From IMG/VR virus record IMGVR_UViG_3300029319_006492: a stretch of 64,000 nucleotides of DNA; one strand, 5' to 3'. The notes under the pieces are model-generated. The model saw only the letters and a list, made by a program, of their open reading frames with translations, searched no databases and was not told the DNA's origin. The stretch is from an uncultured virus (IMG/VR IMGVR_UViG_3300029319_006492). Its lineage: Duplodnaviria; Heunggongvirae; Uroviricota; Caudoviricetes. The translations under genes and the position numbers were made by a program. This document shows positions 1 to 64,000 of this stretch, one piece after another. Every line of letters begins with the position of its first letter. Positions within the stretch are counted from its first letter, which is position 1.

Positions 1-279
1 CGCACTCCAAAGGTCAACTCAAATGGCGGTCGCGACCATTTCGGAAAACTTGCACCGCTAATGATTAGCTGCGGAAGCTATGAAATGGGTCGAACTGTCG
101 GCACTACCAGTTCAAATGCCGACGATTTCGACCAAGGTAGAGCAACGCCAGAAGATTTGGCTTGGACTATTTTTGACCACTTAAACATGCCTAGAGATAC
201 AAGGTATACCGCAACGGATGGTAGACCACACAATATCGTTAAAGAAGACTCTAAAAACATTCTAAAAGATATAACATAA
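1..279 (+). CDS. DUF1501-family protein, C-terminal part (5'-truncated by window edge)
   Basis: The frame is open from base 1: RTPKVNSNGGRDHFG...GRTVGTT...TPEDLAWTIFDHL...DGRP. This matches the GRTP-x5-GRDH and C-terminal DL.ATI..hLG motifs of DUF1501 proteins. Confidence 0.75.
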   Translation, partial: RTPKVNSNGGRDHFGKLAPLMISCGSYEMGRTVGTTSSNADDFDQGRATPEDLAWTIFDHLNMPRDTRYTATDGRPHNIVKEDSKNILKDIT

Positions 280-944
280 TGAACTATATAATCGGCGCAG
301 ACAAATTTGTGTCTGAACAAATAAAAGATATGAAATACACGGACAAGCCAAAGACTTGGAAGGTGTCCGACGACATTACTATTGGCTGGGATGATGTATT
401 GCCCGACCCACCGATGAACGATAGTGAGACAACTAAGAAGGAATTAGCCTACGTCGCCAAGCTAACTAAAAGTGTTAGCAGCGCTCAGTTAGACTTAATA
501 AAACTCGTAGACGAAGAACCAAACAATTTATTTCACAAAACCATGCGGGACTTGGACATAGAGTTTCCACAAGAAATATTCAAGCGTTCTTGGGATATAA
601 TTAAGCCTGTTATTATGAATCTAAAGCATATACACAATAGACCTAGACCCTACCAGCTCGCAAGTAAGTATGGCTTAAAGATAACTTTACGAGATTCTAA
701 AACCGCACAAACGCCAGCATACCCATCTGGCCATACCTCGTACACCGCCCTATCAGCTTATATATTAGCGGCAAAGTACCCACAGTTCTCAGAGTATTTT
801 TTCGACAAAATTCAGTCCGCTGGAATGGCTAGGATGCTGATGGGTGTACATTATCCTTCCGACAATGAAGCCTCGATGATCATAACTGGAGCTTTATGGG
901 AAGACATTCGATACAAACTTTTTCCAGAACTACCAAACTTTTAG
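279..944 (+). CDS. PAP2-superfamily phosphatase / vanadium haloperoxidase-like protein
   Basis: All three PAP2 motifs are present: KHIHNRPRP, YPSGH, RMLMGVHYPSD. Confidence 0.85.
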   Translation: MNYIIGADKFVSEQIKDMKYTDKPKTWKVSDDITIGWDDVLPDPPMNDSETTKKELAYVAKLTKSVSSAQLDLIKLVDEEPNNLFHKTMRDLDIEFPQEIFKRSWDIIKPVIMNLKHIHNRPRPYQLASKYGLKITLRDSKTAQTPAYPSGHTSYTALSAYILAAKYPQFSEYFFDKIQSAGMARMLMGVHYPSDNEASMIITGALWEDIRYKLFPELPNF

Positions 945-953
945 GAGATAAAA

Positions 954-2159
954 ATGCCATTACCATCTAGAAAAGACGGTGAGGACCGTAAAGACTTTAT
1001 GAGTCGTTGCATGAGTGACCCAAAAGTTAGACAGGAGTATAAAGATAGCTCTCAAAGAGTTGCTGTTTGTATTTCAAAAGCAACAGAGGGTCTAGACTAC
1101 GTTCAAGCGGCTGACTTTAAAATGTATTTTGAGTCTTACGGGTCAGAAGAAGAGCTTACAGAAGATAATTATTATGTGCCATCTGAAGAAGACTACGTTT
1201 CTGCTGACGAAGTTTTTTATGAGGAGTCTGAAGTTGAAGAGCTTGACCTATCTGTGGCAAAGCCCGGATTGTGGGAAAACATCAGACGCAAGAAAGAAAG
1301 AATGGGTAAAAATTATAAGCCTGCTAAAACTGAAAAAGAAGGCAGACCTACTCAAGAGCAACTTAAACGCGCTCAATCCGATGATGAATATCTTACTTAC
1401 GCTGATCACGCTGAAGCAGATGAGCCGGGACCAAGAGATCCTCGTAGAACCCCCGCTCCGAAAAAAGATCAGAAAAAAGGGTCTAAAAAGAATAAACCAG
1501 ATAGCGCAAAAGACGGTTCTGGTAAAATCACTTTTAGTAAAGAAGTAACTGCTCAGTTAGCCGCAAAAGTTAAAGAACACAACGCCAAAGGTAAGGGTTC
1601 TAAAGCTACACTGGGTATGCTCAAAGCAGTTTATCGTCGTGGGGCTGGAGCCTTCTCGACTAGCCACGCGCCAAAGATGAGTCGTCATGGCTGGGCTATC
1701 GCTAGGGTCAACGCTTTCTTGAAGCTGCTTAGAAGCGGAAGACCATCCAACCCTAAGTACACTACAGATAACGATCTGTTACCAAAGGGTCATCCTAGAG
1801 CAGGCAAGTCCAAAGGAGGTTTTAAGTATAAAGATCCTAAAACTGGCGAAGTCTACGAGTATGACAGAAAGGGTATCTATAAAAAAGATGGCAGAACTCT
1901 AATTCCGGCTAAGGGGGCTGAGTATCAAGGTAGAAAAGTAAAACTTGGAAAACCTTTCAGAACTCCTAGTGGGCCAAAGAAGTTTAGTGTTTACGTTAAA
2001 AACGAAAAAGGTAATGTTGTCAAGGTTAATTTTGGCGACCCCAATATGAAAATCAAGAAGAATATTCCCGGCAGAAGAAAGAACTTTCGGGCCAGACATA
2101 ACTGTGATAGCCCCGGCCCAAGATGGAAGGCTAGATACTGGTCTTGTAGAGCTTGGTAA
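954..2159 (+). CDS. Modular, highly basic phage protein (possible internal head / DNA-binding protein)
   Basis: AGGAG RBS. A string of short K/R-rich modules resembling small phage proteins (FMSRCM..., GLWENIRRK..., AVYRRGAGAF...WAIARVNAF, VNFGDPNM...NFRARHNC...ARYWSC) plus an acidic linker. Confidence 0.55.
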   Translation: MPLPSRKDGEDRKDFMSRCMSDPKVRQEYKDSSQRVAVCISKATEGLDYVQAADFKMYFESYGSEEELTEDNYYVPSEEDYVSADEVFYEESEVEELDLSVAKPGLWENIRRKKERMGKNYKPAKTEKEGRPTQEQLKRAQSDDEYLTYADHAEADEPGPRDPRRTPAPKKDQKKGSKKNKPDSAKDGSGKITFSKEVTAQLAAKVKEHNAKGKGSKATLGMLKAVYRRGAGAFSTSHAPKMSRHGWAIARVNAFLKLLRSGRPSNPKYTTDNDLLPKGHPRAGKSKGGFKYKDPKTGEVYEYDRKGIYKKDGRTLIPAKGAEYQGRKVKLGKPFRTPSGPKKFSVYVKNEKGNVVKVNFGDPNMKIKKNIPGRRKNFRARHNCDSPGPRWKARYWSCRAW

Positions 2160-2175
2160 TTTTTTGATTTTTCAT

Positions 2176-2204
2176 TTGACTTTTAGACGACACTGTGCTA
2201 TTAT
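2176..2204 (+). promoter_or_regulatory. sigma70-type promoter upstream of the replication operon
   Basis: TTGACT (2176-2181), 17-nt spacer, TGc-TATTAT (extended -10, hexamer 2199-2204) in the intergenic gap. Confidence 0.7.
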
Positions 2205-2277
2205 ATAGTGTAAGCAGTTTTGCGGTTCTGTTTAAAAACCGCTTTATGTTGAATATTATATTGAACAAGGATAGAAA

Positions 2278-3900
2278 ATGGACTGGTTTCCCCTTTGTAA
2301 CTACACGCATTATTCTCTTCAAAAAGCTTTCTCTAAGCCAAAGCAACTCGCAAAAAAGTGTCGCAAAAACTCTTATCCCGCTTGCGGCATAGCTGACTAT
2401 AAGTCTATTTCTGGCGCAGTTGCTTTCTATAACGCCTGTATCTCCAACGATATTAAACCAATCATTGGTTGTTCGTTTGACGGTTTTTCTTTGTTTGCAA
2501 AGAACTATGATGGGTGGCTAGATTTAATTAACATTGTTTCATCTATAGATTCAGATGGCAATTTAGACACATCGCTCCTACTATCTATTTGCAAAAGTAA
2601 AAATCTGATTTCTGTTGCTAAAAAAGAATCAGACTCCCCAATCAAAGGAGGGGACTTCTATGAGAAAACAGAATCCTTTATGGATACTTACTATGTTGAC
2701 AGGTCTCAGGCAGACCTACACAGGATACTTTTATGCTCAAGTATGAAGACAACGCTGCCCAAAGTAAACAAGACTTTGAAGGCTGGCGAGCAAGTGGACA
2801 ATCACGAGTTCTTTATTTGTAATGAGTATTTTCTGAAGAACAAAGTAGAAGTTGGAGAAGTCATCATAAATGATAACAAGCTTGACTTGTTCAGAGAGAT
2901 TTATGATAAGTGCGAAAACTACAATATACTTAACAACCCAATGCTGCCAAACTTTGAAACCCCAAAGGGAAAGTCGCAAAAGGATTATCTTAGATCACTA
3001 GCTCGTCAGGGCTGGAAAAAACTCCTAGCGCATAAGATCACAGATCCAGAACAAAAGCAGGCGTATGGAGACAGATTCAGAAATGAATTTGAAGTAATTG
3101 ATAAGGCCGATCTATTTGGGTATTTTCTTGTTGTGTGGGACATCATCAATCACTGTAAAAAAAGTGGCTGGATGGTTGGCCCCGGTCGTGGCTCTGCGGC
3201 TGGCTGTCTAATTTCATACCTCATCGGCATAACACAGATTGATCCGATTGAATTTGATCTTCTTTTTGAGAGGTTCTACAACTCTGGCAGAAACACTGAA
3301 GACCACATATCTCTACCTGATATTGATATAGATGTGCCGGGGGGTAAAAGGGATGAGATCATCGCCTACCTGAAAGAAAAGTACGGGCAAGACAATGTTA
3401 GTCAGATGTTGACGTTTGGAAGATTGCAGGGTAGAAGCGCCATTAAAGAGGTATTGAGAGTTAATTCCGCCTGTGGCTTTGGGGAAATGAATGAGATAAC
3501 AAAAGCTATACCTGATGAAGCCGCGATCTCTGACCAGTTAGCGGAGATGGATGATGAAGACAGGTCGATTATTAAATGGGCTTTAATGAACAACGCAGAC
3601 GAACTTAGAGACTATTGTTATGTAACAGAATCTGGAGAACTGAAAGGCGATTACTCAGAGTATTTTAGGCAGGCAATCGAAATAGAAGGCACGTTTAAAA
3701 CTCAGGGTAAACATGCGGCTGGTGTTGTTATTTCAGCAGAGCCTCTGTATAGAGTATGCCCTATGGTAAACCCTAAAACCGGATCAGAAAAAATAGCTGG
3801 CCTAGAAATGGCTGATTTAGAAGCGTTGGGACATGTAAAGTTTGATGTTCTAGGCATCAACTTATTAGACAAACTTATGATGATTAAGGAATTAGTATGA
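2278..3900 (+). CDS. dnaE: DNA polymerase III alpha, N-terminal half (degenerate PHP + palm/thumb)
   Basis: GPGRGSAAGCL, LLFERF, PDIDID, GKHAAGVVI, KFDVLG. The ORF ends just after the third catalytic Asp. Confidence 0.92.
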   Translation: MDWFPLCNYTHYSLQKAFSKPKQLAKKCRKNSYPACGIADYKSISGAVAFYNACISNDIKPIIGCSFDGFSLFAKNYDGWLDLINIVSSIDSDGNLDTSLLLSICKSKNLISVAKKESDSPIKGGDFYEKTESFMDTYYVDRSQADLHRILLCSSMKTTLPKVNKTLKAGEQVDNHEFFICNEYFLKNKVEVGEVIINDNKLDLFREIYDKCENYNILNNPMLPNFETPKGKSQKDYLRSLARQGWKKLLAHKITDPEQKQAYGDRFRNEFEVIDKADLFGYFLVVWDIINHCKKSGWMVGPGRGSAAGCLISYLIGITQIDPIEFDLLFERFYNSGRNTEDHISLPDIDIDVPGGKRDEIIAYLKEKYGQDNVSQMLTFGRLQGRSAIKEVLRVNSACGFGEMNEITKAIPDEAAISDQLAEMDDEDRSIIKWALMNNADELRDYCYVTESGELKGDYSEYFRQAIEIEGTFKTQGKHAAGVVISAEPLYRVCPMVNPKTGSEKIAGLEMADLEALGHVKFDVLGINLLDKLMMIKELV

Positions 3901-4571
3901 ACAGAGATATAATTGTATTTGACTTTGAAACTGGTGGTCGAAACCCCATGCGGTGTCAACCGACACAAATAGCAGCGATTGCGTTGGACGGTAGAAACTT
4001 TAAGCTAAAAGGTGAATTTAACAGCATGATGCGACCTATCATTGATGACGAAAAGGCCATCGCTGCTGGAGTTGACCCGCTAGAAGAAGGTGCTTTGAAA
4101 GTCACTGGTCAGACCAGAGAGAAACTTGCCAAGGCACCACTACCAAAAGGTGTATGGAAAAAGTTCTGTGCGTTTGTAGATAAATATAATTGGAAAGGTA
4201 CATCGTTCTTTGCACCTATTCCATGTGGTTTTAACATCCTTGGTTATGATATGCACATCGTAAATAGACTGTGTAAAGAATACGGTCCATACGACGATAA
4301 GCGTGAGTGTCAGAAACTCTTTCATCAGATTTATAAGATTGACGTAATGGACGATGTGTGGTTGTGGACAGAGGGAGATCCAAATGTTAAGTCTATTAGT
4401 ATGGATAGCTTGCGAGAAAGAATGGGACTGTCCAGTGAGAACGCTCACGACGCTCTCCAAGACGTTAAGGATACAGCAAATATCTGGATCAAACTACAAA
4501 AGTCAAGACGAGCAGTTTACCGGAACATGAAGTTTGAAAAGGCATTTGCAGATGGAAAACTCTTCGTATAA
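3897..4571 (+). CDS. dnaQ: DEDDh 3'-5' exonuclease (DnaQ/epsilon-like)
   Basis: ExoI FDFETGG, ExoII GFNILGYD, ExoIII HDALQD. ATGA overlap with dnaE-N. Confidence 0.85.
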   Translation: MNRDIIVFDFETGGRNPMRCQPTQIAAIALDGRNFKLKGEFNSMMRPIIDDEKAIAAGVDPLEEGALKVTGQTREKLAKAPLPKGVWKKFCAFVDKYNWKGTSFFAPIPCGFNILGYDMHIVNRLCKEYGPYDDKRECQKLFHQIYKIDVMDDVWLWTEGDPNVKSISMDSLRERMGLSSENAHDALQDVKDTANIWIKLQKSRRAVYRNMKFEKAFADGKLFV

Positions 4572-4971
4572 GACATGCAATAAGTGTAATCAGAATCTAC
4601 CAGTAGATCGGTTTAGTAAATGTAGCGGTGGTAATTATCTAAGACCTGAGTGTAAAGATTGTAACAACAGACTAAGTAGAGAAAGAAAAGCACTTAGAAA
4701 TAAATATGGCAACCCACCAGAAGATTATCACTGTCCTATCTGCGGAAGAGATGAGACACAAATATCAAGTGGTGGAGGAAAGAAAACAACAAGATGGGTC
4801 ATTGACCATGACCATAAGACTAATACATTTAGAGGATGGCTATGCCACAGTTGTAACATGGGCTTAGGAGCGTTTCTCGACAATGAAGAGATATTGAAGA
4901 GAGCAGTGAAATATTTGAATAGAGACAAACATAAGTCATTACTTAGGAGATTATTATGTTTAGACAAGTAG
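4552..4971 (+). CDS. Endonuclease VII-family (His-Me) nuclease, probable free-standing homing endonuclease
   Basis: N-terminal CxxC...CxxC zinc finger, then CPICG...IDHDH...RGWLCHSCNMGLG. ATG at 4552 is preferred over the TTG at 4534. Confidence 0.85.
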   Translation: MENSSYKTCNKCNQNLPVDRFSKCSGGNYLRPECKDCNNRLSRERKALRNKYGNPPEDYHCPICGRDETQISSGGGKKTTRWVIDHDHKTNTFRGWLCHSCNMGLGAFLDNEEILKRAVKYLNRDKHKSLLRRLLCLDK

Positions 4972-5234
4972 AAAATAAAAACCGCTACAGAACTGCACAG
5001 AATTTTTACTGGTACATTAGAGATAAAGATATTGATTATCTTTTCACTCAAGCTGCACTGGAAGAGGCAGAAAAACGCGCATTAAACAATCCAGAGGATA
5101 TACCAGAATCCAGAGAGCCAGAGCCAGAAAAGGGGCGTTCCTATTTCTTTAACGGTTTACTCACCGGATTGATTGGCGGATTTGTTTGTACGGCAGTTAG
5201 TTACTTTATTGGTCAGTGGATTATTGGAAACTAA
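4956..5234 (+). CDS. Small hypothetical protein with C-terminal membrane anchor
   Basis: AGGAG RBS. Hydrophobic C-terminus FFNGLLTGLIGGFVCTAVSYFIGQWII. Confidence 0.65.
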   Translation: MFRQVENKNRYRTAQNFYWYIRDKDIDYLFTQAALEEAEKRALNNPEDIPESREPEPEKGRSYFFNGLLTGLIGGFVCTAVSYFIGQWIIGN

Positions 5235-6794
5235 ATGGTTGATTACGAAGATAAGAAGACTTGGGAGCTGTTCAAAGAAGGCAAAACCAAGGGTGTCTTT
5301 CAACTAGAGAGCAACCTCGGTAGAAGCTGGTCCAAGAAACTTGCTCCAGATAACCTAGAAGAATTAGCGGCACTGATTGCTATTATTAGGCCCGGATGTC
5401 TAAAGGCTGTTATTGATGGCAAATCCATGACGCAAAGATTTGTAGATAGAAAGCACAAGTTGGAAGAAGTCTCGTATCTGCATGATGCTTTGGAGGACGT
5501 TTTGAAGCCAACGTATGGGGTTCTGGTGTATCAAGAGCAGTCTATGCGTATCGCCCAGAAACTAGCTGGATTTGATCTTAAAAAAGCAGATGACCTACGT
5601 AAAGCAATCGGCAAGAAAAAGGCTGACTTGATGGCTCAGATTAAGCAGGACTTTATAGCTGGCTGTGATACTGTTGGCTTAGTAGATGCTGATTTAGCTA
5701 CAGAGATTTTTGGATGGATCGAGAAGTCTTCTAGGTACTCATTTAATAAATCTCATGCGGTGGCTTACGCTGTAGACTCATATTGGTCTGCATGGTACAA
5801 AGCTAATCACGTCAAAGAGTTCTTCTTGTCGTACCTAAGCTATGCGAATGAAAAGCAAGACCCTCACCAAGAGATTTATGAGCTAGTAAACGAAGCTAAA
5901 CTATTCGGCATAGAAGTAAAGGTTCCTAAACTAAACAACTTCTCTGAGAAGTTTGAGATGTTTGGCGAGGATATCCGATTTGGTGTCCGTGACATCAAGG
6001 GTCTCACCGGGGTAACTGGCACAAAAGTTATAGCGGCTATTAATGAGGCAAGTGAAGAATTGGGTAAATCTGCTGATAAGTTTACTTGGATAGATGTGCT
6101 TATTTATCTAGCACCAAAAATTAACTCTACAGCTTTCAAAGCTCTCGCTTCTATTGGTTTCTTTTCTACTAAAACGACTGGTGTGAGTAGAAATCAAGCT
6201 CTGTACGAGTATCTGATATTTAGAGAACTAACCAAAGCTGAAACGGCATGGGTTCAAGATAATTATAAATCTAAAAAGTGGATTTCATTACAAAAGTGCT
6301 TTCTTGATCTAGCTCCAACAAAAAAGAATGGAGGAGGAACAACGAGAGAACAGAGAAGTCAGATTGTTTACAATGAGGCAGAGCTTCTGGTTAACCCGCC
6401 ATACGAACTTTCAGATGATCCCGCTTGGATTATAGAGCAGGAAACAAAGTTCTTGGGATGCCCAGTATCATTGGCAAAGGTAGAGTCTTCGGATACATCT
6501 TCAGCTAATACTAGCTGTGTAGATGTTTTAAACGGAAAGACAGGCAAAGATATATGTATAGCAGCAAATGTAAACAGGGTAAATAACCACAAAGTCAAAA
6601 AAGGTAAAACAAAAGGTAAAACGATGAGCTTTCTTACAATAGAAGACTCGACGTGTTCCATAGACAATGTTGTTATATTCCCAGAAGCTAGAGAGAAATA
6701 CCAATACGTTTTATATGAGGGTAATAATTTATTACTCTGTGGTGAAATACAGAAAAATAATTCTTTTATAGTAGACAAAGTTCACGAAATCTAG
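5235..6794 (+). CDS. dnaE: DNA polymerase III alpha, C-terminal half (fingers, HhH, OB-fold)
   Basis: GVFQLES, IIRPG, TYGVLVYQEQ, LRKAIGKKK, YSFNKSHAVAY, OB-fold MSFLTIEDST. Confidence 0.92.
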   Translation: MVDYEDKKTWELFKEGKTKGVFQLESNLGRSWSKKLAPDNLEELAALIAIIRPGCLKAVIDGKSMTQRFVDRKHKLEEVSYLHDALEDVLKPTYGVLVYQEQSMRIAQKLAGFDLKKADDLRKAIGKKKADLMAQIKQDFIAGCDTVGLVDADLATEIFGWIEKSSRYSFNKSHAVAYAVDSYWSAWYKANHVKEFFLSYLSYANEKQDPHQEIYELVNEAKLFGIEVKVPKLNNFSEKFEMFGEDIRFGVRDIKGLTGVTGTKVIAAINEASEELGKSADKFTWIDVLIYLAPKINSTAFKALASIGFFSTKTTGVSRNQALYEYLIFRELTKAETAWVQDNYKSKKWISLQKCFLDLAPTKKNGGGTTREQRSQIVYNEAELLVNPPYELSDDPAWIIEQETKFLGCPVSLAKVESSDTSSANTSCVDVLNGKTGKDICIAANVNRVNNHKVKKGKTKGKTMSFLTIEDSTCSIDNVVIFPEAREKYQYVLYEGNNLLLCGEIQKNNSFIVDKVHEI

Positions 6795-6803
6795 ATAAAG
6801 TAA

Positions 6804-6832
6804 TTGGACTTTTCTAGTTTGGATACTACTAT
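6804..6832 (+). promoter_or_regulatory. Probable sigma70-type promoter upstream of ssb and the glycosylation operon
   Basis: TTGGAC, 17-nt spacer, TACTAT, followed by a GGAGG RBS. Shares GACTTTT with the promoter at 2176. Confidence 0.45.
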
Positions 6833-6852
6833 GTAGATATATTGGAGGATAA

Positions 6853-7176
6853 ATGAATAACTGTTTATTTACAGGGTATCTCGACCATGACCCAGAGATA
6901 GAAATTTCTGACGAGAACTCAAGGCAGGCAGAGTTTTGCGAGTTCACTTTAGTCACGTATGAGTACGTGAGAAACAAGAAGGGTGAGAAGAAGAGATATC
7001 CTACGTATTTAAGGTTTAAAGCTTGGGATAGCGGGGCTAGGACTATTGCAAAGCTCGGCAAACAGGGAATGAAAATGACCGTAAACGCTTCAGCTAAAAA
7101 CTTATGTTTAGAAAGCGACACGGAAATTATTTTTAGGGTCAATCAATTCGACTTCGGATGTCTAGACAAGGAATAA
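6853..7176 (+). CDS. ssb: Single-stranded DNA-binding protein (OB-fold, short)
   Basis: MNNCLFTGYL..DPE, FTL, YLRFKAW...A..IAK...G..hTV follow the SSB pattern. Confidence 0.7.
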   Translation: MNNCLFTGYLDHDPEIEISDENSRQAEFCEFTLVTYEYVRNKKGEKKRYPTYLRFKAWDSGARTIAKLGKQGMKMTVNASAKNLCLESDTEIIFRVNQFDFGCLDKE

Positions 7177-7177
7177 A

Positions 7178-8860
7178 ATGAGAAAAAAACGGATACTGTT
7201 TTGCAGTGAAGCAACCTTTTTAAACACGGGGTATGCTACCTATACTAGAGAAATCCTCAACTATCTACATGGAACGGGTAAATACGAAATTGCTGAAATG
7301 GCTTCTTACGGTCAAAGAAACGACCAAAGAGCGGCGGGAATCCCTTGGAAATATTACGGCGTTGTTCCCAATAGTGATTGCGAACCTAAAGCGTCACCAG
7401 AAGAAATGGAAGCATATCAAGCATCAGGGTCTGGTCAGTTCGGAGAGTGGATCTTTGAGCATGTTTGTTTAGACTTCTTGCCAGATGTCGTTTGTGACAT
7501 CAGAGACTTTTGGATGCTCGATTTTGCTGAGAGGTCACCGTTTAGGCCATACTTTAAGTGGGCGATTATGCCAACGGTAGACGCAAGGCCACAAGCCAGA
7601 CAGTGGGTAGCAACATACGCAACAGCAGATGCTTGCTTAACCTACTCAGACTGGGCTGGAGATGTTTTGCAAAATCAGTCAAACGGTAGAATAAACTATC
7701 TCGGTTCGTCACCTCCATCCGCGCATCCGGCTTATAGCCCAGTAGAAGACAAACGCAAACACAAAGAGTCGTTTGGGTTAGATCCAGAATACAAAATTAT
7801 AGGAACAGTTATGCGTAATCAAAGACGTAAGCTGTACCCAGATCTATTTGAAGCATTTAGGAAATTTCTTGATCAAAGCGAAGACAAGAAATACTATCTG
7901 TACTGCCATACTTCCTATCCAGACTTAGGCTGGGATATACCAGAATTAGTACAGGAGTATGGACTTTCTTCGCACGTACTGTTCACTTATATCTGCCCAG
8001 AAACAAAGAACGTGTTTCCTTCACTGTTTAGTGGTGCTGTGGCTCAGTCTCCGTTTACGGGCAAGTGGGGTTCTACATTGTCGAACGTCAAAAATGGAGC
8101 ATCATATGAACAGCTATCCTCTATAATTAACTTGTTTGATTTATACACCCAATACGCCAACTGCGAAGGCTTTGGCCTTCCGTATGTAGAAGCTGCTGCG
8201 TGTGGGGTTCCTGTTTGCGGTACAGATTACTCTGCTATGGAAAGCGAGATGCGCAAGCTAGAGGGTTACCCAATAAAACCGGCAGCACTTTATAAAGAAC
8301 TTGAAACTGGTTGCCTTAGAGCTGTACCCGACAATGATCTAGCGGCTAAATATTTCTTAAACTTCTTTAATTCATCGGAAGAACAGCGGAAAGAAAAGGG
8401 CCAGAGAACCAGAGAATTGTTTCGAGAACATTTCCAGTGGCATAAAAGCGGCAAGAAGTGGGAAGATTATTTTGACAGCATAGAGTTAGAACCCGTAGAA
8501 AAAACTTGGGCGTCTCCACCTAAGATTCATCAACCCGCAGAAAAACCTGATGAAGTAGAGTATACAGTAAATGCAAATAATTTAGCAAAGTGGCTTATCG
8601 TAAACGTGCTGGGAGATCCAAGCAAGCTAGATACTTGGTTTGAAGCAAGAATGACAAGAGATCTTTTGTACAGAAGTGCAACATCCTCTACCGGCGGAAT
8701 GTATTTTAATGAATCATCTGCTGCATTTGATGGTATTAATCACAGAGTTGAATTTAATTTTGACATTGCGTATGAACAAATGAAAAACTTGTGCATCAGA
8801 AGAAACAACTGGGAAGAAAAAAGGATTCAAACTATGCAACAAAGGGGGTTGATACAGTGA
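7178..8860 (+). CDS. GT-B glycosyltransferase (GT4-like) with C-terminal extension
   Basis: TGYATY, RNQRRK, EGFGLPYVEAAACGVPV (EX7E motif). Confidence 0.85.
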   Translation: MRKKRILFCSEATFLNTGYATYTREILNYLHGTGKYEIAEMASYGQRNDQRAAGIPWKYYGVVPNSDCEPKASPEEMEAYQASGSGQFGEWIFEHVCLDFLPDVVCDIRDFWMLDFAERSPFRPYFKWAIMPTVDARPQARQWVATYATADACLTYSDWAGDVLQNQSNGRINYLGSSPPSAHPAYSPVEDKRKHKESFGLDPEYKIIGTVMRNQRRKLYPDLFEAFRKFLDQSEDKKYYLYCHTSYPDLGWDIPELVQEYGLSSHVLFTYICPETKNVFPSLFSGAVAQSPFTGKWGSTLSNVKNGASYEQLSSIINLFDLYTQYANCEGFGLPYVEAAACGVPVCGTDYSAMESEMRKLEGYPIKPAALYKELETGCLRAVPDNDLAAKYFLNFFNSSEEQRKEKGQRTRELFREHFQWHKSGKKWEDYFDSIELEPVEKTWASPPKIHQPAEKPDEVEYTVNANNLAKWLIVNVLGDPSKLDTWFEARMTRDLLYRSATSSTGGMYFNESSAAFDGINHRVEFNFDIAYEQMKNLCIRRNNWEEKRIQTMQQRGLIQ

Positions 8861-9999
8861 AAGTATTATACATAGCCCATTACAGAGAATTTGGAGGTTG
8901 GTCACAGGCGGCTATAGACCAGATGCTTGCGCTAGATAGCGTGGGAGTGGATGTTGTTTGTAGAAACATAACACTCACATCGGATAGGGATGACATTCCC
9001 CAAAAAATACTAGAGTTTGAGAATAAGGATAGCGCGAATTGCGACGTTTGTATTCAACACGTCTTGCCACACCATCTTGTAGGATCGGAAAACTTCAAGA
9101 AAAATATTGCGTTCTTAGAGTTTGAAACATTAAGCATTAGAGATCTACCTTGGTTTCCAAGGTTGCATATGATGGATGAAGTTTGGGTCTCAAATCGCTC
9201 GGCATGGAGATCCTTAAAGTGGGACGGGTTAGAATCTAAAGCCAGACTGGTTCATCACGCAACTGACATTGAGAAGTACAAGAAAAACTATAAGCCTCTA
9301 GGTTTAACCGACGTAGAAGACACATTCAATTTCTACTATGCTGGTGACTTAAACGACAGAAAAAATTTAGAAGCTATATGCACATGCTTTCATAGTGAAT
9401 TTGACAAGTCGGAAGATGTATCGTTGATTTTGAAAGTCAATAAGTTTGGCCACGACCCACAACAGATACATGAAAGACTGGACTTAATGCTTGGAGGTAT
9501 AAAGTCCAAGCTACGATTATATCCAGAAGTAGCAGACTACAAGAAGGAAGCTGTTATAACTGTGAAGCTGCCTGAAGATGATATGTACAGGCTACACAAC
9601 GCTTGTCACTGCTTTCTATTACCATCGCATGGTGAAGCGTGGTCTATACCAGCGCTAGACGCTGTTGGCTTTGGCTCTACACCTATCTGTAGTAATTTTG
9701 GAGGACCGCCAGAGTTTATAAGCGATAGCGATGCGTTTTCAGGTGTCTGTGTAGACGGGGTTTATTCCTGTTGCAAATGTTCAGACTCCGCTTTTCCAGA
9801 TATGTTCACAGCAAGAGAGTTTTGGTTTACACCCTGTGAAAAACAAATCACAGAGGCGATGAGAGGCTACTATGAATCATGGAAGTCTGACCCAGAAAAA
9901 CATACAAGAAAAGCTAAAAAGGCAGGACTGATAGCGGTTGAAAAGTTTTCGTATAAAAATGTAGGACAAAACATGTTGGAGATATTAAATGACTTTTAA
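8857..9999 (+). CDS. GT4-like glycosyltransferase
   Basis: RKNL, PSHGEAWSIPALDA. Start placed at GTG 8857 (GTGA overlap; MKVLYIAHY). Confidence 0.82.
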   Translation: MKVLYIAHYREFGGWSQAAIDQMLALDSVGVDVVCRNITLTSDRDDIPQKILEFENKDSANCDVCIQHVLPHHLVGSENFKKNIAFLEFETLSIRDLPWFPRLHMMDEVWVSNRSAWRSLKWDGLESKARLVHHATDIEKYKKNYKPLGLTDVEDTFNFYYAGDLNDRKNLEAICTCFHSEFDKSEDVSLILKVNKFGHDPQQIHERLDLMLGGIKSKLRLYPEVADYKKEAVITVKLPEDDMYRLHNACHCFLLPSHGEAWSIPALDAVGFGSTPICSNFGGPPEFISDSDAFSGVCVDGVYSCCKCSDSAFPDMFTAREFWFTPCEKQITEAMRGYYESWKSDPEKHTRKAKKAGLIAVEKFSYKNVGQNMLEILNDF

Positions 10000-10987
10000 A
10001 ACACTGGGTGTGTTGAACAAGGCCGCTTACCCCAAGAAAGATAAGTATAACATACTAACATTCGATACTCATGAGAGATATCAGACTCAGCTATGCAAAA
10101 CTGGACACAATTTTTACTCCTTTAGATACAACGATTGCAAGAAGTGGGATACTGATTATGCAAAGATACCAGAAAACTACTATATACTTCCAGAGACTGG
10201 GTTGCCGACCGCTGTTACATTTGACTTTATTTTGAGTCAAAGTAAGTTTGGTCAGTTCCAAGTTGCCTCGCAACTTAACGATCACTTGGATGTCCCAGTA
10301 ATTTCTCTTGAGCATACTCTTCCGTTGCCGCATTGGGGTAATGACCAACTTAATCAGTTTAAATCAATGATTGGTGACATTAATGTATTTATATCAGAAT
10401 ACTCTGTTGGCAATTGGAATATGTTTTGCCCATCAGATGTCATTCACCACTCAGTAGATACGAATACGTTCAAACCGGTGGAAGAACGCAAGGATAGGTC
10501 TCCGGAGGTTTTGAGTGTTGTTAATGACTTCAAAAATAGGGACTACTGCTGCAACTACACTGGGTGGCAGAAAGTAACAGAAGGTTTTGACACAAAGTTG
10601 CTAGGCAGCTCACCGGATGGATCGTCCAGACCCGCCGAGTCTGTAGAAGATCTAGTGGTAGAATACAACTCAGCAAAGGTATTTCTGAATACATCAACAA
10701 TTAGTCCAGTCCCAACATCACTATTAGAAGCTATGGCTTGTGGATGCCCAGTCGTGACAACTGCCACTTGCATGATTCCAGAAATAATTAAAAATGGAGT
10801 GAACGGATTTATGTCTAATGATGAATCCGAATTAAAGGAGTATATAAGAAAGCTGTTAGATGATAGAGAACTAGCGATACATATGGGCAATCAAGCTAGA
10901 GAGACCGTCAAAGAACAATTCTCGGAAGAAAAGTTCATAAACAATTGGAACAATATTTTTGACAAGGCTTACGGAGTTAAGAAATGA
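9989..10987 (+). CDS. GT4-like glycosyltransferase
   Basis: HSVDTNTF, FLNTS...PTSLLEAMACGCPVV...EIIKNGVNG. Confidence 0.85.
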   Translation: MTFKTLGVLNKAAYPKKDKYNILTFDTHERYQTQLCKTGHNFYSFRYNDCKKWDTDYAKIPENYYILPETGLPTAVTFDFILSQSKFGQFQVASQLNDHLDVPVISLEHTLPLPHWGNDQLNQFKSMIGDINVFISEYSVGNWNMFCPSDVIHHSVDTNTFKPVEERKDRSPEVLSVVNDFKNRDYCCNYTGWQKVTEGFDTKLLGSSPDGSSRPAESVEDLVVEYNSAKVFLNTSTISPVPTSLLEAMACGCPVVTTATCMIPEIIKNGVNGFMSNDESELKEYIRKLLDDRELAIHMGNQARETVKEQFSEEKFINNWNNIFDKAYGVKK

Positions 10988-11400
10988 AAATACAAGTTGT
11001 TAGAATGGGAGAACCCGTAATAGAAGGGTACAAACAAGCAATCTGCTCAGATAATTATGTAAATCTTATGGACATAGCAGACAATGAATGTACTGAGATA
11101 ATGGCTCAGGATATACTGGATAATTTCGACTACGAGAGAATACAGGAATGTTTAGTCGCCTTAGTTGGAAAACTTAGGCTGAATGGCAAGATTGTTGTAG
11201 GAGGAACTGATATAAGGCTATTTTCTAGACTGGTAACAAACTGCTCTTTGTCAGAGCAAGAAGCTTGCGGCCTTCTTAAAAACAGCAACTCCATGTCTTC
11301 ACTTAGCGCAGTTAAGCCAATTATAAAATCTTTAGGTTTAAATATTGAGTCGTCTACCATAAACGGTACACACTTTGAGATAGTTGCAAAAAGAGGATAA
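10984..11400 (+). CDS. Hypothetical protein resembling a truncated class I methyltransferase fold
   Basis: DNECTEIMAQDILDNF...LRLNGKIVV resembles the C-terminal half of type 11 methyltransferases. No SAM-binding GxG motif. Confidence 0.45.
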   Translation: MKIQVVRMGEPVIEGYKQAICSDNYVNLMDIADNECTEIMAQDILDNFDYERIQECLVALVGKLRLNGKIVVGGTDIRLFSRLVTNCSLSEQEACGLLKNSNSMSSLSAVKPIIKSLGLNIESSTINGTHFEIVAKRG

Positions 11401-11401
11401 A

Positions 11402-12214
11402 ATGCCAAGGTCTATCAACTGCTCTCATTGCATATTTGCGAACACGTCGCCACCGGCGAGTGGTGGACCATTCGGTGTTTTGCAAACCGGATGTAAAACT
11501 TGGCGCCTAGATCACTATATATCAACAGGCAAAGCAGAGCGTCCACAGGTTGATCCAGAAACGGGAGAAGTATACGCATTTTATGGACTTTCTAAGTTCT
11601 GTAATATGCTAAGAACTAGTGAGTGGGCAAAAACAAGCAGAGAAGGAGCATCATATGAAGAATTAATACTAAAGGCAGAATATGAAAACAAATGTAGTTT
11701 TGGAATTGTAATTGAAATATCAGATGAATCAGAAGATGATCTAAAACATACCGTAGAATCTATCAAAAATATTAATTATGCAAAAGAGAAACTTACAGTA
11801 ACTTTTTCTGTGGTGCAAAAAAGTTTGCACACGCAAATATATTTAAATCTTGTAGAAGAGCTTAAGCAGTTAGGAATCAACTGTACTTTAGTGATGCACT
11901 CTTCAAGCTCTGAACAATTTACATCTGACAAAGACGCTTTTATGCAATCCTTTGTAGATAAAAGATCATATCTGTGCAAAATTAAACCGGGAGACAATAT
12001 AGATAGTAACTTGATGTCTTTTATCGAGTACGTTATCAACAAAAAATTAGAAGCAATAATATCGTTTGAAGACGAGAATGGAGTTGTCTTCAATCATAGG
12101 GGTGTAGTAAATAAATTGTATCCGGATTACCAGAACTATGATTTGATGAATAAAGATATATTAGAAAAATCTATTACTCAGAAGAATTATAGGAAATATG
12201 AGACAAAGAAGTAG
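11402..12214 (+). CDS. Hypothetical protein (Cys-containing N-terminus, possible degenerate GT-A domain)
   Basis: CSHCIF...GC...FC cysteines. LKHTVESIKNINY resembles GT2 N-termini. ATG at 11402 follows AGGA. Confidence 0.45.
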   Translation: MPRSINCSHCIFANTSPPASGGPFGVLQTGCKTWRLDHYISTGKAERPQVDPETGEVYAFYGLSKFCNMLRTSEWAKTSREGASYEELILKAEYENKCSFGIVIEISDESEDDLKHTVESIKNINYAKEKLTVTFSVVQKSLHTQIYLNLVEELKQLGINCTLVMHSSSSEQFTSDKDAFMQSFVDKRSYLCKIKPGDNIDSNLMSFIEYVINKKLEAIISFEDENGVVFNHRGVVNKLYPDYQNYDLMNKDILEKSITQKNYRKYETKK

Positions 12215-12950
12215 ATACATAACAAGTGCCGTACAGAGAGACGGCAAAAAACATGACGGTATCGACTCGCTTGTTTCGATTGTATTGTTCAGCGAGAACC
12301 ACGGATACAGGATGAAATCCTATGGTCCGATATCGTTAATGAAGATAGAAGGCAAAACTTTAATACAGAGACAGGTCGAAGCTATTAAAGCGGCTTTCAA
12401 AAACTTTGAAATAGTATTATGCTCTGGTTTTGAGACTGCGAGAACTGTTAACTTTGTAAAGACTAATTTTGCAGACGTTAATATTAGAGTTGTCGAAAAC
12501 CAGATACACTTTAACTCAAACTGCTGTGAAAGCGCTAGACTTTGTATGCACAACATTAATAACGACAAGGTTATAATGTGTAACGGTTCGTTGTTAATAT
12601 CGCCGCAAGTCTTTTCACAAATAGATTACACTAGGTCTACCATACTATGTCAACCAGAAGATGAATTTAAAAACTTTGACATTGGAGTTGTAGAGAACGA
12701 TGGTATACTGGAACACCTATCCGTAGGTGTAAAAGATAAGGTATGGAACGAGATAGTTTATATGAAAGATAGGAAGGTTATAAATGCCCTGTATTCGATT
12801 GTCTCAAACCCAGAATACAAAAACAGATTCCTATTTGAGGCTGTAAACGTGTTGTTAAAGGATCATAGGTTTTTTGCGAAAGAAAACGATTCGTACAACG
12901 TACTCAAGATAGAAAACATAAAAACATTAAAAAAGGTTACAAAAATATGA
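12198..12950 (+). CDS. Nucleotidyltransferase-fold protein (LicC/MobA-like), degenerate
   Basis: GYRMKSYGPISLMKIEGKTLIQRQVEAI...IVLCSGF aligns with GxRM...PKxL...LI...IVVxGY. Confidence 0.65.
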   Translation: MRQRSRYITSAVQRDGKKHDGIDSLVSIVLFSENHGYRMKSYGPISLMKIEGKTLIQRQVEAIKAAFKNFEIVLCSGFETARTVNFVKTNFADVNIRVVENQIHFNSNCCESARLCMHNINNDKVIMCNGSLLISPQVFSQIDYTRSTILCQPEDEFKNFDIGVVENDGILEHLSVGVKDKVWNEIVYMKDRKVINALYSIVSNPEYKNRFLFEAVNVLLKDHRFFAKENDSYNVLKIENIKTLKKVTKI

Positions 12951-13819
12951 AAACTTTGTTTCTGAACTATTCGTCTGCTCTTTCAACAGAAGCTATGTAT
13001 CTCCATAGATCTTTTATAGAGGCTGGCGAAGAAGCCGTGATGTGGAACCCTAATTCTCAAAGCGCGTTTGACACTTTCGATTACGTCAAGCCAGACGTAT
13101 TCGTTACCCACTTCGCATTTTTAACAAACGATATTATTAAATATCTTTCAAAAAATAAGAAGATAAGCATGGCATTGAATGTGACGGGTGCAACAAAGGA
13201 GCAAATACAACAGATTGAAAGTTTTGATGTAAACCTTGTAACTATGTTTACCAATCTTTATGAATCTAACAACAACTTGAGGGGTATGAAGTCAAAAATT
13301 AATGGCATATACCCCGGAGCTGACATCTTCCTACCTGTAATGCCGACACCCGAATACAATTTAAACAAGTGCTTTTTGTCGCTGGATAATAACGACCAAC
13401 TAAAGAGGGAAAGAGAAGCGGAAGAAGAATACCATGTTATGTCCTTTACTCCCCCGTCTGCTGATAGCTATGCCGACATGAACTTAGACATTACATCTGC
13501 GGTAAGCTTTTACCATAAGTACAAGACATGCCACCTAGTGGGCGATATAAATTTTGTGTCTTGTCAAATATTGTTTGATTCTTTACTAAAGGCTAATCGC
13601 GTTAAAGTTAAAGTGCCTGACTCGCAGCAAGAAATGTTAGATTCAATTTTTGCTTCTCTATTTTTGCAACCAAAAGATTCTGATGCCGAGATTGGTGATG
13701 TTATAAAGGGACAAGTGAGACGTAGACACAATTGCTTCAAAAGAGCCGCTAGACTGTCTAGATTTATAAACAACTCAGAATTATCTTCTAAGCTAGAAAG
13801 GATGGGCGAATCCATATGA
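12947..13819 (+). CDS. Hypothetical protein, distant GT-B / CgeB-like
   Basis: KPDVFV, PGADIF and C-terminal RHNCFKRAARL resemble glycosyltransferase segments. Located inside the glycosylation operon. Confidence 0.45.
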   Translation: MKTLFLNYSSALSTEAMYLHRSFIEAGEEAVMWNPNSQSAFDTFDYVKPDVFVTHFAFLTNDIIKYLSKNKKISMALNVTGATKEQIQQIESFDVNLVTMFTNLYESNNNLRGMKSKINGIYPGADIFLPVMPTPEYNLNKCFLSLDNNDQLKREREAEEEYHVMSFTPPSADSYADMNLDITSAVSFYHKYKTCHLVGDINFVSCQILFDSLLKANRVKVKVPDSQQEMLDSIFASLFLQPKDSDAEIGDVIKGQVRRRHNCFKRAARLSRFINNSELSSKLERMGESI

Positions 13820-14748
13820 AAGCGATTGTAACCGGTGGCGCTGGATTTATAGGCTCACATATAGTAGATAGGCTTATTGATGAAAACCATGAAGTGATTG
13901 TTATAGATGATGAGTCTGCAATTACACATGACGGCTTTTACTATAATGACAAAGCAACCTACCATAAAATCTCTGTACAAAGTTATTATGATATCAAAGA
14001 ATATTTTGAAGGTGTAGATGTAGTATTTCACTTGGCTGCTGAGTCTAGAATACAGCCGTGTGTCAAAAACCCTGTGATTGCCTACATGACAAACTCCGTA
14101 GGGACATGCAGCGTGTTGCAGGCAGCTAAGGAAGCAAACGTTAAGCGCGTAGTTTATTCATCAACCTCTGCTGCCTATGGTTTAGCAAACTATCCACCAT
14201 TAAAAGAAACGATGCCCACTGACTGTTTAAACGCATACTCAACCAGTAAGGTCTCTGGAGAAGAGGCGTGTAAGATGTTCTACAGGTTGTATGGTTTAGA
14301 AACAGTAATTCTCAGGTACTTTAATGTTTATGGGGACAGACAGCCAACAGAAGGTCAGTACGCCCCAGTTATAGGTCTATTCCAAAAGCAGGTAGCAGAA
14401 GGGTTGCCTATCACAGTTATTGGCGACGGATGGCAAACAAGAGACTTTACAAACGTCAAAGATGTTGTGGAAGCAAATATTCTAGCTGCAACTGTGGATA
14501 ACGCCAAGGCTCTAGGCCAAGTGTTTAATATAGGCTCTGGCAAAAGATACTCAATCTTGGACTTGGTTGATATGATAGATTGCCCAAGGGAAGAATCTAA
14601 CTATATCAATTTACCCGAAAGACTAGGTGAAGCTAGGGATAGCTTGGCCGACAATTCAAAAGCCAGAGAAATTCTAGGCTGGGAACCTAACACAAACTTG
14701 GAGGAATGGCTAAATGAATCTACTGATTCAGTTTCCAACGCTGGGTAG
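13816..14748 (+). CDS. NAD-dependent nucleotide-sugar epimerase/dehydratase (GalE/WbpP-like extended SDR)
   Basis: TGGAGFIGSH, HLAA, YSTSK (YxxxK), LRYFNVYG, GDGWQTRDF. Confidence 0.9.
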   Translation: MKAIVTGGAGFIGSHIVDRLIDENHEVIVIDDESAITHDGFYYNDKATYHKISVQSYYDIKEYFEGVDVVFHLAAESRIQPCVKNPVIAYMTNSVGTCSVLQAAKEANVKRVVYSSTSAAYGLANYPPLKETMPTDCLNAYSTSKVSGEEACKMFYRLYGLETVILRYFNVYGDRQPTEGQYAPVIGLFQKQVAEGLPITVIGDGWQTRDFTNVKDVVEANILAATVDNAKALGQVFNIGSGKRYSILDLVDMIDCPREESNYINLPERLGEARDSLADNSKAREILGWEPNTNLEEWLNESTDSVSNAG

Positions 14749-15424
14749 GCCAGATAAATTTCTAAATGTTCTAGATAAATACATCACTACATGCAGTGTC
14801 TGGAATAAAATTTTCTTTAACATAAATTGTGATAGTCAAGACACGACTATGACGAACCCTTATGTACAAGAGCGTATAAAATATATATTGACAAAGCGCA
14901 TAGAAGTAGACGGCGTAATCAACTATGATAACGACACAGACAAGATAAGTGCAATCAATTCAAATATGGAGGACAAAAGTTTTGACATTGTTATTTGTGC
15001 TTCTGATGATATGGTTCCTAAGATGTTTAGTTGGGATCAGAAGATAGTAGAAGCAATGGAAAAATATTTTCCCAATTTAGATGGTTGCGTACATTTTGAC
15101 GATGGAAATACCAACGGTAAACTTATTACTTTTTCTATACTTGGTAAGGTTTTGTACGATCACTTTGGTTATATTTATCACCCTGATTATAAAAGCTTGT
15201 ACTGTGACGACGAGTTTACACAAGTGGTAAGAGCTATGGGTAAAGAACGATACATAGACGAGGTAATAATTAGCCACGAGCATTACAGTGTAAAAGGCAC
15301 TGACAATTACGGCGACCTAGATATGTCAGCTAGAAAAACCCTGCATTACTCCGGCAGAGATCATATGGTATTCAATAAGAGAAAAGAACTTGGCTTTCCA
15401 AAAGAGAGAATAACAAATGATTGA
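14714..15424 (+). CDS. GT-A glycosyltransferase (GT2-like)
   Basis: FPTLGRP, ASDDM (DxD-like), YHPDYKSLYCDDEF, HEH. Confidence 0.7.
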   Translation: MNLLIQFPTLGRPDKFLNVLDKYITTCSVWNKIFFNINCDSQDTTMTNPYVQERIKYILTKRIEVDGVINYDNDTDKISAINSNMEDKSFDIVICASDDMVPKMFSWDQKIVEAMEKYFPNLDGCVHFDDGNTNGKLITFSILGKVLYDHFGYIYHPDYKSLYCDDEFTQVVRAMGKERYIDEVIISHEHYSVKGTDNYGDLDMSARKTLHYSGRDHMVFNKRKELGFPKERITND

Positions 15425-16043
15425 AGACATATACGTAGACCCTCACGATCAGAGAAACTGGAGCCTATTATTAAATAATAATGTTATCTCTTTAGGAGAT
15501 ACTGTTGTAGACGTGGGTGGTCATCACGGCGTATACACGCATATGTTTTCAAGCCTACTTGGAGCAACTGGAAAAGTCCATGTGTTTGAAATTTTCCCGC
15601 CAAGTTTTAGGTATTTAGAGATGAGATTTGGTCATTGCCCAAACGTGTTTTTCCATAACGCAGCAGTTTCGGACAGAGATGGTTTTGAATCTATTCACGT
15701 AGCAGAAAACAACGAGATGTGTGGGATACTAGAGAAAAACGGTCAAAAGATAGGCCAAATAGAATCAGTTACCCTAGATACATTTTTGGCAGACGAAGAC
15801 AGGGTGTCGTTGATAAAAATAGATGTTGAAGGAGCAGAGCTAAATGTTCTTCGTGGGGCTAAGGAGACTCTCAAGAAAACCGACTCACTTCTGTTAGAAT
15901 GTCACTTTGATGAAGATTGGCCAGAAATTAGAAATATTCTTCTTGAAGAAAATCAGTTTGAGTGCTATAATGTAGATAGGCGTGAGGTGGTTGATGCAAC
16001 AAGCTCAAGGCCGTATCAATGTTTCTGTCGGAGGAAAAAATGA
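15417..16043 (+). CDS. FkbM-family methyltransferase
   Basis: VDVGGHHG, VHVFE, TLD, IKIDVEGAELNVLRGA. Confidence 0.9.
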   Translation: MIEDIYVDPHDQRNWSLLLNNNVISLGDTVVDVGGHHGVYTHMFSSLLGATGKVHVFEIFPPSFRYLEMRFGHCPNVFFHNAAVSDRDGFESIHVAENNEMCGILEKNGQKIGQIESVTLDTFLADEDRVSLIKIDVEGAELNVLRGAKETLKKTDSLLLECHFDEDWPEIRNILLEENQFECYNVDRREVVDATSSRPYQCFCRRKK

Positions 16044-16672
16044 AAGTAATTGCTTTTAGTTTATGGGGCGACAGCCCCAAATACACAATGGGTGCAATTA
16101 AAAACGCAGAAATAGCTAAAGAAATATTTCCAGATTGGACTTGTAGGTATTATCTTGGGTCAGACGTTCCCGAATACATCATAAGAGAATTAGGAAATCT
16201 AGACGCAGAGTGCTGCCCCATGAATGGTAGCGGCTGGAACGGTATGTTTTGGAGGTTCTTTGCAGCAGACTCGCACGATATCGTTTTGTCAAGAGATACG
16301 GACTCCAGATTGGGCAACAGAGAAAAGGCTGCTGTAGATGAGTGGCTAGAAAGTGAAAAGGATTTCCATATAATGAGAGACCACCCATATCACGCCACCG
16401 AAATATTGGGTGGTATGTGGGGAGCTAGAAACGGAATACTGAAAGGTATAAAGCAAATGATACGAGATCATAACAACGGAAATTTTGATGACAAATATCA
16501 AGTTGATCAAAACTTTTTACGAGACGTTGTGTATCCAATAGTAAAAGAAAACTCTATCGTTCATGATGAATTTTTTGCAAAAAAACCATTCCCCAAAAAC
16601 GCCCCAGCAAGAACGAACAGTTATTTTGTAGGACAAGTTTACACCTCTCAGGATGTGGCAGAGTTTTCATAA
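16040..16672 (+). CDS. Putative GT-A-like protein of the RDxDSR / MRDHPYH family
   Basis: IAFSLWG...Y..GAIKN, MFWRF, SRDTDSR, FHIMRDHPYH, ILGGMWG, DQNFL. Start at ATG 16040 after GGAGG. Confidence 0.6.
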   Translation: MKVIAFSLWGDSPKYTMGAIKNAEIAKEIFPDWTCRYYLGSDVPEYIIRELGNLDAECCPMNGSGWNGMFWRFFAADSHDIVLSRDTDSRLGNREKAAVDEWLESEKDFHIMRDHPYHATEILGGMWGARNGILKGIKQMIRDHNNGNFDDKYQVDQNFLRDVVYPIVKENSIVHDEFFAKKPFPKNAPARTNSYFVGQVYTSQDVAEFS

Positions 16673-17379
16673 TGAATAAATATTATATCCATCACCATTT
16701 AGGTCTTGGGGATCACCTAGACTGCAATGGTATGATCAGGTACATACAAAAAAAGGTAGGTAAAAAGGTTTGCGTATTCTCTAAATCAAATTATTACTCT
16801 ATGATTGAGTATATGTACAGAGATACAGAAGACATTGAAGTAATCAAAATAGGCAAAGACGATGAGTATGGCGACGTTCGACGTGTAGTTACCGAGAACA
16901 ACGGCGAGGTTTTAGTCATTGGACACCAGTTCTACCCCGGAAAACAAGCAGAGCTACAGCAAGACAAGAATTGTTGGGAATTTTTCTATGAACAGGTCAA
17001 TATCCCATATGACGTAAGATACTCACACTTTTACGTAGAAAGAGACGAGCAAGAGGAGCAACGAGTATTTAACAAGCTCAACCCAAGCAACGAACCGTTT
17101 ATATTTATACATGAAGATGCGGCTCGTGGGTTTACATTAGATAGAAAACACTTCCTCGATAAAAACTTAAAAATCGTAGAAAACGATGTCACTGAAAATA
17201 TCTTTCACTTTACAAAGATACTGGAGGAGGCGCAGGAAATTCACTGCATGGAAAGCTCTTTCAAGACACTAATTGATTTTTACTGCAAGCAAGATAATAT
17301 ATTTTATCACGATATACGAGAAAGCCAACCTCTGGGGCAGCACAGTTCGCCAAAATGGACAGTAATAAAGTATGATTGA
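16672..17379 (+). CDS. Putative GT-B glycosyltransferase (fucosyltransferase-like)
   Basis: HHLGLGDH, FIFIHED, AQEIHCMESSF. Confidence 0.55.
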   Translation: MNKYYIHHHLGLGDHLDCNGMIRYIQKKVGKKVCVFSKSNYYSMIEYMYRDTEDIEVIKIGKDDEYGDVRRVVTENNGEVLVIGHQFYPGKQAELQQDKNCWEFFYEQVNIPYDVRYSHFYVERDEQEEQRVFNKLNPSNEPFIFIHEDAARGFTLDRKHFLDKNLKIVENDVTENIFHFTKILEEAQEIHCMESSFKTLIDFYCKQDNIFYHDIRESQPLGQHSSPKWTVIKYD

Positions 17380-18223
17380 ACTTATAAACTATAATTGGAT
17401 GCCCACCATAGCGGATCACTGCCTAGACCTTAGCCCTGAGTTTTATGCCTCGGCTGGCGTTAGCAGGTTGCACAGTCATATGGAATTTAAGCCAGAAAAT
17501 GTCATGGAAAACGACATTGTTTTTGTCAAGACTGATTTTGTTCATAACGGAACATTTCAGGCAGATTTTTTACCCCGAATAAGTAACAAGTTCACGCTGG
17601 TTACTGGGATTTCTTCTTACAGCGTCGAGGGAAAACATCAAGAGATATTAGATAACAGCTTGGTAAAACATTGGTTTTGTACCAACCCTCCATCATCCAA
17701 AGAGGTTACTCCGCTACCTATTGGTTTTGAAGAAAAAGAAAGATCCGGTGGCGATCAAAACGTACTAAACTCTGCACTGCTAAACTGTCCTGATTGGTCA
17801 TCTAAATCCGACAAACTTTATTTGCCATACCATGACGTAGGAACAAACCCCAAGAGAGATGCTCAGGTCAGATTCCTATCCTCATTAGAATATGTAGATG
17901 TTGAAACAAGAAGGTTAGGATTTACAGAATACCTGAATAAAATGTCACAATACAAATACATTCTATGTTTATCTGGAGCTGGTGACGATACGCATAGAAA
18001 CTATGAAGCCATGCTTGTAGGATCAACGCCCGTGATGCTAGTCACGCCGCTAAAAAGAGTCTTTGACTTTTACAATTTACCATCAGTCTTTTTGAGGGAA
18101 TGGTATGATTTAGAAAAAATATATAAAGATTTCTTACTAAAAAAGAAATATAATTGGGACGTTACAGATTTTCTAGACGTGAACACTCATAAGGAAAGGA
18201 TATTGTCGTATGCCAAAGGTTGA
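17372..18223 (+). CDS. Exostosin/GT47-like glycosyltransferase
   Basis: Y...MSQYKYILCLSGAGDDTHRNYEAMLVGSTPV matches the exostosin C-terminal motif. Confidence 0.65.
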   Translation: MIELINYNWMPTIADHCLDLSPEFYASAGVSRLHSHMEFKPENVMENDIVFVKTDFVHNGTFQADFLPRISNKFTLVTGISSYSVEGKHQEILDNSLVKHWFCTNPPSSKEVTPLPIGFEEKERSGGDQNVLNSALLNCPDWSSKSDKLYLPYHDVGTNPKRDAQVRFLSSLEYVDVETRRLGFTEYLNKMSQYKYILCLSGAGDDTHRNYEAMLVGSTPVMLVTPLKRVFDFYNLPSVFLREWYDLEKIYKDFLLKKKYNWDVTDFLDVNTHKERILSYAKG

Positions 18224-18599
18224 GGTGTCTGTAGGTGAACTTATAGACAAAATAACTATTTTAGAAATCAAGCAGGAAAGAATCACTGACGAAAAGAAGC
18301 TTTCTCATGTAAATGCTGAATTGGATATATTGAGAGCGACTGTTATCTCTGAGAACATATCTGTGCCGCAAGACTTAGTAAACGAACTAAAGGCTATAAA
18401 CATAGAACTCTGGGACGCCGAGGACGTTATAAGGGCTTGCGAGAAAGACGGTGACTTTACAGAGGCTTTTGTAGATTGTGCAAGATTAGACGCTATACTA
18501 AACGACAAAAGGTTTTTAGCTAAAAACAAAATTAACGAATCCACGCAGTCACTAGTCAAGGAGCAAAAGTCTTATGAGGGACTTTATACCGCAAATTGA
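18210..18599 (+). CDS. DUF6165-like helical protein
   Basis: VSVGELIDKITILEIK...N.ELWD.ED.IR...ND.R..K..IN...EQKSY. Confidence 0.75.
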   Translation: MPKVEVSVGELIDKITILEIKQERITDEKKLSHVNAELDILRATVISENISVPQDLVNELKAINIELWDAEDVIRACEKDGDFTEAFVDCARLDAILNDKRFLAKNKINESTQSLVKEQKSYEGLYTAN

Positions 18600-19671
18600 G
18601 CCTTGGATAGACCATCTAGAACTAAACCATTTAAAAAAAGTAATAGATAGCACTTATGTCACAGAACATAATATGACTAAAGAATTTGAGGATCTGATAA
18701 CGGATCTTACAAATTCAGCGTATGCTATATCAGTTACAAATGGCACGATGGCTTTGTTCTGCTGCCTAAAAGCTCTTGGTATAGGCGAGGGCGACGAAGT
18801 TATAGTACCGAATATAACATTTGTTGCCTCGTCAAATGCTGTTATTATGGCTGGAGCAACACCGGTATTCTGCGAAGTTAATGATAAAAACTTCTGCATG
18901 GACGTGAATGACGCACAAAGAGTTGTAACCAAAAAAACTAAAGCTGTCATGCCGGTTCATCTGTATGGACAGAGCTGTGATATGGATAGTATACTAGATT
19001 TTGCGCTTAGTAATAATCTATTTGTTGTGGAAGACGCTGCTCAAGGCGTAGGGGTAAGATACGATAGAAAACACACCGGGACATTCGGTCATCTAGGCGT
19101 GTTATCATTCTATGGCAACAAGACAATTACCTGCGGTGAAGGCGGAATAGTTCTAACGGAATCGAAACAACTCAGAGACAAAGTTTACCAACTTAAAAAT
19201 CACGGTAGGCTTGAAAAGGGTAAATTTGTACATGAAAGCATAGGCTACAATTTTAGTTTTACAGAAATGCAAGCAGCGGTTGGTGTATCACAGCTAAAGA
19301 AGCTGTCTGCCATAAAGGATAAAAAGAAAAGAATATACAATCGCTACATGGAAGGTCTTTCTTCTATAAGCTCGGATTTAAAACCTGTATGGGTTGATAA
19401 AACGTGTGACCCAGTTTGGTGGTTTACATCTTTTCTGTCTGAGAGGCGTGAGCAATTAGAGCAATTTTTACTAGGATTCGGTATACAAACCAGAAAGTTT
19501 TTCTGCCCCTTACATCTACAGCCATGTTATCAAGACATGGAATTTGATAGATCCAAATTTGAGGTCAGTGAAGCTGCTTATCGTCAGGGAATATCGCTTC
19601 CATCAGCGTACAACTTAACTTTAGAAGAACAAGAATTTATCATAGAGAAAATATTGGAATTTCATAAATGA
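18574..19671 (+). CDS. DegT/DnrJ/EryC1/StrS PLP aminotransferase (perosamine synthase-like)
   Basis: NGTMAL, PVHLYG, EDAAQ, SFYGNKTITCGEGG (catalytic Lys), LPSA. Confidence 0.88.
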   Translation: MRDFIPQIEPWIDHLELNHLKKVIDSTYVTEHNMTKEFEDLITDLTNSAYAISVTNGTMALFCCLKALGIGEGDEVIVPNITFVASSNAVIMAGATPVFCEVNDKNFCMDVNDAQRVVTKKTKAVMPVHLYGQSCDMDSILDFALSNNLFVVEDAAQGVGVRYDRKHTGTFGHLGVLSFYGNKTITCGEGGIVLTESKQLRDKVYQLKNHGRLEKGKFVHESIGYNFSFTEMQAAVGVSQLKKLSAIKDKKKRIYNRYMEGLSSISSDLKPVWVDKTCDPVWWFTSFLSERREQLEQFLLGFGIQTRKFFCPLHLQPCYQDMEFDRSKFEVSEAAYRQGISLPSAYNLTLEEQEFIIEKILEFHK

Positions 19672-20825
19672 TACCATTGGTTAAAAACACAATATCTAAT
19701 TTTGAGATAGACCTACTTTCAGACTGGCTAGATGCATATCCTAGATTAACAAAAGGAGATGTAACACTAGAATTTGAATCGCTTTGGGCAGAGAAGATTG
19801 GTTGTGAATACGCAGTTTTTGTCAATTCTGGCTCTTCTGCGAACCTGTTGATGTTATACTCTTTATTAGAGTCTGGGCAAATAAGTAGAGGTGACGCAGT
19901 AGTTGTACCCGCTGTATCTTGGGCAACAGACCTAGCACCAGTATGCCAGTTGGGGCTAACACCGGTTTTGTGCGACTGTAATTTACAAGACTTGTCAGTA
20001 GACCTTAACCACCTAGAGACAATCTTGACTGGCAAATTGCCACCAAAGGCGCTTATGCTTGTATCGGTTCTTGGTCTAGTCCCAGAAATGGACAAAATAG
20101 TGGAACTGTGCGACAGAACTGGAACAATTCTTTTAGAGGATACCTGTGAATCAGTAGGCTCAACTTTCAACAAGCAGAGCCTCGGAACTTTTGGGGTGAT
20201 GTCATCGTTCTCCACATATTTCGGACACCACTTTTCGACTATAGAAGGCGGAGTTGTATGCACGAATGATAGAGAGAAGTACAATCTTCTTAAATGCCTC
20301 CGCAGTCACGGGTGGGATAGGGACACAGACCCGGAGTATCGCAAGAAGTTAAGAAAAGATTACTTAGTAGCAGATGACTTCGACTCTCTATACAAATTCT
20401 ACATGATGGGATTTAACTTTAGATCAACAGATTTAAATGCTTTTATTGGAGTAAATCAATTAGACAACTACTACAAGGTAATAAAGAAAAGAAACGACAA
20501 CTATAATCTATATTACGACTTAATAACCTGTGCAGACTGGAAGCCACATAAATCATCTGCGCAAAGATTTGTTTCTAACTTTGCTTATCCGATGATATCT
20601 AGGAACAGAAATAAGATAGTTGATAATCTCAACAAAAATGACGTAGAGACTAGGCCATTGATATGCGGATCTCTTGGGCGACAGCCGTTTTGGATCAAAA
20701 ACTATGGTGTACAACACCTTCACAATGCAGATATAGTCAATGATTGTGGTTTTTATCTACCTAACAACCCAGATATGACCGAAGAAGAAATTAGGTTCAT
20801 CGCATCACTAGTAGAGGAAGCGTAA
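19668..20825 (+). CDS. colD: GDP-4-keto-6-deoxymannose 3-dehydratase (ColD-like)
   Basis: NSGSSANL, EDTCES, SFSTYFGHHFSTIEGG (His replaces the PLP Lys, as in ColD/E1 dehydrases), RSHGWDR. Confidence 0.75.
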   Translation: MIPLVKNTISNFEIDLLSDWLDAYPRLTKGDVTLEFESLWAEKIGCEYAVFVNSGSSANLLMLYSLLESGQISRGDAVVVPAVSWATDLAPVCQLGLTPVLCDCNLQDLSVDLNHLETILTGKLPPKALMLVSVLGLVPEMDKIVELCDRTGTILLEDTCESVGSTFNKQSLGTFGVMSSFSTYFGHHFSTIEGGVVCTNDREKYNLLKCLRSHGWDRDTDPEYRKKLRKDYLVADDFDSLYKFYMMGFNFRSTDLNAFIGVNQLDNYYKVIKKRNDNYNLYYDLITCADWKPHKSSAQRFVSNFAYPMISRNRNKIVDNLNKNDVETRPLICGSLGRQPFWIKNYGVQHLHNADIVNDCGFYLPNNPDMTEEEIRFIASLVEEA

Positions 20826-21277
20826 TGTCAAAGGGTGGCTGGAGCATATCTCAGGATTTGATTACAAGCATAGAAGAGTTTGTACCCAAGCATAGCAACA
20901 TACTAGAATTTGGTAGCGGAGAAGGAACAAAATCCCTAGTGGGCTTAGGGTACAACATGTTTTCCGTGGAAGAAAACGCCAAATTCGCAGGTCTTTTCCA
21001 CAACCAATACTGTCACGCAGAAATAAAAGATGGATGGTATGACATGGAAAAAGTTAAGTCGTTTTTGCAAGGTAAATCTTTTCACGCTGTGCTTATAGAT
21101 GGGCCAGCTCATGGAGAAAGATTGAAAATTCTTGATTTAGGGCTTGACTTTAGCGATTTCAAGGTTATAATTGTAGATGATATAGAAAGAAAAGAAGATG
21201 CCGAACTATTCTCTATATTATCTAAAGACAAGCAATTCAAACAAACTTCAACCTACGGGATAATATTTAATGATTAA
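20825..21277 (+). CDS. Small class I SAM-dependent methyltransferase-like protein
   Basis: ILEFGSGEGT, SVEE, LIDGP, IIVDD. Confidence 0.7.
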   Translation: MSKGGWSISQDLITSIEEFVPKHSNILEFGSGEGTKSLVGLGYNMFSVEENAKFAGLFHNQYCHAEIKDGWYDMEKVKSFLQGKSFHAVLIDGPAHGERLKILDLGLDFSDFKVIIVDDIERKEDAELFSILSKDKQFKQTSTYGIIFND

Positions 21278-22184
21278 TCTTACCTATGAGGACAATGCTT
21301 CTCTCTATTTTGACTATCGGCTCGGCCTAGAGCTTTTGAGAAATGTCAGAGATGAAGATTATAACTATCCAGATGAAATAGTTAATTTTCATATTTACAC
21401 AGAAGTCAAGAATAACAAGGAACTTGAGTGTGTTAAATCATTCTTAGCCACGCAAAACCTAGAGAAAACCAGACTTGTGATTTGGTCTGACTATGAGATT
21501 TATGATAACCCACTGCTACAGCCTTATAAACACCTTATCACATTTAAAGTATACAATGCTAGAGAAGAAGCCGTAGGTACGCCTATGGAGCATGAACACA
21601 CAATGCTAGACGCTTCTGACAGCAAATACTATCTTAAGTCAGACCTTTTTAGGTTAATGATACTACACAAATACGGCGGCGTGTGGGCCGACATGGATAT
21701 TGTCTTTTTAAGAGACTTCAAGCCGATTTTAGATCAAGAGTACATGTACCAGTGGGGTGGAGATACAGACTTTGCTCACCTTGGTGCTTGCGCCACAGTA
21801 TTAGCAATGCACAAGCAGAGTGAGTTTTCATACAAGATGTTAGACGTTGTAAAAACTATGCCAGCATTAGGAGATACAACGGTCTGGGGTAAAGATACAT
21901 TTGCCAAGCTTTGGAGAGAATGGCCGCATTTCACCATTTTCCCATCGACATTTTTTAACACAGAGTGGTTGATTAGCAAAGTTGATAGGATACTGAGTGA
22001 AGATGTGGAAAACGACTGGTTCTACAATAAAAAGAACACGGCAAAAGACCATTTGTTTTTAGAAGCTTTTACTTGGCACTGGCACAATTCATCTAAAAAA
22101 ACTTTCCCAATTGAAGAAGGATCTAAATTTGATCTTCTTAGAAAAAGAACAGACGCGCTACTCTACAAGAAGGGTATATTGTGA
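21270..22184 (+). CDS. GT32 (DXD sugar-binding; Och1/Gb3-synthase-like) glycosyltransferase
   Basis: SDLFRLMILHKYGGVWADMD, WG, HWHN. Confidence 0.82.
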   Translation: MINLTYEDNASLYFDYRLGLELLRNVRDEDYNYPDEIVNFHIYTEVKNNKELECVKSFLATQNLEKTRLVIWSDYEIYDNPLLQPYKHLITFKVYNAREEAVGTPMEHEHTMLDASDSKYYLKSDLFRLMILHKYGGVWADMDIVFLRDFKPILDQEYMYQWGGDTDFAHLGACATVLAMHKQSEFSYKMLDVVKTMPALGDTTVWGKDTFAKLWREWPHFTIFPSTFFNTEWLISKVDRILSEDVENDWFYNKKNTAKDHLFLEAFTWHWHNSSKKTFPIEEGSKFDLLRKRTDALLYKKGIL

Positions 22185-22927
22185 AAACTTCAGTAGTAAT
22201 TCCTGCAACTAACGGCAACTTTGGCTATCTGAATTGCATACTGAGGCACTACGAAGATGGGGTAGAAAAACCAGACGAAGTAGTGATCTCGATATCAAAC
22301 TCTCATAAAATCAAATCTCAACTCATTGACGATTTAGAAAACAAATTTAGTAGATCTTTTGAAGTAAAGATGTTGAGGCATGAGAGGCAGATGATTCAAG
22401 GGCCGAATAGGGATGCTGTAAGTCGGGCCGCTACTGGTGATGTCATAATTTCAAATGATGCAGATGACATACCTCACCCACAAAGAGTCAAAATAATAAA
22501 AGAGCTTTTTGCAACTCACGACATCATGATGTTAAATCATGGATATCAAACACACACTTCATTTGCGAATATTAATGATCTAAATATTATATTGCCGACA
22601 GAAGTTTTTAATCACCACTTTCCCGATTGCGATCCGAACTTAGAAGAGAGGCCAAATCCCCACGATCTTGGTTTTCACGCGCCTTATGGTGGGGCGTTGC
22701 GTTGGGATATTCATGCTGGAAATGTGACTTTCTCCAAAGAAGTTTTTGACACTATGTCTTGGAGGCATACGGAGGATATAGCTTGGGATTATGATTTCTG
22801 TATGGACGTACTGTATAAATTTAAAAAGTCCATGATAATAAACGCACCTTTATTATGGTACAATATGCTAGATACAAGAAGAAGTGACGCTAACCCTGAA
22901 GACTTGGGCGAACTTTATAAGGAATAA
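22181..22927 (+). CDS. GT2-family glycosyltransferase
   Basis: SVVIPA, PDEVVI, NR...ATGDVI..NDADD..HPQR. GTG start. Confidence 0.8.
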   Translation: MKTSVVIPATNGNFGYLNCILRHYEDGVEKPDEVVISISNSHKIKSQLIDDLENKFSRSFEVKMLRHERQMIQGPNRDAVSRAATGDVIISNDADDIPHPQRVKIIKELFATHDIMMLNHGYQTHTSFANINDLNIILPTEVFNHHFPDCDPNLEERPNPHDLGFHAPYGGALRWDIHAGNVTFSKEVFDTMSWRHTEDIAWDYDFCMDVLYKFKKSMIINAPLLWYNMLDTRRSDANPEDLGELYKE

Positions 22928-22929
22928 AG

Positions 22930-24318
22930 ATGAAAGATACATATCAACTAAAAGCTATCAACGTCAAAGATCTAGATGTTTTAGAGACAAAAGAATCTGA
23001 TAAGAATACCGTGTCTATCTGTAAGCATAAAAAGACGGGCAAAATAATTATTCACAGACACGCTAGTCGTGGCAAGATAAATAACTTTATTGAAAACTAT
23101 GAGTTTATTGATAAAGACTACAATAGCACTTTGCGCCCTTTAGACATGGACAAGGCTAGGGAAATCATGAAGCGGCTGGAGGATGGAACGCCATACTCAA
23201 GCATCTACATCTTTTACGAGGATGCCTCTATGGTGTCGGATGAGAAGATGCCAGAAAAGTCTGATCAAGAGCATAAATATACATCTACCGGCATCAAGTT
23301 TTGGCGACATCAAGAACAAATGATGAGCTATAAAAATGGAGACGGTAGATCTGTAGTGTCAACACATATCTCGCCAGAAGGAGCCTGCAATCTAAAATGT
23401 CCATACTGCTCAGTTACATACAGAGATACGCACTCTAGGATTGACCTCGATGTTATTAAGGATTACGTGACAAAGCTAAAGTCGAGAGGCTTGAAGGCAG
23501 TTATCTTAACAGGTGGCGGAGAGCCAACGTCATATAAGCACTTTAATGAGTTGGTACAGTGGTTGAAATATGACCAAGAATTGTCTGTTGCGCTGATCAC
23601 TAACGGCACACTAGCAAAACGGGTAGAGCCTAAGACTTGGGCAGCATTTTCTTGGGTGAGAGTAAGTATTAATCTGTTTCACGACTGGGAAAACAGGATT
23701 GGTGACAACTTTGAAACGCAGCACCTTGACCCAGAATGTATTGTTGGCTGCTCTATGGTATACACTGTTGAGCATGAATCTACCAATGAGATAATGACAG
23801 ATAGAATCAAGATGTTTGAAAAGGTCAGCAAGATTGCTGATAGACTTGGAGCTAAGTATATAAGGCTTCTACCAAATTGTCTATTAGAACAAAAGCATTT
23901 ACTGGCACAGCACAAGTCACTTGACAACACGTTAGCACAACTTGAAGACGACAGATTTTTCCATCAATACAAAATACATGGCGCACCAAATAGTAGTGTT
24001 TGCCATCAAGCTTACTTCAGGCCCTATCTTAGCGAAGAACCGCATCACGAAACCGGAAAGCCCGGAACAGTTTACCCTTGTGATAGCGTTGTTCTTAATG
24101 ATGGGTATGAACATTTTGCTAAAGAGTACCAACTCTGTTCTCCAGAAGATATTCTAGACTTTTTAGACGGAAAAATAAAAGCGCAATTTGACCCAAGAGA
24201 TAGATGCAAGGGGTGCGTATTCACAGAGAATGTAAATATGCTTGAGAAATTTAAGAACAATCAATTAGATCTATTTGATAAATTTGAGCTACCACTAATG
24301 CACGAGGAATTTGTCTAA
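22930..24318 (+). CDS. Radical SAM protein with C-terminal SPASM/twitch-like cysteines and an N-terminal extension
   Basis: CNLKCPYC, TGGGEP, ITNG, WVRVS, C...GTVYPC...CKGCVF. Confidence 0.88.
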   Translation: MKDTYQLKAINVKDLDVLETKESDKNTVSICKHKKTGKIIIHRHASRGKINNFIENYEFIDKDYNSTLRPLDMDKAREIMKRLEDGTPYSSIYIFYEDASMVSDEKMPEKSDQEHKYTSTGIKFWRHQEQMMSYKNGDGRSVVSTHISPEGACNLKCPYCSVTYRDTHSRIDLDVIKDYVTKLKSRGLKAVILTGGGEPTSYKHFNELVQWLKYDQELSVALITNGTLAKRVEPKTWAAFSWVRVSINLFHDWENRIGDNFETQHLDPECIVGCSMVYTVEHESTNEIMTDRIKMFEKVSKIADRLGAKYIRLLPNCLLEQKHLLAQHKSLDNTLAQLEDDRFFHQYKIHGAPNSSVCHQAYFRPYLSEEPHHETGKPGTVYPCDSVVLNDGYEHFAKEYQLCSPEDILDFLDGKIKAQFDPRDRCKGCVFTENVNMLEKFKNNQLDLFDKFELPLMHEEFV

Positions 24319-24938
24319 TGAATAAATATAACGAAGATTATTACGAAAGAGGTGTACAGCTTGGGATTAGTGGTTACACTAACTATAGGTGGATGCCTGA
24401 CCTAACCATACCCATGTGTAAAAGGTTGATTGAGTATCTGGATCTGCCACGAGTAGAATCCATTCTAGATTTTGGTTGCGCCAAGGGTTATATGGTCAAA
24501 GGATTTCAGGAGTTAGGTTACAGGTGTGACGGAACAGACATTAGTGAGTACGCAATCGAACAAGCTCCGGCGGAAATAAAAGATAGATTATTTCTTTACA
24601 GTAAGGAGAATTTGTTTGGCAGGTGGTATAACACTGTAATTGCAAAAGATGTGTTTGAACACATTGAACCTACAGCACTATCAGATATCCTGCTACAGTT
24701 GACAACCGTAACTGACAGAATTTTCTGTGCCGTACCGTTGGGCGATGGAGAAAAATATATCGTGCCAGAATATGAAGGTGATATAACCCATGTGATCCGT
24801 GAGCCAAAATGTTGGTGGACAGAACACTTCAGAAGATCAGGGTGGAAAACTCAATACTTCTCGTTCTTGATGGACGGAATCAAAGATAACTGGTCACACT
24901 ATCCCAAAGGAAATGGATTCTTTATTTTATCATGCTAG
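24318..24938 (+). CDS. Class I SAM-dependent methyltransferase
   Basis: ILDFGCAKG, GTDISEYA, DVFEHI. Confidence 0.85.
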   Translation: MNKYNEDYYERGVQLGISGYTNYRWMPDLTIPMCKRLIEYLDLPRVESILDFGCAKGYMVKGFQELGYRCDGTDISEYAIEQAPAEIKDRLFLYSKENLFGRWYNTVIAKDVFEHIEPTALSDILLQLTTVTDRIFCAVPLGDGEKYIVPEYEGDITHVIREPKCWWTEHFRRSGWKTQYFSFLMDGIKDNWSHYPKGNGFFILSC

Positions 24939-25771
24939 TTTTAATTATACAAGAAAACGGAAGACACGAGAAAAATAGAAACTTTAGAGAGTGCTTCTGT
25001 ACAAAGAGGGCTTTAGAGCATCATGGACACGAAGCGCACGTTTGGGGTCTTGGTCACGATAACTACGAAACAGAACCAGATTATGAGTCCTATGATCTAG
25101 TTATCAATCTAGAAAACTATGATGAAACCGGTTGGGTTCCAAATCTCAGCAAAGTACAAACAAAAAAATTCCTATGGTCTATCGACGCTCACGTAAAGGG
25201 CATACACCCTTACATTAAAACGGCAAATGAGGGTAACTATGACCTGATTTTGCAAGCGACTCCAGAATTCTGCGATAGCAACTCTGTTTGGTTTCCCAAC
25301 TGCTACGACGACGAGGTGATTAAACCTTTAGATGTGCCTAAAACACACGATGTTGGTTTCTGTGGAAACGCCGTAAATAGAGGTCAGTTGATCCAAACTC
25401 TGTCTCAAAATTTTAATTTTAAGTTTGATGAGTTTGTAATCGGTGACGATATGGTGAGGGCTATAAATTCATATAAAGTACACTGGAACGCAAATATTGG
25501 AGCCGACATAAATTACAGAAACTTTGAAACTATGGGCTGTGGTACACTTTTGGTGACAAGTCACAATCCCCACTACAAGTCACTCGGAATGGTTGATGGT
25601 GTCAACTGTTTAGTCTATACAGACATAAAACAAATGTTAGAAAAAGTGAGATTTAGCTTGGATAATGATGGGTTTAGGACTACTATATCTAATAAGGGGT
25701 TTGTCTTAGCCCAAGAACACACGTACAAGAAAAGAGTAGAACATTTACTTAATTTACTAAGGAGATTTTAA
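24932..25771 (+). CDS. CgeB-like glycosyltransferase (Glyco_trans_1_2)
   Basis: WSIDAH, DVGFCG, NYRNFETMGCG, HTYKKRV. Confidence 0.8.
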   Translation: MLVLIIQENGRHEKNRNFRECFCTKRALEHHGHEAHVWGLGHDNYETEPDYESYDLVINLENYDETGWVPNLSKVQTKKFLWSIDAHVKGIHPYIKTANEGNYDLILQATPEFCDSNSVWFPNCYDDEVIKPLDVPKTHDVGFCGNAVNRGQLIQTLSQNFNFKFDEFVIGDDMVRAINSYKVHWNANIGADINYRNFETMGCGTLLVTSHNPHYKSLGMVDGVNCLVYTDIKQMLEKVRFSLDNDGFRTTISNKGFVLAQEHTYKKRVEHLLNLLRRF

Positions 25772-26223
25772 TGCAAGATATTAAGGCATTTTTAGAACGG
25801 TACGTTGGCCAAAACGGTTCGGCTGACGTGATTGTCAATGGTGATTATGTAGATTTGGACATTGATGGGGTAAAGCACGTTAATGACCTTCCGGCAGACG
25901 TTTATATTGTCGTGGATACCGGCGTTGACGCTCAGGTAGCCGCTAGCGTAGATGCTGTGTTGGTTTCCTCAAAAGACCCTCTAAACAAAGATCCAGCACA
26001 TTTCCCAAAAGAGGTTGTATGCAGAGCAAATAGGTCACTGACAACAGTAGAGCTTTCTGATACTCTGTTTGCGTTCATTTCGCACGAAGAACCTGTTGTC
26101 AACACAACAATTCCTCCAGCTCCAGTAACTCCAGATGTGCCACTTTCTATTAGTGGTGAAGAGGTGGAGGATAGTTCGGAAGAGAGCGAAGACATTCCCC
26201 CTAGTGAAGGAATGGTGTGGTAG
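25771..26223 (+). CDS. Hypothetical acidic protein with Pro/Glu-rich tail
   Basis: TAATG coupling and AGGAG RBS. No recognisable motif. Confidence 0.6.
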   Translation: MQDIKAFLERYVGQNGSADVIVNGDYVDLDIDGVKHVNDLPADVYIVVDTGVDAQVAASVDAVLVSSKDPLNKDPAHFPKEVVCRANRSLTTVELSDTLFAFISHEEPVVNTTIPPAPVTPDVPLSISGEEVEDSSEESEDIPPSEGMVW

Positions 26224-26224
26224 A

Positions 26225-27142
26225 ATGAACGTATTGTTGACCGGCGGGACAGGATTTTTAGGACAAAATCTAACAACTTTTTTGAAAAAGAAAGGAAATA
26301 GAGTTTGCTCCGTAGGGTCTAACTTCTGGGATCTGCGTGATCAAAACGTGTGTAACCGTTTGCTAGATCAGCTATCTCCTGATGTAATTGTTCATGCAGC
26401 AGGAAGTGTTGGGGGCATAGGTGCCAATCAAGACAATCCGGGTAAGTTCATGTATGAGAACCTTATCATGGGTGCCAATATGATTGAAGCATCTAGAGTA
26501 CACTCGGTCAACAAGTTCGTTTTACTGGGTACGGTGTGTGCTTACCCCAAGCACACGCCTGTACCTTTTAAAGAAGAAGAACTCTGGAATGGATACCCAG
26601 AAGAAACAAACGCGCCATACGGGATTGCTAAAAAGTCTCTTATGAAACTTTTGGAGACTTACAAAGAACAATACGGTATGAACGCTGCCTGTTTAATTCC
26701 AGTAAATATGTACGGCCCACACGACCATTTTAATTTGACTACTAGTCATGTTATACCAGCTCTCATTCTTAAATTTTATAATGCTATGAAGGATGGGTGC
26801 GGCACAGTCATGCTATGGGGGACTGGAACTGTTTCTAGGGAATTTTTATATGCTCCGGATTGTTGTGAAGCGATTGACCTAGCAATCCAGAAGGATGTTG
26901 GTCCAGAACCAATAAACATTGGCACTGGTCAGGAAATAACCATCGCAGAACTAGCGGCGGAGATAGCAGAACAAATGGGTTTTGAGGGCGAAATAATATA
27001 CGACTCAGATAGACCTGATGGTCAACCACGTCGCTGCCTCGATGTGTCAAGAGCTAAAGAAAGGCTTGGATTTGAGGCTAAGACCGACTTACAAACCGGC
27101 TTAAAACAAACCATAGAATGGTTTCTAAAGGAGCAGAAATGA
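26225..27142 (+). CDS. fcl: GDP-L-fucose synthase / ColC-like epimerase-reductase
   Basis: TGGTGFLG, VGGIGAN, GTVCAYPK, NAPYGIAKK, PVNMYGP, SHVIPAL, WGTG...REFLY, PDGQPRR. Start placed at ATG 26225. Confidence 0.9.
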   Translation: MNVLLTGGTGFLGQNLTTFLKKKGNRVCSVGSNFWDLRDQNVCNRLLDQLSPDVIVHAAGSVGGIGANQDNPGKFMYENLIMGANMIEASRVHSVNKFVLLGTVCAYPKHTPVPFKEEELWNGYPEETNAPYGIAKKSLMKLLETYKEQYGMNAACLIPVNMYGPHDHFNLTTSHVIPALILKFYNAMKDGCGTVMLWGTGTVSREFLYAPDCCEAIDLAIQKDVGPEPINIGTGQEITIAELAAEIAEQMGFEGEIIYDSDRPDGQPRRCLDVSRAKERLGFEAKTDLQTGLKQTIEWFLKEQK

Positions 27143-27591
27143 ATTTAGGATTTTATGTACACAACACAAGTCAAAGTAATCTAAACTCAGAAATTTTTTC
27201 TGTGCTTAACGAATCAATACAAAATCACGATGTAGATGACGCAACACTATTTTACAACGAGATAGATCACAATCCAAGTTTGGACAATAAAAGTTTTGGC
27301 TTGTTTAATTCAACAGATATGTGGTCGTTTCATGGGACACTATTCATTACTTCACTACAGCTATTGCCTTTAGCTTCTAAGGTTGTTAACAAGATAAAAC
27401 TAGTATATCTTCATACAGCCGAAAGTATTAATAAAGGTGACGTAGGAAGTGTTATGGATCTAATAAATCTATCAGACAAGGTTACGAAAGTTGCTAAAAG
27501 CGAGAAAGACGCAAAGGAATACAAAAGATTAACAGGAAAAGAGATCAAGGTAATGAAGGCTTTTAATGCCAAAGAAATATTAGAGGTGTGA
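27139..27591 (+). CDS. Hypothetical protein (possible GT-B N-terminal-like domain)
   Basis: ATGA overlap and AAGGAG RBS. Alpha/beta pattern only. Confidence 0.55.
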   Translation: MNLGFYVHNTSQSNLNSEIFSVLNESIQNHDVDDATLFYNEIDHNPSLDNKSFGLFNSTDMWSFHGTLFITSLQLLPLASKVVNKIKLVYLHTAESINKGDVGSVMDLINLSDKVTKVAKSEKDAKEYKRLTGKEIKVMKAFNAKEILEV

Positions 27592-27592
27592 T

Positions 27593-28357
27593 ATGGACAA
27601 GTTTGACCAAAAAGTCATAAATATGTACAATAAGGAAAATAAAAGCACTTATGAAATAGCTAAGGTACTCAATACATACCCCAATAAGATCAGGCGTACA
27701 TTGATTAAGCATGGGCAAAAACTAAAAGACAAAAGTGAAGCTCAGAAAACAGCGCTTGCCGAAGGCAGAAGCTCCCACCCGACTATGGGTAGAAAAAGAT
27801 CCAAAGATGAAAGAGTGAAGATCAGTAGCAGTTTGGTGGATTACTGGGGCGAGATGACAGAGAAAGAGAGAAAAAGAAGGTCAAAAATAGCAAAGAAGAA
27901 CTGGAACTCTATGACCTCAGAGCAAAAGGAGACAATGAGGTCTAAGGGTATTGCTGCAATTCAATTAGCGGCAACTAACGGCTCGAAACTAGAACAGTTT
28001 GTAAAGAATTCGTTGTCCAAACATGGCTATTCGTGCGAGTCACACGTAATGATTATTCCTTCAGAAAATCTAGAAATAGACTTGTATGTTAGAGATTTAA
28101 AGACTATAATAGAAGTAGATGGCCCTTCTCATTTTCTACCTATTTGGGGTGAAGAGAAACTACAGAAGCAGATAAATGCAGACTTAAGGAAAAGCGGTAC
28201 GCTTCTAAGTAAAGGGTACGTAGTTATAAGAATAAAATCACTAGGTCAAGAGTCCCTATCTAAAAGAGAGGAGCTATTGAACTCGGTGGTTGAAAATCTT
28301 GATAGTATAAAGAATAAATTTCCACCAAGATCAAAACGTTTTATAGAGGTTGAATAA
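27593..28357 (+). CDS. HTH + NUMOD3-like + Vsr/DUF559-type endonuclease (homing-endonuclease-like)
   Basis: STYEIAKVLNTYPNKIRRTL (HTH), GRKRSKDERVKISSSL (NUMOD3-like), SKLE...EIDLY...IIEVDGPSH...GYVVIRI. Confidence 0.75.
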   Translation: MDKFDQKVINMYNKENKSTYEIAKVLNTYPNKIRRTLIKHGQKLKDKSEAQKTALAEGRSSHPTMGRKRSKDERVKISSSLVDYWGEMTEKERKRRSKIAKKNWNSMTSEQKETMRSKGIAAIQLAATNGSKLEQFVKNSLSKHGYSCESHVMIIPSENLEIDLYVRDLKTIIEVDGPSHFLPIWGEEKLQKQINADLRKSGTLLSKGYVVIRIKSLGQESLSKREELLNSVVENLDSIKNKFPPRSKRFIEVE

Positions 28358-29124
28358 TGATTGAGATGAAGGAAACTGATTTGTTTGAAGATATTGAACT
28401 GCAAACACCATCGAACACGGACACTAGTGTAAAGGATGTAGTAATGGAAGATGCGCCAAGTATAACTTCTCCAGACTGGAACGATTATGTTCTTGGTCTT
28501 TTTGCTGATAATGAACTTTTTGACGGACGACCAACATGCGCTGGACTTAGGAGAGTTGCTGAGTTAGTTTTGGGACAAATTGTTTCCAGTAAACCAACTC
28601 AAATATTCCCGCCAAGTAGCGCCGATGAAGTCGGTAGGTCTACTGTTGTATGGGAGGTAGTATTCGGGGATGGCTCTGTATTCTCTGACGTAGCAGATAG
28701 TTGGGAAGGAAACACAGACGATATGTTTTGCGTTTTCAACACAGCTACAGCAGCTACTAGGGCAGAAGGCAGGGCTTTAAGAAAGGCTCTTAGGCTGCGA
28801 ACTGTAGCCGCAGAAGAAATGACAAAGAAAGATACGGCTAGTATTGTAAAGAGTATTAGCCAAACAAAACGAGTGGAGTCTGAAGGTGAGTATGACGATT
28901 CTTACAGAATGAGTGATGCTCAAGCTAACTTTATTGACTCAAAGTGTAATCAACTAAACCTCAATGTAGCAGAGTTTTTCAGCGAGGTATTTGATTTAAA
29001 TGTAAAGAGAAAGATTGATAAGCGTCAAGCTAGTGACGCAATCAAAAAGCTCAATGATTTTCAACAAGACAAGGGTTTAATTCCTAATTCTATCACGGCT
29101 TATGTAGCAGAATGGAGAAATTAA
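28357..29124 (+). CDS. Putative single-strand annealing / recombination protein
   Basis: ATAATRAEGRALRKAL...AEE core and C-terminal SDAQ..FI...ASDAIKKL resemble phage SSAP families. Family not resolved. Confidence 0.45.
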   Translation: MIEMKETDLFEDIELQTPSNTDTSVKDVVMEDAPSITSPDWNDYVLGLFADNELFDGRPTCAGLRRVAELVLGQIVSSKPTQIFPPSSADEVGRSTVVWEVVFGDGSVFSDVADSWEGNTDDMFCVFNTATAATRAEGRALRKALRLRTVAAEEMTKKDTASIVKSISQTKRVESEGEYDDSYRMSDAQANFIDSKCNQLNLNVAEFFSEVFDLNVKRKIDKRQASDAIKKLNDFQQDKGLIPNSITAYVAEWRN

Positions 29125-29459
29125 TGAAGGTTACTTATCAAACGAAGAATGGCAAGCTTAAGGTAGAGCTTGAAGGCGATTCGCAAAGAGACATCTTTGG
29201 TGAAATTGCAAAGTTCCAAGAGGTTTTCGAGGAGGATACCTGTGGAAAGTGCGGTTCTGATAACATTAAATTTGTTGTTAGAAACGTGGACGATAACTTG
29301 TACTACGAACTGCGATGTGCGGACTGTGGTGCGAGACTATCATTCGGATCTATGAAGAAGGGTGGGGGTTTATTCCCTAAACGCAAAGACGCAGAGGGCA
29401 ACTGGTTGCCTGATCGTGGTTGGGTTAAATGGAATCCTAAAACAGAAAAGAATGAATAG
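29124..29459 (+). CDS. Zn-ribbon protein (possible ssDNA-binding partner of the annealase)
   Basis: CGKC...CADC and an aromatic/basic C-terminus. TAATG coupling at 29124. Confidence 0.6.
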   Translation: MKVTYQTKNGKLKVELEGDSQRDIFGEIAKFQEVFEEDTCGKCGSDNIKFVVRNVDDNLYYELRCADCGARLSFGSMKKGGGLFPKRKDAEGNWLPDRGWVKWNPKTEKNE

Positions 29460-29488
29460 ACAGTGAATAAGAGACTTGTCTTTTATTT

Positions 29489-29524
29489 AAAAAGGAGGGG
29501 TGGGTAATACCACCCCTTTTTTTG
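29489..29524. terminator. Probable bidirectional intrinsic terminator between the convergent blocks
   Basis: AGGGGTGG-gtaata-CCACCCCT hairpin followed by a T-run on + and preceded by an A-run. Confidence 0.8.
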
Positions 29525-29527
29525 TTT

Positions 29528-29668
29528 TTAAAACAGGAATCTTTCCCACCAGCCCTGTGAGGCACCGAGGAAATAAATTCCAACCAAAGCGCCACCGACA
29601 AGCGCCGTTCTTCTTACTAGCTTATGCTTTCTAACGAAGCGGGCTATAGGACCATTGAAAATAGGCAT
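29528..29668 (-). CDS. 46-aa single-pass membrane protein (below ORF-track cutoff)
   Basis: AAGGAG RBS 6 nt before ATG. MPIFNGPIARFVRKHKLVRRTALVGGALVGIYFLGASQGWWERFLF*. Confidence 0.7.
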   Translation of the reverse strand: MPIFNGPIARFVRKHKLVRRTALVGGALVGIYFLGASQGWWERFLF

Positions 29669-29697
29669 ACATTACTCCTTGTAGAAATTGTGAAATT

Positions 29698-29725
29698 AAA
29701 AAGGGGGCAGCTCAATGCCACCCCC
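29698..29725 (-). terminator. Intrinsic terminator after the 248-aa gene
   Basis: Minus strand reads GGGGGTGGC-attga-GCTGCCCCC-TTTTT. Confidence 0.7.
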
Positions 29726-29754
29726 ATATGTACAACACGATTATTTATCAAACA

Positions 29755-30501
29755 CTATAGATACTCTAAAGTAAAGTAAAGTCCATACTGAGTTTTACTT
29801 CCTATACTATCTGGCGAAGCTGACATAGCAACGTACCAGTCGTGTCTCAGACTTTCGTGAGCAGCACCTTGGTTTGTCAGCCAGTTTATGCTACCATCAG
29901 CAAGTCCAGAAGGCAGAGTTTCTGCTGCGGAAGTGTTTAGTCCGCTCATACCGGGGGAAGGAGTAAAATCTAAATCAAATTGAGCCTCTGTTGGATCAAA
30001 TTCGGACCAAGCAAAACCAGTTACACCCCTAAAAGCCAATGTTCCGCTCTGGCCGTTATGGGCTTCATTTGGCTGTGGATGACGGCACTCAAATACCTTG
30101 GTGGACACACCGCTGGCAGGTTTAGAAATATCGTTTCTATCAAAGATTCTAAGTTTACAGTTTTGAACTTTTACGGCTTCGCTGTGCGAGAAGCTAATTC
30201 TTAATGGTGCATAATAATTTGGCATACCAGAAAGTCCAATTGTGGCTCCGCCATTAGCTGAAACACCGCTATTTGGTATAACATTACTAGATGCCCACTT
30301 GGTATTATTCACCCTCACGCCGCTGGAAGTGCCATCGCCGTTAGTTACATAAGAAGTATCTTGATATTGACCTACAGGCACAGAAATCCCAAAACCTCCG
30401 CCAAAAAAGCCAAGGCCAGATCCGCCTGCGTGTTGTATTAGGGTAGCGTCGTCGCTACTGGCCATGCCGTTTTGATTAGCATGGAATGTAATTTCAGCCA
30501 T
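29755..30501 (-). CDS. Putative virion structural protein (Gly/Ser-rich, beta-rich)
   Basis: AAGGAGG RBS, own candidate promoter and terminator, position at the end of the tail module, 8 Ser-Gly dipeptides. Confidence 0.55.
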   Translation of the reverse strand: MAEITFHANQNGMASSDDATLIQHAGGSGLGFFGGGFGISVPVGQYQDTSYVTNGDGTSSGVRVNNTKWASSNVIPNSGVSANGGATIGLSGMPNYYAPLRISFSHSEAVKVQNCKLRIFDRNDISKPASGVSTKVFECRHPQPNEAHNGQSGTLAFRGVTGFAWSEFDPTEAQFDLDFTPSPGMSGLNTSAAETLPSGLADGSINWLTNQGAAHESLRHDWYVAMSASPDSIGSKTQYGLYFTLEYL

Positions 30502-30531
30502 TATTTAAACCCTCCTTTAAGAAGTTCATTA

Positions 30532-30541
30532 TATTATACAC
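30532..30541 (-). promoter_or_regulatory. Candidate late promoter GTGTATAATA
   Basis: Lies in an AT-rich intergenic gap 30 nt upstream of the ATG with no good -35. An identical 10-mer occurs at 43003-43012. Confidence 0.45.
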
Positions 30542-30562
30542 GAAAAATGGTTAAATTTAAAA

Positions 30563-33500
30563 TTATTTAGTGGTTATTGTGAGGTCTATATACTGTTCGT
30601 CAGACGCATCGCGGGTAGCACTCACATAGTCTGCGGTAGGGCCATAGAATGTATGACCAATGTCGTTGTGAAAGTGGAAAAATAGATCATATTTGTTATT
30701 TGGAGATTGATTTACTATTTGCATTGTTGTTTCTTTTTCGCCTGATTCCAGACCAAAAAACTCGCCTCCAGAAAGTATCGTTCCTCGTTTGTCCTGATCA
30801 GAGTTTGACTTTATAGACAGCCTTTCATACTCAGAAGCTGTCGCTATTAAAGGTTTTTCGTCAGTAGACACAAATTGGAAGACGTATCCTCTTACCAAGC
30901 CAAGATTGAAGCCTTTACCTAACTCAGTGGGCGCTGTTCCTCCACTTAGGACTGAAGCGCCTGTGCTGGAAAATGTGACGGGTCTTCCGTTACTGAGCGG
31001 TGTTGACTCCTCAACAGCTCCAAAAGCTGTATATGAGAAATCATAGCCAGTCTTATTTACAACAATCTCTTTTACTCTTCCGTTATCGTCAACAGCCTTG
31101 ACCTCCATCTCAAAGTCTACCCCAAGCTTGTCAGAAACTACAAAAGTATCACCAGTTTTGTACCCTTCTCTGCCGGGGTTCTTAACAATAAACAAAACAT
31201 CTTCGCCCGCATTAAAAGGATCAAAAGTCTTTTGACGATTGACTTCATCTGGTTCTGATATGTCGTAAAACGGTTTTGCTTCAGTCTTGATATATGTTAC
31301 GTTGTCAACAACCTCTGTTCCGCCCGTGTTTAATATTGCATATCCGCCATTCTCATAGACTAGTTCCTCGCCATTAACAACTCCATCACTGTAGTCAGGC
31401 AAAACAATTCTTGCTTTTGGTACACCAATAGTCCTACGGTTGTACGAATATGGCAATAACTTGCCTCTTCTATTTACATCTATTACCCATTTACTTCTGG
31501 GAACAGATTCGTACACATTACCGCCATCACTAGCACGAGTTTGATATACGGAAGCGCCTAACCCAAGAACATGCAATTCGTTTATTGCGGGTTCATCAAT
31601 TGGGATCAATGCTTTAGAAGAAGGGATTCTGAGATCGCAATCGTATTTTTGTTGGGCTATGTAATACTTGTAAGACTTAGATCCAGCGTCTTTATTTGCA
31701 GGGTCTCTTTGTGATAAGTTTTCTTCTAGAAAATCAACCTTGTAACTATCCGGATTGTTAGAATCTAAAAGTTCGTCAAGAATACCCGCATTAAAGTGAT
31801 GAACAGCATAATACCTTGGATCATATATAGTTTGTTCTCTCGGCCAGTTGTGGTATACTTTTACATATAGATTAGTTGTTGCCATATCTCTATAACCATT
31901 ACGAACACCCCAAGATGCGAACTGCCAAACGGTCCCGTCGTCGCCCAATCGGGCAGAGGAGCGTTGAAATGACCAGCACCCTAGAGTTTGATCTGTGTTA
32001 AAAACGATCTCTGTATTAGCTGTGCAAGTTGCTACCGCACCTATGATGCCTATACCTCCGGGTTCACAGCCAAATGTGTTGCCATCTTTCCATTCTGGGT
32101 TTGTTGAGTTTACATCTGTGCCTTCTGCGTTACCACCGTGGACCCAGCTCTGCCGCCCCGGAGCGCCCCACATACCATGATGGAAGCGGGCGCCCTGTGC
32201 TTCCGACGTAAGAAAGGCTTTGGGGGATGTCAAGTATTTGTCGTTTGTTCGCGCACCGGGGATGTCAACGTTTAACTGTAAGCCCCAGTGACTGTTCCAT
32301 AATGCGCTTATGTTACCTATCATGTCGGGAACTTCAAACTGAAACGGGTTCATCACCGTACTGACGTTATATTCTCTCTCTCTAGCAATCCAGCCGACAG
32401 GCGGAACCTTTGAAGACATTCTTCTTGTGATAGCTTGTGATTGAAATTGCCGCATACCGGCTTGAACAGTTTCATCAAAATATGTTTGACCATATTGCAT
32501 GTATGCGGAATCTTTTAGAGGTCTAAACATAATCCTATTTGGCACTCTAGGTTTAAGATCATAAAAGCTATTTTGCTGAAGATCGGGTACACCTTTAGTA
32601 CCTTCGTCATACACTTTGTGAAGCCAATTTTGACCGTACTTAAAGAAATTTTTAACTGAGAACTTCGCGCTATTAGACGAATTGGTTTGATACATCTGAT
32701 CTACCATATGTATGTTTTTAATTGGCTGTCCGTTTGTGCCTGACGGACCTGCATTTAATGCTATATCGGCAGGAAGATTTGTTAGCGAAGTATCCTCATC
32801 ATTGAACATTGGGATTGTTTCATCTTGCTCGTTTACGGCTGACTCAAGATTGTCATGTCTAGCGGCCCCATTGTTAAATGGTAATACATCTTTTCCAATT
32901 TCGTCATGGAAAAATTTGCATGTTACGCTGCCAATGGGAGCGTGTTTAAGCGATGACTCATACTCTTCTCCAACAAGACCAGAAACATTTACAGTTGGAA
33001 CTCCCAAGTAATTTCTCGCAGTTCTGTACTCATCTATGTCTGTTGCTCGATAACCGTCTGGAAAAATACAGCCAAAGAATCCTATAGTATTTAAGCCTAC
33101 ATTATAGCCTTCTTCGTTCATTATTGGCTCGCCATTTGGCCCCGTAATGGGGTTAGTGACTCCAAGGCCATTCTTATTAGATGCGGCAGAGTCTCTAGCA
33201 CCCTCACCCCTAAGCCCACCTACCAGTTTGTCCATCTGATCAAAAGAAGTCATTTGACAATATCCGCCAACAATCAAATCATTAGAAAGATCTTTAGGGT
33301 TCGTATATTTGTTGTTGTTAAGTATATCGTCCTTGTAGAAGTTTGCATGAAATCCACGCTCTATATCTACTGAATCAAGCTGTCTAAACCCAGAGTCTCT
33401 AAAGTAGTGAACTTTATTTGTTAATATATAAGAGAAATCCCATTTACCATCAAAGCCAGCCGTAACATCTGCATCCTCAATACCAGAGGGAAAATCTATG

Positions 33501-34897
33501 GCAAACCACAATCCATCTATTTTGTTTAACAAAACGTACTGGTTTGTATCCAAGCTTTTTGCGCTAGCGTTAAAAACTCTGAATGTAGCTTTTTCTTCAC
33601 TTTTAGCTGGGCAGATTGGTAGAAAGTTCCCGTTTTCGTCTACCTCAGAAGCTTGAGCGTAGTTTGGTGTCCACTGCATTGGGTTGCCATTTTGCATATT
33701 TAAAGGCATGGCAGCTCCAGATCCAAAGATTATGTGACTATTTGGATCGCTTGGATTTCTTAGCATTTCTTCTGGCGAAAGATTTCTGAGCCGCTCTGCA
33801 CTGACCACCTGCGCTCTAGGAATTGTTTGTGTGACCACCCCAACCATTTGCTGGCTACCAGCTTCCCATTTACCTGTATACTCATTGAAAGTCATGTCAA
33901 GCTCGCCTACAACTTCGGCAGCTTTAGAGCCTTCAGGAAAAGCGGCAAATCTACCGTCATCCCTAGAAGAATATTTCCTGCCCAACGGGTCAACCGGTGG
34001 AGCAGCAAACTGGGGCTTAGATATAGCGACACCTCTATTTGTGTTGCTACCGGTACTGCTATCAATTAAATATAGTCTGAAGACAACCCAGTCAGATTTC
34101 AAACACTTAAATGTATCTTTGTCATCATCACCCTTGGCCGTACTAATGTAAAACGGTACATATCCACTCCACTCAACGTATCGGTCTTTACTTGTTTGTA
34201 TATCGGTAGAAAACTCAAGTTTAGCAAAGTCTTTCTGACTCCAAGTGTTTAAAGATATATCACTATTTTCTTTGTGGTCAATCCATTCGTGTAGGGCGAT
34301 AACGTTTGTTATTGGGTCTACCCCTTTAAACATTATTGTCTCTTTTCCGCCCTTTCCGTCAGGAATTTCAAAATCTGTTTTTGGCACAAGGTTCGGAAAT
34401 TCAAACTTCCAGCCCTGATCTGCATATGTAGCTAGTTCTAGCTCATCATATGTATATGTCCTTGGTTGGTTGGCTTCATTTAAGCCCGTCTGTACAAAGT
34501 TCCAGACATCAGAGTGTCCACCATCAATGTATTTAGTAACGTAAGAACCGGCACCTGTATCGCCCTCTTTTCTCCAAGCTTGAAATGACATCTGCGTGGG
34601 CGAAGCCTGCTTGTCTCCAAATTTAGGGTCTTGTCCAAGCAACAGTAAACTTGGAGAAGTTTTATCTGCAATTGTAGTGGGGTCTTCAGCAAAGTATTTT
34701 TGATTTACGTAGTTACCTTCTCCATCTTTCTTGTTCCACCATCTCCATAACATACCGGTGGTCATCACCGACAGGCCAAGCGTTGCCATATAAGGATGAT
34801 TAGTTGTTATCTTATGTAACTTCTGCTCTTCAAATTCAGTGACATCGCTACTAAAGTAGCTGTCCATCATATCCTTGCTTGTAATATGGTTCGTCAT
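30563..34897 (-). CDS. Large putative virion (tail/baseplate) protein, 1444 aa
   Basis: Tail-module position and AAGGA RBS. NPGREGYKTGD and VNKTGYDF resemble baseplate/fibre beta repeats. Confidence 0.55.
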   Translation of the reverse strand: MTNHITSKDMMDSYFSSDVTEFEEQKLHKITTNHPYMATLGLSVMTTGMLWRWWNKKDGEGNYVNQKYFAEDPTTIADKTSPSLLLLGQDPKFGDKQASPTQMSFQAWRKEGDTGAGSYVTKYIDGGHSDVWNFVQTGLNEANQPRTYTYDELELATYADQGWKFEFPNLVPKTDFEIPDGKGGKETIMFKGVDPITNVIALHEWIDHKENSDISLNTWSQKDFAKLEFSTDIQTSKDRYVEWSGYVPFYISTAKGDDDKDTFKCLKSDWVVFRLYLIDSSTGSNTNRGVAISKPQFAAPPVDPLGRKYSSRDDGRFAAFPEGSKAAEVVGELDMTFNEYTGKWEAGSQQMVGVVTQTIPRAQVVSAERLRNLSPEEMLRNPSDPNSHIIFGSGAAMPLNMQNGNPMQWTPNYAQASEVDENGNFLPICPAKSEEKATFRVFNASAKSLDTNQYVLLNKIDGLWFAIDFPSGIEDADVTAGFDGKWDFSYILTNKVHYFRDSGFRQLDSVDIERGFHANFYKDDILNNNKYTNPKDLSNDLIVGGYCQMTSFDQMDKLVGGLRGEGARDSAASNKNGLGVTNPITGPNGEPIMNEEGYNVGLNTIGFFGCIFPDGYRATDIDEYRTARNYLGVPTVNVSGLVGEEYESSLKHAPIGSVTCKFFHDEIGKDVLPFNNGAARHDNLESAVNEQDETIPMFNDEDTSLTNLPADIALNAGPSGTNGQPIKNIHMVDQMYQTNSSNSAKFSVKNFFKYGQNWLHKVYDEGTKGVPDLQQNSFYDLKPRVPNRIMFRPLKDSAYMQYGQTYFDETVQAGMRQFQSQAITRRMSSKVPPVGWIAREREYNVSTVMNPFQFEVPDMIGNISALWNSHWGLQLNVDIPGARTNDKYLTSPKAFLTSEAQGARFHHGMWGAPGRQSWVHGGNAEGTDVNSTNPEWKDGNTFGCEPGGIGIIGAVATCTANTEIVFNTDQTLGCWSFQRSSARLGDDGTVWQFASWGVRNGYRDMATTNLYVKVYHNWPREQTIYDPRYYAVHHFNAGILDELLDSNNPDSYKVDFLEENLSQRDPANKDAGSKSYKYYIAQQKYDCDLRIPSSKALIPIDEPAINELHVLGLGASVYQTRASDGGNVYESVPRSKWVIDVNRRGKLLPYSYNRRTIGVPKARIVLPDYSDGVVNGEELVYENGGYAILNTGGTEVVDNVTYIKTEAKPFYDISEPDEVNRQKTFDPFNAGEDVLFIVKNPGREGYKTGDTFVVSDKLGVDFEMEVKAVDDNGRVKEIVVNKTGYDFSYTAFGAVEESTPLSNGRPVTFSSTGASVLSGGTAPTELGKGFNLGLVRGYVFQFVSTDEKPLIATASEYERLSIKSNSDQDKRGTILSGGEFFGLESGEKETTMQIVNQSPNNKYDLFFHFHNDIGHTFYGPTADYVSATRDASDEQYIDLTITTK

Positions 34898-34908
34898 TTA
34901 TAATTCCT

Positions 34909-37900
34909 TTATTGGAAAGTCCTGCGGTTCTGTTTTGTTATTATATCCGGTCTTCTGGATGCAAAATACTTATTAAACGGATCGTCTGAAAATCCGTGAA
35001 AAATATCTGCCATGTTTGATCCTGCTGTTTTGTCCATAGCGTCTTTGAATTCTAGTTCGTCTCTAAATATGCTGGCCGCTTCTTGAATCATGCTTTCGTT
35101 TTGAGCAACAGATTCGTGATTTTCAGAAACTATAATTTCTTCATTGTCGCCCTTTGTATGTGTTTGTGTCTGGTTATTGGCGCTTATAGTAATCATTGAT
35201 GCCTTATCTACATCACCCCTCTCAAAAGCGGTGAATATATCGTTTGACCCCTTGGCTGCGTCAATTAAAGCTTGCCCACCGCGAGCCATTACATCGCCCA
35301 TCATATCCATATTTGCTCCACCTTTTCCAATCCCCCTCCTCTTTAGGGCGTTGTTTTGGTCTATGATCTTTTGTCTTTCTCTACTAATTTGAGATATGGC
35401 AATCTCCTTTTGCTTTTGCAATTTACCAAATCTAGAAGTGTATAAATCTAGCTGGACACTGGTTTTAATGTTACTTTCTGAAACATCAACAGTTATAGAA
35501 GTTACCAATGGCCCCTTATCTCTCAAAGCTTTTGCTAATGATACATCAATAGGTGCGCTAGGATATGAGAATGAGCCTCTTTCTGTGAGTAGGAGAAGAC
35601 TATTGGCAAACTTCGTCTTTAACTTAGCCGCCTCATCCATTAGCTGGTAACCCGCATAGCTCCAAGGGGCAATGCTCTCATCTTTTTCAAATTCTATCTT
35701 ACCACCTATATCTCCAAATCTAATGTCTGTTCCATCAATCATTTTCTTGTCTAAAGCGGAAGAGATCCAAGGTCCATAACATCTTTCTAAAGATATCAAT
35801 GGTAGGGCTACCAGATCTGGATAGACTGGTGAAGGTGAAGTGTAGGCTAAAATGCTGCTGTCCCCATTGTTAGACAAGCTAATACCTTTCACTACGTCTT
35901 TCTGGGCTTGAACAGCTTTAGATATATCTGCAAACGAGAATTCTACACCGCTCGGCAATTCGTTACAATTAACCGGCACGTCTGGTTCGTTCTTAAGTCC
36001 GGGCTTTTCAAACTCATCTATCTTAACCACGTCCTCAGTTAGAATGTTTGAAATCTTGTGACCATTTTGCGCTCTTAGTGGGCCGTCTACATATCTCTTA
36101 TCTTGTGTTGGTATGATTCTTCCGGGTACAGTTATGAGTGCATAGACATGTTTGGGATCTAAATCTTGCTCTTCTGTTTTTATAATCCAACTTTTATGTG
36201 TTTCGCTGTACTCTCTCTCAAAATCATCCCAAGGCTCCTTGTGTGCATCCGCAGGGTTGACTGGCCTTTTCTTATTGCCGCTTTCTGGAATGTCTGGATT
36301 TTCTGGAATTGGATTTCCGTCGCCGTCCTGTTCTTCTATTTCAGAGTCGCCATCTTTCGTTAACAGTCCGCCATCCTTCACGCCAAATACAGGAACCGGT
36401 CTCCTTTTAACCTCTCTAGGTAGCTTACATCCAGTAAAATCTTGATCTCCATATTCAGCTAATTCTTCGTCAGAAAGCTTTTCGGCTTCTACATAGACTA
36501 CCTCATACGGAGAAGGCGCTAAGGAAACAGTAAAATCCTCTGCCCAAACAGTGGCATCACCCCTGACTGTCTTGGGTGACATGTAGAACCTTTCATCCAA
36601 CGTGCATTTCACAAATGCAACAGACGGACCTTGACGTTCTAGATCCTCATCATCTTTTATTCTTGCTTCTATTTGGTCTAGAACAAGCTTTTTCTCTGGG
36701 TGCAAATTAGCTGCCGTCTCCATTACGTCTGGTATCACAGTGCCTTCTTTACCAATGAGTTGCTGTTCTACATTCTGTGTCCCTGCCTTGCTCATATCTA
36801 AGTGTTGGCTATGATCATATCTAACATAACACTGAACTCTATTGCTGTCAGAGATTATTTTATCTAGCAACTTAGGTGCAAGAACTTGTCTAGTAGCTTT
36901 AGGCAGTTTTGTGTCGCTAACACCTTTAAGTTTAGTCTCATTCTTTTTTAAGTTTTTATCATATAAGGCATAGTTAAAGAATCCGCCTTGAGGAGCAGGT
37001 TCGTAATTGTGTTCCCACTTTTCGGTCATTGGGTTGTAATTGCTTTTTAAAGCCCCATAAGTGTAGCCCGAACCATAGTGGGTAATTATCTTGCTATTAG
37101 ATTTTGCTGCTTCTTGACCCATAGCATCAACATCTAAGTAGTGCCAATGCGTATTGGATTTTTGGGGCCACATAGAACCGTCTAAATTATTAGCTGTTGG
37201 TCCGCCTCTTTCAGCGGCCCTTGCTATTTTTTTCAGTTCTTTTAGGTTATCTTTCCAGCCGGTGTCATCTTCAAATTCAAACGCTGGATTAGTGCTGATC
37301 GGTTGTGGCTTAAAGCCAAATGGCCCCTTGATCACATCCCAAGCTCTACCATCTTTCTGTGTGATGCTTGGCGCCCAGTTGACATTGCAACCTCTAGGAA
37401 CTTTCACCAAGAATTTTTTACCAAGATTGTCATCTGCTATCTTTTTCAGGAACGAATGAACTTTTCTGGCATTTTGCAAATGTTCCCTAGAAGTCTTATT
37501 GAGATTCTTGATGACACCCTTTTGGTTTCTTATGCTTTCTTTTAACTCGTGTATCTGTCCCTTCTTAGCATCAGCAAATCTCTTTAAATCTTTTCTTTCT
37601 TGTTCAAGATTGCTTTGTATTTTCTCTATGCGACTATTAAGTATGTCTATGTCTTTGTCAAAAGCCTGTAATTTTTCAGGGGCAGCGTCTGCGACCAAAT
37701 CCTTCTGCTTTTCCTTTTCTTTTATCAAGGCTCTTAATCTAATTATAGAGTTATCAGCTACGCTTTTTTGATAAGAAAATCTTTGTTTATCAACCTGACG
37801 CATGTCTTCCAGTCTTTCAATATTACTAAGTACAGTAGTTTGAGCCTGTAAGACTTGAGCTATACCACACTCAGGTATACCAATTTTTTCTGCTCTCTTG

Positions 37901-40137
37901 TAATAAAGCGGATACCCATAAGGTGGATTGCATGGGCTTGCTGGATAACCATCTTTACCCATTTTGCCTTCAAACTGATCTGATTCCTCATCGTTCTTGT
38001 CAGAGTTCCATACAGATCTTGGGACAGCAACGCCAAAGTTTCTGTTCTGTAGAGAATTGAGTTGTTCCTTGACTGGGCTATTGTCATCAAACTGATCGTT
38101 TAGGCCAGCAATCTCTTCGGTCATGTTCATTGTCAACTGAGCGTAGAAGGCCATACTGTCCGTAAGCTCTTGGATATAAAGCTCGTTGTATGTCTGCAAG
38201 AATTTTGACCAAGATTTGTAACCTACAGACGCCGCCCTAAGTTCCATTTCAGTAGTGACATAATAAGCTCCTACACCGTGAGCGTCTAACTCTTTAGCGT
38301 CAAGCAATATCTGCTGATAAGATCCAAAGCCTCTCGGTATAGTTACTGCCTTATCGCCAATAAAACCATAGAAAGGTAATATCTGTTGATTTTGATTGGT
38401 TTCTAGCGTCCACTTGTCATGGTTAAGCTGCTCTAGGCGAGCCTTACCCTTTTCGTCACCTTCATCGGTAAGTCTCTGCAAGTAATTATCTCTGTCTCTT
38501 AGGCCGTTAAAGTAGTACATATCCACTTCTTGAGCGCCAACAATAAACTTGTCAGTGACAACATTAGAGACTTCAAATCCAACATCTCTATTTTCTACAA
38601 AAATTCCGTTGTCCTCTAAGTCTGTTAGGTAAGACTTGACAGATCCATATGACGGTTGCTCTTTTTTGTCTATACTGTCTATTCTGATGATCCCACAAGT
38701 AAGACCACTACCTAGTATGAGCGATCTTTCCGGAGAGTCTTCTGGAAGAGCCGCCGCCTTTTCTATAACCTCTTGATTTTTATCAAATAAATGTTTACAT
38801 TTTGGATGGTCAATGACGGGCAGTAATGAAACAAAAAGATCTCTACTCAAAACGTCGCATAGTTCTTGAGCAAGCTCCATCATTGAAAGCTTGTCATAGT
38901 CTAAATAGTATGTCTTGGGTATTTCTTCTGTGGGGATGCCACCCCAATCAACAACATAGTTATAACCACGAAAATCAATAGTGCCGCCAAAACCTGCGTC
39001 AGTATATTCTTTTGGAAAATCACAATCGTAAGCAAACATAGCCTTCATAGCCTGTTCTACTCTGTACCAAGGTATTCCATTCTCACCTCTTCTGGAGAAA
39101 CCTTGACCTGTGACTGGGAACACTCCGCTAATCTCAGCGTCTGAGGGATCATTTTCTGGTCCCGCTGGGCCATAAGATGTAATTTTTTGTGGAGTATCGA
39201 AGAAGTACGCATCGGTTCCCGTGTAACTAACCTTCCCTTCACCGCTTACATTTTTTGTTAGAAGTTCCGTTCTGTCTGCACCCGCTTGAAGTTGTTGCAA
39301 CAAACTATCACTAGGGTCGTACTCTAAAAATCCATATATGTTAAATAAATTTTTATTGTTAAAGGTGGTGCCTTGGTAATTGTTTAATACTAATTGTGTG
39401 TTTGTTAGTATCTCTCTTGGATCAGTTAGTTTGACGCTATATAAAGGATTGCCAGCGCTACTTCTATTTTCTGTGTAGCTCTGCAATATGCCGCCAAAGG
39501 TAAAGTGCGCAAACCCACGCCATTTAGTTGTTGGATCTAAAAGAACACTCTTGTCTATCCAATCGGCAGTTTTAGCTGCAAGATCCTTTTTCATCATATA
39601 GTATCCTTCCGGATGCTCTTTGATTGGGAGCGGAAGAGTGACTATAGGGAATGGATCATCAGGTATTCCGAGTGTGTCTATTGGCTCATCTTTGGTGCTG
39701 TAGATTTGATCAAAATCTTTTCTAAATGCTTGTTCTACAGTTGCAAAATTTTTACCGAACTTAAAAAATACAGGAGCGCCAACAACAGGAGGGTTGAATT
39801 TATCATGTTTACCATTGTGATAGGGGTCATCGCCGCGCCCCTCACCTAAGCCGTCAGAAACATTGAACTCGTCATTGATCAGCTCAATACCCATCGTTGA
39901 GCTAGAATCACCAAAGCCAGCGTTTACATTAAAGGAACGAAGAGATGCTCCTAAAAAAGTTTGTTGCGGGTAGCCCTCGTTTGTTAATCCACCGGGACTT
40001 CCGTCTATATTACCAGAAGTCCAACCGGCAACAGATAAGGCACCCCTAACACCTTGAGGGATAACACCGCTACTTGGCCAGTCGTCTTGAAAGAAACCAC
40101 TAGGTGGTATTATTGAATAGTTGTGTTTATTAGCCAT
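34909..40137 (-). CDS. Large putative tail-tip/hub protein, 1742 aa, with central coiled coil
   Basis: QQTFLGASLRSF..NAGFG..SS and FGGILQSY...YSVKLTDP hub-like strands, a heptad-rich middle, and C-terminal VTSITVDV...TSVQL. Confidence 0.55.
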   Translation of the reverse strand: MANKHNYSIIPPSGFFQDDWPSSGVIPQGVRGALSVAGWTSGNIDGSPGGLTNEGYPQQTFLGASLRSFNVNAGFGDSSSTMGIELINDEFNVSDGLGEGRGDDPYHNGKHDKFNPPVVGAPVFFKFGKNFATVEQAFRKDFDQIYSTKDEPIDTLGIPDDPFPIVTLPLPIKEHPEGYYMMKKDLAAKTADWIDKSVLLDPTTKWRGFAHFTFGGILQSYTENRSSAGNPLYSVKLTDPREILTNTQLVLNNYQGTTFNNKNLFNIYGFLEYDPSDSLLQQLQAGADRTELLTKNVSGEGKVSYTGTDAYFFDTPQKITSYGPAGPENDPSDAEISGVFPVTGQGFSRRGENGIPWYRVEQAMKAMFAYDCDFPKEYTDAGFGGTIDFRGYNYVVDWGGIPTEEIPKTYYLDYDKLSMMELAQELCDVLSRDLFVSLLPVIDHPKCKHLFDKNQEVIEKAAALPEDSPERSLILGSGLTCGIIRIDSIDKKEQPSYGSVKSYLTDLEDNGIFVENRDVGFEVSNVVTDKFIVGAQEVDMYYFNGLRDRDNYLQRLTDEGDEKGKARLEQLNHDKWTLETNQNQQILPFYGFIGDKAVTIPRGFGSYQQILLDAKELDAHGVGAYYVTTEMELRAASVGYKSWSKFLQTYNELYIQELTDSMAFYAQLTMNMTEEIAGLNDQFDDNSPVKEQLNSLQNRNFGVAVPRSVWNSDKNDEESDQFEGKMGKDGYPASPCNPPYGYPLYYKRAEKIGIPECGIAQVLQAQTTVLSNIERLEDMRQVDKQRFSYQKSVADNSIIRLRALIKEKEKQKDLVADAAPEKLQAFDKDIDILNSRIEKIQSNLEQERKDLKRFADAKKGQIHELKESIRNQKGVIKNLNKTSREHLQNARKVHSFLKKIADDNLGKKFLVKVPRGCNVNWAPSITQKDGRAWDVIKGPFGFKPQPISTNPAFEFEDDTGWKDNLKELKKIARAAERGGPTANNLDGSMWPQKSNTHWHYLDVDAMGQEAAKSNSKIITHYGSGYTYGALKSNYNPMTEKWEHNYEPAPQGGFFNYALYDKNLKKNETKLKGVSDTKLPKATRQVLAPKLLDKIISDSNRVQCYVRYDHSQHLDMSKAGTQNVEQQLIGKEGTVIPDVMETAANLHPEKKLVLDQIEARIKDDEDLERQGPSVAFVKCTLDERFYMSPKTVRGDATVWAEDFTVSLAPSPYEVVYVEAEKLSDEELAEYGDQDFTGCKLPREVKRRPVPVFGVKDGGLLTKDGDSEIEEQDGDGNPIPENPDIPESGNKKRPVNPADAHKEPWDDFEREYSETHKSWIIKTEEQDLDPKHVYALITVPGRIIPTQDKRYVDGPLRAQNGHKISNILTEDVVKIDEFEKPGLKNEPDVPVNCNELPSGVEFSFADISKAVQAQKDVVKGISLSNNGDSSILAYTSPSPVYPDLVALPLISLERCYGPWISSALDKKMIDGTDIRFGDIGGKIEFEKDESIAPWSYAGYQLMDEAAKLKTKFANSLLLLTERGSFSYPSAPIDVSLAKALRDKGPLVTSITVDVSESNIKTSVQLDLYTSRFGKLQKQKEIAISQISRERQKIIDQNNALKRRGIGKGGANMDMMGDVMARGGQALIDAAKGSNDIFTAFERGDVDKASMITISANNQTQTHTKGDNEEIIVSENHESVAQNESMIQEAASIFRDELEFKDAMDKTAGSNMADIFHGFSDDPFNKYFASRRPDIITKQNRRTFQ

Positions 40138-40150
40138 TTAATTATCCTTC

Positions 40151-40873
40151 TTAATCATCGCCGTAGCTCGGATCAGAATCGGAGTTTTCTTCATCTTCCA
40201 CCTCACTTCCGTATCTGTCCCAAACGTTCTTAGTTGGTATAAGGTCTGCGACAAACGGTATCTTTACTGGGTCCGGAGGTTCTGTAACAATCGCTCCCCC
40301 TTCGGACGACCCGCCCTCAATCTCTTCGGCAGGAAAAGCTAAATAATGTACATAGTCATTAAATATAGTAAAGTCATCTATCCCCGCAGCGCCCGTTGCG
40401 TCCTTACTTTTCTTTGCGTTGGAGAACTTGCTTAAGAACTCCTTAAAATTAAATATTCCTGACCCCGAAGAGGCTTGGAAGCCCGCCATTCCGGGGTGGC
40501 TGTTTCCACCGCTAAATGGAGGTTGTGTTATAAAAATTCCGGATTGACCGTGCAAAGGTCCGCCAATCCCTGCGTTTCCAAATTTATAACTTTCGGGAGA
40601 TGTGTATCTCTTATTTAGTCCAGCTTGCGCGTCCGGAAATCCGTCTAAGGGTTTTCCTAAAATTTCGTTAGGGTTTGTTAATCCTGCATTTGCGTTGTAG
40701 TCTCTGTGTTGACGATAATCTTTAAAATTACCATCAAGTAAACCGCCACCTGCATTTAACAGCTCTTGCGTTTTTTCCCAAGTATCATAGCCCTCTGGCC
40801 AATACCCTATCGACTCATAAAGACCGCTCAGGGCAGGTAGGATGGAACTAGGCTCGATTAAAGGGTTGGACAT
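40151..40873 (-). CDS. Hypothetical protein in tail module
   Basis: Co-oriented ORF filling the gap. Gly-rich with an acidic C-terminus. Confidence 0.55.
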   Translation of the reverse strand: MSNPLIEPSSILPALSGLYESIGYWPEGYDTWEKTQELLNAGGGLLDGNFKDYRQHRDYNANAGLTNPNEILGKPLDGFPDAQAGLNKRYTSPESYKFGNAGIGGPLHGQSGIFITQPPFSGGNSHPGMAGFQASSGSGIFNFKEFLSKFSNAKKSKDATGAAGIDDFTIFNDYVHYLAFPAEEIEGGSSEGGAIVTEPPDPVKIPFVADLIPTKNVWDRYGSEVEDEENSDSDPSYGDD

Positions 40874-40882
40874 TTCAAATAC

Positions 40883-42781
40883 CTACTTGTCTAATTCATA
40901 GGTAAACGAGATGTTAAACGAGTAACTACCAGCTTTAGGCTCCCAAGTTTCTGATGGCGCATTTATAAAATACTTTCTAACTCCCGGCTCATTTGCGGGA
41001 CTTAGAGATTCTAATAAGTTAGCCAGTTCTGTGGCGGTAGGCTCATTTACACTTGGCTTCATCAGTAAAAGCTCTGGCCTTCCAGAGTCATAAGGAATCT
41101 TTGTATGATCCATAAGTATATTTACCGATACATCTCTCCTATACTCACTTCTTCCGCCTATGTATTGAAGCACGGGACCGGTAGGTCTACCTATAACCGG
41201 AACCACAGAGAATACATCGCCGGGATAAGTGTCATTGACTGTAATCTGTTCAGAAAGGACGTTTGATATTATATTAGTCGGGCGATTATCAAATTCCAAT
41301 GAATAAGTTATTTCGCCAGCATTTTTATTTGACCCTAAAGATACAGATAAAGGCTCTGAATTTAACTGTGCTTGAGTTTGATTATTAGCGCGTTTGTATA
41401 TCAAGCTGCCCACACCAAAAAACTGGTTATTTGAAATATTATTGTAGTATTGGAGTGCTGATTCATATTTAGTATACAGGATAGTATCTGGCTGCTGAAT
41501 GTTATCGGCAAAATTTCTATGCACTGTGTTCTTACCACCATATATGGCGTTGTTGGCTGGTAATTTTGACAACCCTTTGATATTACCGTTTATGCTAACC
41601 TTTGTGAATGGATCGCCCACAGAATTGGATATACTCATCGTATATGTTTCGTAAGCCGCTTGCCTAGAAAGTAGCCAAGTTTCAGTTACGCTGTAACTAC
41701 CCGCTGTTTCATCTATATTTTCCGTTCTGACATGATTATATCCGCCATAGTTATCCAAGAGGTCTATTGTTCCAGCACCTATCTTCCCGAAAAAGTTAGG
41801 TAGTGGGTGATTCAAGGGCGACGTACTAGCACTGTAAACGCCGGTTTGATTAGGATAACCTTGATAAGCCGCTGAATGGTCTACAGTCCCATCGCTCTGG
41901 ACGACATCGTTTGGGTTTTCTGGGTAATATGCGAGTCTTGCTTGAACAAATTTTTTAGCGGAATTCCAAGCTGTTAATCTGGTCACGGTATTACCGGCTC
42001 GATCCGGAGCATAATGATCTTTACCAGTAGCGGATATGTTGTGAGTGATCCTATAAGTTCTCTCTATCGTATCGTCATTAAGGTTGTAAACCTCTCCTTG
42101 TGCTTCATCAACCTCTAGAGACCAATTTTCTGAAAAATCTTCGATAAAGGCGTTGCCATATTCGTCAATAAAGTTTTGATCGTGCAGAAACAGCCTTGTG
42201 TTCCCAAGCGGGTCTGACTGATCACGCATACCGTCGCCATCAGCATAACCACCTTGAGCAGTGCTGTATAATAAATCAGCAGACAAAGTAATCGTATAGT
42301 CACACTTATCTGTATAAGTTCCCTCGCTAAAACTAATGCTTTCAATCCTTGGAAAGACGACAACACCTCCACTATCAAACCTTACGTCGGTTATCTCCAT
42401 TCTTTGTCCGTGGTTAGCAAAAAGCTCTCTCAACGCTCTCTGCTTGTTCAGTATCGCGTGTGCCAACTGGTCCTGTGGGACAGCCTGTCTTGCTGGCTTG
42501 TTGTTGCCAAAATGACTTCTAGAGTTATCAAATTGAGCATACGGACCGCACGAGCTAACGGTGGTTCCGTCGATAAAAGCATAACCAAGCCCTTGAGGAT
42601 CTAATGCGTAGGGAGTGCCTTGGTCCGGTAAAAGTGTACCAGTAAGGGTTATAGAGTAGGTCACGCCAAGAATATCCCCAGCGGCTGTTTTGTTCAGCTC
42701 TGAACTTATAGAGACAAGAGGTGTAGGACGAATCGTACACTCTTGCCCCGGTTCATTCTTATATCTTACTCTTATTGGCAT
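40883..42781 (-). CDS. Putative tail/baseplate (distal-tail-like) protein
   Basis: Repeated beta modules (YSITLTGTL, YTITL, HNISATG, GSYSVTETW, ITYSLEF, YSFNISFTY). Downstream of the tape measure gene. Confidence 0.55.
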   Translation of the reverse strand: MPIRVRYKNEPGQECTIRPTPLVSISSELNKTAAGDILGVTYSITLTGTLLPDQGTPYALDPQGLGYAFIDGTTVSSCGPYAQFDNSRSHFGNNKPARQAVPQDQLAHAILNKQRALRELFANHGQRMEITDVRFDSGGVVVFPRIESISFSEGTYTDKCDYTITLSADLLYSTAQGGYADGDGMRDQSDPLGNTRLFLHDQNFIDEYGNAFIEDFSENWSLEVDEAQGEVYNLNDDTIERTYRITHNISATGKDHYAPDRAGNTVTRLTAWNSAKKFVQARLAYYPENPNDVVQSDGTVDHSAAYQGYPNQTGVYSASTSPLNHPLPNFFGKIGAGTIDLLDNYGGYNHVRTENIDETAGSYSVTETWLLSRQAAYETYTMSISNSVGDPFTKVSINGNIKGLSKLPANNAIYGGKNTVHRNFADNIQQPDTILYTKYESALQYYNNISNNQFFGVGSLIYKRANNQTQAQLNSEPLSVSLGSNKNAGEITYSLEFDNRPTNIISNVLSEQITVNDTYPGDVFSVVPVIGRPTGPVLQYIGGRSEYRRDVSVNILMDHTKIPYDSGRPELLLMKPSVNEPTATELANLLESLSPANEPGVRKYFINAPSETWEPKAGSYSFNISFTYELDK

Positions 42782-45700
42782 TTATCTACCTCTAACATTT
42801 AAGTCTAAGTTATTCTTAGGTGGTCCTGAATTGATGTTTAGATTTAACGTTCCGCTATTTGCAGTTCCAGAAGCTGAAGCTACCAAATTCATTGTTCCGC
42901 TACCAAAGCCAGTAATACCCTGTATATTGAGTGTGAGTGGAGTTACTGGTCCTCCGCTTTCTGTGAACAGTGTATTATTCAATAATTGGTGTCCTACCCC
43001 ATTATTATACACATATACTGCTGATGGACCCGGAATAAATAAGCTCATACCGGATGGTCTGTGGCTCAGGGAGTCCATATCAAAGTTAAATTCTGTATTA
43101 AATTCTTCATTTCCAACTAAGGATGGCCAAGCGTTGTCTATGCTATTAGGTTGTCCAAATATGCTTAATTTTAAGAAATCAGCTACGCTAGTGCCGTCTA
43201 GCATATTTCCAACAACAGATTCCACATACGGCCTGTGCGCTATAAATCCTTTCTGCGATGGGTCATATCCAGATACTTCTAAGAATATATCTCCAAATTG
43301 ATTTACAACTAACTCACCGCTAACTACTATTCTTTGTGGTTGACCGGTTGTTGGTTGATACACTCTGGTTTTTATATTGTTGTTTTCGGGTTTGTCGCCA
43401 AACACCTCTACGTCAATCCAGCCTCCGGAGTTAGGAATTGACGGACTTTGTTCTCTAAGCATTGCGTCAAATGTGTATGATGCTCCAGCGGAGTCTAGTC
43501 CGTTGACCGGTGTGGCATCGCTTGCGCTTTGGGGGTGATTTCCGCTAGTAGCAAAATCGTGGAATGGCGCTCCCGCTACCAGTGTGTAGTCGCTATCCCC
43601 ACGCTCAGACCTATTCAGTCCGACCGACCATCCAAAGTGATCATTTTCACAGCCACTGACCAGCGCAGCTATAAACTTGTTGGCAGCAGTTCTGTCTTTA
43701 TGGCCTTGGGCGTATAGTTTTTCTGCGTATATCCAATTCTTAGATCTTGTAGTCCAGTCATAAATGTGATTTCTAAAGGTAAACACGGCTCCATTGTTAA
43801 GCACCATTGTTCCGCTATTGTTTGCAAAACCGTCTATCCTAACACCAGAAGACCCAAGATCGTGAACTACATGATGAGCAATTTCAAATGCTCTACCAAA
43901 TTCTTTTCTGATAAACTCACCGCTTACATACACACTGTGATCATGTAAAGACTCAAAGTTGTGATTAGGTGCGCCGACCGCTATCATGTCAGCATCAATA
44001 GCGACTGAGTAACCAAACTGATCTGGTCTTCCGCCGTGAGTCTCTATAAAGTTCGCATCTAAATTATGGTCGCCAAGAGAAGATAATACGCCTATTGAAG
44101 GTTCAATCATGCCAACATTTACACTGCTAGGCTTGATTTTTTGTTTCCACTCCCAAGGTAAAAATTCTGCTATTGCATTTGTTCCACTACCAGTTCTTTC
44201 AAAGTAAAATGCCGCTCCAGCTCCACCATTCTCACACAGTTCTATTCCGGAAAAATCTGGACCGTTTTGTATCTCGTGCCATTGAACTATGCCGCTAACG
44301 CCGCTGATGGCAGTGTCGGTAACAAAACCATTGAATGGAGTACCTACGATCAGTTTATCTTCCGTCAAATCAACAGAGAATCCAAACAAATCTCCGGGGC
44401 AACCCGATGTGAAGTATTCAAAGTCAAGATAGTCTTTACCATCTGTTATCTTCATCAAGTCAGGCATCCCACCAAATATTCTTGCGTCTGCTATCCAATT
44501 TCTTGGTTCTTCTTCTCCGGGTAGCAAATAGTTTGTGCCTATGTTTAAGAAGTCACCACTAAACCTTGGGAAGGCTCCAAACGCAGGAACGACAGTTTCG
44601 CCAAACTCCTTAATCTTATCTTTGATCTCTTGAGGTGTTCTTGGGTTTTTCTGCCTAACTACTAAAGCTGGATCATATGTGTCTTCATTATCAACAAACT
44701 TGCTCTTATCTGAGACTCCGCCATAGTAATATAGTGGCGACACCGTGTTTGTTATTCCGGATGCTGCGTAATACTTAGCTGCACTACCTCTTTCTGGAGC
44801 GCGTAATTTTTGAACAAACTGGAACTGCCTACCTTGTAAGTCAGTATCTATCAGATCTAAGCCGCCAAAGTCTAGTCCATCGCCACCCTGTCTAGTTGGA
44901 GAAGATGGGTACAGACTTCTTATAAATTGTTGATTTTCACCTAGTGCATCAGCTCTGTATTGAGGGCATTGACCCTGCAATAACGTAGAGTCACTTATAA
45001 CAACTATCCTAGATCTTGCGTTACCGTTAACGCCAGCAGAAAATGTTTCAAATTCTTCTGCCGCTATAACGGGACCATCTTCTATTTCCACATCATTTCT
45101 AGGTGGACAGCAATCCTCGTTCTCTGAAGGTGGTGGGCAAGGTGGTGCATATGGGTTGCAATACGGATCACTCTCATGCTTGATCGGTCTGAACTCTCCG
45201 GGTATTACAAATTCCTGCTCTGGATTATACCAGTCAGTGCATATCTCCGTGAAAGGAGGATCGCAAGGCACTCTTCTTCTTCTCTCCTTCTTGGTTACTA
45301 TCTTATCTATAGGTAAAGGGCATCCAGATACCGAAAGCACTCTTGGTGTAAATGGTGGTAAAGTTCTTTCATTTTTCTCTTCTACGGCAGGATCTATCTT
45401 TGAATGTTGTGCCTCTATTTGCAATTCAATATACTCATCTAAAGCAATGAAGTCTATTACTTCTTGATCAGGATCTCTAAGTATTGTATTGTTTAGAACA
45501 ACAAATCCGCCCATGTCACCAGCACCTAGTTCTTCATCGCCTTGGTTTGGATCAAACTTTGCTGGTGTGACTGTTCCCCATAGCTCATGATGGTCATTCT
45601 TGGTTTCTGAGACCCAGTTAATATACATCCTGTAACCAGAACCTTTGACAACTGGGAATATAATCTTGCCCTGTTCTTGTATGCTATAGTAACTTGGAAC

Positions 45701-48700
45701 TGTCGTTACAGTATCAAAGATCTCATCATTGTAAGATATTATTTTTCTAAAGTCGCCACCACCGGAAATTGGTACGTAATCTGTAAATGAATTATCTACT
45801 TGAGAACTAGACTCTATATTATATGCCCATAAAGCAAACTTGCCGACCTTTGTATCTACAGGCTCAATGCTGTGAGTTGGGTAGAATCCATAACCTTGGC
45901 GACACCCTGTTGTTGGTATAGTTTCAGGGTTCACTATTTGAACTGGGAAGCTATTGTCTCCATATGGATACTCAGATCTATTGCCAGCCTGAACGCTCTC
46001 TGTTTGCTGAACAAAATACTCACCAACACTTGGGATTAAGAATGGTTTACTCTTTAGATTTAGTTTAGAACATATGTAATCTACATTCTCTGCTATTAAC
46101 TGAGTTTTATCCGAGTCAATCGCTGAGTATGTGATTACAATCTTCTTATTACCTCTAGACAAGAAATTCATTATCTTGGTAATTTGTAAATCATCCGGTT
46201 TACCCAATGGGTTTGCAATCCACAGTGTAGTAATATTTGTTCCTGTTGCAGGATCGGTATCTGGGAAATCTTTTGTAATATCTGTTTCTACGAAGTTTTC
46301 TTCTACCTCTATGTTATACGCATTTAACCGATCAACTAAAACGTGTGTTTCTTGGGTTTCAGCATCGCTTGAATAAGCATCTTTGAATGACGTTCTGCCA
46401 GTCCAACCGCCAAGCTGTAGGACTTTACCTTTAACTTCGCAGTCTGTAGCAAGCATATTTACATAGAAGAGAACATTTTCATCTTCGTTGTTACTTGGAA
46501 GTGAATCATCGCCTGTGACGCCAAAGCTACGTGAGTTCTCACCAAGTAAGGAAGCCATTATAATTGCATGAGAATTAGTTGCTTCTGGATCTCCATTGTC
46601 ATTTAATTTGTAGTGGGTTTCTTCTAGAGCTAAAATGCTGTCTGGCATCAAGACTCTTCGTCTGTCCTTTGGTTCGCCATAATAAAGTTCACCGCTTCCT
46701 TGCAGGAATCCATCTCTTTCATTCTTAGGATCTGGATCAATAAAGCCTCCTTGCGTAAAGCTATTATACAGACCGGTTAATTCCGAGTTAGAGTCTTCTG
46801 ATATAGAGAATTGCACATGGTCATCTTGAACATCTCTAAACTCAAAACTCTCTGTAAAGGATGGAATAGTTATGAATTTGAAGCAAGGTATTCTTTCGCA
46901 GTCAGTACCGCTAGACGCAGGTATAACTCTGACCGTATCCGGAAGATGTTCGGCAGCAGTTAATAGTGGAACAATGTCTTGATTCGGCCTATTTATCATA
47001 GGCTTAGGACTTTCTGGATAATCGTCACAAGCTTGAGCGGGATTTGTGTTTGCAAAGTGGAATGGCCAGTTTGTCTTGTATTCTATTTTTAGAACTTTAT
47101 CGCCAACCGTTTTAATGCACTCAGACTGCCACTGCGCCCTAAGATCACCAAGGTGTTTTATGGGCAAATTGCAAACGTTTGGATTGAGTTTGTCACAAGG
47201 GGAGAACTGGATAAAGTTTTCTAGGTCATCTTTCTTGACGTTTATTCTAATGTCACCCACACCTTTAGCAAACATGTTAGGTGCAGAGATTAATGTAGAA
47301 TGTCCGTACTCCGGTCTGAACGCTTTTGTTACATTCCATTTGTCATTAAATACATCTCCGGCTGACACGCACTCTGGCAAAGATTCGTATTTGGTGTCTG
47401 CTGGCTGAATTATCATCCTAGAGCCAAGCTTGTCTAATAGTCTATTTACAATTATATTAGAGTCATTATATACACCATTTTCTTCATAAACTGGATCGTT
47501 GCCAACAATGACTAAAGTTCTGTCGCCAAGAGCAAGCCAGTCTTTTATATTTTGCACAATTTCATCACTGTCAGAGTCAAGCTCTGGAGTAATGATAAAT
47601 GCGAGACCAGCACTTCTAGGTATTTCAATCTCTTCAAAATCCATTCTTCTAAATGGCCTTTTGTCAGGCTCAAAGTATAAGCCCATTTGATCGTAAAAGC
47701 CATCATCGACCAAAGATGGATGTAGTGTTCTGTCTAGATTTCCAAACCTTGTAAATTCAACCACTCCGCTATGTGGGAATATCTTTTTAGATTCAAAGAT
47801 CCTAACTGCCCCAGCGTTAGTGTAGGAAGCCCATGTGTTCTCGCTCTTGTACCATACGTTGTGGTCTTCAAATATGGTGGTAGAATCTGTCGGCGCACCA
47901 AACGCAACTGTGTCTCCAGCGTCACTCACACTTGTGCTATAGCCAAGTCTACTAGTTCCGCAGAACTCATTGACTATAAATGACCAAGTACCAGTTGCTT
48001 TGACGTTACGAGCGCTATAATTAAAGATGGGTTTGTATAGCTCTATGCCGTATTTTGTTCTGAGGTCAAACTTCTGGTCGTGGCTCATTTCATGATAACT
48101 AACTCTCTGGGCAATGTTAGCACCAGAGACATCAAATATCATATTGTATTTCTCGACGCCAGAGCTTATAAAGTTCAAGTAGTTGAATACATTGTCATAC
48201 ACTCTGGTTGTTTCTGAATCGTCTCTTTCGTAAATTTCGCAAGGAGTATTAGTATATGGTGATCCTATAGAGATGATCTCTGAGTTTTTACTGATTGATA
48301 CGTCGTGTCCGTACCTATCGTTGTGCTGAATTCCGTAGCCAAATCTAATCTCGGCATCATCAAAGTCATCCCTAAAGTTAAACGAAGCTCTGTCTGAGAA
48401 GGATTTTATTTCTTGTACGCAGTTAAATACACCGCTTTCTTTCTCAAAGATGTAAACTCTACCGCCAGAAGAAGGTGGTATTTGGAATTCGTATGCACCC
48501 TCTTGCGCCCACTCTTGACCGACGCCGCTAGTGATATACCTAAGAGCGTCTTGTCTTATTAAATTACCTGAGTCGAGTGTTTCATTTAATACCTTGATTG
48601 AGGATTGATCCCAGCTTTCACCTTTTTCTAGTATTTTATTAAAGTAGCCAGATTCTTTATTGTAAGGGCCAGACACTTCTGGGTCAATCACACCACTAGC

Positions 48701-51700
48701 ATAAGCATACTCTTGGTAGAAATCTGTAAATTCATCTACTACATTTTTGTTTGTCTGTGTGTTGTAGAACGCAGCTAATCCAGCACTATTACTCTTTTCT
48801 CTAAAGATACCCATGATTGGTGGAATACCACTGTGTGGGCCGAATGCATATGGGAAAGCACCTAAGAATGAGTTCTTGACACCACTAAGCATCAAATCGT
48901 ATGTAGCTTGATAACCATCTGCGTCAGTTACAACACTATCATCCATTCTTGGTAGGTAAACGTGGTGGAAGAAATCTGTATCATGGTTGACTGGTGGCTG
49001 TTCTTGTTCCGCCCTCATTATCTGACATACTATAACTTTAATGTCAAGCTCTGGCTGGAATTCGTGATTTGTGCCGCCGTACCAAGGTGCGGAGAAATAC
49101 TTGTAGAGAATATCATATTTTCTAGCCACGGAAGCTATTTGCTCTATCTTTTTCTTATTGTAATTAAATGAATCTGTAAATATCATCATCGCTACTGGCA
49201 ATCCAGACGATGTTATATCAACAAATTCTCTTGTCCACTTAGCAAACGGCGCTCCAGCTACAACAACCTCTCTGTCGCCACTTGAGCATATGTCTAAGGA
49301 GTAACCTAGCTGTCTGCCTTCTTGACCTATGTTCCACTTTTTACCAGATATAGACCATTGGTCATACCGGATCAAATTTTGCACAGTCGCTTCAACGTAG
49401 TCTTTTCTGTATCCAGACGGAAGCATTAACTTGTCTTCCATAGTCCAAGCTGCTTTTCTTCCGGCTACATCTTCTCCTCTTCTATAAAGGAAGATTGCTC
49501 CAGCGTCATCAATTTGAGACTCTGCCCCGGTTAAGAAGTCTCTAAATGGAACTTGTAACTTAGGGGAGCTTATAGCCATTAAGTCGGTTGCAGTGGCGAC
49601 TGCTCTACCGTACTGGTCTGCTGTATTTCTACCTGAAGGAGGAGTTACGTTTCGTATGTCTTGTGGGTAAGAATCTCCAGCGAGCGGGTAATCGCCTATC
49701 AGTTTGACACCTGAGTAAACTATACTCTGGTCGCAATCAGAGGCGCAGCAACCGCTGGTTCCACCTGCGTCAGCAAAATGTTCTGGTCCACAATGTCCAT
49801 ACTCCCATTCTTCAAACTCTCTAGGTACAGGAATAGATTCTGTATTTCCGGTAACTATATTGAGGGTAGCTTCAAAAGTTGATCCCGGCCTCAACCCAGT
49901 ATATTTTCTAATGCCATAGTAGTTTCCGGAGTAGCCAACCGTGTCGCCAAAGCCGGAAGTGGTTGGATTATTATATGTGGCAGTTGCTCTGAATATACCG
50001 CCTTCTTCGCAAGTCCTCGGTCTCCATACTGTATCGTGGGTGATAACAGCGGGTTCTATCGCTTTGTCCGGACTGTTACCGGTACAAGAGCCAAACCCAA
50101 ATAAGTCAACACCTCTAATTTCGTTTGAAACGGGAACTGCTGCGTACTTGTTATCTTTTTGCTCTATTGAGGTTCCAAAATTATTATTGAACCACATTAG
50201 ATAATCTGACCCCTCACCGCCATAATTAGCCATGAATAGGTTCATTCCAACTAAAGTTCCACCACCCTGCGATGAAACAACACTAGCAGCCTCAGTCTTG
50301 ACATTCAATATATGTAACGGCATAGAGACTCGCACGTCTTGTGGAGTATCTATAAACAAGGTCATTTGTGAAGATGGGAATCTATCTTCTGGTGTGCCAA
50401 AGCCTTGGGTGTATAGGTTTAAGTCGTTAGTTCCAGAACCTTCTATTCCGCCAACCCTTCTGCCTTGAGTGTACAAGTTCAACGGAAGTGGTCTTAATCC
50501 TAAGATACCACTTTCATTGTATCCAGAAACAGCGTATGTAAATAGATCTAAGTATCCACCAGAAGGACGATTCGCCAAATCTAGGTTTTGTATGAACAGA
50601 GGTACTTGGACATTATCAAAACCAAGCACTTTTGGCATAACAAGATTGAACATGCCGCTAGCATCAGAGACAGGTCTCAGTTCGCCAGATATTGCCAAAG
50701 ACATGGACGAATCAGCAACACCTACAGAAATAGTTGTTAGATTTAAGCTTTGTTCAGATTGTAAATTGCCACTAACGTTTAGATTTAAACCAGACCTTGG
50801 AACTAAAGAGCCTTCAGTAAACAGTATGTCTGAGTTAAAGAAGAACTCTCCACCGCCACTAGAGTAAATATTAAATACAGGATTAAGTACGTTTCCACCA
50901 CTAGCAAATATATTCATATTGCCGTTTTTGCTAGTAAACGTGGTATTTACATGATCCATTCTTACATGGGCGCTATGTATATTGACAGTAGACTTGAATG
51001 GTGAGCCAGAGGGGTACACAAGGTCGTACTGCAAGAACATGTCGTCAACATCTTGCGAGAAGTAGCGTTCACCAAAATCTTTGTATCTAGGCTCATCTGG
51101 GAATAATGACCATTGCTCTGACGTGTCGGTAAGTTCATCATAAGAAAACTTACTGCTAAATTGTATTATGTCGCTGGAGGCTGGGATATAGTGAACGTCC
51201 CTGCTTATCAAGCCATGATTCGGTTCGCCAAGATTGCTCCAGTTAGGCTCTTGTCTCTTTGTATAAAGACTAACAATAAGTTTAGGCCCAATGGTATTCT
51301 CAAAAGAATGCCTATGCTCAGTGCAGACAACATTTCTTGTTGGTATACAATCACCCCAACTAATAATATTGTCTGTTTCATGCTCAATAACAGTGTCTAC
51401 AACTAGCGCTTCTTCTGTGAACTTGTAACCTGCGGGAAGACTCTTTGTGATTCTTCTATGTACAGAGTGGAAGTTATCGGCAGTATCAGAGAGATGGAAT
51501 CTTAAGAAGTCATTTTCTATTTGTGTATGGTACGCAACCCCGCTGTCTACAGTTGTAGGCATAGCAAAGTCTGCACGTTGTATGTAACCAGAACCATGAT
51601 GGTTGATATGGAATCCGATTAAATCTCTATTTGTTCTTTTGCCTACTGCGCTACCTAACGACGAGAACGAAGGAGTAAATTCTCTATACTGGAAATCTCC

Positions 51701-54700
51701 GAGTGACCAGTCTACGGTAGTATCTTCGTTGACGTAATCCCATAGTTGATATGTATCTCTAGAGAAGTTTTCTTCTGGTTCAAAGAACTTAGCCCTTATA
51801 CCCTTAAGAAATTCCTCTGCTGTAACCTGCTTGTGCGTTCTGTCTGGATTGACTTCCACAATGTTTGTACCCGAACCATATGGGTAGATGACACTGCCTC
51901 CGCTATTTACTCCGGACTCCCAAGTAGAAATTCCAAAATCAGTAACAAACATATTAAATCCAACACCAGAGCCTTTAGCCCATCCGATGGTTATATTTGG
52001 ATCGTCTATACCCTTGCTTGGGATATGTATTTTTGTGAATGCAGAGGAGGTGGCTCTTAGGTTTGTATGAGCGGGTCCAAGGTCGTTGTCAGTGTATAGC
52101 TTAAGTTTTTGACTTTGGTGATCATTATACGTTAATAGTATAGATAAGGGGTATTGGTAGGCGTGGTACTTTAATGTATCAGAAATTTCTATTACATTCT
52201 CGCTGCCATCCTTAGCGTAAGCTGTTAGGTATCCATTTTTGTATCCAAGTGCAAAGTCTAGGTTATTTGCAAGCTCCCACTTGGAAAGAAGAACGCCTGA
52301 ATTGAATAGGTTGTGATTGATACCGCTGACGTTTTGGTCTGGAGAAAATCTTAAGAATACAGAGAAACCGCCAGAAGTATTTATTATACCTGCGTCGGCA
52401 GTCATGTCAAGATATTTACCCCCAGCCTGACCGGAGACTCTAACGGCGCTATCAAATGCGTCAGCGATCTTACCGTACAGGTCATCGTTTTGGAAATTTA
52501 ACGAACCATTAGAATACGATGTCCAGTCTATGGTTTCGTAAGGAGTTGTGTATCCCGGCAGGTGTTTTTCAAATAATGTTCCTGAGCTAAACCTCCAGCC
52601 GAGATTATTGACAACATCAAACTGGTAATTTCCATTTGTTAGTAATAAATCACATTCATTATGGTCGCCAGAACCCATTAGGTTCAAGCCCTTGTTTCTA
52701 TTCAAGAAGTGGGTTGGACCGCTAGATGCATCCGTATCGTTGAAATCATAATAGCCCAGCTTGAATGGGAAAGGTACATGTGGGTTTTCAAAACCAAAAC
52801 TAAACATATCGACATCAAACGGACCATTGACGGTTCCTGTTTGACCACGCCATCTACGTGAATAGTTTGTTTTTATACTGGATGGTGTAGCATAGGCGTG
52901 TGGTATATTCTCTATGGTTGAGATGGGGCCATATCCAGAACCTGCGTTTAAAATATCGTCATTAGACGATAGTCTACCCGATGGAAATATCTTAGCTTCA
53001 GACCTCCGCTTTCTTATCTTACCTATATCTTCTCCACCCTCAACAGAAAGCATTAGGCCATCCTGTGGAGCTATTCTAACAAGGAGATGTATGTCAGCTA
53101 TACTAGCGCCGCTAGGTATTGGGTAAATGTCTAGATATAAGTTTTCAAACAAAGAACTTACATCGTAATTTTTACTGTACCCTAGTTTTACTCTATCGTC
53201 ATATATAACGAGTGGTACTTCATAATCTTGGAATTCTGTAGAAGATACCACTGGATAAGTTGACAGTGAATAGTGGTCTCCGCCAAGATTGCCGCTGGCT
53301 TCGTAATGTTCATCTTTTTCTGATAAACTTTCTCCACCCAACGCAAAATCATTGCTGTTGTGGTGGAACCCAGATACATATGGGTGAACACCTTCACTTG
53401 CAAAAATAATATTATTAACCTGTACGCCAGATGAATTCTGTAGGAATCCACTTTGTGCGGGGGTGACGTTTAGAAGCTTGTCGTCACTGTAGCCAACAAC
53501 ATCAAACGAAAAGTGTCTAGAAGTTTCAGCTTTTTTAGCTCTAACTTTTAGGGTAACAGAGTCTACAACAAAGTACCCTGCTTTACCGTCAATGTCGTGT
53601 TTGTTTTCTGTGTTGAACGCTCCGCTAGGAGAATACCAAGAATTCGCTGTAGACTGATCAAAGCCAAAATTGAAGGCTCCCCTTGTTACCTCTTTGAGTG
53701 TGTCTGAGCTAGGGGAAAACTTAAGTGTTAATTTTCCGGAATCTAAGTGTGGCCCAGTTGTGTGCAGTGTTGCAAAAGTGTAATCAGAGCCATCCGTAAC
53801 ATTGTATACTATATGCTCTGCTCCACATTCGCTCTCGTTTGTAGTAGAGGTTAGATCATTTGGATACCAAACGCTACTATTAGAAGGCCATATTCCAGTG
53901 TCAAACTTTGCATGAGGCATGAAGGTTGGCACGATCTTTTTCTCTAGCCTTCTACCTTTCTGCGGAACCTCCATGTAAAACGGAAGATAGTTTTCGTATC
54001 TTGGACCCCAGCCCTCACCAAATGCGTATAGGCCGCTGTTGCATATCTCAATCGCAGATATTCTAATGTTCTTAGCAGGATTTATGAGGCTCTGATCTTG
54101 GGTAGACATCGGTGAGCCATCTAGAGCTAAGTAGTCAGTACCACTAGCATACGTTTCATGTAAAAGACTTCTGTCTTCAAAGCCTTCGTCGAACCCATCT
54201 GTGTAGGCTTCGTCTAAAGCATATATCTCAACATTAAATACTATTGTGTAATCCGACTTTTCGTGCATAGACGGATACTCATCTTCCCACTCATAAAACT
54301 CTGTTGTAAAGTTTCTCTTGGGGGCAGAAGAGAATGTTGTGTAATTTACCGTTGGTCTAACATCTTGGTCAGCGTCACCTCTAAAAGTAATGTCGTTGTA
54401 GTGGACGACGGTGTTCCCTGATGGATCAAGTAATTTAATATTACTAAATGTATATTGTGGTGGTGTATTAGATTCATAGTTGCGAAGCGGAGCTGATGCC
54501 CTCATTCTAAATCTAGTATGCTCAGGCTTAACTAAGACATTTGTAACTTTGGCTCTATACTGGAATTCTCCATCTGTTCTAAACGTATTGGGCTGTATAA
54601 AATCTGAGTCATCAGAAATTAATGCGCTATTAGTATTGAACGCCTCGTCGTAATCGCCAACAAATACCCCTTCATCAATGAATTGATAAAGATTGCCTGA

Positions 54701-55675
54701 CTCTTTGTATGGTCCAACAAATTTGCCTTTGTGTAAATCTACTTCAACGTCTTGTATGGGGAAGAGTTTTTGAACACACTCGTAATCCCCGAAGTCACCA
54801 ACGTACTTGTCTATGTTTGTATTTTTTAATTCCGTATCGCCTAGAAGCTGCTGTCTTGCGTTGTGCGTTTGGTGCAATCCTCCCGATGGCATGATAATGT
54901 CGCCGCGACCAGTAAGCGTCGAAGCAGCAAAGAGTTTGGCAGATACAGCAGACTTGTTTATAAAGGCAGAAGCTTGCAGTGTTGCAGAGGCGGCTCTTTT
55001 AGGAACAATGCAGGGGTTTGTAAACTTATCTAATTCTGATATAAAGTGGATAGTGAATAAATTGCTACCCACAACACCGTTGGGAAACTGTGTGTGTAAA
55101 TCGCCGCCAGTAGCCCAAGGGTCTGAATGAATTGGGGCTGAGTTGTCGTTGTGACCCCTTACAAAAACAAGCTCTGCTTCGGCAATAAGACAACCGTCAT
55201 ACGACTCTGCCAATATGGGGCTTGTCCAAAATTCTGGATTAAACTCTCCATTACACTTGTCAGGCCCACCTTGGAATCCAGTTCTAACAACTTTATAATA
55301 ATAGATATTTGACCCGTAGGTTAATACCAGATAGTTGTTGGTTTTAAGATTTTGTGCGATATGATCGTATTCGTCACCGCCAAAGCCACTAGCAAGAAAC
55401 TTAGTTACGTGCGTCTTTTGACCGTCCACATCGCCTTCGTAACTTGGGTTTTCCGACCAAGAAGAAGACGGAATAAATGATGACGGATTTGGTTTGACCG
55501 GGGAGTCTGTGTCAAAGTGCGTACACTCTAAATGCCCAGCACCCAATAGTCCACCTTTTATCATTGCTGGACTGCAAGATAATTTAGCAGATATAGATGC
55601 GCTAGTAGAGGCGGTAGCTTCCGCCTTTTTTACGCAAAAACATTCTAATGCAACTAAGTGTTTTTTAGGTTCCAT
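42782..55675 (-). CDS. Giant 4297-aa virion/adhesin-like protein: LamG-like domain, 7 FG-GAP blades, two GIFT/GATase-like domains, short beta repeats
   Basis: Uninterrupted ORF after a GAGGA RBS. LamG-like FSVFLRF...LLSKW...LLTYN...KLYTD. FG-GAP-like DQYG/QLGYS/DRYG/RLGYS/DLFGFSV/DQFGYSV/DHFGWSV, most followed by GAP/GSP/GTP and GA.Y.F. Confidence 0.75.
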   Translation of the reverse strand: MEPKKHLVALECFCVKKAEATASTSASISAKLSCSPAMIKGGLLGAGHLECTHFDTDSPVKPNPSSFIPSSSWSENPSYEGDVDGQKTHVTKFLASGFGGDEYDHIAQNLKTNNYLVLTYGSNIYYYKVVRTGFQGGPDKCNGEFNPEFWTSPILAESYDGCLIAEAELVFVRGHNDNSAPIHSDPWATGGDLHTQFPNGVVGSNLFTIHFISELDKFTNPCIVPKRAASATLQASAFINKSAVSAKLFAASTLTGRGDIIMPSGGLHQTHNARQQLLGDTELKNTNIDKYVGDFGDYECVQKLFPIQDVEVDLHKGKFVGPYKESGNLYQFIDEGVFVGDYDEAFNTNSALISDDSDFIQPNTFRTDGEFQYRAKVTNVLVKPEHTRFRMRASAPLRNYESNTPPQYTFSNIKLLDPSGNTVVHYNDITFRGDADQDVRPTVNYTTFSSAPKRNFTTEFYEWEDEYPSMHEKSDYTIVFNVEIYALDEAYTDGFDEGFEDRSLLHETYASGTDYLALDGSPMSTQDQSLINPAKNIRISAIEICNSGLYAFGEGWGPRYENYLPFYMEVPQKGRRLEKKIVPTFMPHAKFDTGIWPSNSSVWYPNDLTSTTNESECGAEHIVYNVTDGSDYTFATLHTTGPHLDSGKLTLKFSPSSDTLKEVTRGAFNFGFDQSTANSWYSPSGAFNTENKHDIDGKAGYFVVDSVTLKVRAKKAETSRHFSFDVVGYSDDKLLNVTPAQSGFLQNSSGVQVNNIIFASEGVHPYVSGFHHNSNDFALGGESLSEKDEHYEASGNLGGDHYSLSTYPVVSSTEFQDYEVPLVIYDDRVKLGYSKNYDVSSLFENLYLDIYPIPSGASIADIHLLVRIAPQDGLMLSVEGGEDIGKIRKRRSEAKIFPSGRLSSNDDILNAGSGYGPISTIENIPHAYATPSSIKTNYSRRWRGQTGTVNGPFDVDMFSFGFENPHVPFPFKLGYYDFNDTDASSGPTHFLNRNKGLNLMGSGDHNECDLLLTNGNYQFDVVNNLGWRFSSGTLFEKHLPGYTTPYETIDWTSYSNGSLNFQNDDLYGKIADAFDSAVRVSGQAGGKYLDMTADAGIINTSGGFSVFLRFSPDQNVSGINHNLFNSGVLLSKWELANNLDFALGYKNGYLTAYAKDGSENVIEISDTLKYHAYQYPLSILLTYNDHQSQKLKLYTDNDLGPAHTNLRATSSAFTKIHIPSKGIDDPNITIGWAKGSGVGFNMFVTDFGISTWESGVNSGGSVIYPYGSGTNIVEVNPDRTHKQVTAEEFLKGIRAKFFEPEENFSRDTYQLWDYVNEDTTVDWSLGDFQYREFTPSFSSLGSAVGKRTNRDLIGFHINHHGSGYIQRADFAMPTTVDSGVAYHTQIENDFLRFHLSDTADNFHSVHRRITKSLPAGYKFTEEALVVDTVIEHETDNIISWGDCIPTRNVVCTEHRHSFENTIGPKLIVSLYTKRQEPNWSNLGEPNHGLISRDVHYIPASSDIIQFSSKFSYDELTDTSEQWSLFPDEPRYKDFGERYFSQDVDDMFLQYDLVYPSGSPFKSTVNIHSAHVRMDHVNTTFTSKNGNMNIFASGGNVLNPVFNIYSSGGGEFFFNSDILFTEGSLVPRSGLNLNVSGNLQSEQSLNLTTISVGVADSSMSLAISGELRPVSDASGMFNLVMPKVLGFDNVQVPLFIQNLDLANRPSGGYLDLFTYAVSGYNESGILGLRPLPLNLYTQGRRVGGIEGSGTNDLNLYTQGFGTPEDRFPSSQMTLFIDTPQDVRVSMPLHILNVKTEAASVVSSQGGGTLVGMNLFMANYGGEGSDYLMWFNNNFGTSIEQKDNKYAAVPVSNEIRGVDLFGFGSCTGNSPDKAIEPAVITHDTVWRPRTCEEGGIFRATATYNNPTTSGFGDTVGYSGNYYGIRKYTGLRPGSTFEATLNIVTGNTESIPVPREFEEWEYGHCGPEHFADAGGTSGCCASDCDQSIVYSGVKLIGDYPLAGDSYPQDIRNVTPPSGRNTADQYGRAVATATDLMAISSPKLQVPFRDFLTGAESQIDDAGAIFLYRRGEDVAGRKAAWTMEDKLMLPSGYRKDYVEATVQNLIRYDQWSISGKKWNIGQEGRQLGYSLDICSSGDREVVVAGAPFAKWTREFVDITSSGLPVAMMIFTDSFNYNKKKIEQIASVARKYDILYKYFSAPWYGGTNHEFQPELDIKVIVCQIMRAEQEQPPVNHDTDFFHHVYLPRMDDSVVTDADGYQATYDLMLSGVKNSFLGAFPYAFGPHSGIPPIMGIFREKSNSAGLAAFYNTQTNKNVVDEFTDFYQEYAYASGVIDPEVSGPYNKESGYFNKILEKGESWDQSSIKVLNETLDSGNLIRQDALRYITSGVGQEWAQEGAYEFQIPPSSGGRVYIFEKESGVFNCVQEIKSFSDRASFNFRDDFDDAEIRFGYGIQHNDRYGHDVSISKNSEIISIGSPYTNTPCEIYERDDSETTRVYDNVFNYLNFISSGVEKYNMIFDVSGANIAQRVSYHEMSHDQKFDLRTKYGIELYKPIFNYSARNVKATGTWSFIVNEFCGTSRLGYSTSVSDAGDTVAFGAPTDSTTIFEDHNVWYKSENTWASYTNAGAVRIFESKKIFPHSGVVEFTRFGNLDRTLHPSLVDDGFYDQMGLYFEPDKRPFRRMDFEEIEIPRSAGLAFIITPELDSDSDEIVQNIKDWLALGDRTLVIVGNDPVYEENGVYNDSNIIVNRLLDKLGSRMIIQPADTKYESLPECVSAGDVFNDKWNVTKAFRPEYGHSTLISAPNMFAKGVGDIRINVKKDDLENFIQFSPCDKLNPNVCNLPIKHLGDLRAQWQSECIKTVGDKVLKIEYKTNWPFHFANTNPAQACDDYPESPKPMINRPNQDIVPLLTAAEHLPDTVRVIPASSGTDCERIPCFKFITIPSFTESFEFRDVQDDHVQFSISEDSNSELTGLYNSFTQGGFIDPDPKNERDGFLQGSGELYYGEPKDRRRVLMPDSILALEETHYKLNDNGDPEATNSHAIIMASLLGENSRSFGVTGDDSLPSNNEDENVLFYVNMLATDCEVKGKVLQLGGWTGRTSFKDAYSSDAETQETHVLVDRLNAYNIEVEENFVETDITKDFPDTDPATGTNITTLWIANPLGKPDDLQITKIMNFLSRGNKKIVITYSAIDSDKTQLIAENVDYICSKLNLKSKPFLIPSVGEYFVQQTESVQAGNRSEYPYGDNSFPVQIVNPETIPTTGCRQGYGFYPTHSIEPVDTKVGKFALWAYNIESSSQVDNSFTDYVPISGGGDFRKIISYNDEIFDTVTTVPSYYSIQEQGKIIFPVVKGSGYRMYINWVSETKNDHHELWGTVTPAKFDPNQGDEELGAGDMGGFVVLNNTILRDPDQEVIDFIALDEYIELQIEAQHSKIDPAVEEKNERTLPPFTPRVLSVSGCPLPIDKIVTKKERRRRVPCDPPFTEICTDWYNPEQEFVIPGEFRPIKHESDPYCNPYAPPCPPPSENEDCCPPRNDVEIEDGPVIAAEEFETFSAGVNGNARSRIVVISDSTLLQGQCPQYRADALGENQQFIRSLYPSSPTRQGGDGLDFGGLDLIDTDLQGRQFQFVQKLRAPERGSAAKYYAASGITNTVSPLYYYGGVSDKSKFVDNEDTYDPALVVRQKNPRTPQEIKDKIKEFGETVVPAFGAFPRFSGDFLNIGTNYLLPGEEEPRNWIADARIFGGMPDLMKITDGKDYLDFEYFTSGCPGDLFGFSVDLTEDKLIVGTPFNGFVTDTAISGVSGIVQWHEIQNGPDFSGIELCENGGAGAAFYFERTGSGTNAIAEFLPWEWKQKIKPSSVNVGMIEPSIGVLSSLGDHNLDANFIETHGGRPDQFGYSVAIDADMIAVGAPNHNFESLHDHSVYVSGEFIRKEFGRAFEIAHHVVHDLGSSGVRIDGFANNSGTMVLNNGAVFTFRNHIYDWTTRSKNWIYAEKLYAQGHKDRTAANKFIAALVSGCENDHFGWSVGLNRSERGDSDYTLVAGAPFHDFATSGNHPQSASDATPVNGLDSAGASYTFDAMLREQSPSIPNSGGWIDVEVFGDKPENNNIKTRVYQPTTGQPQRIVVSGELVVNQFGDIFLEVSGYDPSQKGFIAHRPYVESVVGNMLDGTSVADFLKLSIFGQPNSIDNAWPSLVGNEEFNTEFNFDMDSLSHRPSGMSLFIPGPSAVYVYNNGVGHQLLNNTLFTESGGPVTPLTLNIQGITGFGSGTMNLVASASGTANSGTLNLNINSGPPKNNLDLNVRGR

Positions 55676-55686
55676 CTTATCCTCGT

Positions 55687-58600
55687 TTAAGAGAGACCTC
55701 CCGGTTTACTCTGGAACTGACCAGACTCGTTGAATTTGCCCTGCGATAATTCTTCTCTGACTTTTGCTATCAGTTCTTTCTTTATATCGTCTCTTAATCC
55801 TTCTAAAAAGTTAGCACCATTAAAGTTTACATTTACATTTGTTGGATCAACTTTAACGCTAAGTTGGAAATCCATTAACTTGCTAACAGTTTCTTCAAAC
55901 ATTCCAAATACTTTACCGCCAAGAGAGTTCTCAAACATTTCCTTGAGGCCATTCACCATAGCTTCACCCGGACCTGTAAATACGCCAGCCATCCCTTCAA
56001 GCACACTTTCCTGAGCAGACATCAGGCTAGACATATTGTCTTGACCTATAATAGAGCTTCCAGCAGAAGCGTACATTTCTTTTAGTTTACCAAGTAATCC
56101 ACCGTCAGCCATGTAGACTACCCCGCCTCTTGACATGCCCATTGCGCCGCCCATGCTGGATGCTCCACCTCCGCCATTCATGGCCATAAGTAATGCAAGG
56201 TTGTTTCCTCTTTGGACTGCCGCCCTATTTACAACAAACTCTCCGGGTGTTAGCATAGCAGGTACTGTATCTGTACCACGAGGAACAAACATGCCTCTAT
56301 TTGCATAAATCATTCCACCACGAGCTTTCATTATTGGGTCGCCAATATTTGCTGCTTTGTTAATCTCTCTGTCCATCGTTATCTTTTGCGCTTCAATGAC
56401 CACGTTTGCAGCTTTTACTTGCATTTCTTTTAGGTCAGCACCCATCTGAGCGCCTTCCCCAAGAACTTGCGCCAATTCTCTTCCTTCTGCCCTGAGAGCT
56501 TCTTGTTCAGCGGTGGTGCCAGCCATAACTTGGGCCGCTCTAGGATCTGATATTCCTACGCCTCCCAAGGCTAATGATGATGCTCTTTCCATTGCTTTTC
56601 CAGACAAACCTTGCCCGTCAAGCGTTTTGAGTCCAGCACCCAAAGCTCCAGCCCCAAACGCAGAAGCTAATGAAGCGTCACCAGTTCTTAAAGCTGCTCC
56701 AGCAGCGGCTGCTTGTTGCTGTTCTAGGTAGCCCTCTATGTCACCAGCCAGAAGACTATCAAGGGCAGATTTTTCTGCTGCATTTTTCTGCTTGGCAATC
56801 TCCAGTTCTTCTTGGATCAAACCTATTCTTTGTCTAGTAAAATCTACTAAAGCTTTATTAGCGTCTTGCAATTGTTGACGTTTATCTTCGTCTACTCCAG
56901 CAGCATTAGCGAAAGCGGGGCCAACTGCTCTGCCCTGAGCATCTACCGCACCTCTGGCTCTTCCAAGTGTTCCAAAGTTGGCGGCATCTTGTTGTTTAAT
57001 AAATTTATTTTGTGTGTCAGATAATGCCCTTCTAATGTCGGCAGCATTACCAGCACCAAGACCTCCGACGCCAGCAGCTCCAAGGCTTAAGTTTGCTTGA
57101 GCTACTCTCGCTCCAAGAACTTGGTCGTTTGTTTGTTTTGCTCCACCAAACTCTTCAAATAATTTACCTGCTTCTAGCTGTGTTTCTATTGCTTGCTTTT
57201 GTGCAGCTATAAATTCTTGCTCTACCTTTAGCCTATCCTGCGTAGCAGCTATAAGCTTGTTCTCTGCTTCCGCTCTTTTTCTTTGTAGTTCATTAGCCTG
57301 CTCCGAAGCGGCTTGAGCAACTGGATCAAGTGTTTCTGACAAGATACCAGATATATCTCCTGCTTGTATTTGTTGTAAAATACCTTCATCACTAAAATCA
57401 ACTTTAGAAAATGCGGCCTTTAATCTTTCTGCCGTTTGCGGATCTTGAACATCTTTTAACAACGGATCAAGCAAGGCATTTTTTATAGCTTCAGGGTCAG
57501 TTGCTCCGGTTTCTAGAAGTGTTGCTTTAGCTGACTCAAGGGCAACGTCAGTATTGGCTTGTGCAGATTGAATACCTCTGATGGTTCCAGTCGCCCTGCC
57601 TATCTGTGCTTCATCTGCCCCTGCCGCCCTCATGGACTCTTCTAAGTCTGCAATAGCACTGTCCATCTCAGAAGCCGATATACTCTTGCCAGCAGATGTC
57701 ATTGCATTTTCTAAGGTTGTAGCAGAAGCCGCGAATGTATTGAAACCAGCAGTTTGCGAAGCAGCAATTGTGTCCATCGTTGCGCTCATAGCAACTGCTG
57801 CGCCGGTAGCGTCTCTCAAACCAAAGTTTAGAGATTCTATGTATTTGATATTTTCAAGTGTTGCTTGTCTTTGCTGATCAAAAACCTTTTCTAATTCATC
57901 CATCCTGCCAGAAGCTTCAAGCCCAGCAACATCTTCGTCAGAAAGATTAGATAAGAAATCTTGAAAGTTTGTCGCTTCGCCACCAGCCAGTGTGAGATTT
58001 TTAGCTAATTGTTGGAACTGGGGCTTGGCCTTGTTGAATTCTTCCGTAATTGCTTTTTGAGAATCAACCATGCCCTGTGCGTCTTCTTCTCTGTAACCTG
58101 CGTCTGTGAGCCTCTTTTTCATCTCTTCATCGGTTTCTAGCTGGCCAGTTTCTGCGCTTGTCTGGCGCTGCATGTCTTTTCTAACTCTTGCTTGGTTAGC
58201 TGCTGCATCTCCAAACGTAGCATTGTCTTCCGCGCTGGCAAAGAGTCCAGTCTTGTCCATCACAAGATTGACCGCGCCTGACTCGACTCTTTCTTGCCCC
58301 GCAGTCAAAGCTGCTGAGAGACTCTTAGTCAAATCTCCGCTCTTTATTGCTTGATTAAATGTTTGATCCCCTTCGCCCTTCTTGATATCTGCCAATAAGT
58401 CTTGCTGCGCCTTGGCGTTTTTCTCTACATTGTTAGTGTATATTTCCATAGCAGCATTTGCTTCAGCCTGCTGCTTGATAGCATCACTACTATCCATTCC
58501 AAGTAACCAGCCAAACGTATCTCTAAAATCTGTAAACCCTTTATAAACTGCATATATAGGATTCACTAACATCATAAAGGCTTTAGCTACTTTGCCAAGT

Positions 58601-61600
58601 ACGCCGCCGGTCATATCATTTAAGGATGAGAATACTCCTGAAACAGTATTTACTACCCCTGTTATCTTGTCTTTTAGATAGTTAAATGCTTTGAAAATGC
58701 TACCAGATATAAGGTCTTTTAATTTCTTAAGAGCCTTGAAAAGCACTCCTATAATAGGAATCTTGCCAAGGAAGTTGTATATATTATCGATAAGGTTATT
58801 GAAGGATTTGCCAAGCCCCACTACGAACTTACCTATACCAACCACGGCTTTCTTTAAGAGCGTGGGGCCGAGAGTTATAAGCTTTGGAATTAATCCAACT
58901 ATAGCTCCAACTACAGCACCAATTGCTGCGCCAAGCGCAGTTCCTGCTCCGGGTATAACGCTACCCAAGACACCGCCAATAACACCACCGGCTGCTGTGG
59001 TTGTCATTGCAAGTTTATTTAAGCTCTTTTGATTTGTCTCTCTTAGTTTTGCTTCACCGGCAGCTTTTATATTCCCTTCTTCAACTTGTTTTTGATACTC
59101 ACCATTAACACCGGCAAGAGCGTCCATAGCGGCTGTGGCGCCATACACTGCGGCTGTCATCGCTGCTGTTGGTGCTGCAACACTAGCTAAGGCACTGGCA
59201 GCAGCTCCGGCTCCTGATCCTAATGCCGCTCCAACTCCGCCAGACAATGCGCCTCCCGCGCCGGTTGCTGCCCCGCCAGCGGAACTAAGTAAACCGCCAG
59301 CTTTGGCTGCTAATCCACCCTTGCTCGCTAAATTGGCTCCCATAGAAGATAGTTTGCCGCCCGCACCTGACAAGCCCGTACCAATCTTGCCAAGCCCCCC
59401 TGTGATTTTACTTCCAAGTCCTTTTCCTCCGCCGGTAAACAAATCCATAGCATTTTGAGCGGCCAACTTAGCAGTCTGAAGATCTAACTGAATACCAAAC
59501 ACAGATAACGCACCGGCAGCAAGAGTAACCATAGATACCATTTGTGTTATGCCGCCAATCGCCATATCAAAGCCCTTGGCAATAGCACTACTATTTTCAT
59601 CTATAGTGGGTCTTAGCGCGTTAAGCGCAGTCGAAACCCCTACAACAGTCATTGCCATTTTTTCGAATGGCCCTACAAGCGCATTGGCTGGCATACCGCT
59701 TGCAGATCCGGCTTTGCCACCATTGTTGAATCCTACCCAGCCTCCTTTGGCAAAACCTTGAACGCGACCACTTTTATTCATAGCGTTAAGGTTGGAATCA
59801 CCAATCTGTTGTGCAGCACTTTTATTTAGTACAAACTCGCCGGGAGTAAGAAGCGCAGGAACCGTGTCGGATACACCACCACCTTTGGCAAACGCTTTAA
59901 TTCCTTTTATATAGTCTTCTCGAACTATACCTTTGTTTAAATCATTATTATATTTTTTAAGTATTGCTTTAGCTGTTGGTTCATTAGCTTCTGGTTTTGC
60001 ATCGGCGGAGCCTGTTGCAATAATATCACCATAAAACTTCTTCATCTGTGCGCCAGCGCTGCTTACGTCAGGAAAGTCAAACGAAGTATCACCACCAGCA
60101 ACCTCGGCCCCAGTTAGTGCAGCGACCATTCCTTCTTGAATGTAACCGCTTATGGTTTGAATTGCAGATGTTTCATTTTTAGCATCTCCAATCAAATTTT
60201 CTCTAATTGAAGCTTCGGCTGTTGAACTGTCGATAGTTATTGGTCCAAGGTTTTTCGCGTCTAGATAATCCCTAACGGCACCTTCTCCGAGTACGCTATT
60301 AATGGTATTTTCTAGATTTGATCTTGCTTTATCTTTTATGGATTTTTCAACTTTACTGGTAAAAGAGCTATCTTCTCTGTCGCCAAAAGTCATGGTTGCT
60401 ACTGAGCCAGCCAATCTTAGTGGAACATTAGCGGTCTCAGCACCTGAAGACTGCCCTAAAATACCCTCCAGTTCTTTTTTTAGATCAGCTTCACTTGAAA
60501 ATCTACCATCTTTGCCAAGGGTCTTTGCTTTTTTTAGATTGGTAATTAACGCCTTGCTTGGATTACCATTGTCGTCAACGAGTCTGGATGAACCGAGCAT
60601 TGGATTGTTAACACCGGGAGGGTTTAAATATGCATATTGCCCACCCTTGTTGAAATCGGCTTTTGAGAGACCGAGGTTGGCCATAGCTTCTGCTTGCGCT
60701 TTACCGCCTCCGGCTCTACCAAGCTGACCAAAACCTTGTAATCCAGCCGCTGCACCTTTTACAAAAAGAGATTCCGAAAGACCGCCTTTTCTAGCTAGCG
60801 CCTTGACAGCAGATACCTTGGTAAGATGTGATGTACTAGTCTTGGTGCCTCCCGGTTCAATACCGGTGGTTATGCTACCTTCACTACCTTGCTGAGGTCT
60901 CAGATAAAAACCTCCTAATGTATTATCTTTAAGCTCAACAACCATCCCGCCTTTTGCATAACCTTTAGCGTTCATCGCCGCCAGCTTGTCTGTGCCAATT
61001 TTATTAGCACTAGACTTTTTTATCACAAATTCTCCGGGTTGCAGCATGGCGGGAACGGTGTCTCTATTGCCTGTCCCCGGAACAACGCCGCCTCGATTGA
61101 AAGCTAGAATTTTGCCACCCTGAGCTTTTCTTTTTGGGTCAAGGCTTGCGGCACCTCTGATAGCGCCACCAAAACCAGCGGCAAAATTACCTAGACCCTT
61201 GGCAAGCTTTATACCAGCAAATACTGTAATCAAGGGGATGAGTGGCTTGATAGCATCAGCGACTTTTATCAAGGCGGATGCTAGACCAAGAGAGGTTTTA
61301 ACTAAGGCTTGAAATGTGCCAGTATTAGAGATGCTTTGTATTAGCTCTGCAAACTCAGCTTTTACTTTTGCGATTTGTGTAGCGAGTGCAATTTGAGCTT
61401 TAGCGGCGTCTTCTGTTAGACTGTTACCGCCATCAACAGCAGCCTGCCTTGCTCGTTCGGCTAGCTCAAACTCTTTAAGCAAAGGAATGACTTTACCGAT
61501 TTGACGGAATCCACCAAGCTCTTCAGCTATTTTAACAAACCTAATGTCACGCTCACCTAATCCAGAAAGCGCCTCATTTAATCTTCTGATGGCTTCAAAC

Positions 61601-62487
61601 GGACCAACGAACTTACCGTCTAGATCTTGTAGTTCAACTCCGTACTGTCTCAAAAACTCAATCGTCTTTGGACGTTGAATACGAGTGAAGATAGTACGCA
61701 AACCAGTCGCAATGCTTTCGGAGCTTTCACGAGTCGTAGCACGAACAGATGTGAATATACCAAGGAACTCTTCTAGCGTACCTCCGGCTTCTTTAAACAC
61801 ACCACCAGTACGGCGGACAGCACCAATAAGGTCTCCAGACTCAACAGCAAACTGCCCAGCTACAGCATTAATGGAACCTAACTGGTTTTCTAAAGCTCCA
61901 ACACCCTGTTTGAACTGCGCCAAAATAGCAATAGCGCCTTCAGCGGTCTCGGTTATGTTTTCAAACGTTGGAGCGAGAGTGGTCTTTGCAAGAGCTGCCA
62001 GAGCTACGTCAAGCTCTTTAGCCTTGATACCAGCCTGAGAAAGAATTCTTGTAGTAGAAAGAAGTTCTTTAGAATTAACACCAAGCGTTTTGGAGAGATT
62101 AAAGATAGTTCTCTCAAGACCTTGGAGGTCTTTCATTGTCTTTCCAGTAACCTGAGAGATTTTAACCATCTCTCTCTGGAAATCAATAGCTTCGTCAACA
62201 GCGTTGGCTAATGTATTTGTGAATAAACTTACAGCTCTACTGGCTACAGTAAAGGCGGCAAATCTCTTGAAGGCCAAACCAAAACTTTTACCCATGTTCT
62301 GAGCTTGGCTAGAAGCTTCTTTTACAGATCTAGTAACCTGATCGACTTGCCTTTTAGCCTGTGCAGCACCCTTCACCTCGACAGGTATATTGATTCCGCT
62401 TAATTGTTTGCGTAAATCAGATATAACCTGTCGGGTGTTCTTAGGGGATTGTAATTTTAATTGTGCAGTCAGTACAAATTTTGACAT
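55687..62487 (-). CDS. Tail tape measure protein (TP901-like core), 2266 aa
   Basis: N-terminal TMP core (AIDFQREMVKISQVTG...ESIATGLRTIFTRI), Ala/Gly-rich hydrophobic middle, long helical regions, three DTVPAxLxPGEFV motifs. Confidence 0.88.
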   Translation of the reverse strand: MSKFVLTAQLKLQSPKNTRQVISDLRKQLSGINIPVEVKGAAQAKRQVDQVTRSVKEASSQAQNMGKSFGLAFKRFAAFTVASRAVSLFTNTLANAVDEAIDFQREMVKISQVTGKTMKDLQGLERTIFNLSKTLGVNSKELLSTTRILSQAGIKAKELDVALAALAKTTLAPTFENITETAEGAIAILAQFKQGVGALENQLGSINAVAGQFAVESGDLIGAVRRTGGVFKEAGGTLEEFLGIFTSVRATTRESSESIATGLRTIFTRIQRPKTIEFLRQYGVELQDLDGKFVGPFEAIRRLNEALSGLGERDIRFVKIAEELGGFRQIGKVIPLLKEFELAERARQAAVDGGNSLTEDAAKAQIALATQIAKVKAEFAELIQSISNTGTFQALVKTSLGLASALIKVADAIKPLIPLITVFAGIKLAKGLGNFAAGFGGAIRGAASLDPKRKAQGGKILAFNRGGVVPGTGNRDTVPAMLQPGEFVIKKSSANKIGTDKLAAMNAKGYAKGGMVVELKDNTLGGFYLRPQQGSEGSITTGIEPGGTKTSTSHLTKVSAVKALARKGGLSESLFVKGAAAGLQGFGQLGRAGGGKAQAEAMANLGLSKADFNKGGQYAYLNPPGVNNPMLGSSRLVDDNGNPSKALITNLKKAKTLGKDGRFSSEADLKKELEGILGQSSGAETANVPLRLAGSVATMTFGDREDSSFTSKVEKSIKDKARSNLENTINSVLGEGAVRDYLDAKNLGPITIDSSTAEASIRENLIGDAKNETSAIQTISGYIQEGMVAALTGAEVAGGDTSFDFPDVSSAGAQMKKFYGDIIATGSADAKPEANEPTAKAILKKYNNDLNKGIVREDYIKGIKAFAKGGGVSDTVPALLTPGEFVLNKSAAQQIGDSNLNAMNKSGRVQGFAKGGWVGFNNGGKAGSASGMPANALVGPFEKMAMTVVGVSTALNALRPTIDENSSAIAKGFDMAIGGITQMVSMVTLAAGALSVFGIQLDLQTAKLAAQNAMDLFTGGGKGLGSKITGGLGKIGTGLSGAGGKLSSMGANLASKGGLAAKAGGLLSSAGGAATGAGGALSGGVGAALGSGAGAAASALASVAAPTAAMTAAVYGATAAMDALAGVNGEYQKQVEEGNIKAAGEAKLRETNQKSLNKLAMTTTAAGGVIGGVLGSVIPGAGTALGAAIGAVVGAIVGLIPKLITLGPTLLKKAVVGIGKFVVGLGKSFNNLIDNIYNFLGKIPIIGVLFKALKKLKDLISGSIFKAFNYLKDKITGVVNTVSGVFSSLNDMTGGVLGKVAKAFMMLVNPIYAVYKGFTDFRDTFGWLLGMDSSDAIKQQAEANAAMEIYTNNVEKNAKAQQDLLADIKKGEGDQTFNQAIKSGDLTKSLSAALTAGQERVESGAVNLVMDKTGLFASAEDNATFGDAAANQARVRKDMQRQTSAETGQLETDEEMKKRLTDAGYREEDAQGMVDSQKAITEEFNKAKPQFQQLAKNLTLAGGEATNFQDFLSNLSDEDVAGLEASGRMDELEKVFDQQRQATLENIKYIESLNFGLRDATGAAVAMSATMDTIAASQTAGFNTFAASATTLENAMTSAGKSISASEMDSAIADLEESMRAAGADEAQIGRATGTIRGIQSAQANTDVALESAKATLLETGATDPEAIKNALLDPLLKDVQDPQTAERLKAAFSKVDFSDEGILQQIQAGDISGILSETLDPVAQAASEQANELQRKRAEAENKLIAATQDRLKVEQEFIAAQKQAIETQLEAGKLFEEFGGAKQTNDQVLGARVAQANLSLGAAGVGGLGAGNAADIRRALSDTQNKFIKQQDAANFGTLGRARGAVDAQGRAVGPAFANAAGVDEDKRQQLQDANKALVDFTRQRIGLIQEELEIAKQKNAAEKSALDSLLAGDIEGYLEQQQAAAAGAALRTGDASLASAFGAGALGAGLKTLDGQGLSGKAMERASSLALGGVGISDPRAAQVMAGTTAEQEALRAEGRELAQVLGEGAQMGADLKEMQVKAANVVIEAQKITMDREINKAANIGDPIMKARGGMIYANRGMFVPRGTDTVPAMLTPGEFVVNRAAVQRGNNLALLMAMNGGGGASSMGGAMGMSRGGVVYMADGGLLGKLKEMYASAGSSIIGQDNMSSLMSAQESVLEGMAGVFTGPGEAMVNGLKEMFENSLGGKVFGMFEETVSKLMDFQLSVKVDPTNVNVNFNGANFLEGLRDDIKKELIAKVREELSQGKFNESGQFQSKPGGLS

Positions 62488-62533
62488 CTTATTTCTCTGT
62501 AAGTGATGACCACACTATCTAAAGCTATCCGTT

Positions 62534-63418
62534 TTATTCAGTTTCTACTTGTTCAGTTTTCTTTGCAGTGGTTTTCCTAGTCGTTCTTTTCTTTCTTGGT
62601 TTAGGTGCTGGTTTTTCTTCGGCTTCTTCGTAAAGATCGTTCTCGTATTCGACCATTTCGTAGAGTCCGTCTTCGTCTATTCTATTGCCGTCAATATCTA
62701 CTCTATGACCATCATCATCTAAGTAATGGCCTAGTTCATTAATTCTTCTGCCTTCTGGGTCTACAGTCTCTTTGGTTTTGGGATCAATTAATTGTCCATT
62801 ATTATTGACCAAGTTATGCTGTTTAAGAAAAGCGTTCTCTGGTAGCTTGTCTTCAAAGTCGCTATCAAGGTCGTAAATCATTCTTGCCAACAGTTGAGCT
62901 GATGTAACAGCAACTCTAGATGAACCTCTATTATTGTAATCTTCGTAAGAAGGGAATAAGGGTTGATCTGTATCACCGTTGTACGAACATTTATACACTA
63001 AAAAGTCAAAACGAGCATTATCCGCTAATGACTCTGCGGTGTTATCATCTGCCGCTAATCTTTCGGAAATTAAATCTCTTAACTCTATTCTTTTTTTCCT
63101 CATTTCTATAGCAATATCTCTACCGTCCGATAGTTTGGGGGCGGCTTTTCCATCCCCCCTGTAAAGCCTCTTTTCTAGCTCTAAAATTTCTTGAGTTAGT
63201 CTAGCTTCTACTTTACTTTTCTCTTCGCTCCAAATACCTCTCTCTACCATTATCTTTTCTACCTCGGCTTTGGTCATGACCCCTTCTCTAAAGGCTTTGT
63301 TCCAAGCTTTGGCTTTATGTATGTCTGCTTCTTTTAGTTGATCATTTGTAGGTTTCTTGACAACCACGTTAATGGTTGATCCGTCTTCTGTAACAACAGC
63401 TTCTTGAAATTTACTCAT
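62534..63418 (-). CDS. Putative tail assembly chaperone
   Basis: Immediately upstream of the TMP. Helical and charged, with C-terminal D.EG.R repeats and a basic tail. Confidence 0.5.
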   Translation of the reverse strand: MSKFQEAVVTEDGSTINVVVKKPTNDQLKEADIHKAKAWNKAFREGVMTKAEVEKIMVERGIWSEEKSKVEARLTQEILELEKRLYRGDGKAAPKLSDGRDIAIEMRKKRIELRDLISERLAADDNTAESLADNARFDFLVYKCSYNGDTDQPLFPSYEDYNNRGSSRVAVTSAQLLARMIYDLDSDFEDKLPENAFLKQHNLVNNNGQLIDPKTKETVDPEGRRINELGHYLDDDGHRVDIDGNRIDEDGLYEMVEYENDLYEEAEEKPAPKPRKKRTTRKTTAKKTEQVETE

Positions 63419-63794
63419 CTTCCTGTTTTCCTCCTGTAGGTGGTATTACCGGTATATTCATGCTGTATTTTAGCCATTTGACTTCATACTGGTTTAGTTC
63501 CGCATCCACGTTTCTTGCTTGCGTGTTGCCTTTGTCCAATATTTCGGACCTGACTTTCTGAAACAGTTCATACATGAACTTCTTTTCTTCTGTCATTTCC
63601 GAGTCAGTCGCAGACCATAAAAACGAAAAGTGATCTTCGATTGAAGAAATAGCACCTATCATTGTGGTTTCAACTTTCTTTTTTAAAATCTTAGAAAGTC
63701 TATCCTTTGAATCGTACTTGTATTTCTCAGTTCTCGCTTCCTTGTACTGTGACTTTTTTCTTATAAACTCGTCAAAATTATCCATCTTGATCAT
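63411..63794 (-). CDS. Hypothetical helical protein in the tail-chaperone region
   Basis: Overlaps both neighbours; AGGAG RBS. Confidence 0.6.
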   Translation of the reverse strand: MIKMDNFDEFIRKKSQYKEARTEKYKYDSKDRLSKILKKKVETTMIGAISSIEDHFSFLWSATDSEMTEEKKFMYELFQKVRSEILDKGNTQARNVDAELNQYEVKWLKYSMNIPVIPPTGGKQEDE

Positions 63795-64000
63795 CTCCTA
63801 AATTTATTTTTGTACATCTCGTTTTGCTGTGACCTAATCTTAAGCTGCTGATCTTGGAAGTCAAGATCTGAAGCTTGTCCTTGGTCTTGTATAACAGCCA
63901 TTCTCTGTTTCTTAACAGCTTGAGAATGTAAAGAGTTCGTTTCGTTTATCTTCTTAGCACTATCTTCATTGTCAGCAAACACGAAAATTTCCGCTGATTG
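63791..64000 (-). CDS. Hypothetical protein, C-terminal part (truncated by window edge)
   Basis: The frame is open to the window end (...SAEIFVFADNE...KNKFRR*). Confidence 0.55.
   Translation of the reverse strand, partial: QSAEIFVFADNEDSAKKINETNSLHSQAVKKQRMAVIQDQGQASDLDFQDQQLKIRSQQNEMYKNKFRR

Follow-up and report, generated by a model that had tools for sequence, protein, structure and literature searches.

An uncultured phage locus encoding DnaE in two genes around a DnaQ-like exonuclease gene

C-family polymerases are the bacterial replicases and, to our knowledge, they have been regarded as single chains apart from intein-spliced cases. A 64,000-nucleotide stretch of DNA from an uncultured marine Caudoviricetes virus (IMG/VR record IMGVR_UViG_3300029319_006492; the whole stretch is referred to here as the window) carries a DnaE gene broken in two with an exonuclease gene at the break, which raises the question of how such a locus could supply a polymerase.

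A DnaE-type polymerase in two genes

The ORFs, Pfam matches and alignments to E. coli alpha agree with one another and confirm the original prediction that DnaE is encoded here by two genes with a proofreading exonuclease at the break, the locus being a C-family DNA polymerase (Pol III alpha) of the DnaE type (Table 1). A single continuous DnaE polypeptide is absent: the first gene stops at 3898-3900 and a new start follows at 5235, and the same is seen in relatives. In the ORF translations the N-half ends in ...VKFDVLGINLLDKLMMIKELV followed by the stop, whilst the C-half starts with MVDYEDKKTWELFKEGKTKGVFQLES.

Table 1. Features of the split polymerase locus, with positions in the window.
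Feature	Coordinates	Strand	Length	Description	Family match
Promoter-like site	2176-2204	+		In the 118-nt gap 5' of the N-half; TTGACT-17-TATTAT, 10/12 + TG; weak	
dnaE N-half	2278-3900	+	540 aa	PHP, palm, thumb; Asp D348, D350, D523	PF07733 DNA_pol3_alpha, 4e-69, profile 2-260 of 260
dnaQ	3897-4571	+	224 aa	DnaQ-like DEDDh 3'-5' exonuclease	RNase_T PF00929, 2e-11; phrog_192, 2e-26
Endonuclease gene	4552-4971	+		Endonuclease VII/HNH, free-standing homing-endonuclease gene	PF02945, 2e-15; phrog_2633, 2e-27
92-aa ORF	4956-5234	+	92 aa	Hydrophobic C-terminus	No family
dnaE C-half	5235-6794	+	519 aa	Fingers, putative HhH and OB	PF17657 DNA_pol3_finger, 2e-47, profile 25-163 of 166
SSB-like gene	6853-7176	+		Conserved downstream neighbour	SSB, 1e-7 (Pfam)

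Residues 206-532 of the N-half correspond to E. coli alpha 261-564, with E. coli 13-72 aligned as well, and residues 3-272 of the C-half to 590-852, with a weak alignment of the OB part to 1010-1055; the two halves total 1059 aa versus 1160 in E. coli alpha. In the N-half the PHP family (PF02811) was matched at 5e-13, the match being confined to residues 10-93. The three catalytic Asp all lie in the N-half, as had been proposed: counting along the alignment, D348, D350 and D523 correspond to E. coli D401, D403 and D555, which we take from the E. coli structure literature to be the catalytic residues, and they are invariant across 22 relatives. The placing of the fingers in the C-half was likewise borne out by its Pfam match, and the HhH and OB signals also fall there at scores under the Pfam cut-offs (HHH_6, 22.1 bits against 25.6; OB fold, 19.1 bits against 27).

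Alignment of both halves to E. coli alpha leaves about 15-17 loop residues without a counterpart, at E. coli positions ~573-589, in keeping with the earlier claim that the short palm-to-fingers linker alone has been lost. The N-half extends 8 residues beyond its last aligned position, the C-half begins MVDY and aligns from residue 3, and neither half carries a longer unaligned tail. Among close relatives LLDKLMxIKEL is always the last motif of the N-half, with 1-4 residues after it, and DYxDxKTW always follows the first 1-6 residues of the C-half; across the lineage the cut sits at one surface-loop position.

The N-half stop overlaps the dnaQ start (ATGA), and no terminator-like site was found on the + strand between 2278 and 6794. 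Promoter-like sites in total numbered 16, not above the number in shuffled sequences (12.5 +/- 3.3). The N-half, dnaQ and C-half, co-oriented and tightly packed, probably share one transcript. The SSB-like gene and a 560-aa glycosyltransferase gene are syntenic in relatives, where the SSB gene always follows.

Genes within the gap and the age of the split

The 1.33-kb interval between the halves is, as originally described, filled by three overlapping + strand ORFs (3897-4571, 4534-4971 and 4956-5234), but the three do not form one unit, as DnaQ alone is conserved. In most relatives the interval consists of the DnaQ ORF plus -41 to 23 nt, and on this comparison DnaQ is the sole conserved occupant of the gap. 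All 23 sequences compared share D9, E11, D118, H184 and D189 of the motifs Exo I (DxE), Exo II (D) and Exo III (Hx4D), and the identity of DnaQ among relatives (76-96%) is above that of the polymerase halves. DnaQ would most likely act as the proofreader of the split polymerase. A KFEKAFADG-like C-terminal tail of DnaQ is also conserved in the 23 sequences.

The second ORF, whose endonuclease identity had been missed earlier, is open from TTG 4534 (4534-4971, 145 aa), with a likely start at ATG 4552 within the last dnaQ codons. Its family domain, own ORF, intergenic site, sporadic presence and unrelated contexts mark it as a free-standing homing endonuclease of the HNH/Endonuclease VII type, homing itself being predicted. 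Only one of the 18 relatives found with the N-half carries it (L005, 58% identity); it is also present in L034, and of 17 loci retrieved by searching with the endonuclease, 16 have no DnaE or DnaQ nearby. In L024, L025, L026, L028 and L031 it adjoins clamp-loader-like or RNR/PolA-like genes, as judged from translations read by eye. The 92-aa ORF matched no Pfam or PHROG family and further searches gave no lead; its sole relative seen, in L034 (55% identity), likewise has the endonuclease gene on one side and the C-half on the other. To judge by this distribution the two are sporadic later arrivals, selfish passengers outside the enzyme. Endonuclease VII/HNH genes occur at or near the locus in several lineages (L005, L034, L079, L083 and L084).

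The arrangement of polymerase and exonuclease is widely shared. Among 22 close loci, DnaQ comes next in all 20 that reach past the N-half end and the C-half in all 18 that reach past DnaQ; a further 43 distant loci comprise 27 with the order N-half, DnaQ, C-half, six with a one-piece gene and 10 ended by contig ends. The survey of breakpoint conservation proposed at the outset thus finds the same loop broken in 18/18 close and 27 distant viral contigs, and the layout persists to about 35% identity. The protein family has 6055 matches at E<=1e-10, with lengths of 297-945 aa, the best 120 of the 6055 being 517-548 aa long.

The homing endonuclease in the gap could itself have caused the split, recently and only locally, as has been proposed for mobE in nrdA of phage Aeh1; an Endonuclease VII/HNH gene does lie there, the family recurs at or near the locus in the five loci named above, and phage genes split by endonuclease insertion are documented (Edgell et al., 2010; PMC2988022). 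However, in 17 of the 18 close relatives that the N-half search brought up the cut is at the same place and an endonuclease gene is absent, the endonuclease occupies the dnaQ/C-half intergenic spacer rather than a break of its own, and split forms are basal in rooted trees, so that we regard a recent origin of this kind as very unlikely. An ancient endonuclease-driven event may have first placed dnaQ inside dnaE.

One-piece relatives exist in which DnaQ has moved upstream or downstream: in L041-L046 DnaQ precedes DnaE, with the glycosyltransferase gene further on, whilst in L084 the order is homing endonuclease, DnaE, glycosyltransferase, DnaQ. In the rooted trees, which came from short searches with rows chosen by hand and distant bacterial sequences (about 30% identity) as root, and the first of which carried long-branch warnings, the one-piece forms make up two separate clades nested among the split forms; for 24 of the 28 ingroup one-piece rows (P ids), length and Pfam lists alone were the basis for calling the gene unsplit. 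AU tests, on groups named after a tree had been seen, rejected monophyly both of the split forms as a whole (p 3e-49) and of the one-piece phage forms as a whole (p 1.7e-4). Two nested one-piece clades imply that the split/fused state changed at least three times and make re-fusion the simpler reading, and on these trees the split state is old across the lineage. We tentatively suggest, at somewhat less than even confidence, that the replicase of this lineage has alternated between one-piece and three-gene versions, the divided version with dnaQ in its gap being the ancestral state for all members sampled and in-frame re-fusion having occurred at least twice, with dnaQ going to a different side each time, and that Endonuclease VII-type homing endonucleases may drive the rearrangements. 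If so, the lineage would be a natural experiment indicating that a C-family replicase tolerates fission of the palm-fingers loop, reversibly.

Constraint on the halves and their assembly

Selection was assessed in 17 sequences (136 pairs) and, since dS was saturated, is given as pN/pS and not as a proper dN/dS. Median pN was 0.172 for the N-half, 0.056 for DnaQ and 0.172 for the C-half, with pS saturated at about 0.83, corresponding to pN/pS values of 0.21, 0.07 and 0.21 respectively; each of the three genes evolves under purifying selection. The records of four relatives contain one PF07733 match each and no match to PolB (PF00136) or PolA (PF00476), and no second polymerase copy was found within the window. 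One of the four (166,833 bp) is rated 100% complete, and by these family searches the split enzyme is the only DNA polymerase in that relative. Of the observations originally named as speaking against a split enzyme, relaxed selection is thus seen in neither half and an intact polymerase elsewhere is not seen in the complete relative.

These data bear on the view that the ORFs are remnants, or accessory factors without a working polymerase, and that host Pol III replicates the phage. The limited PHP match would fit such a view, as would the fact that polymerase activity and binding are here read from sequence, but both halves are under equal, strong constraint, the catalytic Asp and the DEDDh residues of DnaQ are invariant, and the layout is kept down to the low identity given above, with the SSB gene always following, in thousands of distinct copies. 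We consider it very unlikely that the locus lacks a working polymerase.

If the enzyme works, its active form could still be one chain, the halves being rejoined covalently by unrecognised trans-splicing, a dnaQ-containing intron, ribosomal bypass, frameshift or read-through. Split inteins do join cyanobacterial and 'fractured' marine metagenome dnaE (Dassa et al., 2009; PMC2677866), and the phage DnaE family hosts inteins elsewhere (PF14890 or PF14528 in P0150, P0162, P0166-P0168 and others). Yet no intein, Hint or LAGLIDADG family was matched at E<=0.01 in Pfam, neither end has spare residues relative to E. coli alpha, and a split-intein, trans-spliced DnaE was rejected on these grounds together with the absence of a tail of more than 8 residues and the MVDY start of the C-half. 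Rfam gave no match at E<=1 over 2000-7300 except RybB (E 0.84, chance level), and no intron in eight related loci at the gathering score. The earlier statement that split-intein blocks are not visible and that a ribozyme has no room therefore holds for these searches. Moreover, the interval in relatives is mostly just the DnaQ ORF, DnaQ is itself conserved with its catalytic residues intact, and the gene-to-gene frame offsets, taken from the N-half, dnaQ and C-half coordinates, vary among relatives, which leaves no conserved frameshift or read-through geometry. Covalent rejoining is in our judgement extremely unlikely.

A false stop and false insertion arising from misassembly or sequencing error, the last of the original concerns, can be virtually dismissed, as contigs of independent runs from other studies bridge every junction (X3 contigs span 2000-4540 and 4511-7300 with 9 and 17 differences from the window; X19 contigs span 3565-3950 and 4938-5830, bridging two junctions) and the layout is common to dozens of independent viral contigs.

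We think it likely, then, that this is the three-gene replicase locus of very abundant uncultured aquatic phages, in which the halves assemble non-covalently, the exonuclease proofreads, the endonuclease and the 92-aa ORF are passengers and the split is old. One transcript would yield the N-half, a DEDDh DnaQ-type exonuclease and the C-half, with PHP, palm, thumb and the catalytic Asp triad coming from the N-half, and the fingers, together with the probable HhH clamp-side domain and OB, from the C-half. Since there are two separate proteins and nothing to splice them, non-covalent assembly is the most likely outcome: the halves would come together where palm meets fingers to give a polymerase resembling Pol III alpha, which the exonuclease would serve as proofreader. 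In the window's copy the endonuclease gene and its 92-aa companion would be insertions into the spacer that separates dnaQ from the C-half.

A very abundant aquatic phage group appears to use a replicase whose palm and fingers belong to two chains, with the gene for the proofreader lying between theirs. Such a natural split site could be of use in engineering and in structural study of palm-fingers communication, the locus offers a test of whether gene order mirrors replicase assembly order, and the fused relatives give a tractable case of how the gene for an essential enzyme splits and re-fuses. When viromes are annotated, a 'DNA polymerase III alpha' call of half length is not to be taken for a fragment.

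Comparison with known systems

The domain order of the phage halves, PHP, palm, thumb, fingers and the putative HhH and OB, is that of single-chain DnaE (E. coli, PDB 2HNH and 5FKU; T. aquaticus, 2HPI), with the same catalytic Asp positions and likewise a DEDDh exonuclease separate from the polymerase, epsilon in the single-chain systems. The phage chain differs in being cut at the loop equivalent to E. coli ~573-589, with the exonuclease gene inside the cut. PolC of the Firmicutes is a single-chain C-family polymerase with a DnaQ-like exonuclease as an in-frame domain inside PHP; it resembles the phage locus in having the exonuclease inside the polymerase, whereas in the phage it has a gene of its own, placed between those that encode palm and fingers. 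A literature search found no description of the arrangement N-half, DnaQ, C-half.

Cyanobacterial and 'fractured' marine metagenome dnaE genes carry split inteins and are spliced (Dassa et al., 2009; PMC2677866). As described there, the 'fractured' dnaE is like the phage locus in having two dnaE genes with a free-standing endonuclease gene between the pieces, but the split-intein genes have other insertion points, whilst the phage locus is without intein blocks and has dnaQ as its constant gap gene.

Intein-free split phage genes described by Edgell et al. (2010; PMC2988022) include gp43A/43B (PolB) of Aeromonas phages 25 and 44RR, NrdA of Aeh1 around mobE, and T4 gp39/gp60. In these, as is predicted for the present locus, neighbouring genes supply the two parts of an essential enzyme, which come together with no splicing, and a homing-endonuclease gene lies at the break or close by. 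Set against gp43A/43B, the polymerase of the present locus belongs to family C and not B, its break is lineage-wide and old rather than limited to a few phages, and the gap is filled by the gene of a predicted functional partner, the proofreader.

Iyer et al. (2021; PMC7824862) describe a split Pol III alpha in group 2.2 jumbo phages, predicted to work as two standalone proteins free of inteins; it is a minimal catalytic module without the other Pol III domains, its parts are encoded far from each other, and the phages have a family B polymerase as well. The present locus has instead an apparently full domain set, halves 1.3 kb apart around dnaQ and no PolB in the complete relative. Assignment of the locus to that group was rejected on the apparently full domain set, the adjacent halves and the lack of PF00136 in the records of the four relatives. 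Intein-free split polymerases as such do, on these accounts, have precedents in T4-like gp43A/B and in the minimal split Pol III of jumbo phages.

Anatomy of the split dnaE locus

Five plus-strand ORFs called in the window fill the locus without gaps and include a dnaE gene in two pieces, an N-half and a C-half, as the original prediction had claimed; ORF calling, Pfam matches and alignment to E. coli alpha uphold this split, and the termini quoted for both halves proved exact. Three overlapping ORFs do occupy the interval, as was also claimed, but the second is not anonymous, being an Endonuclease VII/HNH gene that had been missed. In the alignment the N-half covers E. coli alpha residues 13-72 and 261-564 and the C-half residues 590-852, with N-half D348, D350 and D523 as the aligned partners of E. 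coli D401, D403 and D555, and, counting 8 further residues of the N-half, approximately 15-17 residues of one E. coli alpha loop are without a counterpart. The halves complement each other within a single polymerase fold that is interrupted in a loop, and an intact DEDDh exonuclease gene (dnaQ) lies between their genes in a tightly packed and conserved layout. HhH and OB matches downstream of the fingers in the C-half both score below the Pfam cut-offs.

Features of the split dnaE locus and of its surroundings in the window
Feature	Position	Strand	Remarks
401-aa lysine-rich protein	954-2159	+	upstream neighbour; weak DUF5824, phrog_7595 at C-terminus
Promoter-like site	2176-2204		10/12 matches
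dnaE N-half, 540 aa	2278-3900	+	PHP and Pol III alpha core PF07733 4e-69, whole profile (Pfam, PHROGs)
DnaQ ORF, 224 aa	3897-4571	+	start overlaps N-half stop as ATGA
Endonuclease ORF, 145 aa	4534-4971	+	Endonuclease VII/HNH: PF02945 2e-15; phrog_2633 2e-27
92-aa ORF	4956-5234	+	
dnaE C-half, 519 aa	5235-6794	+	fingers PF17657 2e-47, from profile position 25
SSB-like gene	6853-7176	+	downstream of C-half; long sugar-enzyme cluster then follows
Sugar-enzyme cluster	7178-29124	+	~25 tightly packed genes
254-aa ORF	27593-28357	+	in sugar cluster; phrog_559 HNH endonuclease 5e-13
Four giant consecutive ORFs	30563-62487	-	1444, 1742, 4297 and 2266 aa

The 401-aa neighbour has its middle deleted or replaced in many relatives, with both ends retained. 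The sugar cluster encodes glycosyltransferases, nucleotide-sugar epimerases, aminotransferases, methyltransferases and a radical-SAM protein, and its 254-aa ORF is possibly another selfish nuclease gene; the giant minus-strand ORFs presumably encode structural or fibre proteins.

Conservation of the layout and the search for splicing

With the N-half as query, viral contigs yielded 22 loci at 66-85% identity, in which DnaQ came next in all 20 that reach past the N-half and the C-half in all 18 that reach past DnaQ, followed by SSB and then a 560-aa glycosyltransferase. The breakpoint is likewise conserved, its position varying by no more than a few residues. Identity to the window was highest for DnaQ (76-96%, versus 66-85% and 67-81% for the N- and C-halves), and the DEDDh residues were invariant across 23 DnaQ sequences. 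Among 17 sequences (136 pairs) median pN was 0.172 for the N-half, 0.056 for DnaQ and 0.172 for the C-half, against a saturated pS of ~0.83 (at least 0.72 in all pairs for the halves; pN/pS is given instead of dN/dS), so that the halves are equally constrained, with no relaxed selection on either, and the exonuclease more so. The N-half family comprised 6055 proteins of 297-945 aa (E<=1e-10), the best 120 all being 517-548 aa, and the compact DnaQ family had matches (E<=0.001) in 594 of 1.84 billion clusters built at 50% identity. No intact polymerase was found elsewhere in four relatives' records, each of which had exactly one PF07733 match and lacked any polymerase of family A or B; one of these records (166,833 bp) is rated 100% complete.

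For both halves the closest matches from cultured phages were ~31% identical and one-piece, i.e. with an unsplit dnaE. The best cultured relatives of DnaQ were Bacteroides phages such as SJC03 (30%), the one neighbourhood inspected, in which the DnaQ-like gene adjoins a terminase-like gene and does not lie inside dnaE. A further 17 loci with N-half relatives, from genome collections (L085-L101), one of them on a 152,655-bp contig, all lay in MAGs labelled SAR202, Flavobacteriales, Chitinophagia, Terriglobia and Promethearchaeota, among others; since these taxa are discordant and the loci are probably phage contigs mis-binned into cellular genomes, no host is assigned.

Contigs from other studies' runs carry the same structure, which argues against misassembly: those of run X3 cover 2000-4540 and 4511-7300 with 9 and 17 differences respectively, and those of run X19 span the N-half/DnaQ and 92-aa ORF/C-half junctions. 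Joints in X1 and X3 contigs, with sides of <33 letters at 90% likeness, were read as pieces of related strains and not as deletions or splices. The absence of intein and intron asserted by the original prediction also held: Pfam matches at E<=0.01 in the window locus included no intein, Hint or LAGLIDADG family, the tails of both halves are too short to hold an intein in the E. coli alpha alignments, and Rfam gave no intron match at E<=1 in window 2000-7300 or, at gathering score, in any of eight related loci. Frame offsets from N-half to DnaQ and from DnaQ to C-half vary among relatives, and hence there is no conserved frameshift or read-through geometry. Run X20, guessed to be RNA, gave three small contigs (3903-3934, 4081-4311 and 5222-5378), too little to bear on splicing or expression. 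Elsewhere in the gene, around N-half residue ~275-305, members of the same phage DnaE family carry true inteins (PF14890, PF14528), in one-piece as well as in N-half-length forms (L046 2626-3767; P0150, P0162, P0166-P0168, P0172, P0173 and others).

We regard a non-covalent reading of the split polymerase as probable. The genes may be co-transcribed, as a promoter-like site ahead of the N-half and no plus-strand terminator-like site inside the locus weakly suggest; the halves would reassemble non-covalently, and DnaQ would proofread for the polymerase. A complex prediction on purpose-built alignments (A4/A5/A6), with C-half residues 1-230 and DnaQ as partners of the N-half and run without controls, scored 0.00 against a mark of 0.32 and is evidence neither way.

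The endonuclease cassette

The likely endonuclease start, giving a protein of 139 aa, is the ATG at 4552, within the last dnaQ codons; the underlying GAT GGA is also present in five endonuclease-free relatives, so this ATG is not diagnostic. The cassette of endonuclease gene and 92-aa ORF is inserted precisely at the junction of dnaQ stop and C-half ATG, two codons that lie 9-23 nt apart or overlap in most endonuclease-free relatives; it sits there cleanly, with no recoded duplicate or scar seen. Only one of 18 relatives found with the N-half has the endonuclease gene (L005, 58% identity). With the endonuclease itself as query 17 loci were found: L034 has the window's gene order, at 45% (endonuclease) and 55% (92-aa ORF) identity, and the other 16 have no DnaE or DnaQ nearby. 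In the five of these neighbourhoods that we read from translations, the closest relatives (53-56%) adjoin clamp-loader-like genes and others lie upstream of an RNR-like and a PolA-like gene. From this sporadic presence and these other genomic contexts, the gene appears to behave as a free-standing homing endonuclease. The 92-aa ORF belongs to no Pfam or PHROG family, had no relative in its own scan and gave Atlas matches only at 0.84.

The DnaQ of L034 (3346-4017) is 96% identical to that of the window, whereas the polymerase halves are only 70-72% identical; both loci carry the cassette, and homing with co-conversion of the flanks could explain the likeness. L011 has a 162-aa ORF of no Pfam family (6944-7432) at the same junction, which seems to be an insertion hot spot. 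The three-gene Pol III locus is real, conserved and free of inteins, and the homing-endonuclease cassette is a local extra.

One-piece relatives and known systems

A search of longer proteins returned one-piece relatives at 43-54% identity, some of 1052 aa, almost exactly N-half plus C-half. Six viral loci of one one-piece group have DnaQ directly upstream of the unsplit dnaE in the same neighbourhood, and one locus of a second group runs endonuclease, dnaE, glycosyltransferase, DnaQ; two viral-contig scans for the gene context of the closest one-piece proteins (P0140-P0142) were without match. AlphaFold2 on P0142 with a 3-row alignment gave a mean pLDDT of 33.9, a model unusable for showing the linker. 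The scan that found the six loci also gave 27 more distant split loci at 35-56% identity, all with DnaQ between the halves. In most of these the N-half is separated from DnaQ by a Cys-bearing ORF of 58-80 aa (L047 7868-8053, L051 7896-8111, L058 7934-8128 and others), of which no relative was detectable in the window and which its clade lacks. The C-half of several distant split relatives opens with an extra CGC-containing segment, also absent from the window's clade, and L072 has 1.8 kb with several ORFs between N-half and DnaQ (7890-9722), including one of 264 aa that is uracil-DNA glycosylase-like by eye.

In a tree of 53 rows that we chose (19 split, 28 one-piece phage-type and 6 bacterial outgroup; near-duplicate, truncated and intein-bearing rows excluded; most one-piece rows known as proteins only), split forms were basal and one-piece forms made two separate nested clades, requiring at least three changes; a site-heterogeneous model on 36 rows gave the same picture. 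AU tests rejected a single split clade (p 3e-49) and a single one-piece phage clade (p 1.7e-4); the trees come from short searches and are rooted distantly, and the groups compared by AU were defined once a tree had been seen. On these sequences, either the same loop would have been split around dnaQ many times, or an old split would have been re-fused twice; that dnaQ lies in a different position in each one-piece group is consistent with two independent events.

A survey of Pol III alpha in bacteria either merged fragments or dropped them and makes no mention of phages (PMC3919608), and the literature searched, mostly open-access main texts, contained no description of a full-length, dnaQ-centred Pol III split. 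Intein-free split phage enzymes on record include gp43A/B, Aeh1 NrdA and T4 gp39/60 (PMC2988022). Splicing rejoins the pieces of dnaE genes that carry split inteins, among them 'fractured' marine genes with an endonuclease gene between the pieces (PMC2677866); the window's dnaE differs in that no intein was found in it. In some jumbo phages a minimal Pol III module is predicted to be split into two distant genes (PMC7824862), whereas the split in the window is full-length and centred on dnaQ. The parts, DnaE and DnaQ, are ordinary; their arrangement is unusual.

Follow-up and report, generated by a model that had tools for sequence, protein, structure and literature searches.

Organization of the glycan island and the structural module

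The window, i.e., the whole stretch of 64,000 nucleotides that we analyzed from an uncultured virus of the Caudoviricetes (IMG/VR record IMGVR_UViG_3300029319_006492), carries a glycan island and a module of structural genes (Table 1). The island directly follows the replication genes on the same strand, and this unit converges on the structural genes. Three terminator-like sites were found at the junction versus 0.7 expected in shuffles. The sugar genes between 7178 and 27142 comprise 24 ORFs on the plus strand. The initial annotation had described an island of 25 genes, a size that is about right, although the last four ORFs look regulatory. These four small genes were present in 13 of 13 loci, with 31–76% identity to their counterparts in the complete relative G002, and had weak sigma-70 region-4-like and zinc-ribbon matches as well as a match to phrog_559. 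They are probably regulators, not sugar enzymes.

Table 1. Features of the window discussed in the text (SG, Ser-Gly dipeptides, observed versus expected).
Feature	Position	Strand	Basis
560-aa GT4 glycosyltransferase, first island gene	7178..8860	+	Pfam and PHROG GT matches
Conserved left arm of the island	8791..15424	+	Profile matches; G002 orthologues, 27-57% identity
Variable middle of the island	15417..26223	+	13/14 ORFs without a G002 match at E<=1e-5
GDP-L-fucose-synthase-like SDR, conserved right island end	26135..27142	+	NF047922 match
Four small conserved genes (157, 254, 255, 115 aa)	27118..29459	+	Weak matches
Convergent junction, island/replication unit (+) and structural unit (-)	29490..29725	.	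Terminator-like hairpins, both strands
248-aa protein, final structural-module gene, from an SG-rich family	29755..30501	-	SG 8 vs 3.6
1444-aa and 1742-aa distal tail proteins, without SG excess	30563..40137	-	SG counts
240-aa protein, weak SG enrichment	40151..40873	-	SG 5 vs 2.8
632-aa tail protein, not SG-enriched	40883..42781	-	SG 2 vs 4.1
Giant tail protein, 4297 aa	42782..55675	-	Gene directly follows tape measure gene
Tape measure protein, 2266 aa, internal control	55687..62487	-	PhageMin_Tail match; SG 18 vs 17.8

The left arm of the island encodes two more GT4 enzymes, unknowns, a nucleotidyltransferase, a LegB/GalE-like SDR and a 236-aa glycosyltransferase (GT). The variable middle encodes an FkbM methyltransferase, an RXYLT1-like protein, a DUF6165 protein, two DegT aminotransferases and GT32-like, GT2, radical SAM, methyltransferase and Glyco_trans_1_2 proteins; other gene sets occupy this place in relatives. 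The aminotransferases of the island are LegC/PseC-like and RfbH-like, its methyltransferases are of the FkbM and class-I types, and a PHROG GT match was also obtained. The RXYLT1_C match (24 bits, under the cut-off) was the sole xylosyltransferase-like match. The SDR at the right end scored 296 bits against NF047922, under the 500-bit cut-off of that family, but an SDR occupies the same place in 11 of 11 relatives and that of G002 is 64% identical. The initial annotation had proposed a methylated deoxy/amino-sugar glycan attached to Ser-Gly (SG) sites. Its first half stands, in that the sequence matches support a large encoded pathway for deoxy, amino and methylated sugars; for its second half, no result ties the pathway to the SG sites.

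No membrane-spanning segment was detected in any island protein with a criterion of a 19-residue segment of mean Kyte-Doolittle value >=1.6, a crude measure that likewise found none in the PAP2 phosphatase encoded outside the island at 279-944. That the island proteins are all soluble fits with cytoplasmic assembly of the glycan.

The location of the island directly after the replication genes, on the same strand and converging on the structural genes, is in keeping with an island that is unrelated to virion proteins and instead glycosylates phage DNA, like the sugar hypermodification of 5hmC in phages, or remodels host envelope glycans, which we consider possible, if doubtful. Phage GTs related to those of LPS and teichoic acid synthesis hypermodify DNA, in clusters near replication or structural genes, and the sugars added there range from mono- to trisaccharides (Pyle et al., bioRxiv 10.1101/2023.12.21.572611, available text). 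The PAP2 phosphatase and the dNMP kinase, dCMP deaminase and ThyA-family enzyme of G002 are also in keeping with such a role. However, DNA hypermodification of that kind needs a cytosine methyltransferase with a 5mYOX/TET enzyme, or a hydroxymethylase, and none was found in the G002 ORFs or in four relatives. The window covers part of its genome; a Pfam scan of the 123 G002 ORFs detected no DNA methylase or dioxygenase, and Tet_JBP was matched in 0 of 4 relatives, in a weak search given that this family matched no control genome either. The ThyA-like protein of G002 passes the curated cut-off for thymidylate synthase (234 vs 108 bits), and some eight GTs with methylated amino- and deoxy-sugar pathways far exceed what the sugars described by Pyle et al. 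would call for. Against a role at the host envelope, the island has no initiating phosphoglycosyl transferase, flippase or polymerase.

Ser-Gly dipeptides in the virion proteins

In the translated ORF of the giant tail protein, SG occurs 86 times versus 31.9 expected from composition, an observed/expected ratio (O/E) of 2.70, not near 1, while GS (27, O/E 0.85) and TG (19, O/E 0.83) are not in excess. The hand counts of the initial annotation (~85 SG against ~27 GS) were thus accurate, and the signal is stronger than it had claimed. In 5000 composition-preserving shuffles the mean was 31.8 (sd 5.2) and none exceeded 51. SG was also the strongest outlier among the 400 dipeptides of this protein (z 9.6), the runner-up being PS at 3.06. 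Local composition is no explanation for the excess. By region, O/E was 2.90 (residues 401-1400), 3.08 (1401-2640) and 3.35 (3601-4297), versus 1.10 in residues 1-400 and 1.19 in 2641-3600. The SG sites draw on all six codons for Ser and all four for Gly, so the signal is at the protein level and not a DNA word; no hexamer dominates, and a codon artefact was ruled out. A single repeated domain was ruled out as the source as well, in that the sites are spread along the protein with irregular spacing. The clusters quoted in the initial annotation are at 2327/2335/2342 and 3791/3794.

The excess extends to some of the other virion proteins. Counts of 8 and 5 SG reported previously for the 248-aa and 240-aa proteins were reproduced. 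Among 12 members of the 248-aa family there are 6-9 SG apiece (pooled, 84 vs 34.3 expected), and five of the eight sites in the 248-aa protein are shared by 10 or more of 11 homologues. The G002 counterpart of the 240-aa protein, of 184 aa and alignable over only 47 residues, has 5 SG versus 1.1 expected. G002 has an SG excess in many fibre proteins. In its 1503-aa fibre many sites are within repeats of the forms ..IG..AG..A-SG-..NI.IG and (V/F)SGVSG(V/I)xV, so that an origin in one repeat is partly true for that protein; the second repeat type recurs in the giant protein of the window as AISGVSGIVQW. The reservation that the 1444-aa protein and most of the 1742-aa protein were not clearly enriched was borne out (9 vs 9.0 and 9 vs 8.8), as were the three SG in the first 45 residues of the latter, at residues 13, 23 and 41. 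These two proteins are likely receptor binders; they are the most divergent structural proteins (25% and 39% identity to G002), and profile searches returned no family match for either. As had also been claimed, the tape measure protein and DnaE-N (SG 4 vs 2.5) served as unenriched controls. No excess was found in the non-virion proteins of the lineage or in the presumed major capsid protein of G002, which was assigned by position and had no family match. Virion proteins of five control phages, computed on annotated CDS and including the high-GC phage Reynauld, had SG O/E of 1.15-1.37, and a matched 3496-aa cyanophage fibre had 1.59, with TG equally up (1.47). Such an excess is a property of this lineage's virion proteins alone, and it is specific for Ser.

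The SG sites are also conserved. All 120 giant-protein homologues that were counted had an excess (O/E 1.97-3.37). Of the 87 SG sites in the alignment reference, 57 are retained as SG by half or more of 39 homologues, and the other 30 match the chance expectation of about 32; the conserved sites therefore account for the whole excess in the giant protein. Where the Gly is kept in this family, the preceding Ser is kept in 87% of cases, versus 40% for Asn-Gly and 36% for Asp-Gly, and replacement of Ser by Thr at SG sites is almost absent (57 vs 2066 Ser retained). A switch of Ser codon family, which we considered as a mark of special selection, was seen at 3 of 13 conserved SG serines and at 4 of 10 other conserved serines, i.e., without difference. 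Use of SG as a substitute for deamidation-prone Asn-Gly and Asp-Gly explains little: Asn-Gly falls short by about 16-30 sites, whereas SG is in excess by 59-172, and Asn-Gly is likewise low in T4 virion proteins (0.81).

The residues around the sites follow a pattern. Hydrophobic residues flank the sites, at -3 and over positions +1 to +3 following the Gly, and the charged residues Asp, Glu, Lys and Arg are depleted, with Lys at -1 reduced to 0.09x. The context [A/P/V]-S-G-[V/I/C] was seen 43 times in virion proteins of the lineage versus about 6.6 expected, and is common to proteins without detectable mutual homology; in the control phages it was seen 4 times versus 6.5 expected. In animal proteoglycans, Ser-Gly is xylosylated, Ser-specifically, at sites near acidic residues. 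The analogy with these proteins drawn in the initial annotation extends to the dipeptide and its Ser-specificity but is otherwise a poor fit, with acidic and basic residues depleted here and the flanks hydrophobic.

Predicted structure and possible roles of the Ser-Gly sites

Structure models were predicted for two segments holding 52 SG sites, with mean pLDDT of 44 and 49.5. Eight of the 52 sites are in blocks with pLDDT >=70, seven of them at or beside a point where a helix or strand ends and one, a conserved site, in the middle of a helix. The confident parts of the models have SG in several structural settings, including inside strands. A Foldseek search of model 1 against the PDB returned nothing at E<=0.001, and sequence searches of the giant protein and of the G002 1503-aa fibre against solved structures gave 0 matches. 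The giant protein does match FG-GAP_2 (PF14312) at residues 3882-3917, with 61 bits versus a cut-off of 23, and blade-like consensus strings of the form DxFGxSV...GAP are present in the alignments of its family. In two FG-GAP-type blades near its C-terminus SG is located equally far before the D-x-F-G-x-S-V strand. Part of the SG signal is in fibre repeats, and part appears to be at the ends of predicted helices and strands.

Our best explanation, to which we give about an even chance, is that SG is a lineage-specific structural cap or turn motif and that the glycan system is separate from it. In capping and tight-turn motifs with a left-handed Gly (e.g., the Schellman/alpha-L C-cap, ST-turns and the G1 bulge), a small polar residue and Gly are at the ends of elements and are conserved by position. 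We infer that Ser-Gly would act as a form of punctuation, the small hydroxyl residue and the Gly ending or starting strands and helices in beta-rich appendages and making the tight turns of fibre repeats, with purifying selection fixing the positions. Hydrophobic flanks and depletion of charge are what the edges of strands would be expected to show in a packed beta structure, and the near absence of Thr fits with a sterically tight position. We also counted in favor of a structural role that some domains of the giant protein have a roughly 3x excess while residues 1-400 and 2641-3600 have none, and that the 1444-aa, 1742-aa and presumed capsid proteins have none.

Several observations argue against such a role. 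The size and specificity of the excess are unusual for a plain turn motif when compared with the control phages; known cap and turn motifs usually do not have a 2-3-fold excess at the proteome level that is limited to one module. They also usually tolerate Asn, Asp, Thr or Gly for Ser, and Asn-Gly and Asp-Gly normally swap with Ser in turns, whereas here Ser is so highly retained. The four-residue context in proteins without detectable homology looks more like a recognized linear motif than the turn of a single fold, and the sites occupy several settings, not one, in models that are poor. In addition, the conservation of the 560-aa GT4, above that of DNA polymerase, implies an essential reaction, and a purely structural role for SG leaves its conserved acceptor unnamed.

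These same observations can be read as the SG serines being the acceptors of a phage-encoded, cytoplasmic, Ser-specific O-glycosylation system, which we think unlikely. Within the lineage the motif is restricted to virion proteins and common to ones without detectable homology, Ser is kept far better than other residues before Gly and Thr is excluded, and the all-soluble island is without a flippase, polymerase or oligosaccharyltransferase-like membrane protein. However, the conserved site in mid-helix and those inside strands are awkward for acceptors, the most exposed candidates (the 1444-aa and 1742-aa proteins) and the presumed capsid are not enriched, and ancient conserved sites make up the whole excess, with nothing to suggest that new ones are being gained. 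That the serines carry some other chemistry, such as phosphorylation, acylation, a cross-link, self-processing or ion binding, is highly improbable. Their exceptional Ser-specific conservation would suit such chemistry, and the island of one relative has a short protein-kinase-like ORF under the Pfam cut-off, but the lineage has no conserved enzyme that would match and no Ser-Gly chemistry of these kinds was found in the literature searched.

The glycan island across relatives and in comparison with known systems

Phage-encoded glycosylation of virions is documented mainly in mycobacteriophages, and we know of no rule for its acceptors. The island, variable in the lineage and 13-25 kb in length, was present in 16 of 16 relatives examined, and a sister clade carries both the island and the SG excess. 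The presence of the island throughout would suit SG serines as acceptors, but the co-occurrence check proposed in the initial annotation, although run, was uninformative because every relative carries both features; a search of the lineage and the sister clade for an island-less member found none. The 560-aa GT4 was found in 7 of 9 relatives' records and in each of the 3 complete ones, with identities of 74-83%. Searches of viral contigs gave 224 relatives of it, of which the best 80 are 66-84% identical, while structural proteins drift to 25-57%. By identity it ranks third of 28 orthologue pairs with G002. Its similarity was of a generic GT4 kind only, also against solved structures, which counts against SG serines as acceptors. 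A predicted complex of the GT4 with the 248-aa protein scored 0.00 with no control runs and counts neither way.

If the SG serines were acceptors, the 560-aa GT4 might add the first sugar to the Ser of [A/P/V]-S-G-[V/I/C], a step we doubt, and thereby start the glycan on ~60 fixed serines of the giant protein and dozens in fibres, also improbable in our estimation. The left arm could then build the core and the variable middle diversify the outer glycan between relatives, again only tentatively. A conserved first GT with variable distal enzymes is the prediction for a fixed acceptor with a diversifying glycan. Under our preferred explanation, the structural motif beside a separate glycan system, the island would be a lineage-wide cytoplasmic sugar system with a conserved core, i.e., the 560-aa GT4, two further GT4 enzymes and a GDP-6-deoxyhexose branch, and a variable set that decorates it. 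By analogy with known systems, we infer that this glycan most plausibly decorates virion fibres.

In the mycobacteriophages studied by Freeman et al. (2023), capsid and tail-tube subunits carry glycans at their C-termini (as cited in PMC12619734). The likeness is in phage-encoded GTs that act in the cytoplasm to decorate virion proteins of the same phage, which is a candidate role here. The differences are that here the candidate sites, internal Ser-Gly numbering in the dozens, belong to a giant tail protein and to fibres, that the island is far larger and that the presumed capsid of G002 is not SG-enriched, and the location of glycans on capsid and tail tube argues against SG serines as acceptors. 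The "moraphages" of the same paper, which in its available text are myoviruses without a tape measure gene, are not the same lineage. The fibrils of Megavirinae offer a further precedent, with clade-specific clusters of 6-33 genes for rare amino, deoxy, methylated and sulfated sugars (PMC10117803). With ~24 genes, a variable middle and a large battery of adjoining fibre genes the island is similar, but those are viruses of eukaryotes, the likeness is in gene content, and the available text of PMC10117803 describes no acceptor motif for the fibril clusters.

A precedent for SG serines as acceptors is TibC, which heptosylates serine "but not threonine" in the beta-helix loops of TibA, one mapped site being within ..QNSGGAV.. 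(PMC4358343, available text). The TibC/AAH enzymes, acting on TibA and AIDA-I, are cytoplasmic, Ser-specific and modify many loop serines of a large beta-rich surface protein, and the mapped site is a Ser-Gly with hydrophobic strand flanks, as here. Conservation of position in turns is thus compatible with glycosylation. However, these heptosyltransferases (BAHTs) are GT9-like, whereas the GTs of the island match GT4, GT2 and GT32 types; no match to Glyco_transf_9 or heptosyltransferase families was found among the island proteins and no ADP-heptose pathway was identified.

A widespread uncultured marine siphophage lineage with self-contained cytoplasmic O-glycosylation at [A/P/V]-Ser-Gly-[V/I/C], on Ser only, is in our view an unlikely prospect. 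If true, phage virion glycosylation would have its first defined acceptor motif, and no known phage appendage would be more heavily glycosylated. Were the island, the GT4 and the motif connected, virion sugar coats would become predictable from sequence, and the 248-aa protein with its five near-invariant sites would be a simple test substrate. If they are unconnected, the SG motif would be an unusually clean, lineage-specific structural "grammar" in giant beta-rich proteins and useful in modeling them. The lineage is abundant in ocean metagenomes, with 219 or more sequences homologous to the giant protein in addition to the GT4 relatives in viral contigs. A P-II gene in relatives, along with a structural gene of cyanophage type, hints at marine picocyanobacteria as possible hosts. 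No cultured relative was found for the DNA of the window, the giant protein, the 1503-aa fibre or the GT4, and a 537-aa structural protein was the only one with cyanophage homologues.

Gene order in the window and its complete relative

Two convergent gene blocks make up the window, one on the plus strand (279-29459) and one on the minus strand (29755-63794). Neither the window DNA nor the giant protein had a match among 50,697 phage records.

Features of the window in order of position
Feature	Coordinates	Strand	Remark
PAP2-superfamily phosphatase	279-944	+	49 bits; first window gene
DNA polymerase III alpha, PHP and NTPase half	2278-3900	+	one of two genes
RNase T-like exonuclease	3897-4571	+	between polymerase halves
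Endonuclease VII	4534-4971	+	between polymerase halves
DNA polymerase III alpha, finger and HhH half	5235-6794	+	one of two genes
SSB		+	after polymerase genes, before sugar genes
Sugar genes of the island	7178-27142	+	
Four small genes	27118-29459	+	end of block; kept in all 13 related loci
Terminator-like hairpins	29490-29725		meeting point of the two blocks
Tail proteins of 632, 240, 1742, 1444 and 248 aa		-	in that order after the giant protein
Giant protein, 4297 aa	42782-55675	-	directly after tape measure gene
Tape measure protein, 2266 aa	55687-62487	-	

The complete relative used for comparison, G002 (172,984 bp with terminal repeats; 183 ORFs by a simple ORF caller), has the same split DNA polymerase III alpha as the window (2278-6794). 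The tape measure proteins are very long, at 2266 aa in the window and 2860 aa in G002 (75773-84355), and by the tape-measure length rule they imply tails several hundred nanometres long. Among the last four plus-strand genes, one has a weak sigma-70 region-4-like N-terminus together with a match to PHROG 'HNH endonuclease', and one encodes a zinc ribbon with 76% identity to its G002 counterpart; judging from sequence, the four may be late-gene regulators, not sugar enzymes. G002 also carries a lipid desaturase-domain gene (139 bits; L021:3255-3803, G002 123255-123803) flanked by the terminase and ClpP-type head protease genes. Homologues of its 537-aa structural protein (L019:17915-19528, G002 97915-99528) were found in 156 phage records. 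Of these, 148 belong to Synechococcus, Prochlorococcus or other cyanophages, a hint that the host is a picocyanobacterium or that genes have been exchanged with cyanophages.

Ser-Gly excess in virion proteins

The initial annotation had proposed virion O-glycosylation with Ser-Gly (SG) as the sequon, and its dipeptide counts were all right or nearly so on recount. When observed/expected ratios (O/E) were computed for SG, Gly-Ser (GS) and Thr-Gly (TG), the excess in the giant protein survived correction for composition, and did so for SG only. The protein contains 86 SG where its composition predicts 31.9, with 27 GS (O/E 0.85) and 19 TG (O/E 0.83). SG never exceeded 51 in 5000 shuffles, and among all 400 dipeptides it was the extreme outlier (z 9.6; runner-up 3.1), while Asn-Gly (0.68), Asp-Gly (0.63) and Pro-Gly (0.30) were depleted. 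The signal lies at the protein level, as all six Ser codons are used to encode SG. The excess reached about 3-fold in residues 401-2640 and again in 3601-4297, and there was none in residues 1-400 or 2641-3600.

The 248-aa protein (8 SG vs 3.6 expected) and the 240-aa protein (5 vs 2.8) showed the same trend. There was no excess in the 632-aa tail protein, in the tape measure control, as had been stated, or in the 1444-aa and 1742-aa proteins, for which the initial annotation had entered a caveat. Pooled, the seven virion proteins of the window had 137 SG against 78 expected (O/E 1.76), and the 35 plus-strand proteins 31 against 36 (O/E 0.86).

Annotated virion proteins of control phages gave SG O/E values of 1.22 (T5), 1.15 (T4), 1.32 (Reynauld), 1.24 (PMBT24) and 1.37 (the marine cyanomyophage S-RIM32), and the unannotated phi3T locus gave 1.02. 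The 3,496-aa fibre of S-RIM32 reached 1.59, and TG was raised there to an equal degree (1.47). These data indicate that fibres normally carry a mild [S/T]-Gly excess, but not a 2-3-fold excess restricted to Ser.

The G002 giant protein has 90 SG against 33.1 expected. Over the remaining 33 ORFs of its structural module (17,715 aa) SG was again the top dipeptide outlier (273 vs 158.1, O/E 1.73, z 9.1), and the other 149 ORFs had 128 against 111.9 (O/E 1.14). The strongest excess was observed in fibre-like or spike-like proteins encoded between the head and tail genes, of 1503 aa (56 vs 23.4), 329 aa (8 vs 2.3), 536 aa (18 vs 6.5) and 531 aa (15 vs 6.4). No enrichment was seen in the cement protein, the scaffold-like coiled-coil protein, the terminase, the distal tail block (O/E 1.15) or the presumed major capsid protein, a 335-aa ORF placed by position with no family match. 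Sister-clade giant proteins, whose identity in the C-terminal region is only 33-40%, showed a slightly weaker excess (O/E 1.96-2.24 in four genomes). One of these genomes, G013, carries the giant gene as two neighbouring ORFs (1530 and 2176 aa; L155:4022-15141), both SG-rich (2.23 and 2.24), a split that marks a natural domain boundary.

Conservation and setting of the Ser-Gly sites

Marine metagenomes contain at least 219 homologues of the giant protein, with lengths of about 3,800-5,400 aa. The search scored the 1675 best candidates and listed 120 homologues, and SG was enriched in all 120 of those listed (mean O/E 2.61, range 1.97-3.37), with GS averaging 1.03 and TG 0.84. Every third of these was aligned (40 sequences), with the cluster representative, which has 87 SG, one more than the window's translation, as the reference. 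SG was shared at 57 of the 87 sites by half or more of the 39 other homologues (at 43 by three quarters or more), and the other 30 equal the number expected by chance; the excess is thus made of old, conserved sites. Ser conservation was 0.64 inside SG and 0.38 for other serines. Where Gly was kept, there were 2066 cases with Ser still before it and 57 with Thr instead. Compared over all x-Gly pairs, retention was highest for Ser (0.87, above the mean Trp conservation of 0.68); it was 0.76 for Tyr, 0.40 for Asn and 0.36 for Asp. In the 248-aa family, 12 members have 6-9 SG apiece (pooled 84 vs 34.3 expected), and at five of eight sites no more than one of 11 homologues lacks SG.

The giant-family sites share a context that is absent around other serines and other glycines: position -3 and positions +1 to +3 after Gly favour hydrophobic residues, position -1 favours Pro, Ala or Val, and charge is excluded (at -1, Lys stands at 0.09x). 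The same context was found in G002 fibre proteins and was absent at G002 non-virion SG sites. The motif [A/P/V]-S-G-[V/I/C] occurs 43 times in the lineage's virion proteins (about 6.6 expected), twice in its non-virion proteins (3.5 expected) and four times in five control phages (6.5 expected). Many sites of the 1503-aa G002 fibre lie within repeats of the types '..IG..AG..A-SG-..NI.IG' and '(V/F)SGVSG(V/I)xV', the latter also present in the window's giant protein. FG-GAP-type blades occur at two places in the giant protein, with a stretch lacking SG excess between them, and in two such blades SG stands at equal distance before the blade strand. Short 'SG..(L/M)NL' repeat-like strings in residues 1590-1750 and 4200-4297 are conserved across the family.

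AlphaFold models of residues 1540-2540 (19 alignment rows, mean pLDDT 44) and 3598-4297 (33 rows, 49.5) were both poor. Eight of the 52 modelled SG sites fell in blocks with pLDDT of at least 70, seven at or beside a helix or strand end and one in mid-helix. A sequence search of solved structures with the giant protein and the 1503-aa fibre found no relative, and a Foldseek search of the PDB with the first of the two models gave no match at E<=0.001.

The excess is best read as structural, with SG serving as a cap or turn motif, and we give this roughly even confidence. Such a role accounts for the fixed positions, repeats, hydrophobic flanks and domain dependence, for the exclusion of Thr, and for the fact that likely receptor binders and the presumed capsid protein show no excess. 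It leaves unexplained, however, why Ser is retained before Gly so much more than Asn or Asp, why a short context recurs in proteins without detectable mutual homology, and why the phenomenon is restricted to one lineage. These three features would be expected if the serines were O-glycan acceptors, which we consider unlikely overall.

The sugar island and its possible substrates

The island encodes three GT4, a 236-aa PHROG GT, GT32-like, GT2 and Glyco_trans_1_2 transferases, an RXYLT1-like ORF whose match was below the cut-off, LegB/GalE-like and GDP-fucose-synthase-like SDRs, LegC/PseC-like and RfbH-like aminotransferases, a GlmU-N-like nucleotidyltransferase, FkbM and class-I methyltransferases, and a radical SAM protein. 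A crude hydropathy scan of its proteins found no transmembrane-like segment. Sugar genes stood at the corresponding place in all 11 relatives scanned (148 of 175 ORFs, after a pair of near-duplicate loci and another five ORFs had been set aside). Their SDR end is conserved and their interiors vary, including GT11, GT-D-like, FdtA, aldolase, TylF and nucleotidyltransferase genes. Five further relatives all have epimerase/dehydratase genes, and four have the searched GT family. Against G002, the left arm (7178-15424) and the Fcl-like end are conserved, and 13 of 14 middle ORFs have no counterpart; G002 also encodes GDP-mannose 4,6-dehydratase and Glf.

A 560-aa GT4 opens the island and is present in seven of nine relatives' records (74-83% identity), including all three complete ones; the two without a match are only 55-67% complete. 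At 73.8% identity to G002 it ranks third among 28 orthologue pairs. Both polymerase halves (70-71%) rank below it, and identity is far lower for the giant protein, at 44%, and for the tail proteins, at 25-57%. It has 224 relatives in viral contigs, the best 80 all near full length with 66-84% identity, and no counterpart was found in cultured phages. Known enzymes identify it only as a generic GT4, with weak matches to BshA, a chlorovirus GT and streptococcal GtfA.

Glycosylation of the SG serines would supply this ultra-conserved enzyme with a conserved substrate. There is a bacterial precedent (PMC4358343), in which TibC heptosylates serine, 'but not threonine', in the beta-helix loops of TibA, one site being Ser-Gly; giant-virus fibrils offer a virological parallel (PMC10117803). 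No result directly links the island to the SG serines, however, and as every lineage member examined carries the island, a comparison with members lacking it is empty. Literature searches found no work on this lineage, nor any that describes Ser-Gly as a motif in phage glycosylation.

The position of the island, adjoining replication genes, also fits DNA hypermodification (bioRxiv 10.1101/2023.12.21.572611). Against this, no hydroxymethylating or DNA-methylating enzyme was found among 123 G002 ORFs searched with Pfam, or with Tet_JBP in four relatives, where controls went unmatched too, and the ThyA-like protein of G002 is a regular thymidylate synthase.

Upstream of its polymerase (L015:15084-19546, L016:1389-2492), G002 has more glycan-type genes, encoding an RTX-repeat Gly-rich protein, a 607-aa GT8, a Stf0-type sulfotransferase and UDP-galactopyranose mutase; this gene content suggests a phage with sulfated or furanose sugars. 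In another relative, a nitrogen-regulatory P-II gene (L005:14447-14812, 115 bits) lies within the sugar island.
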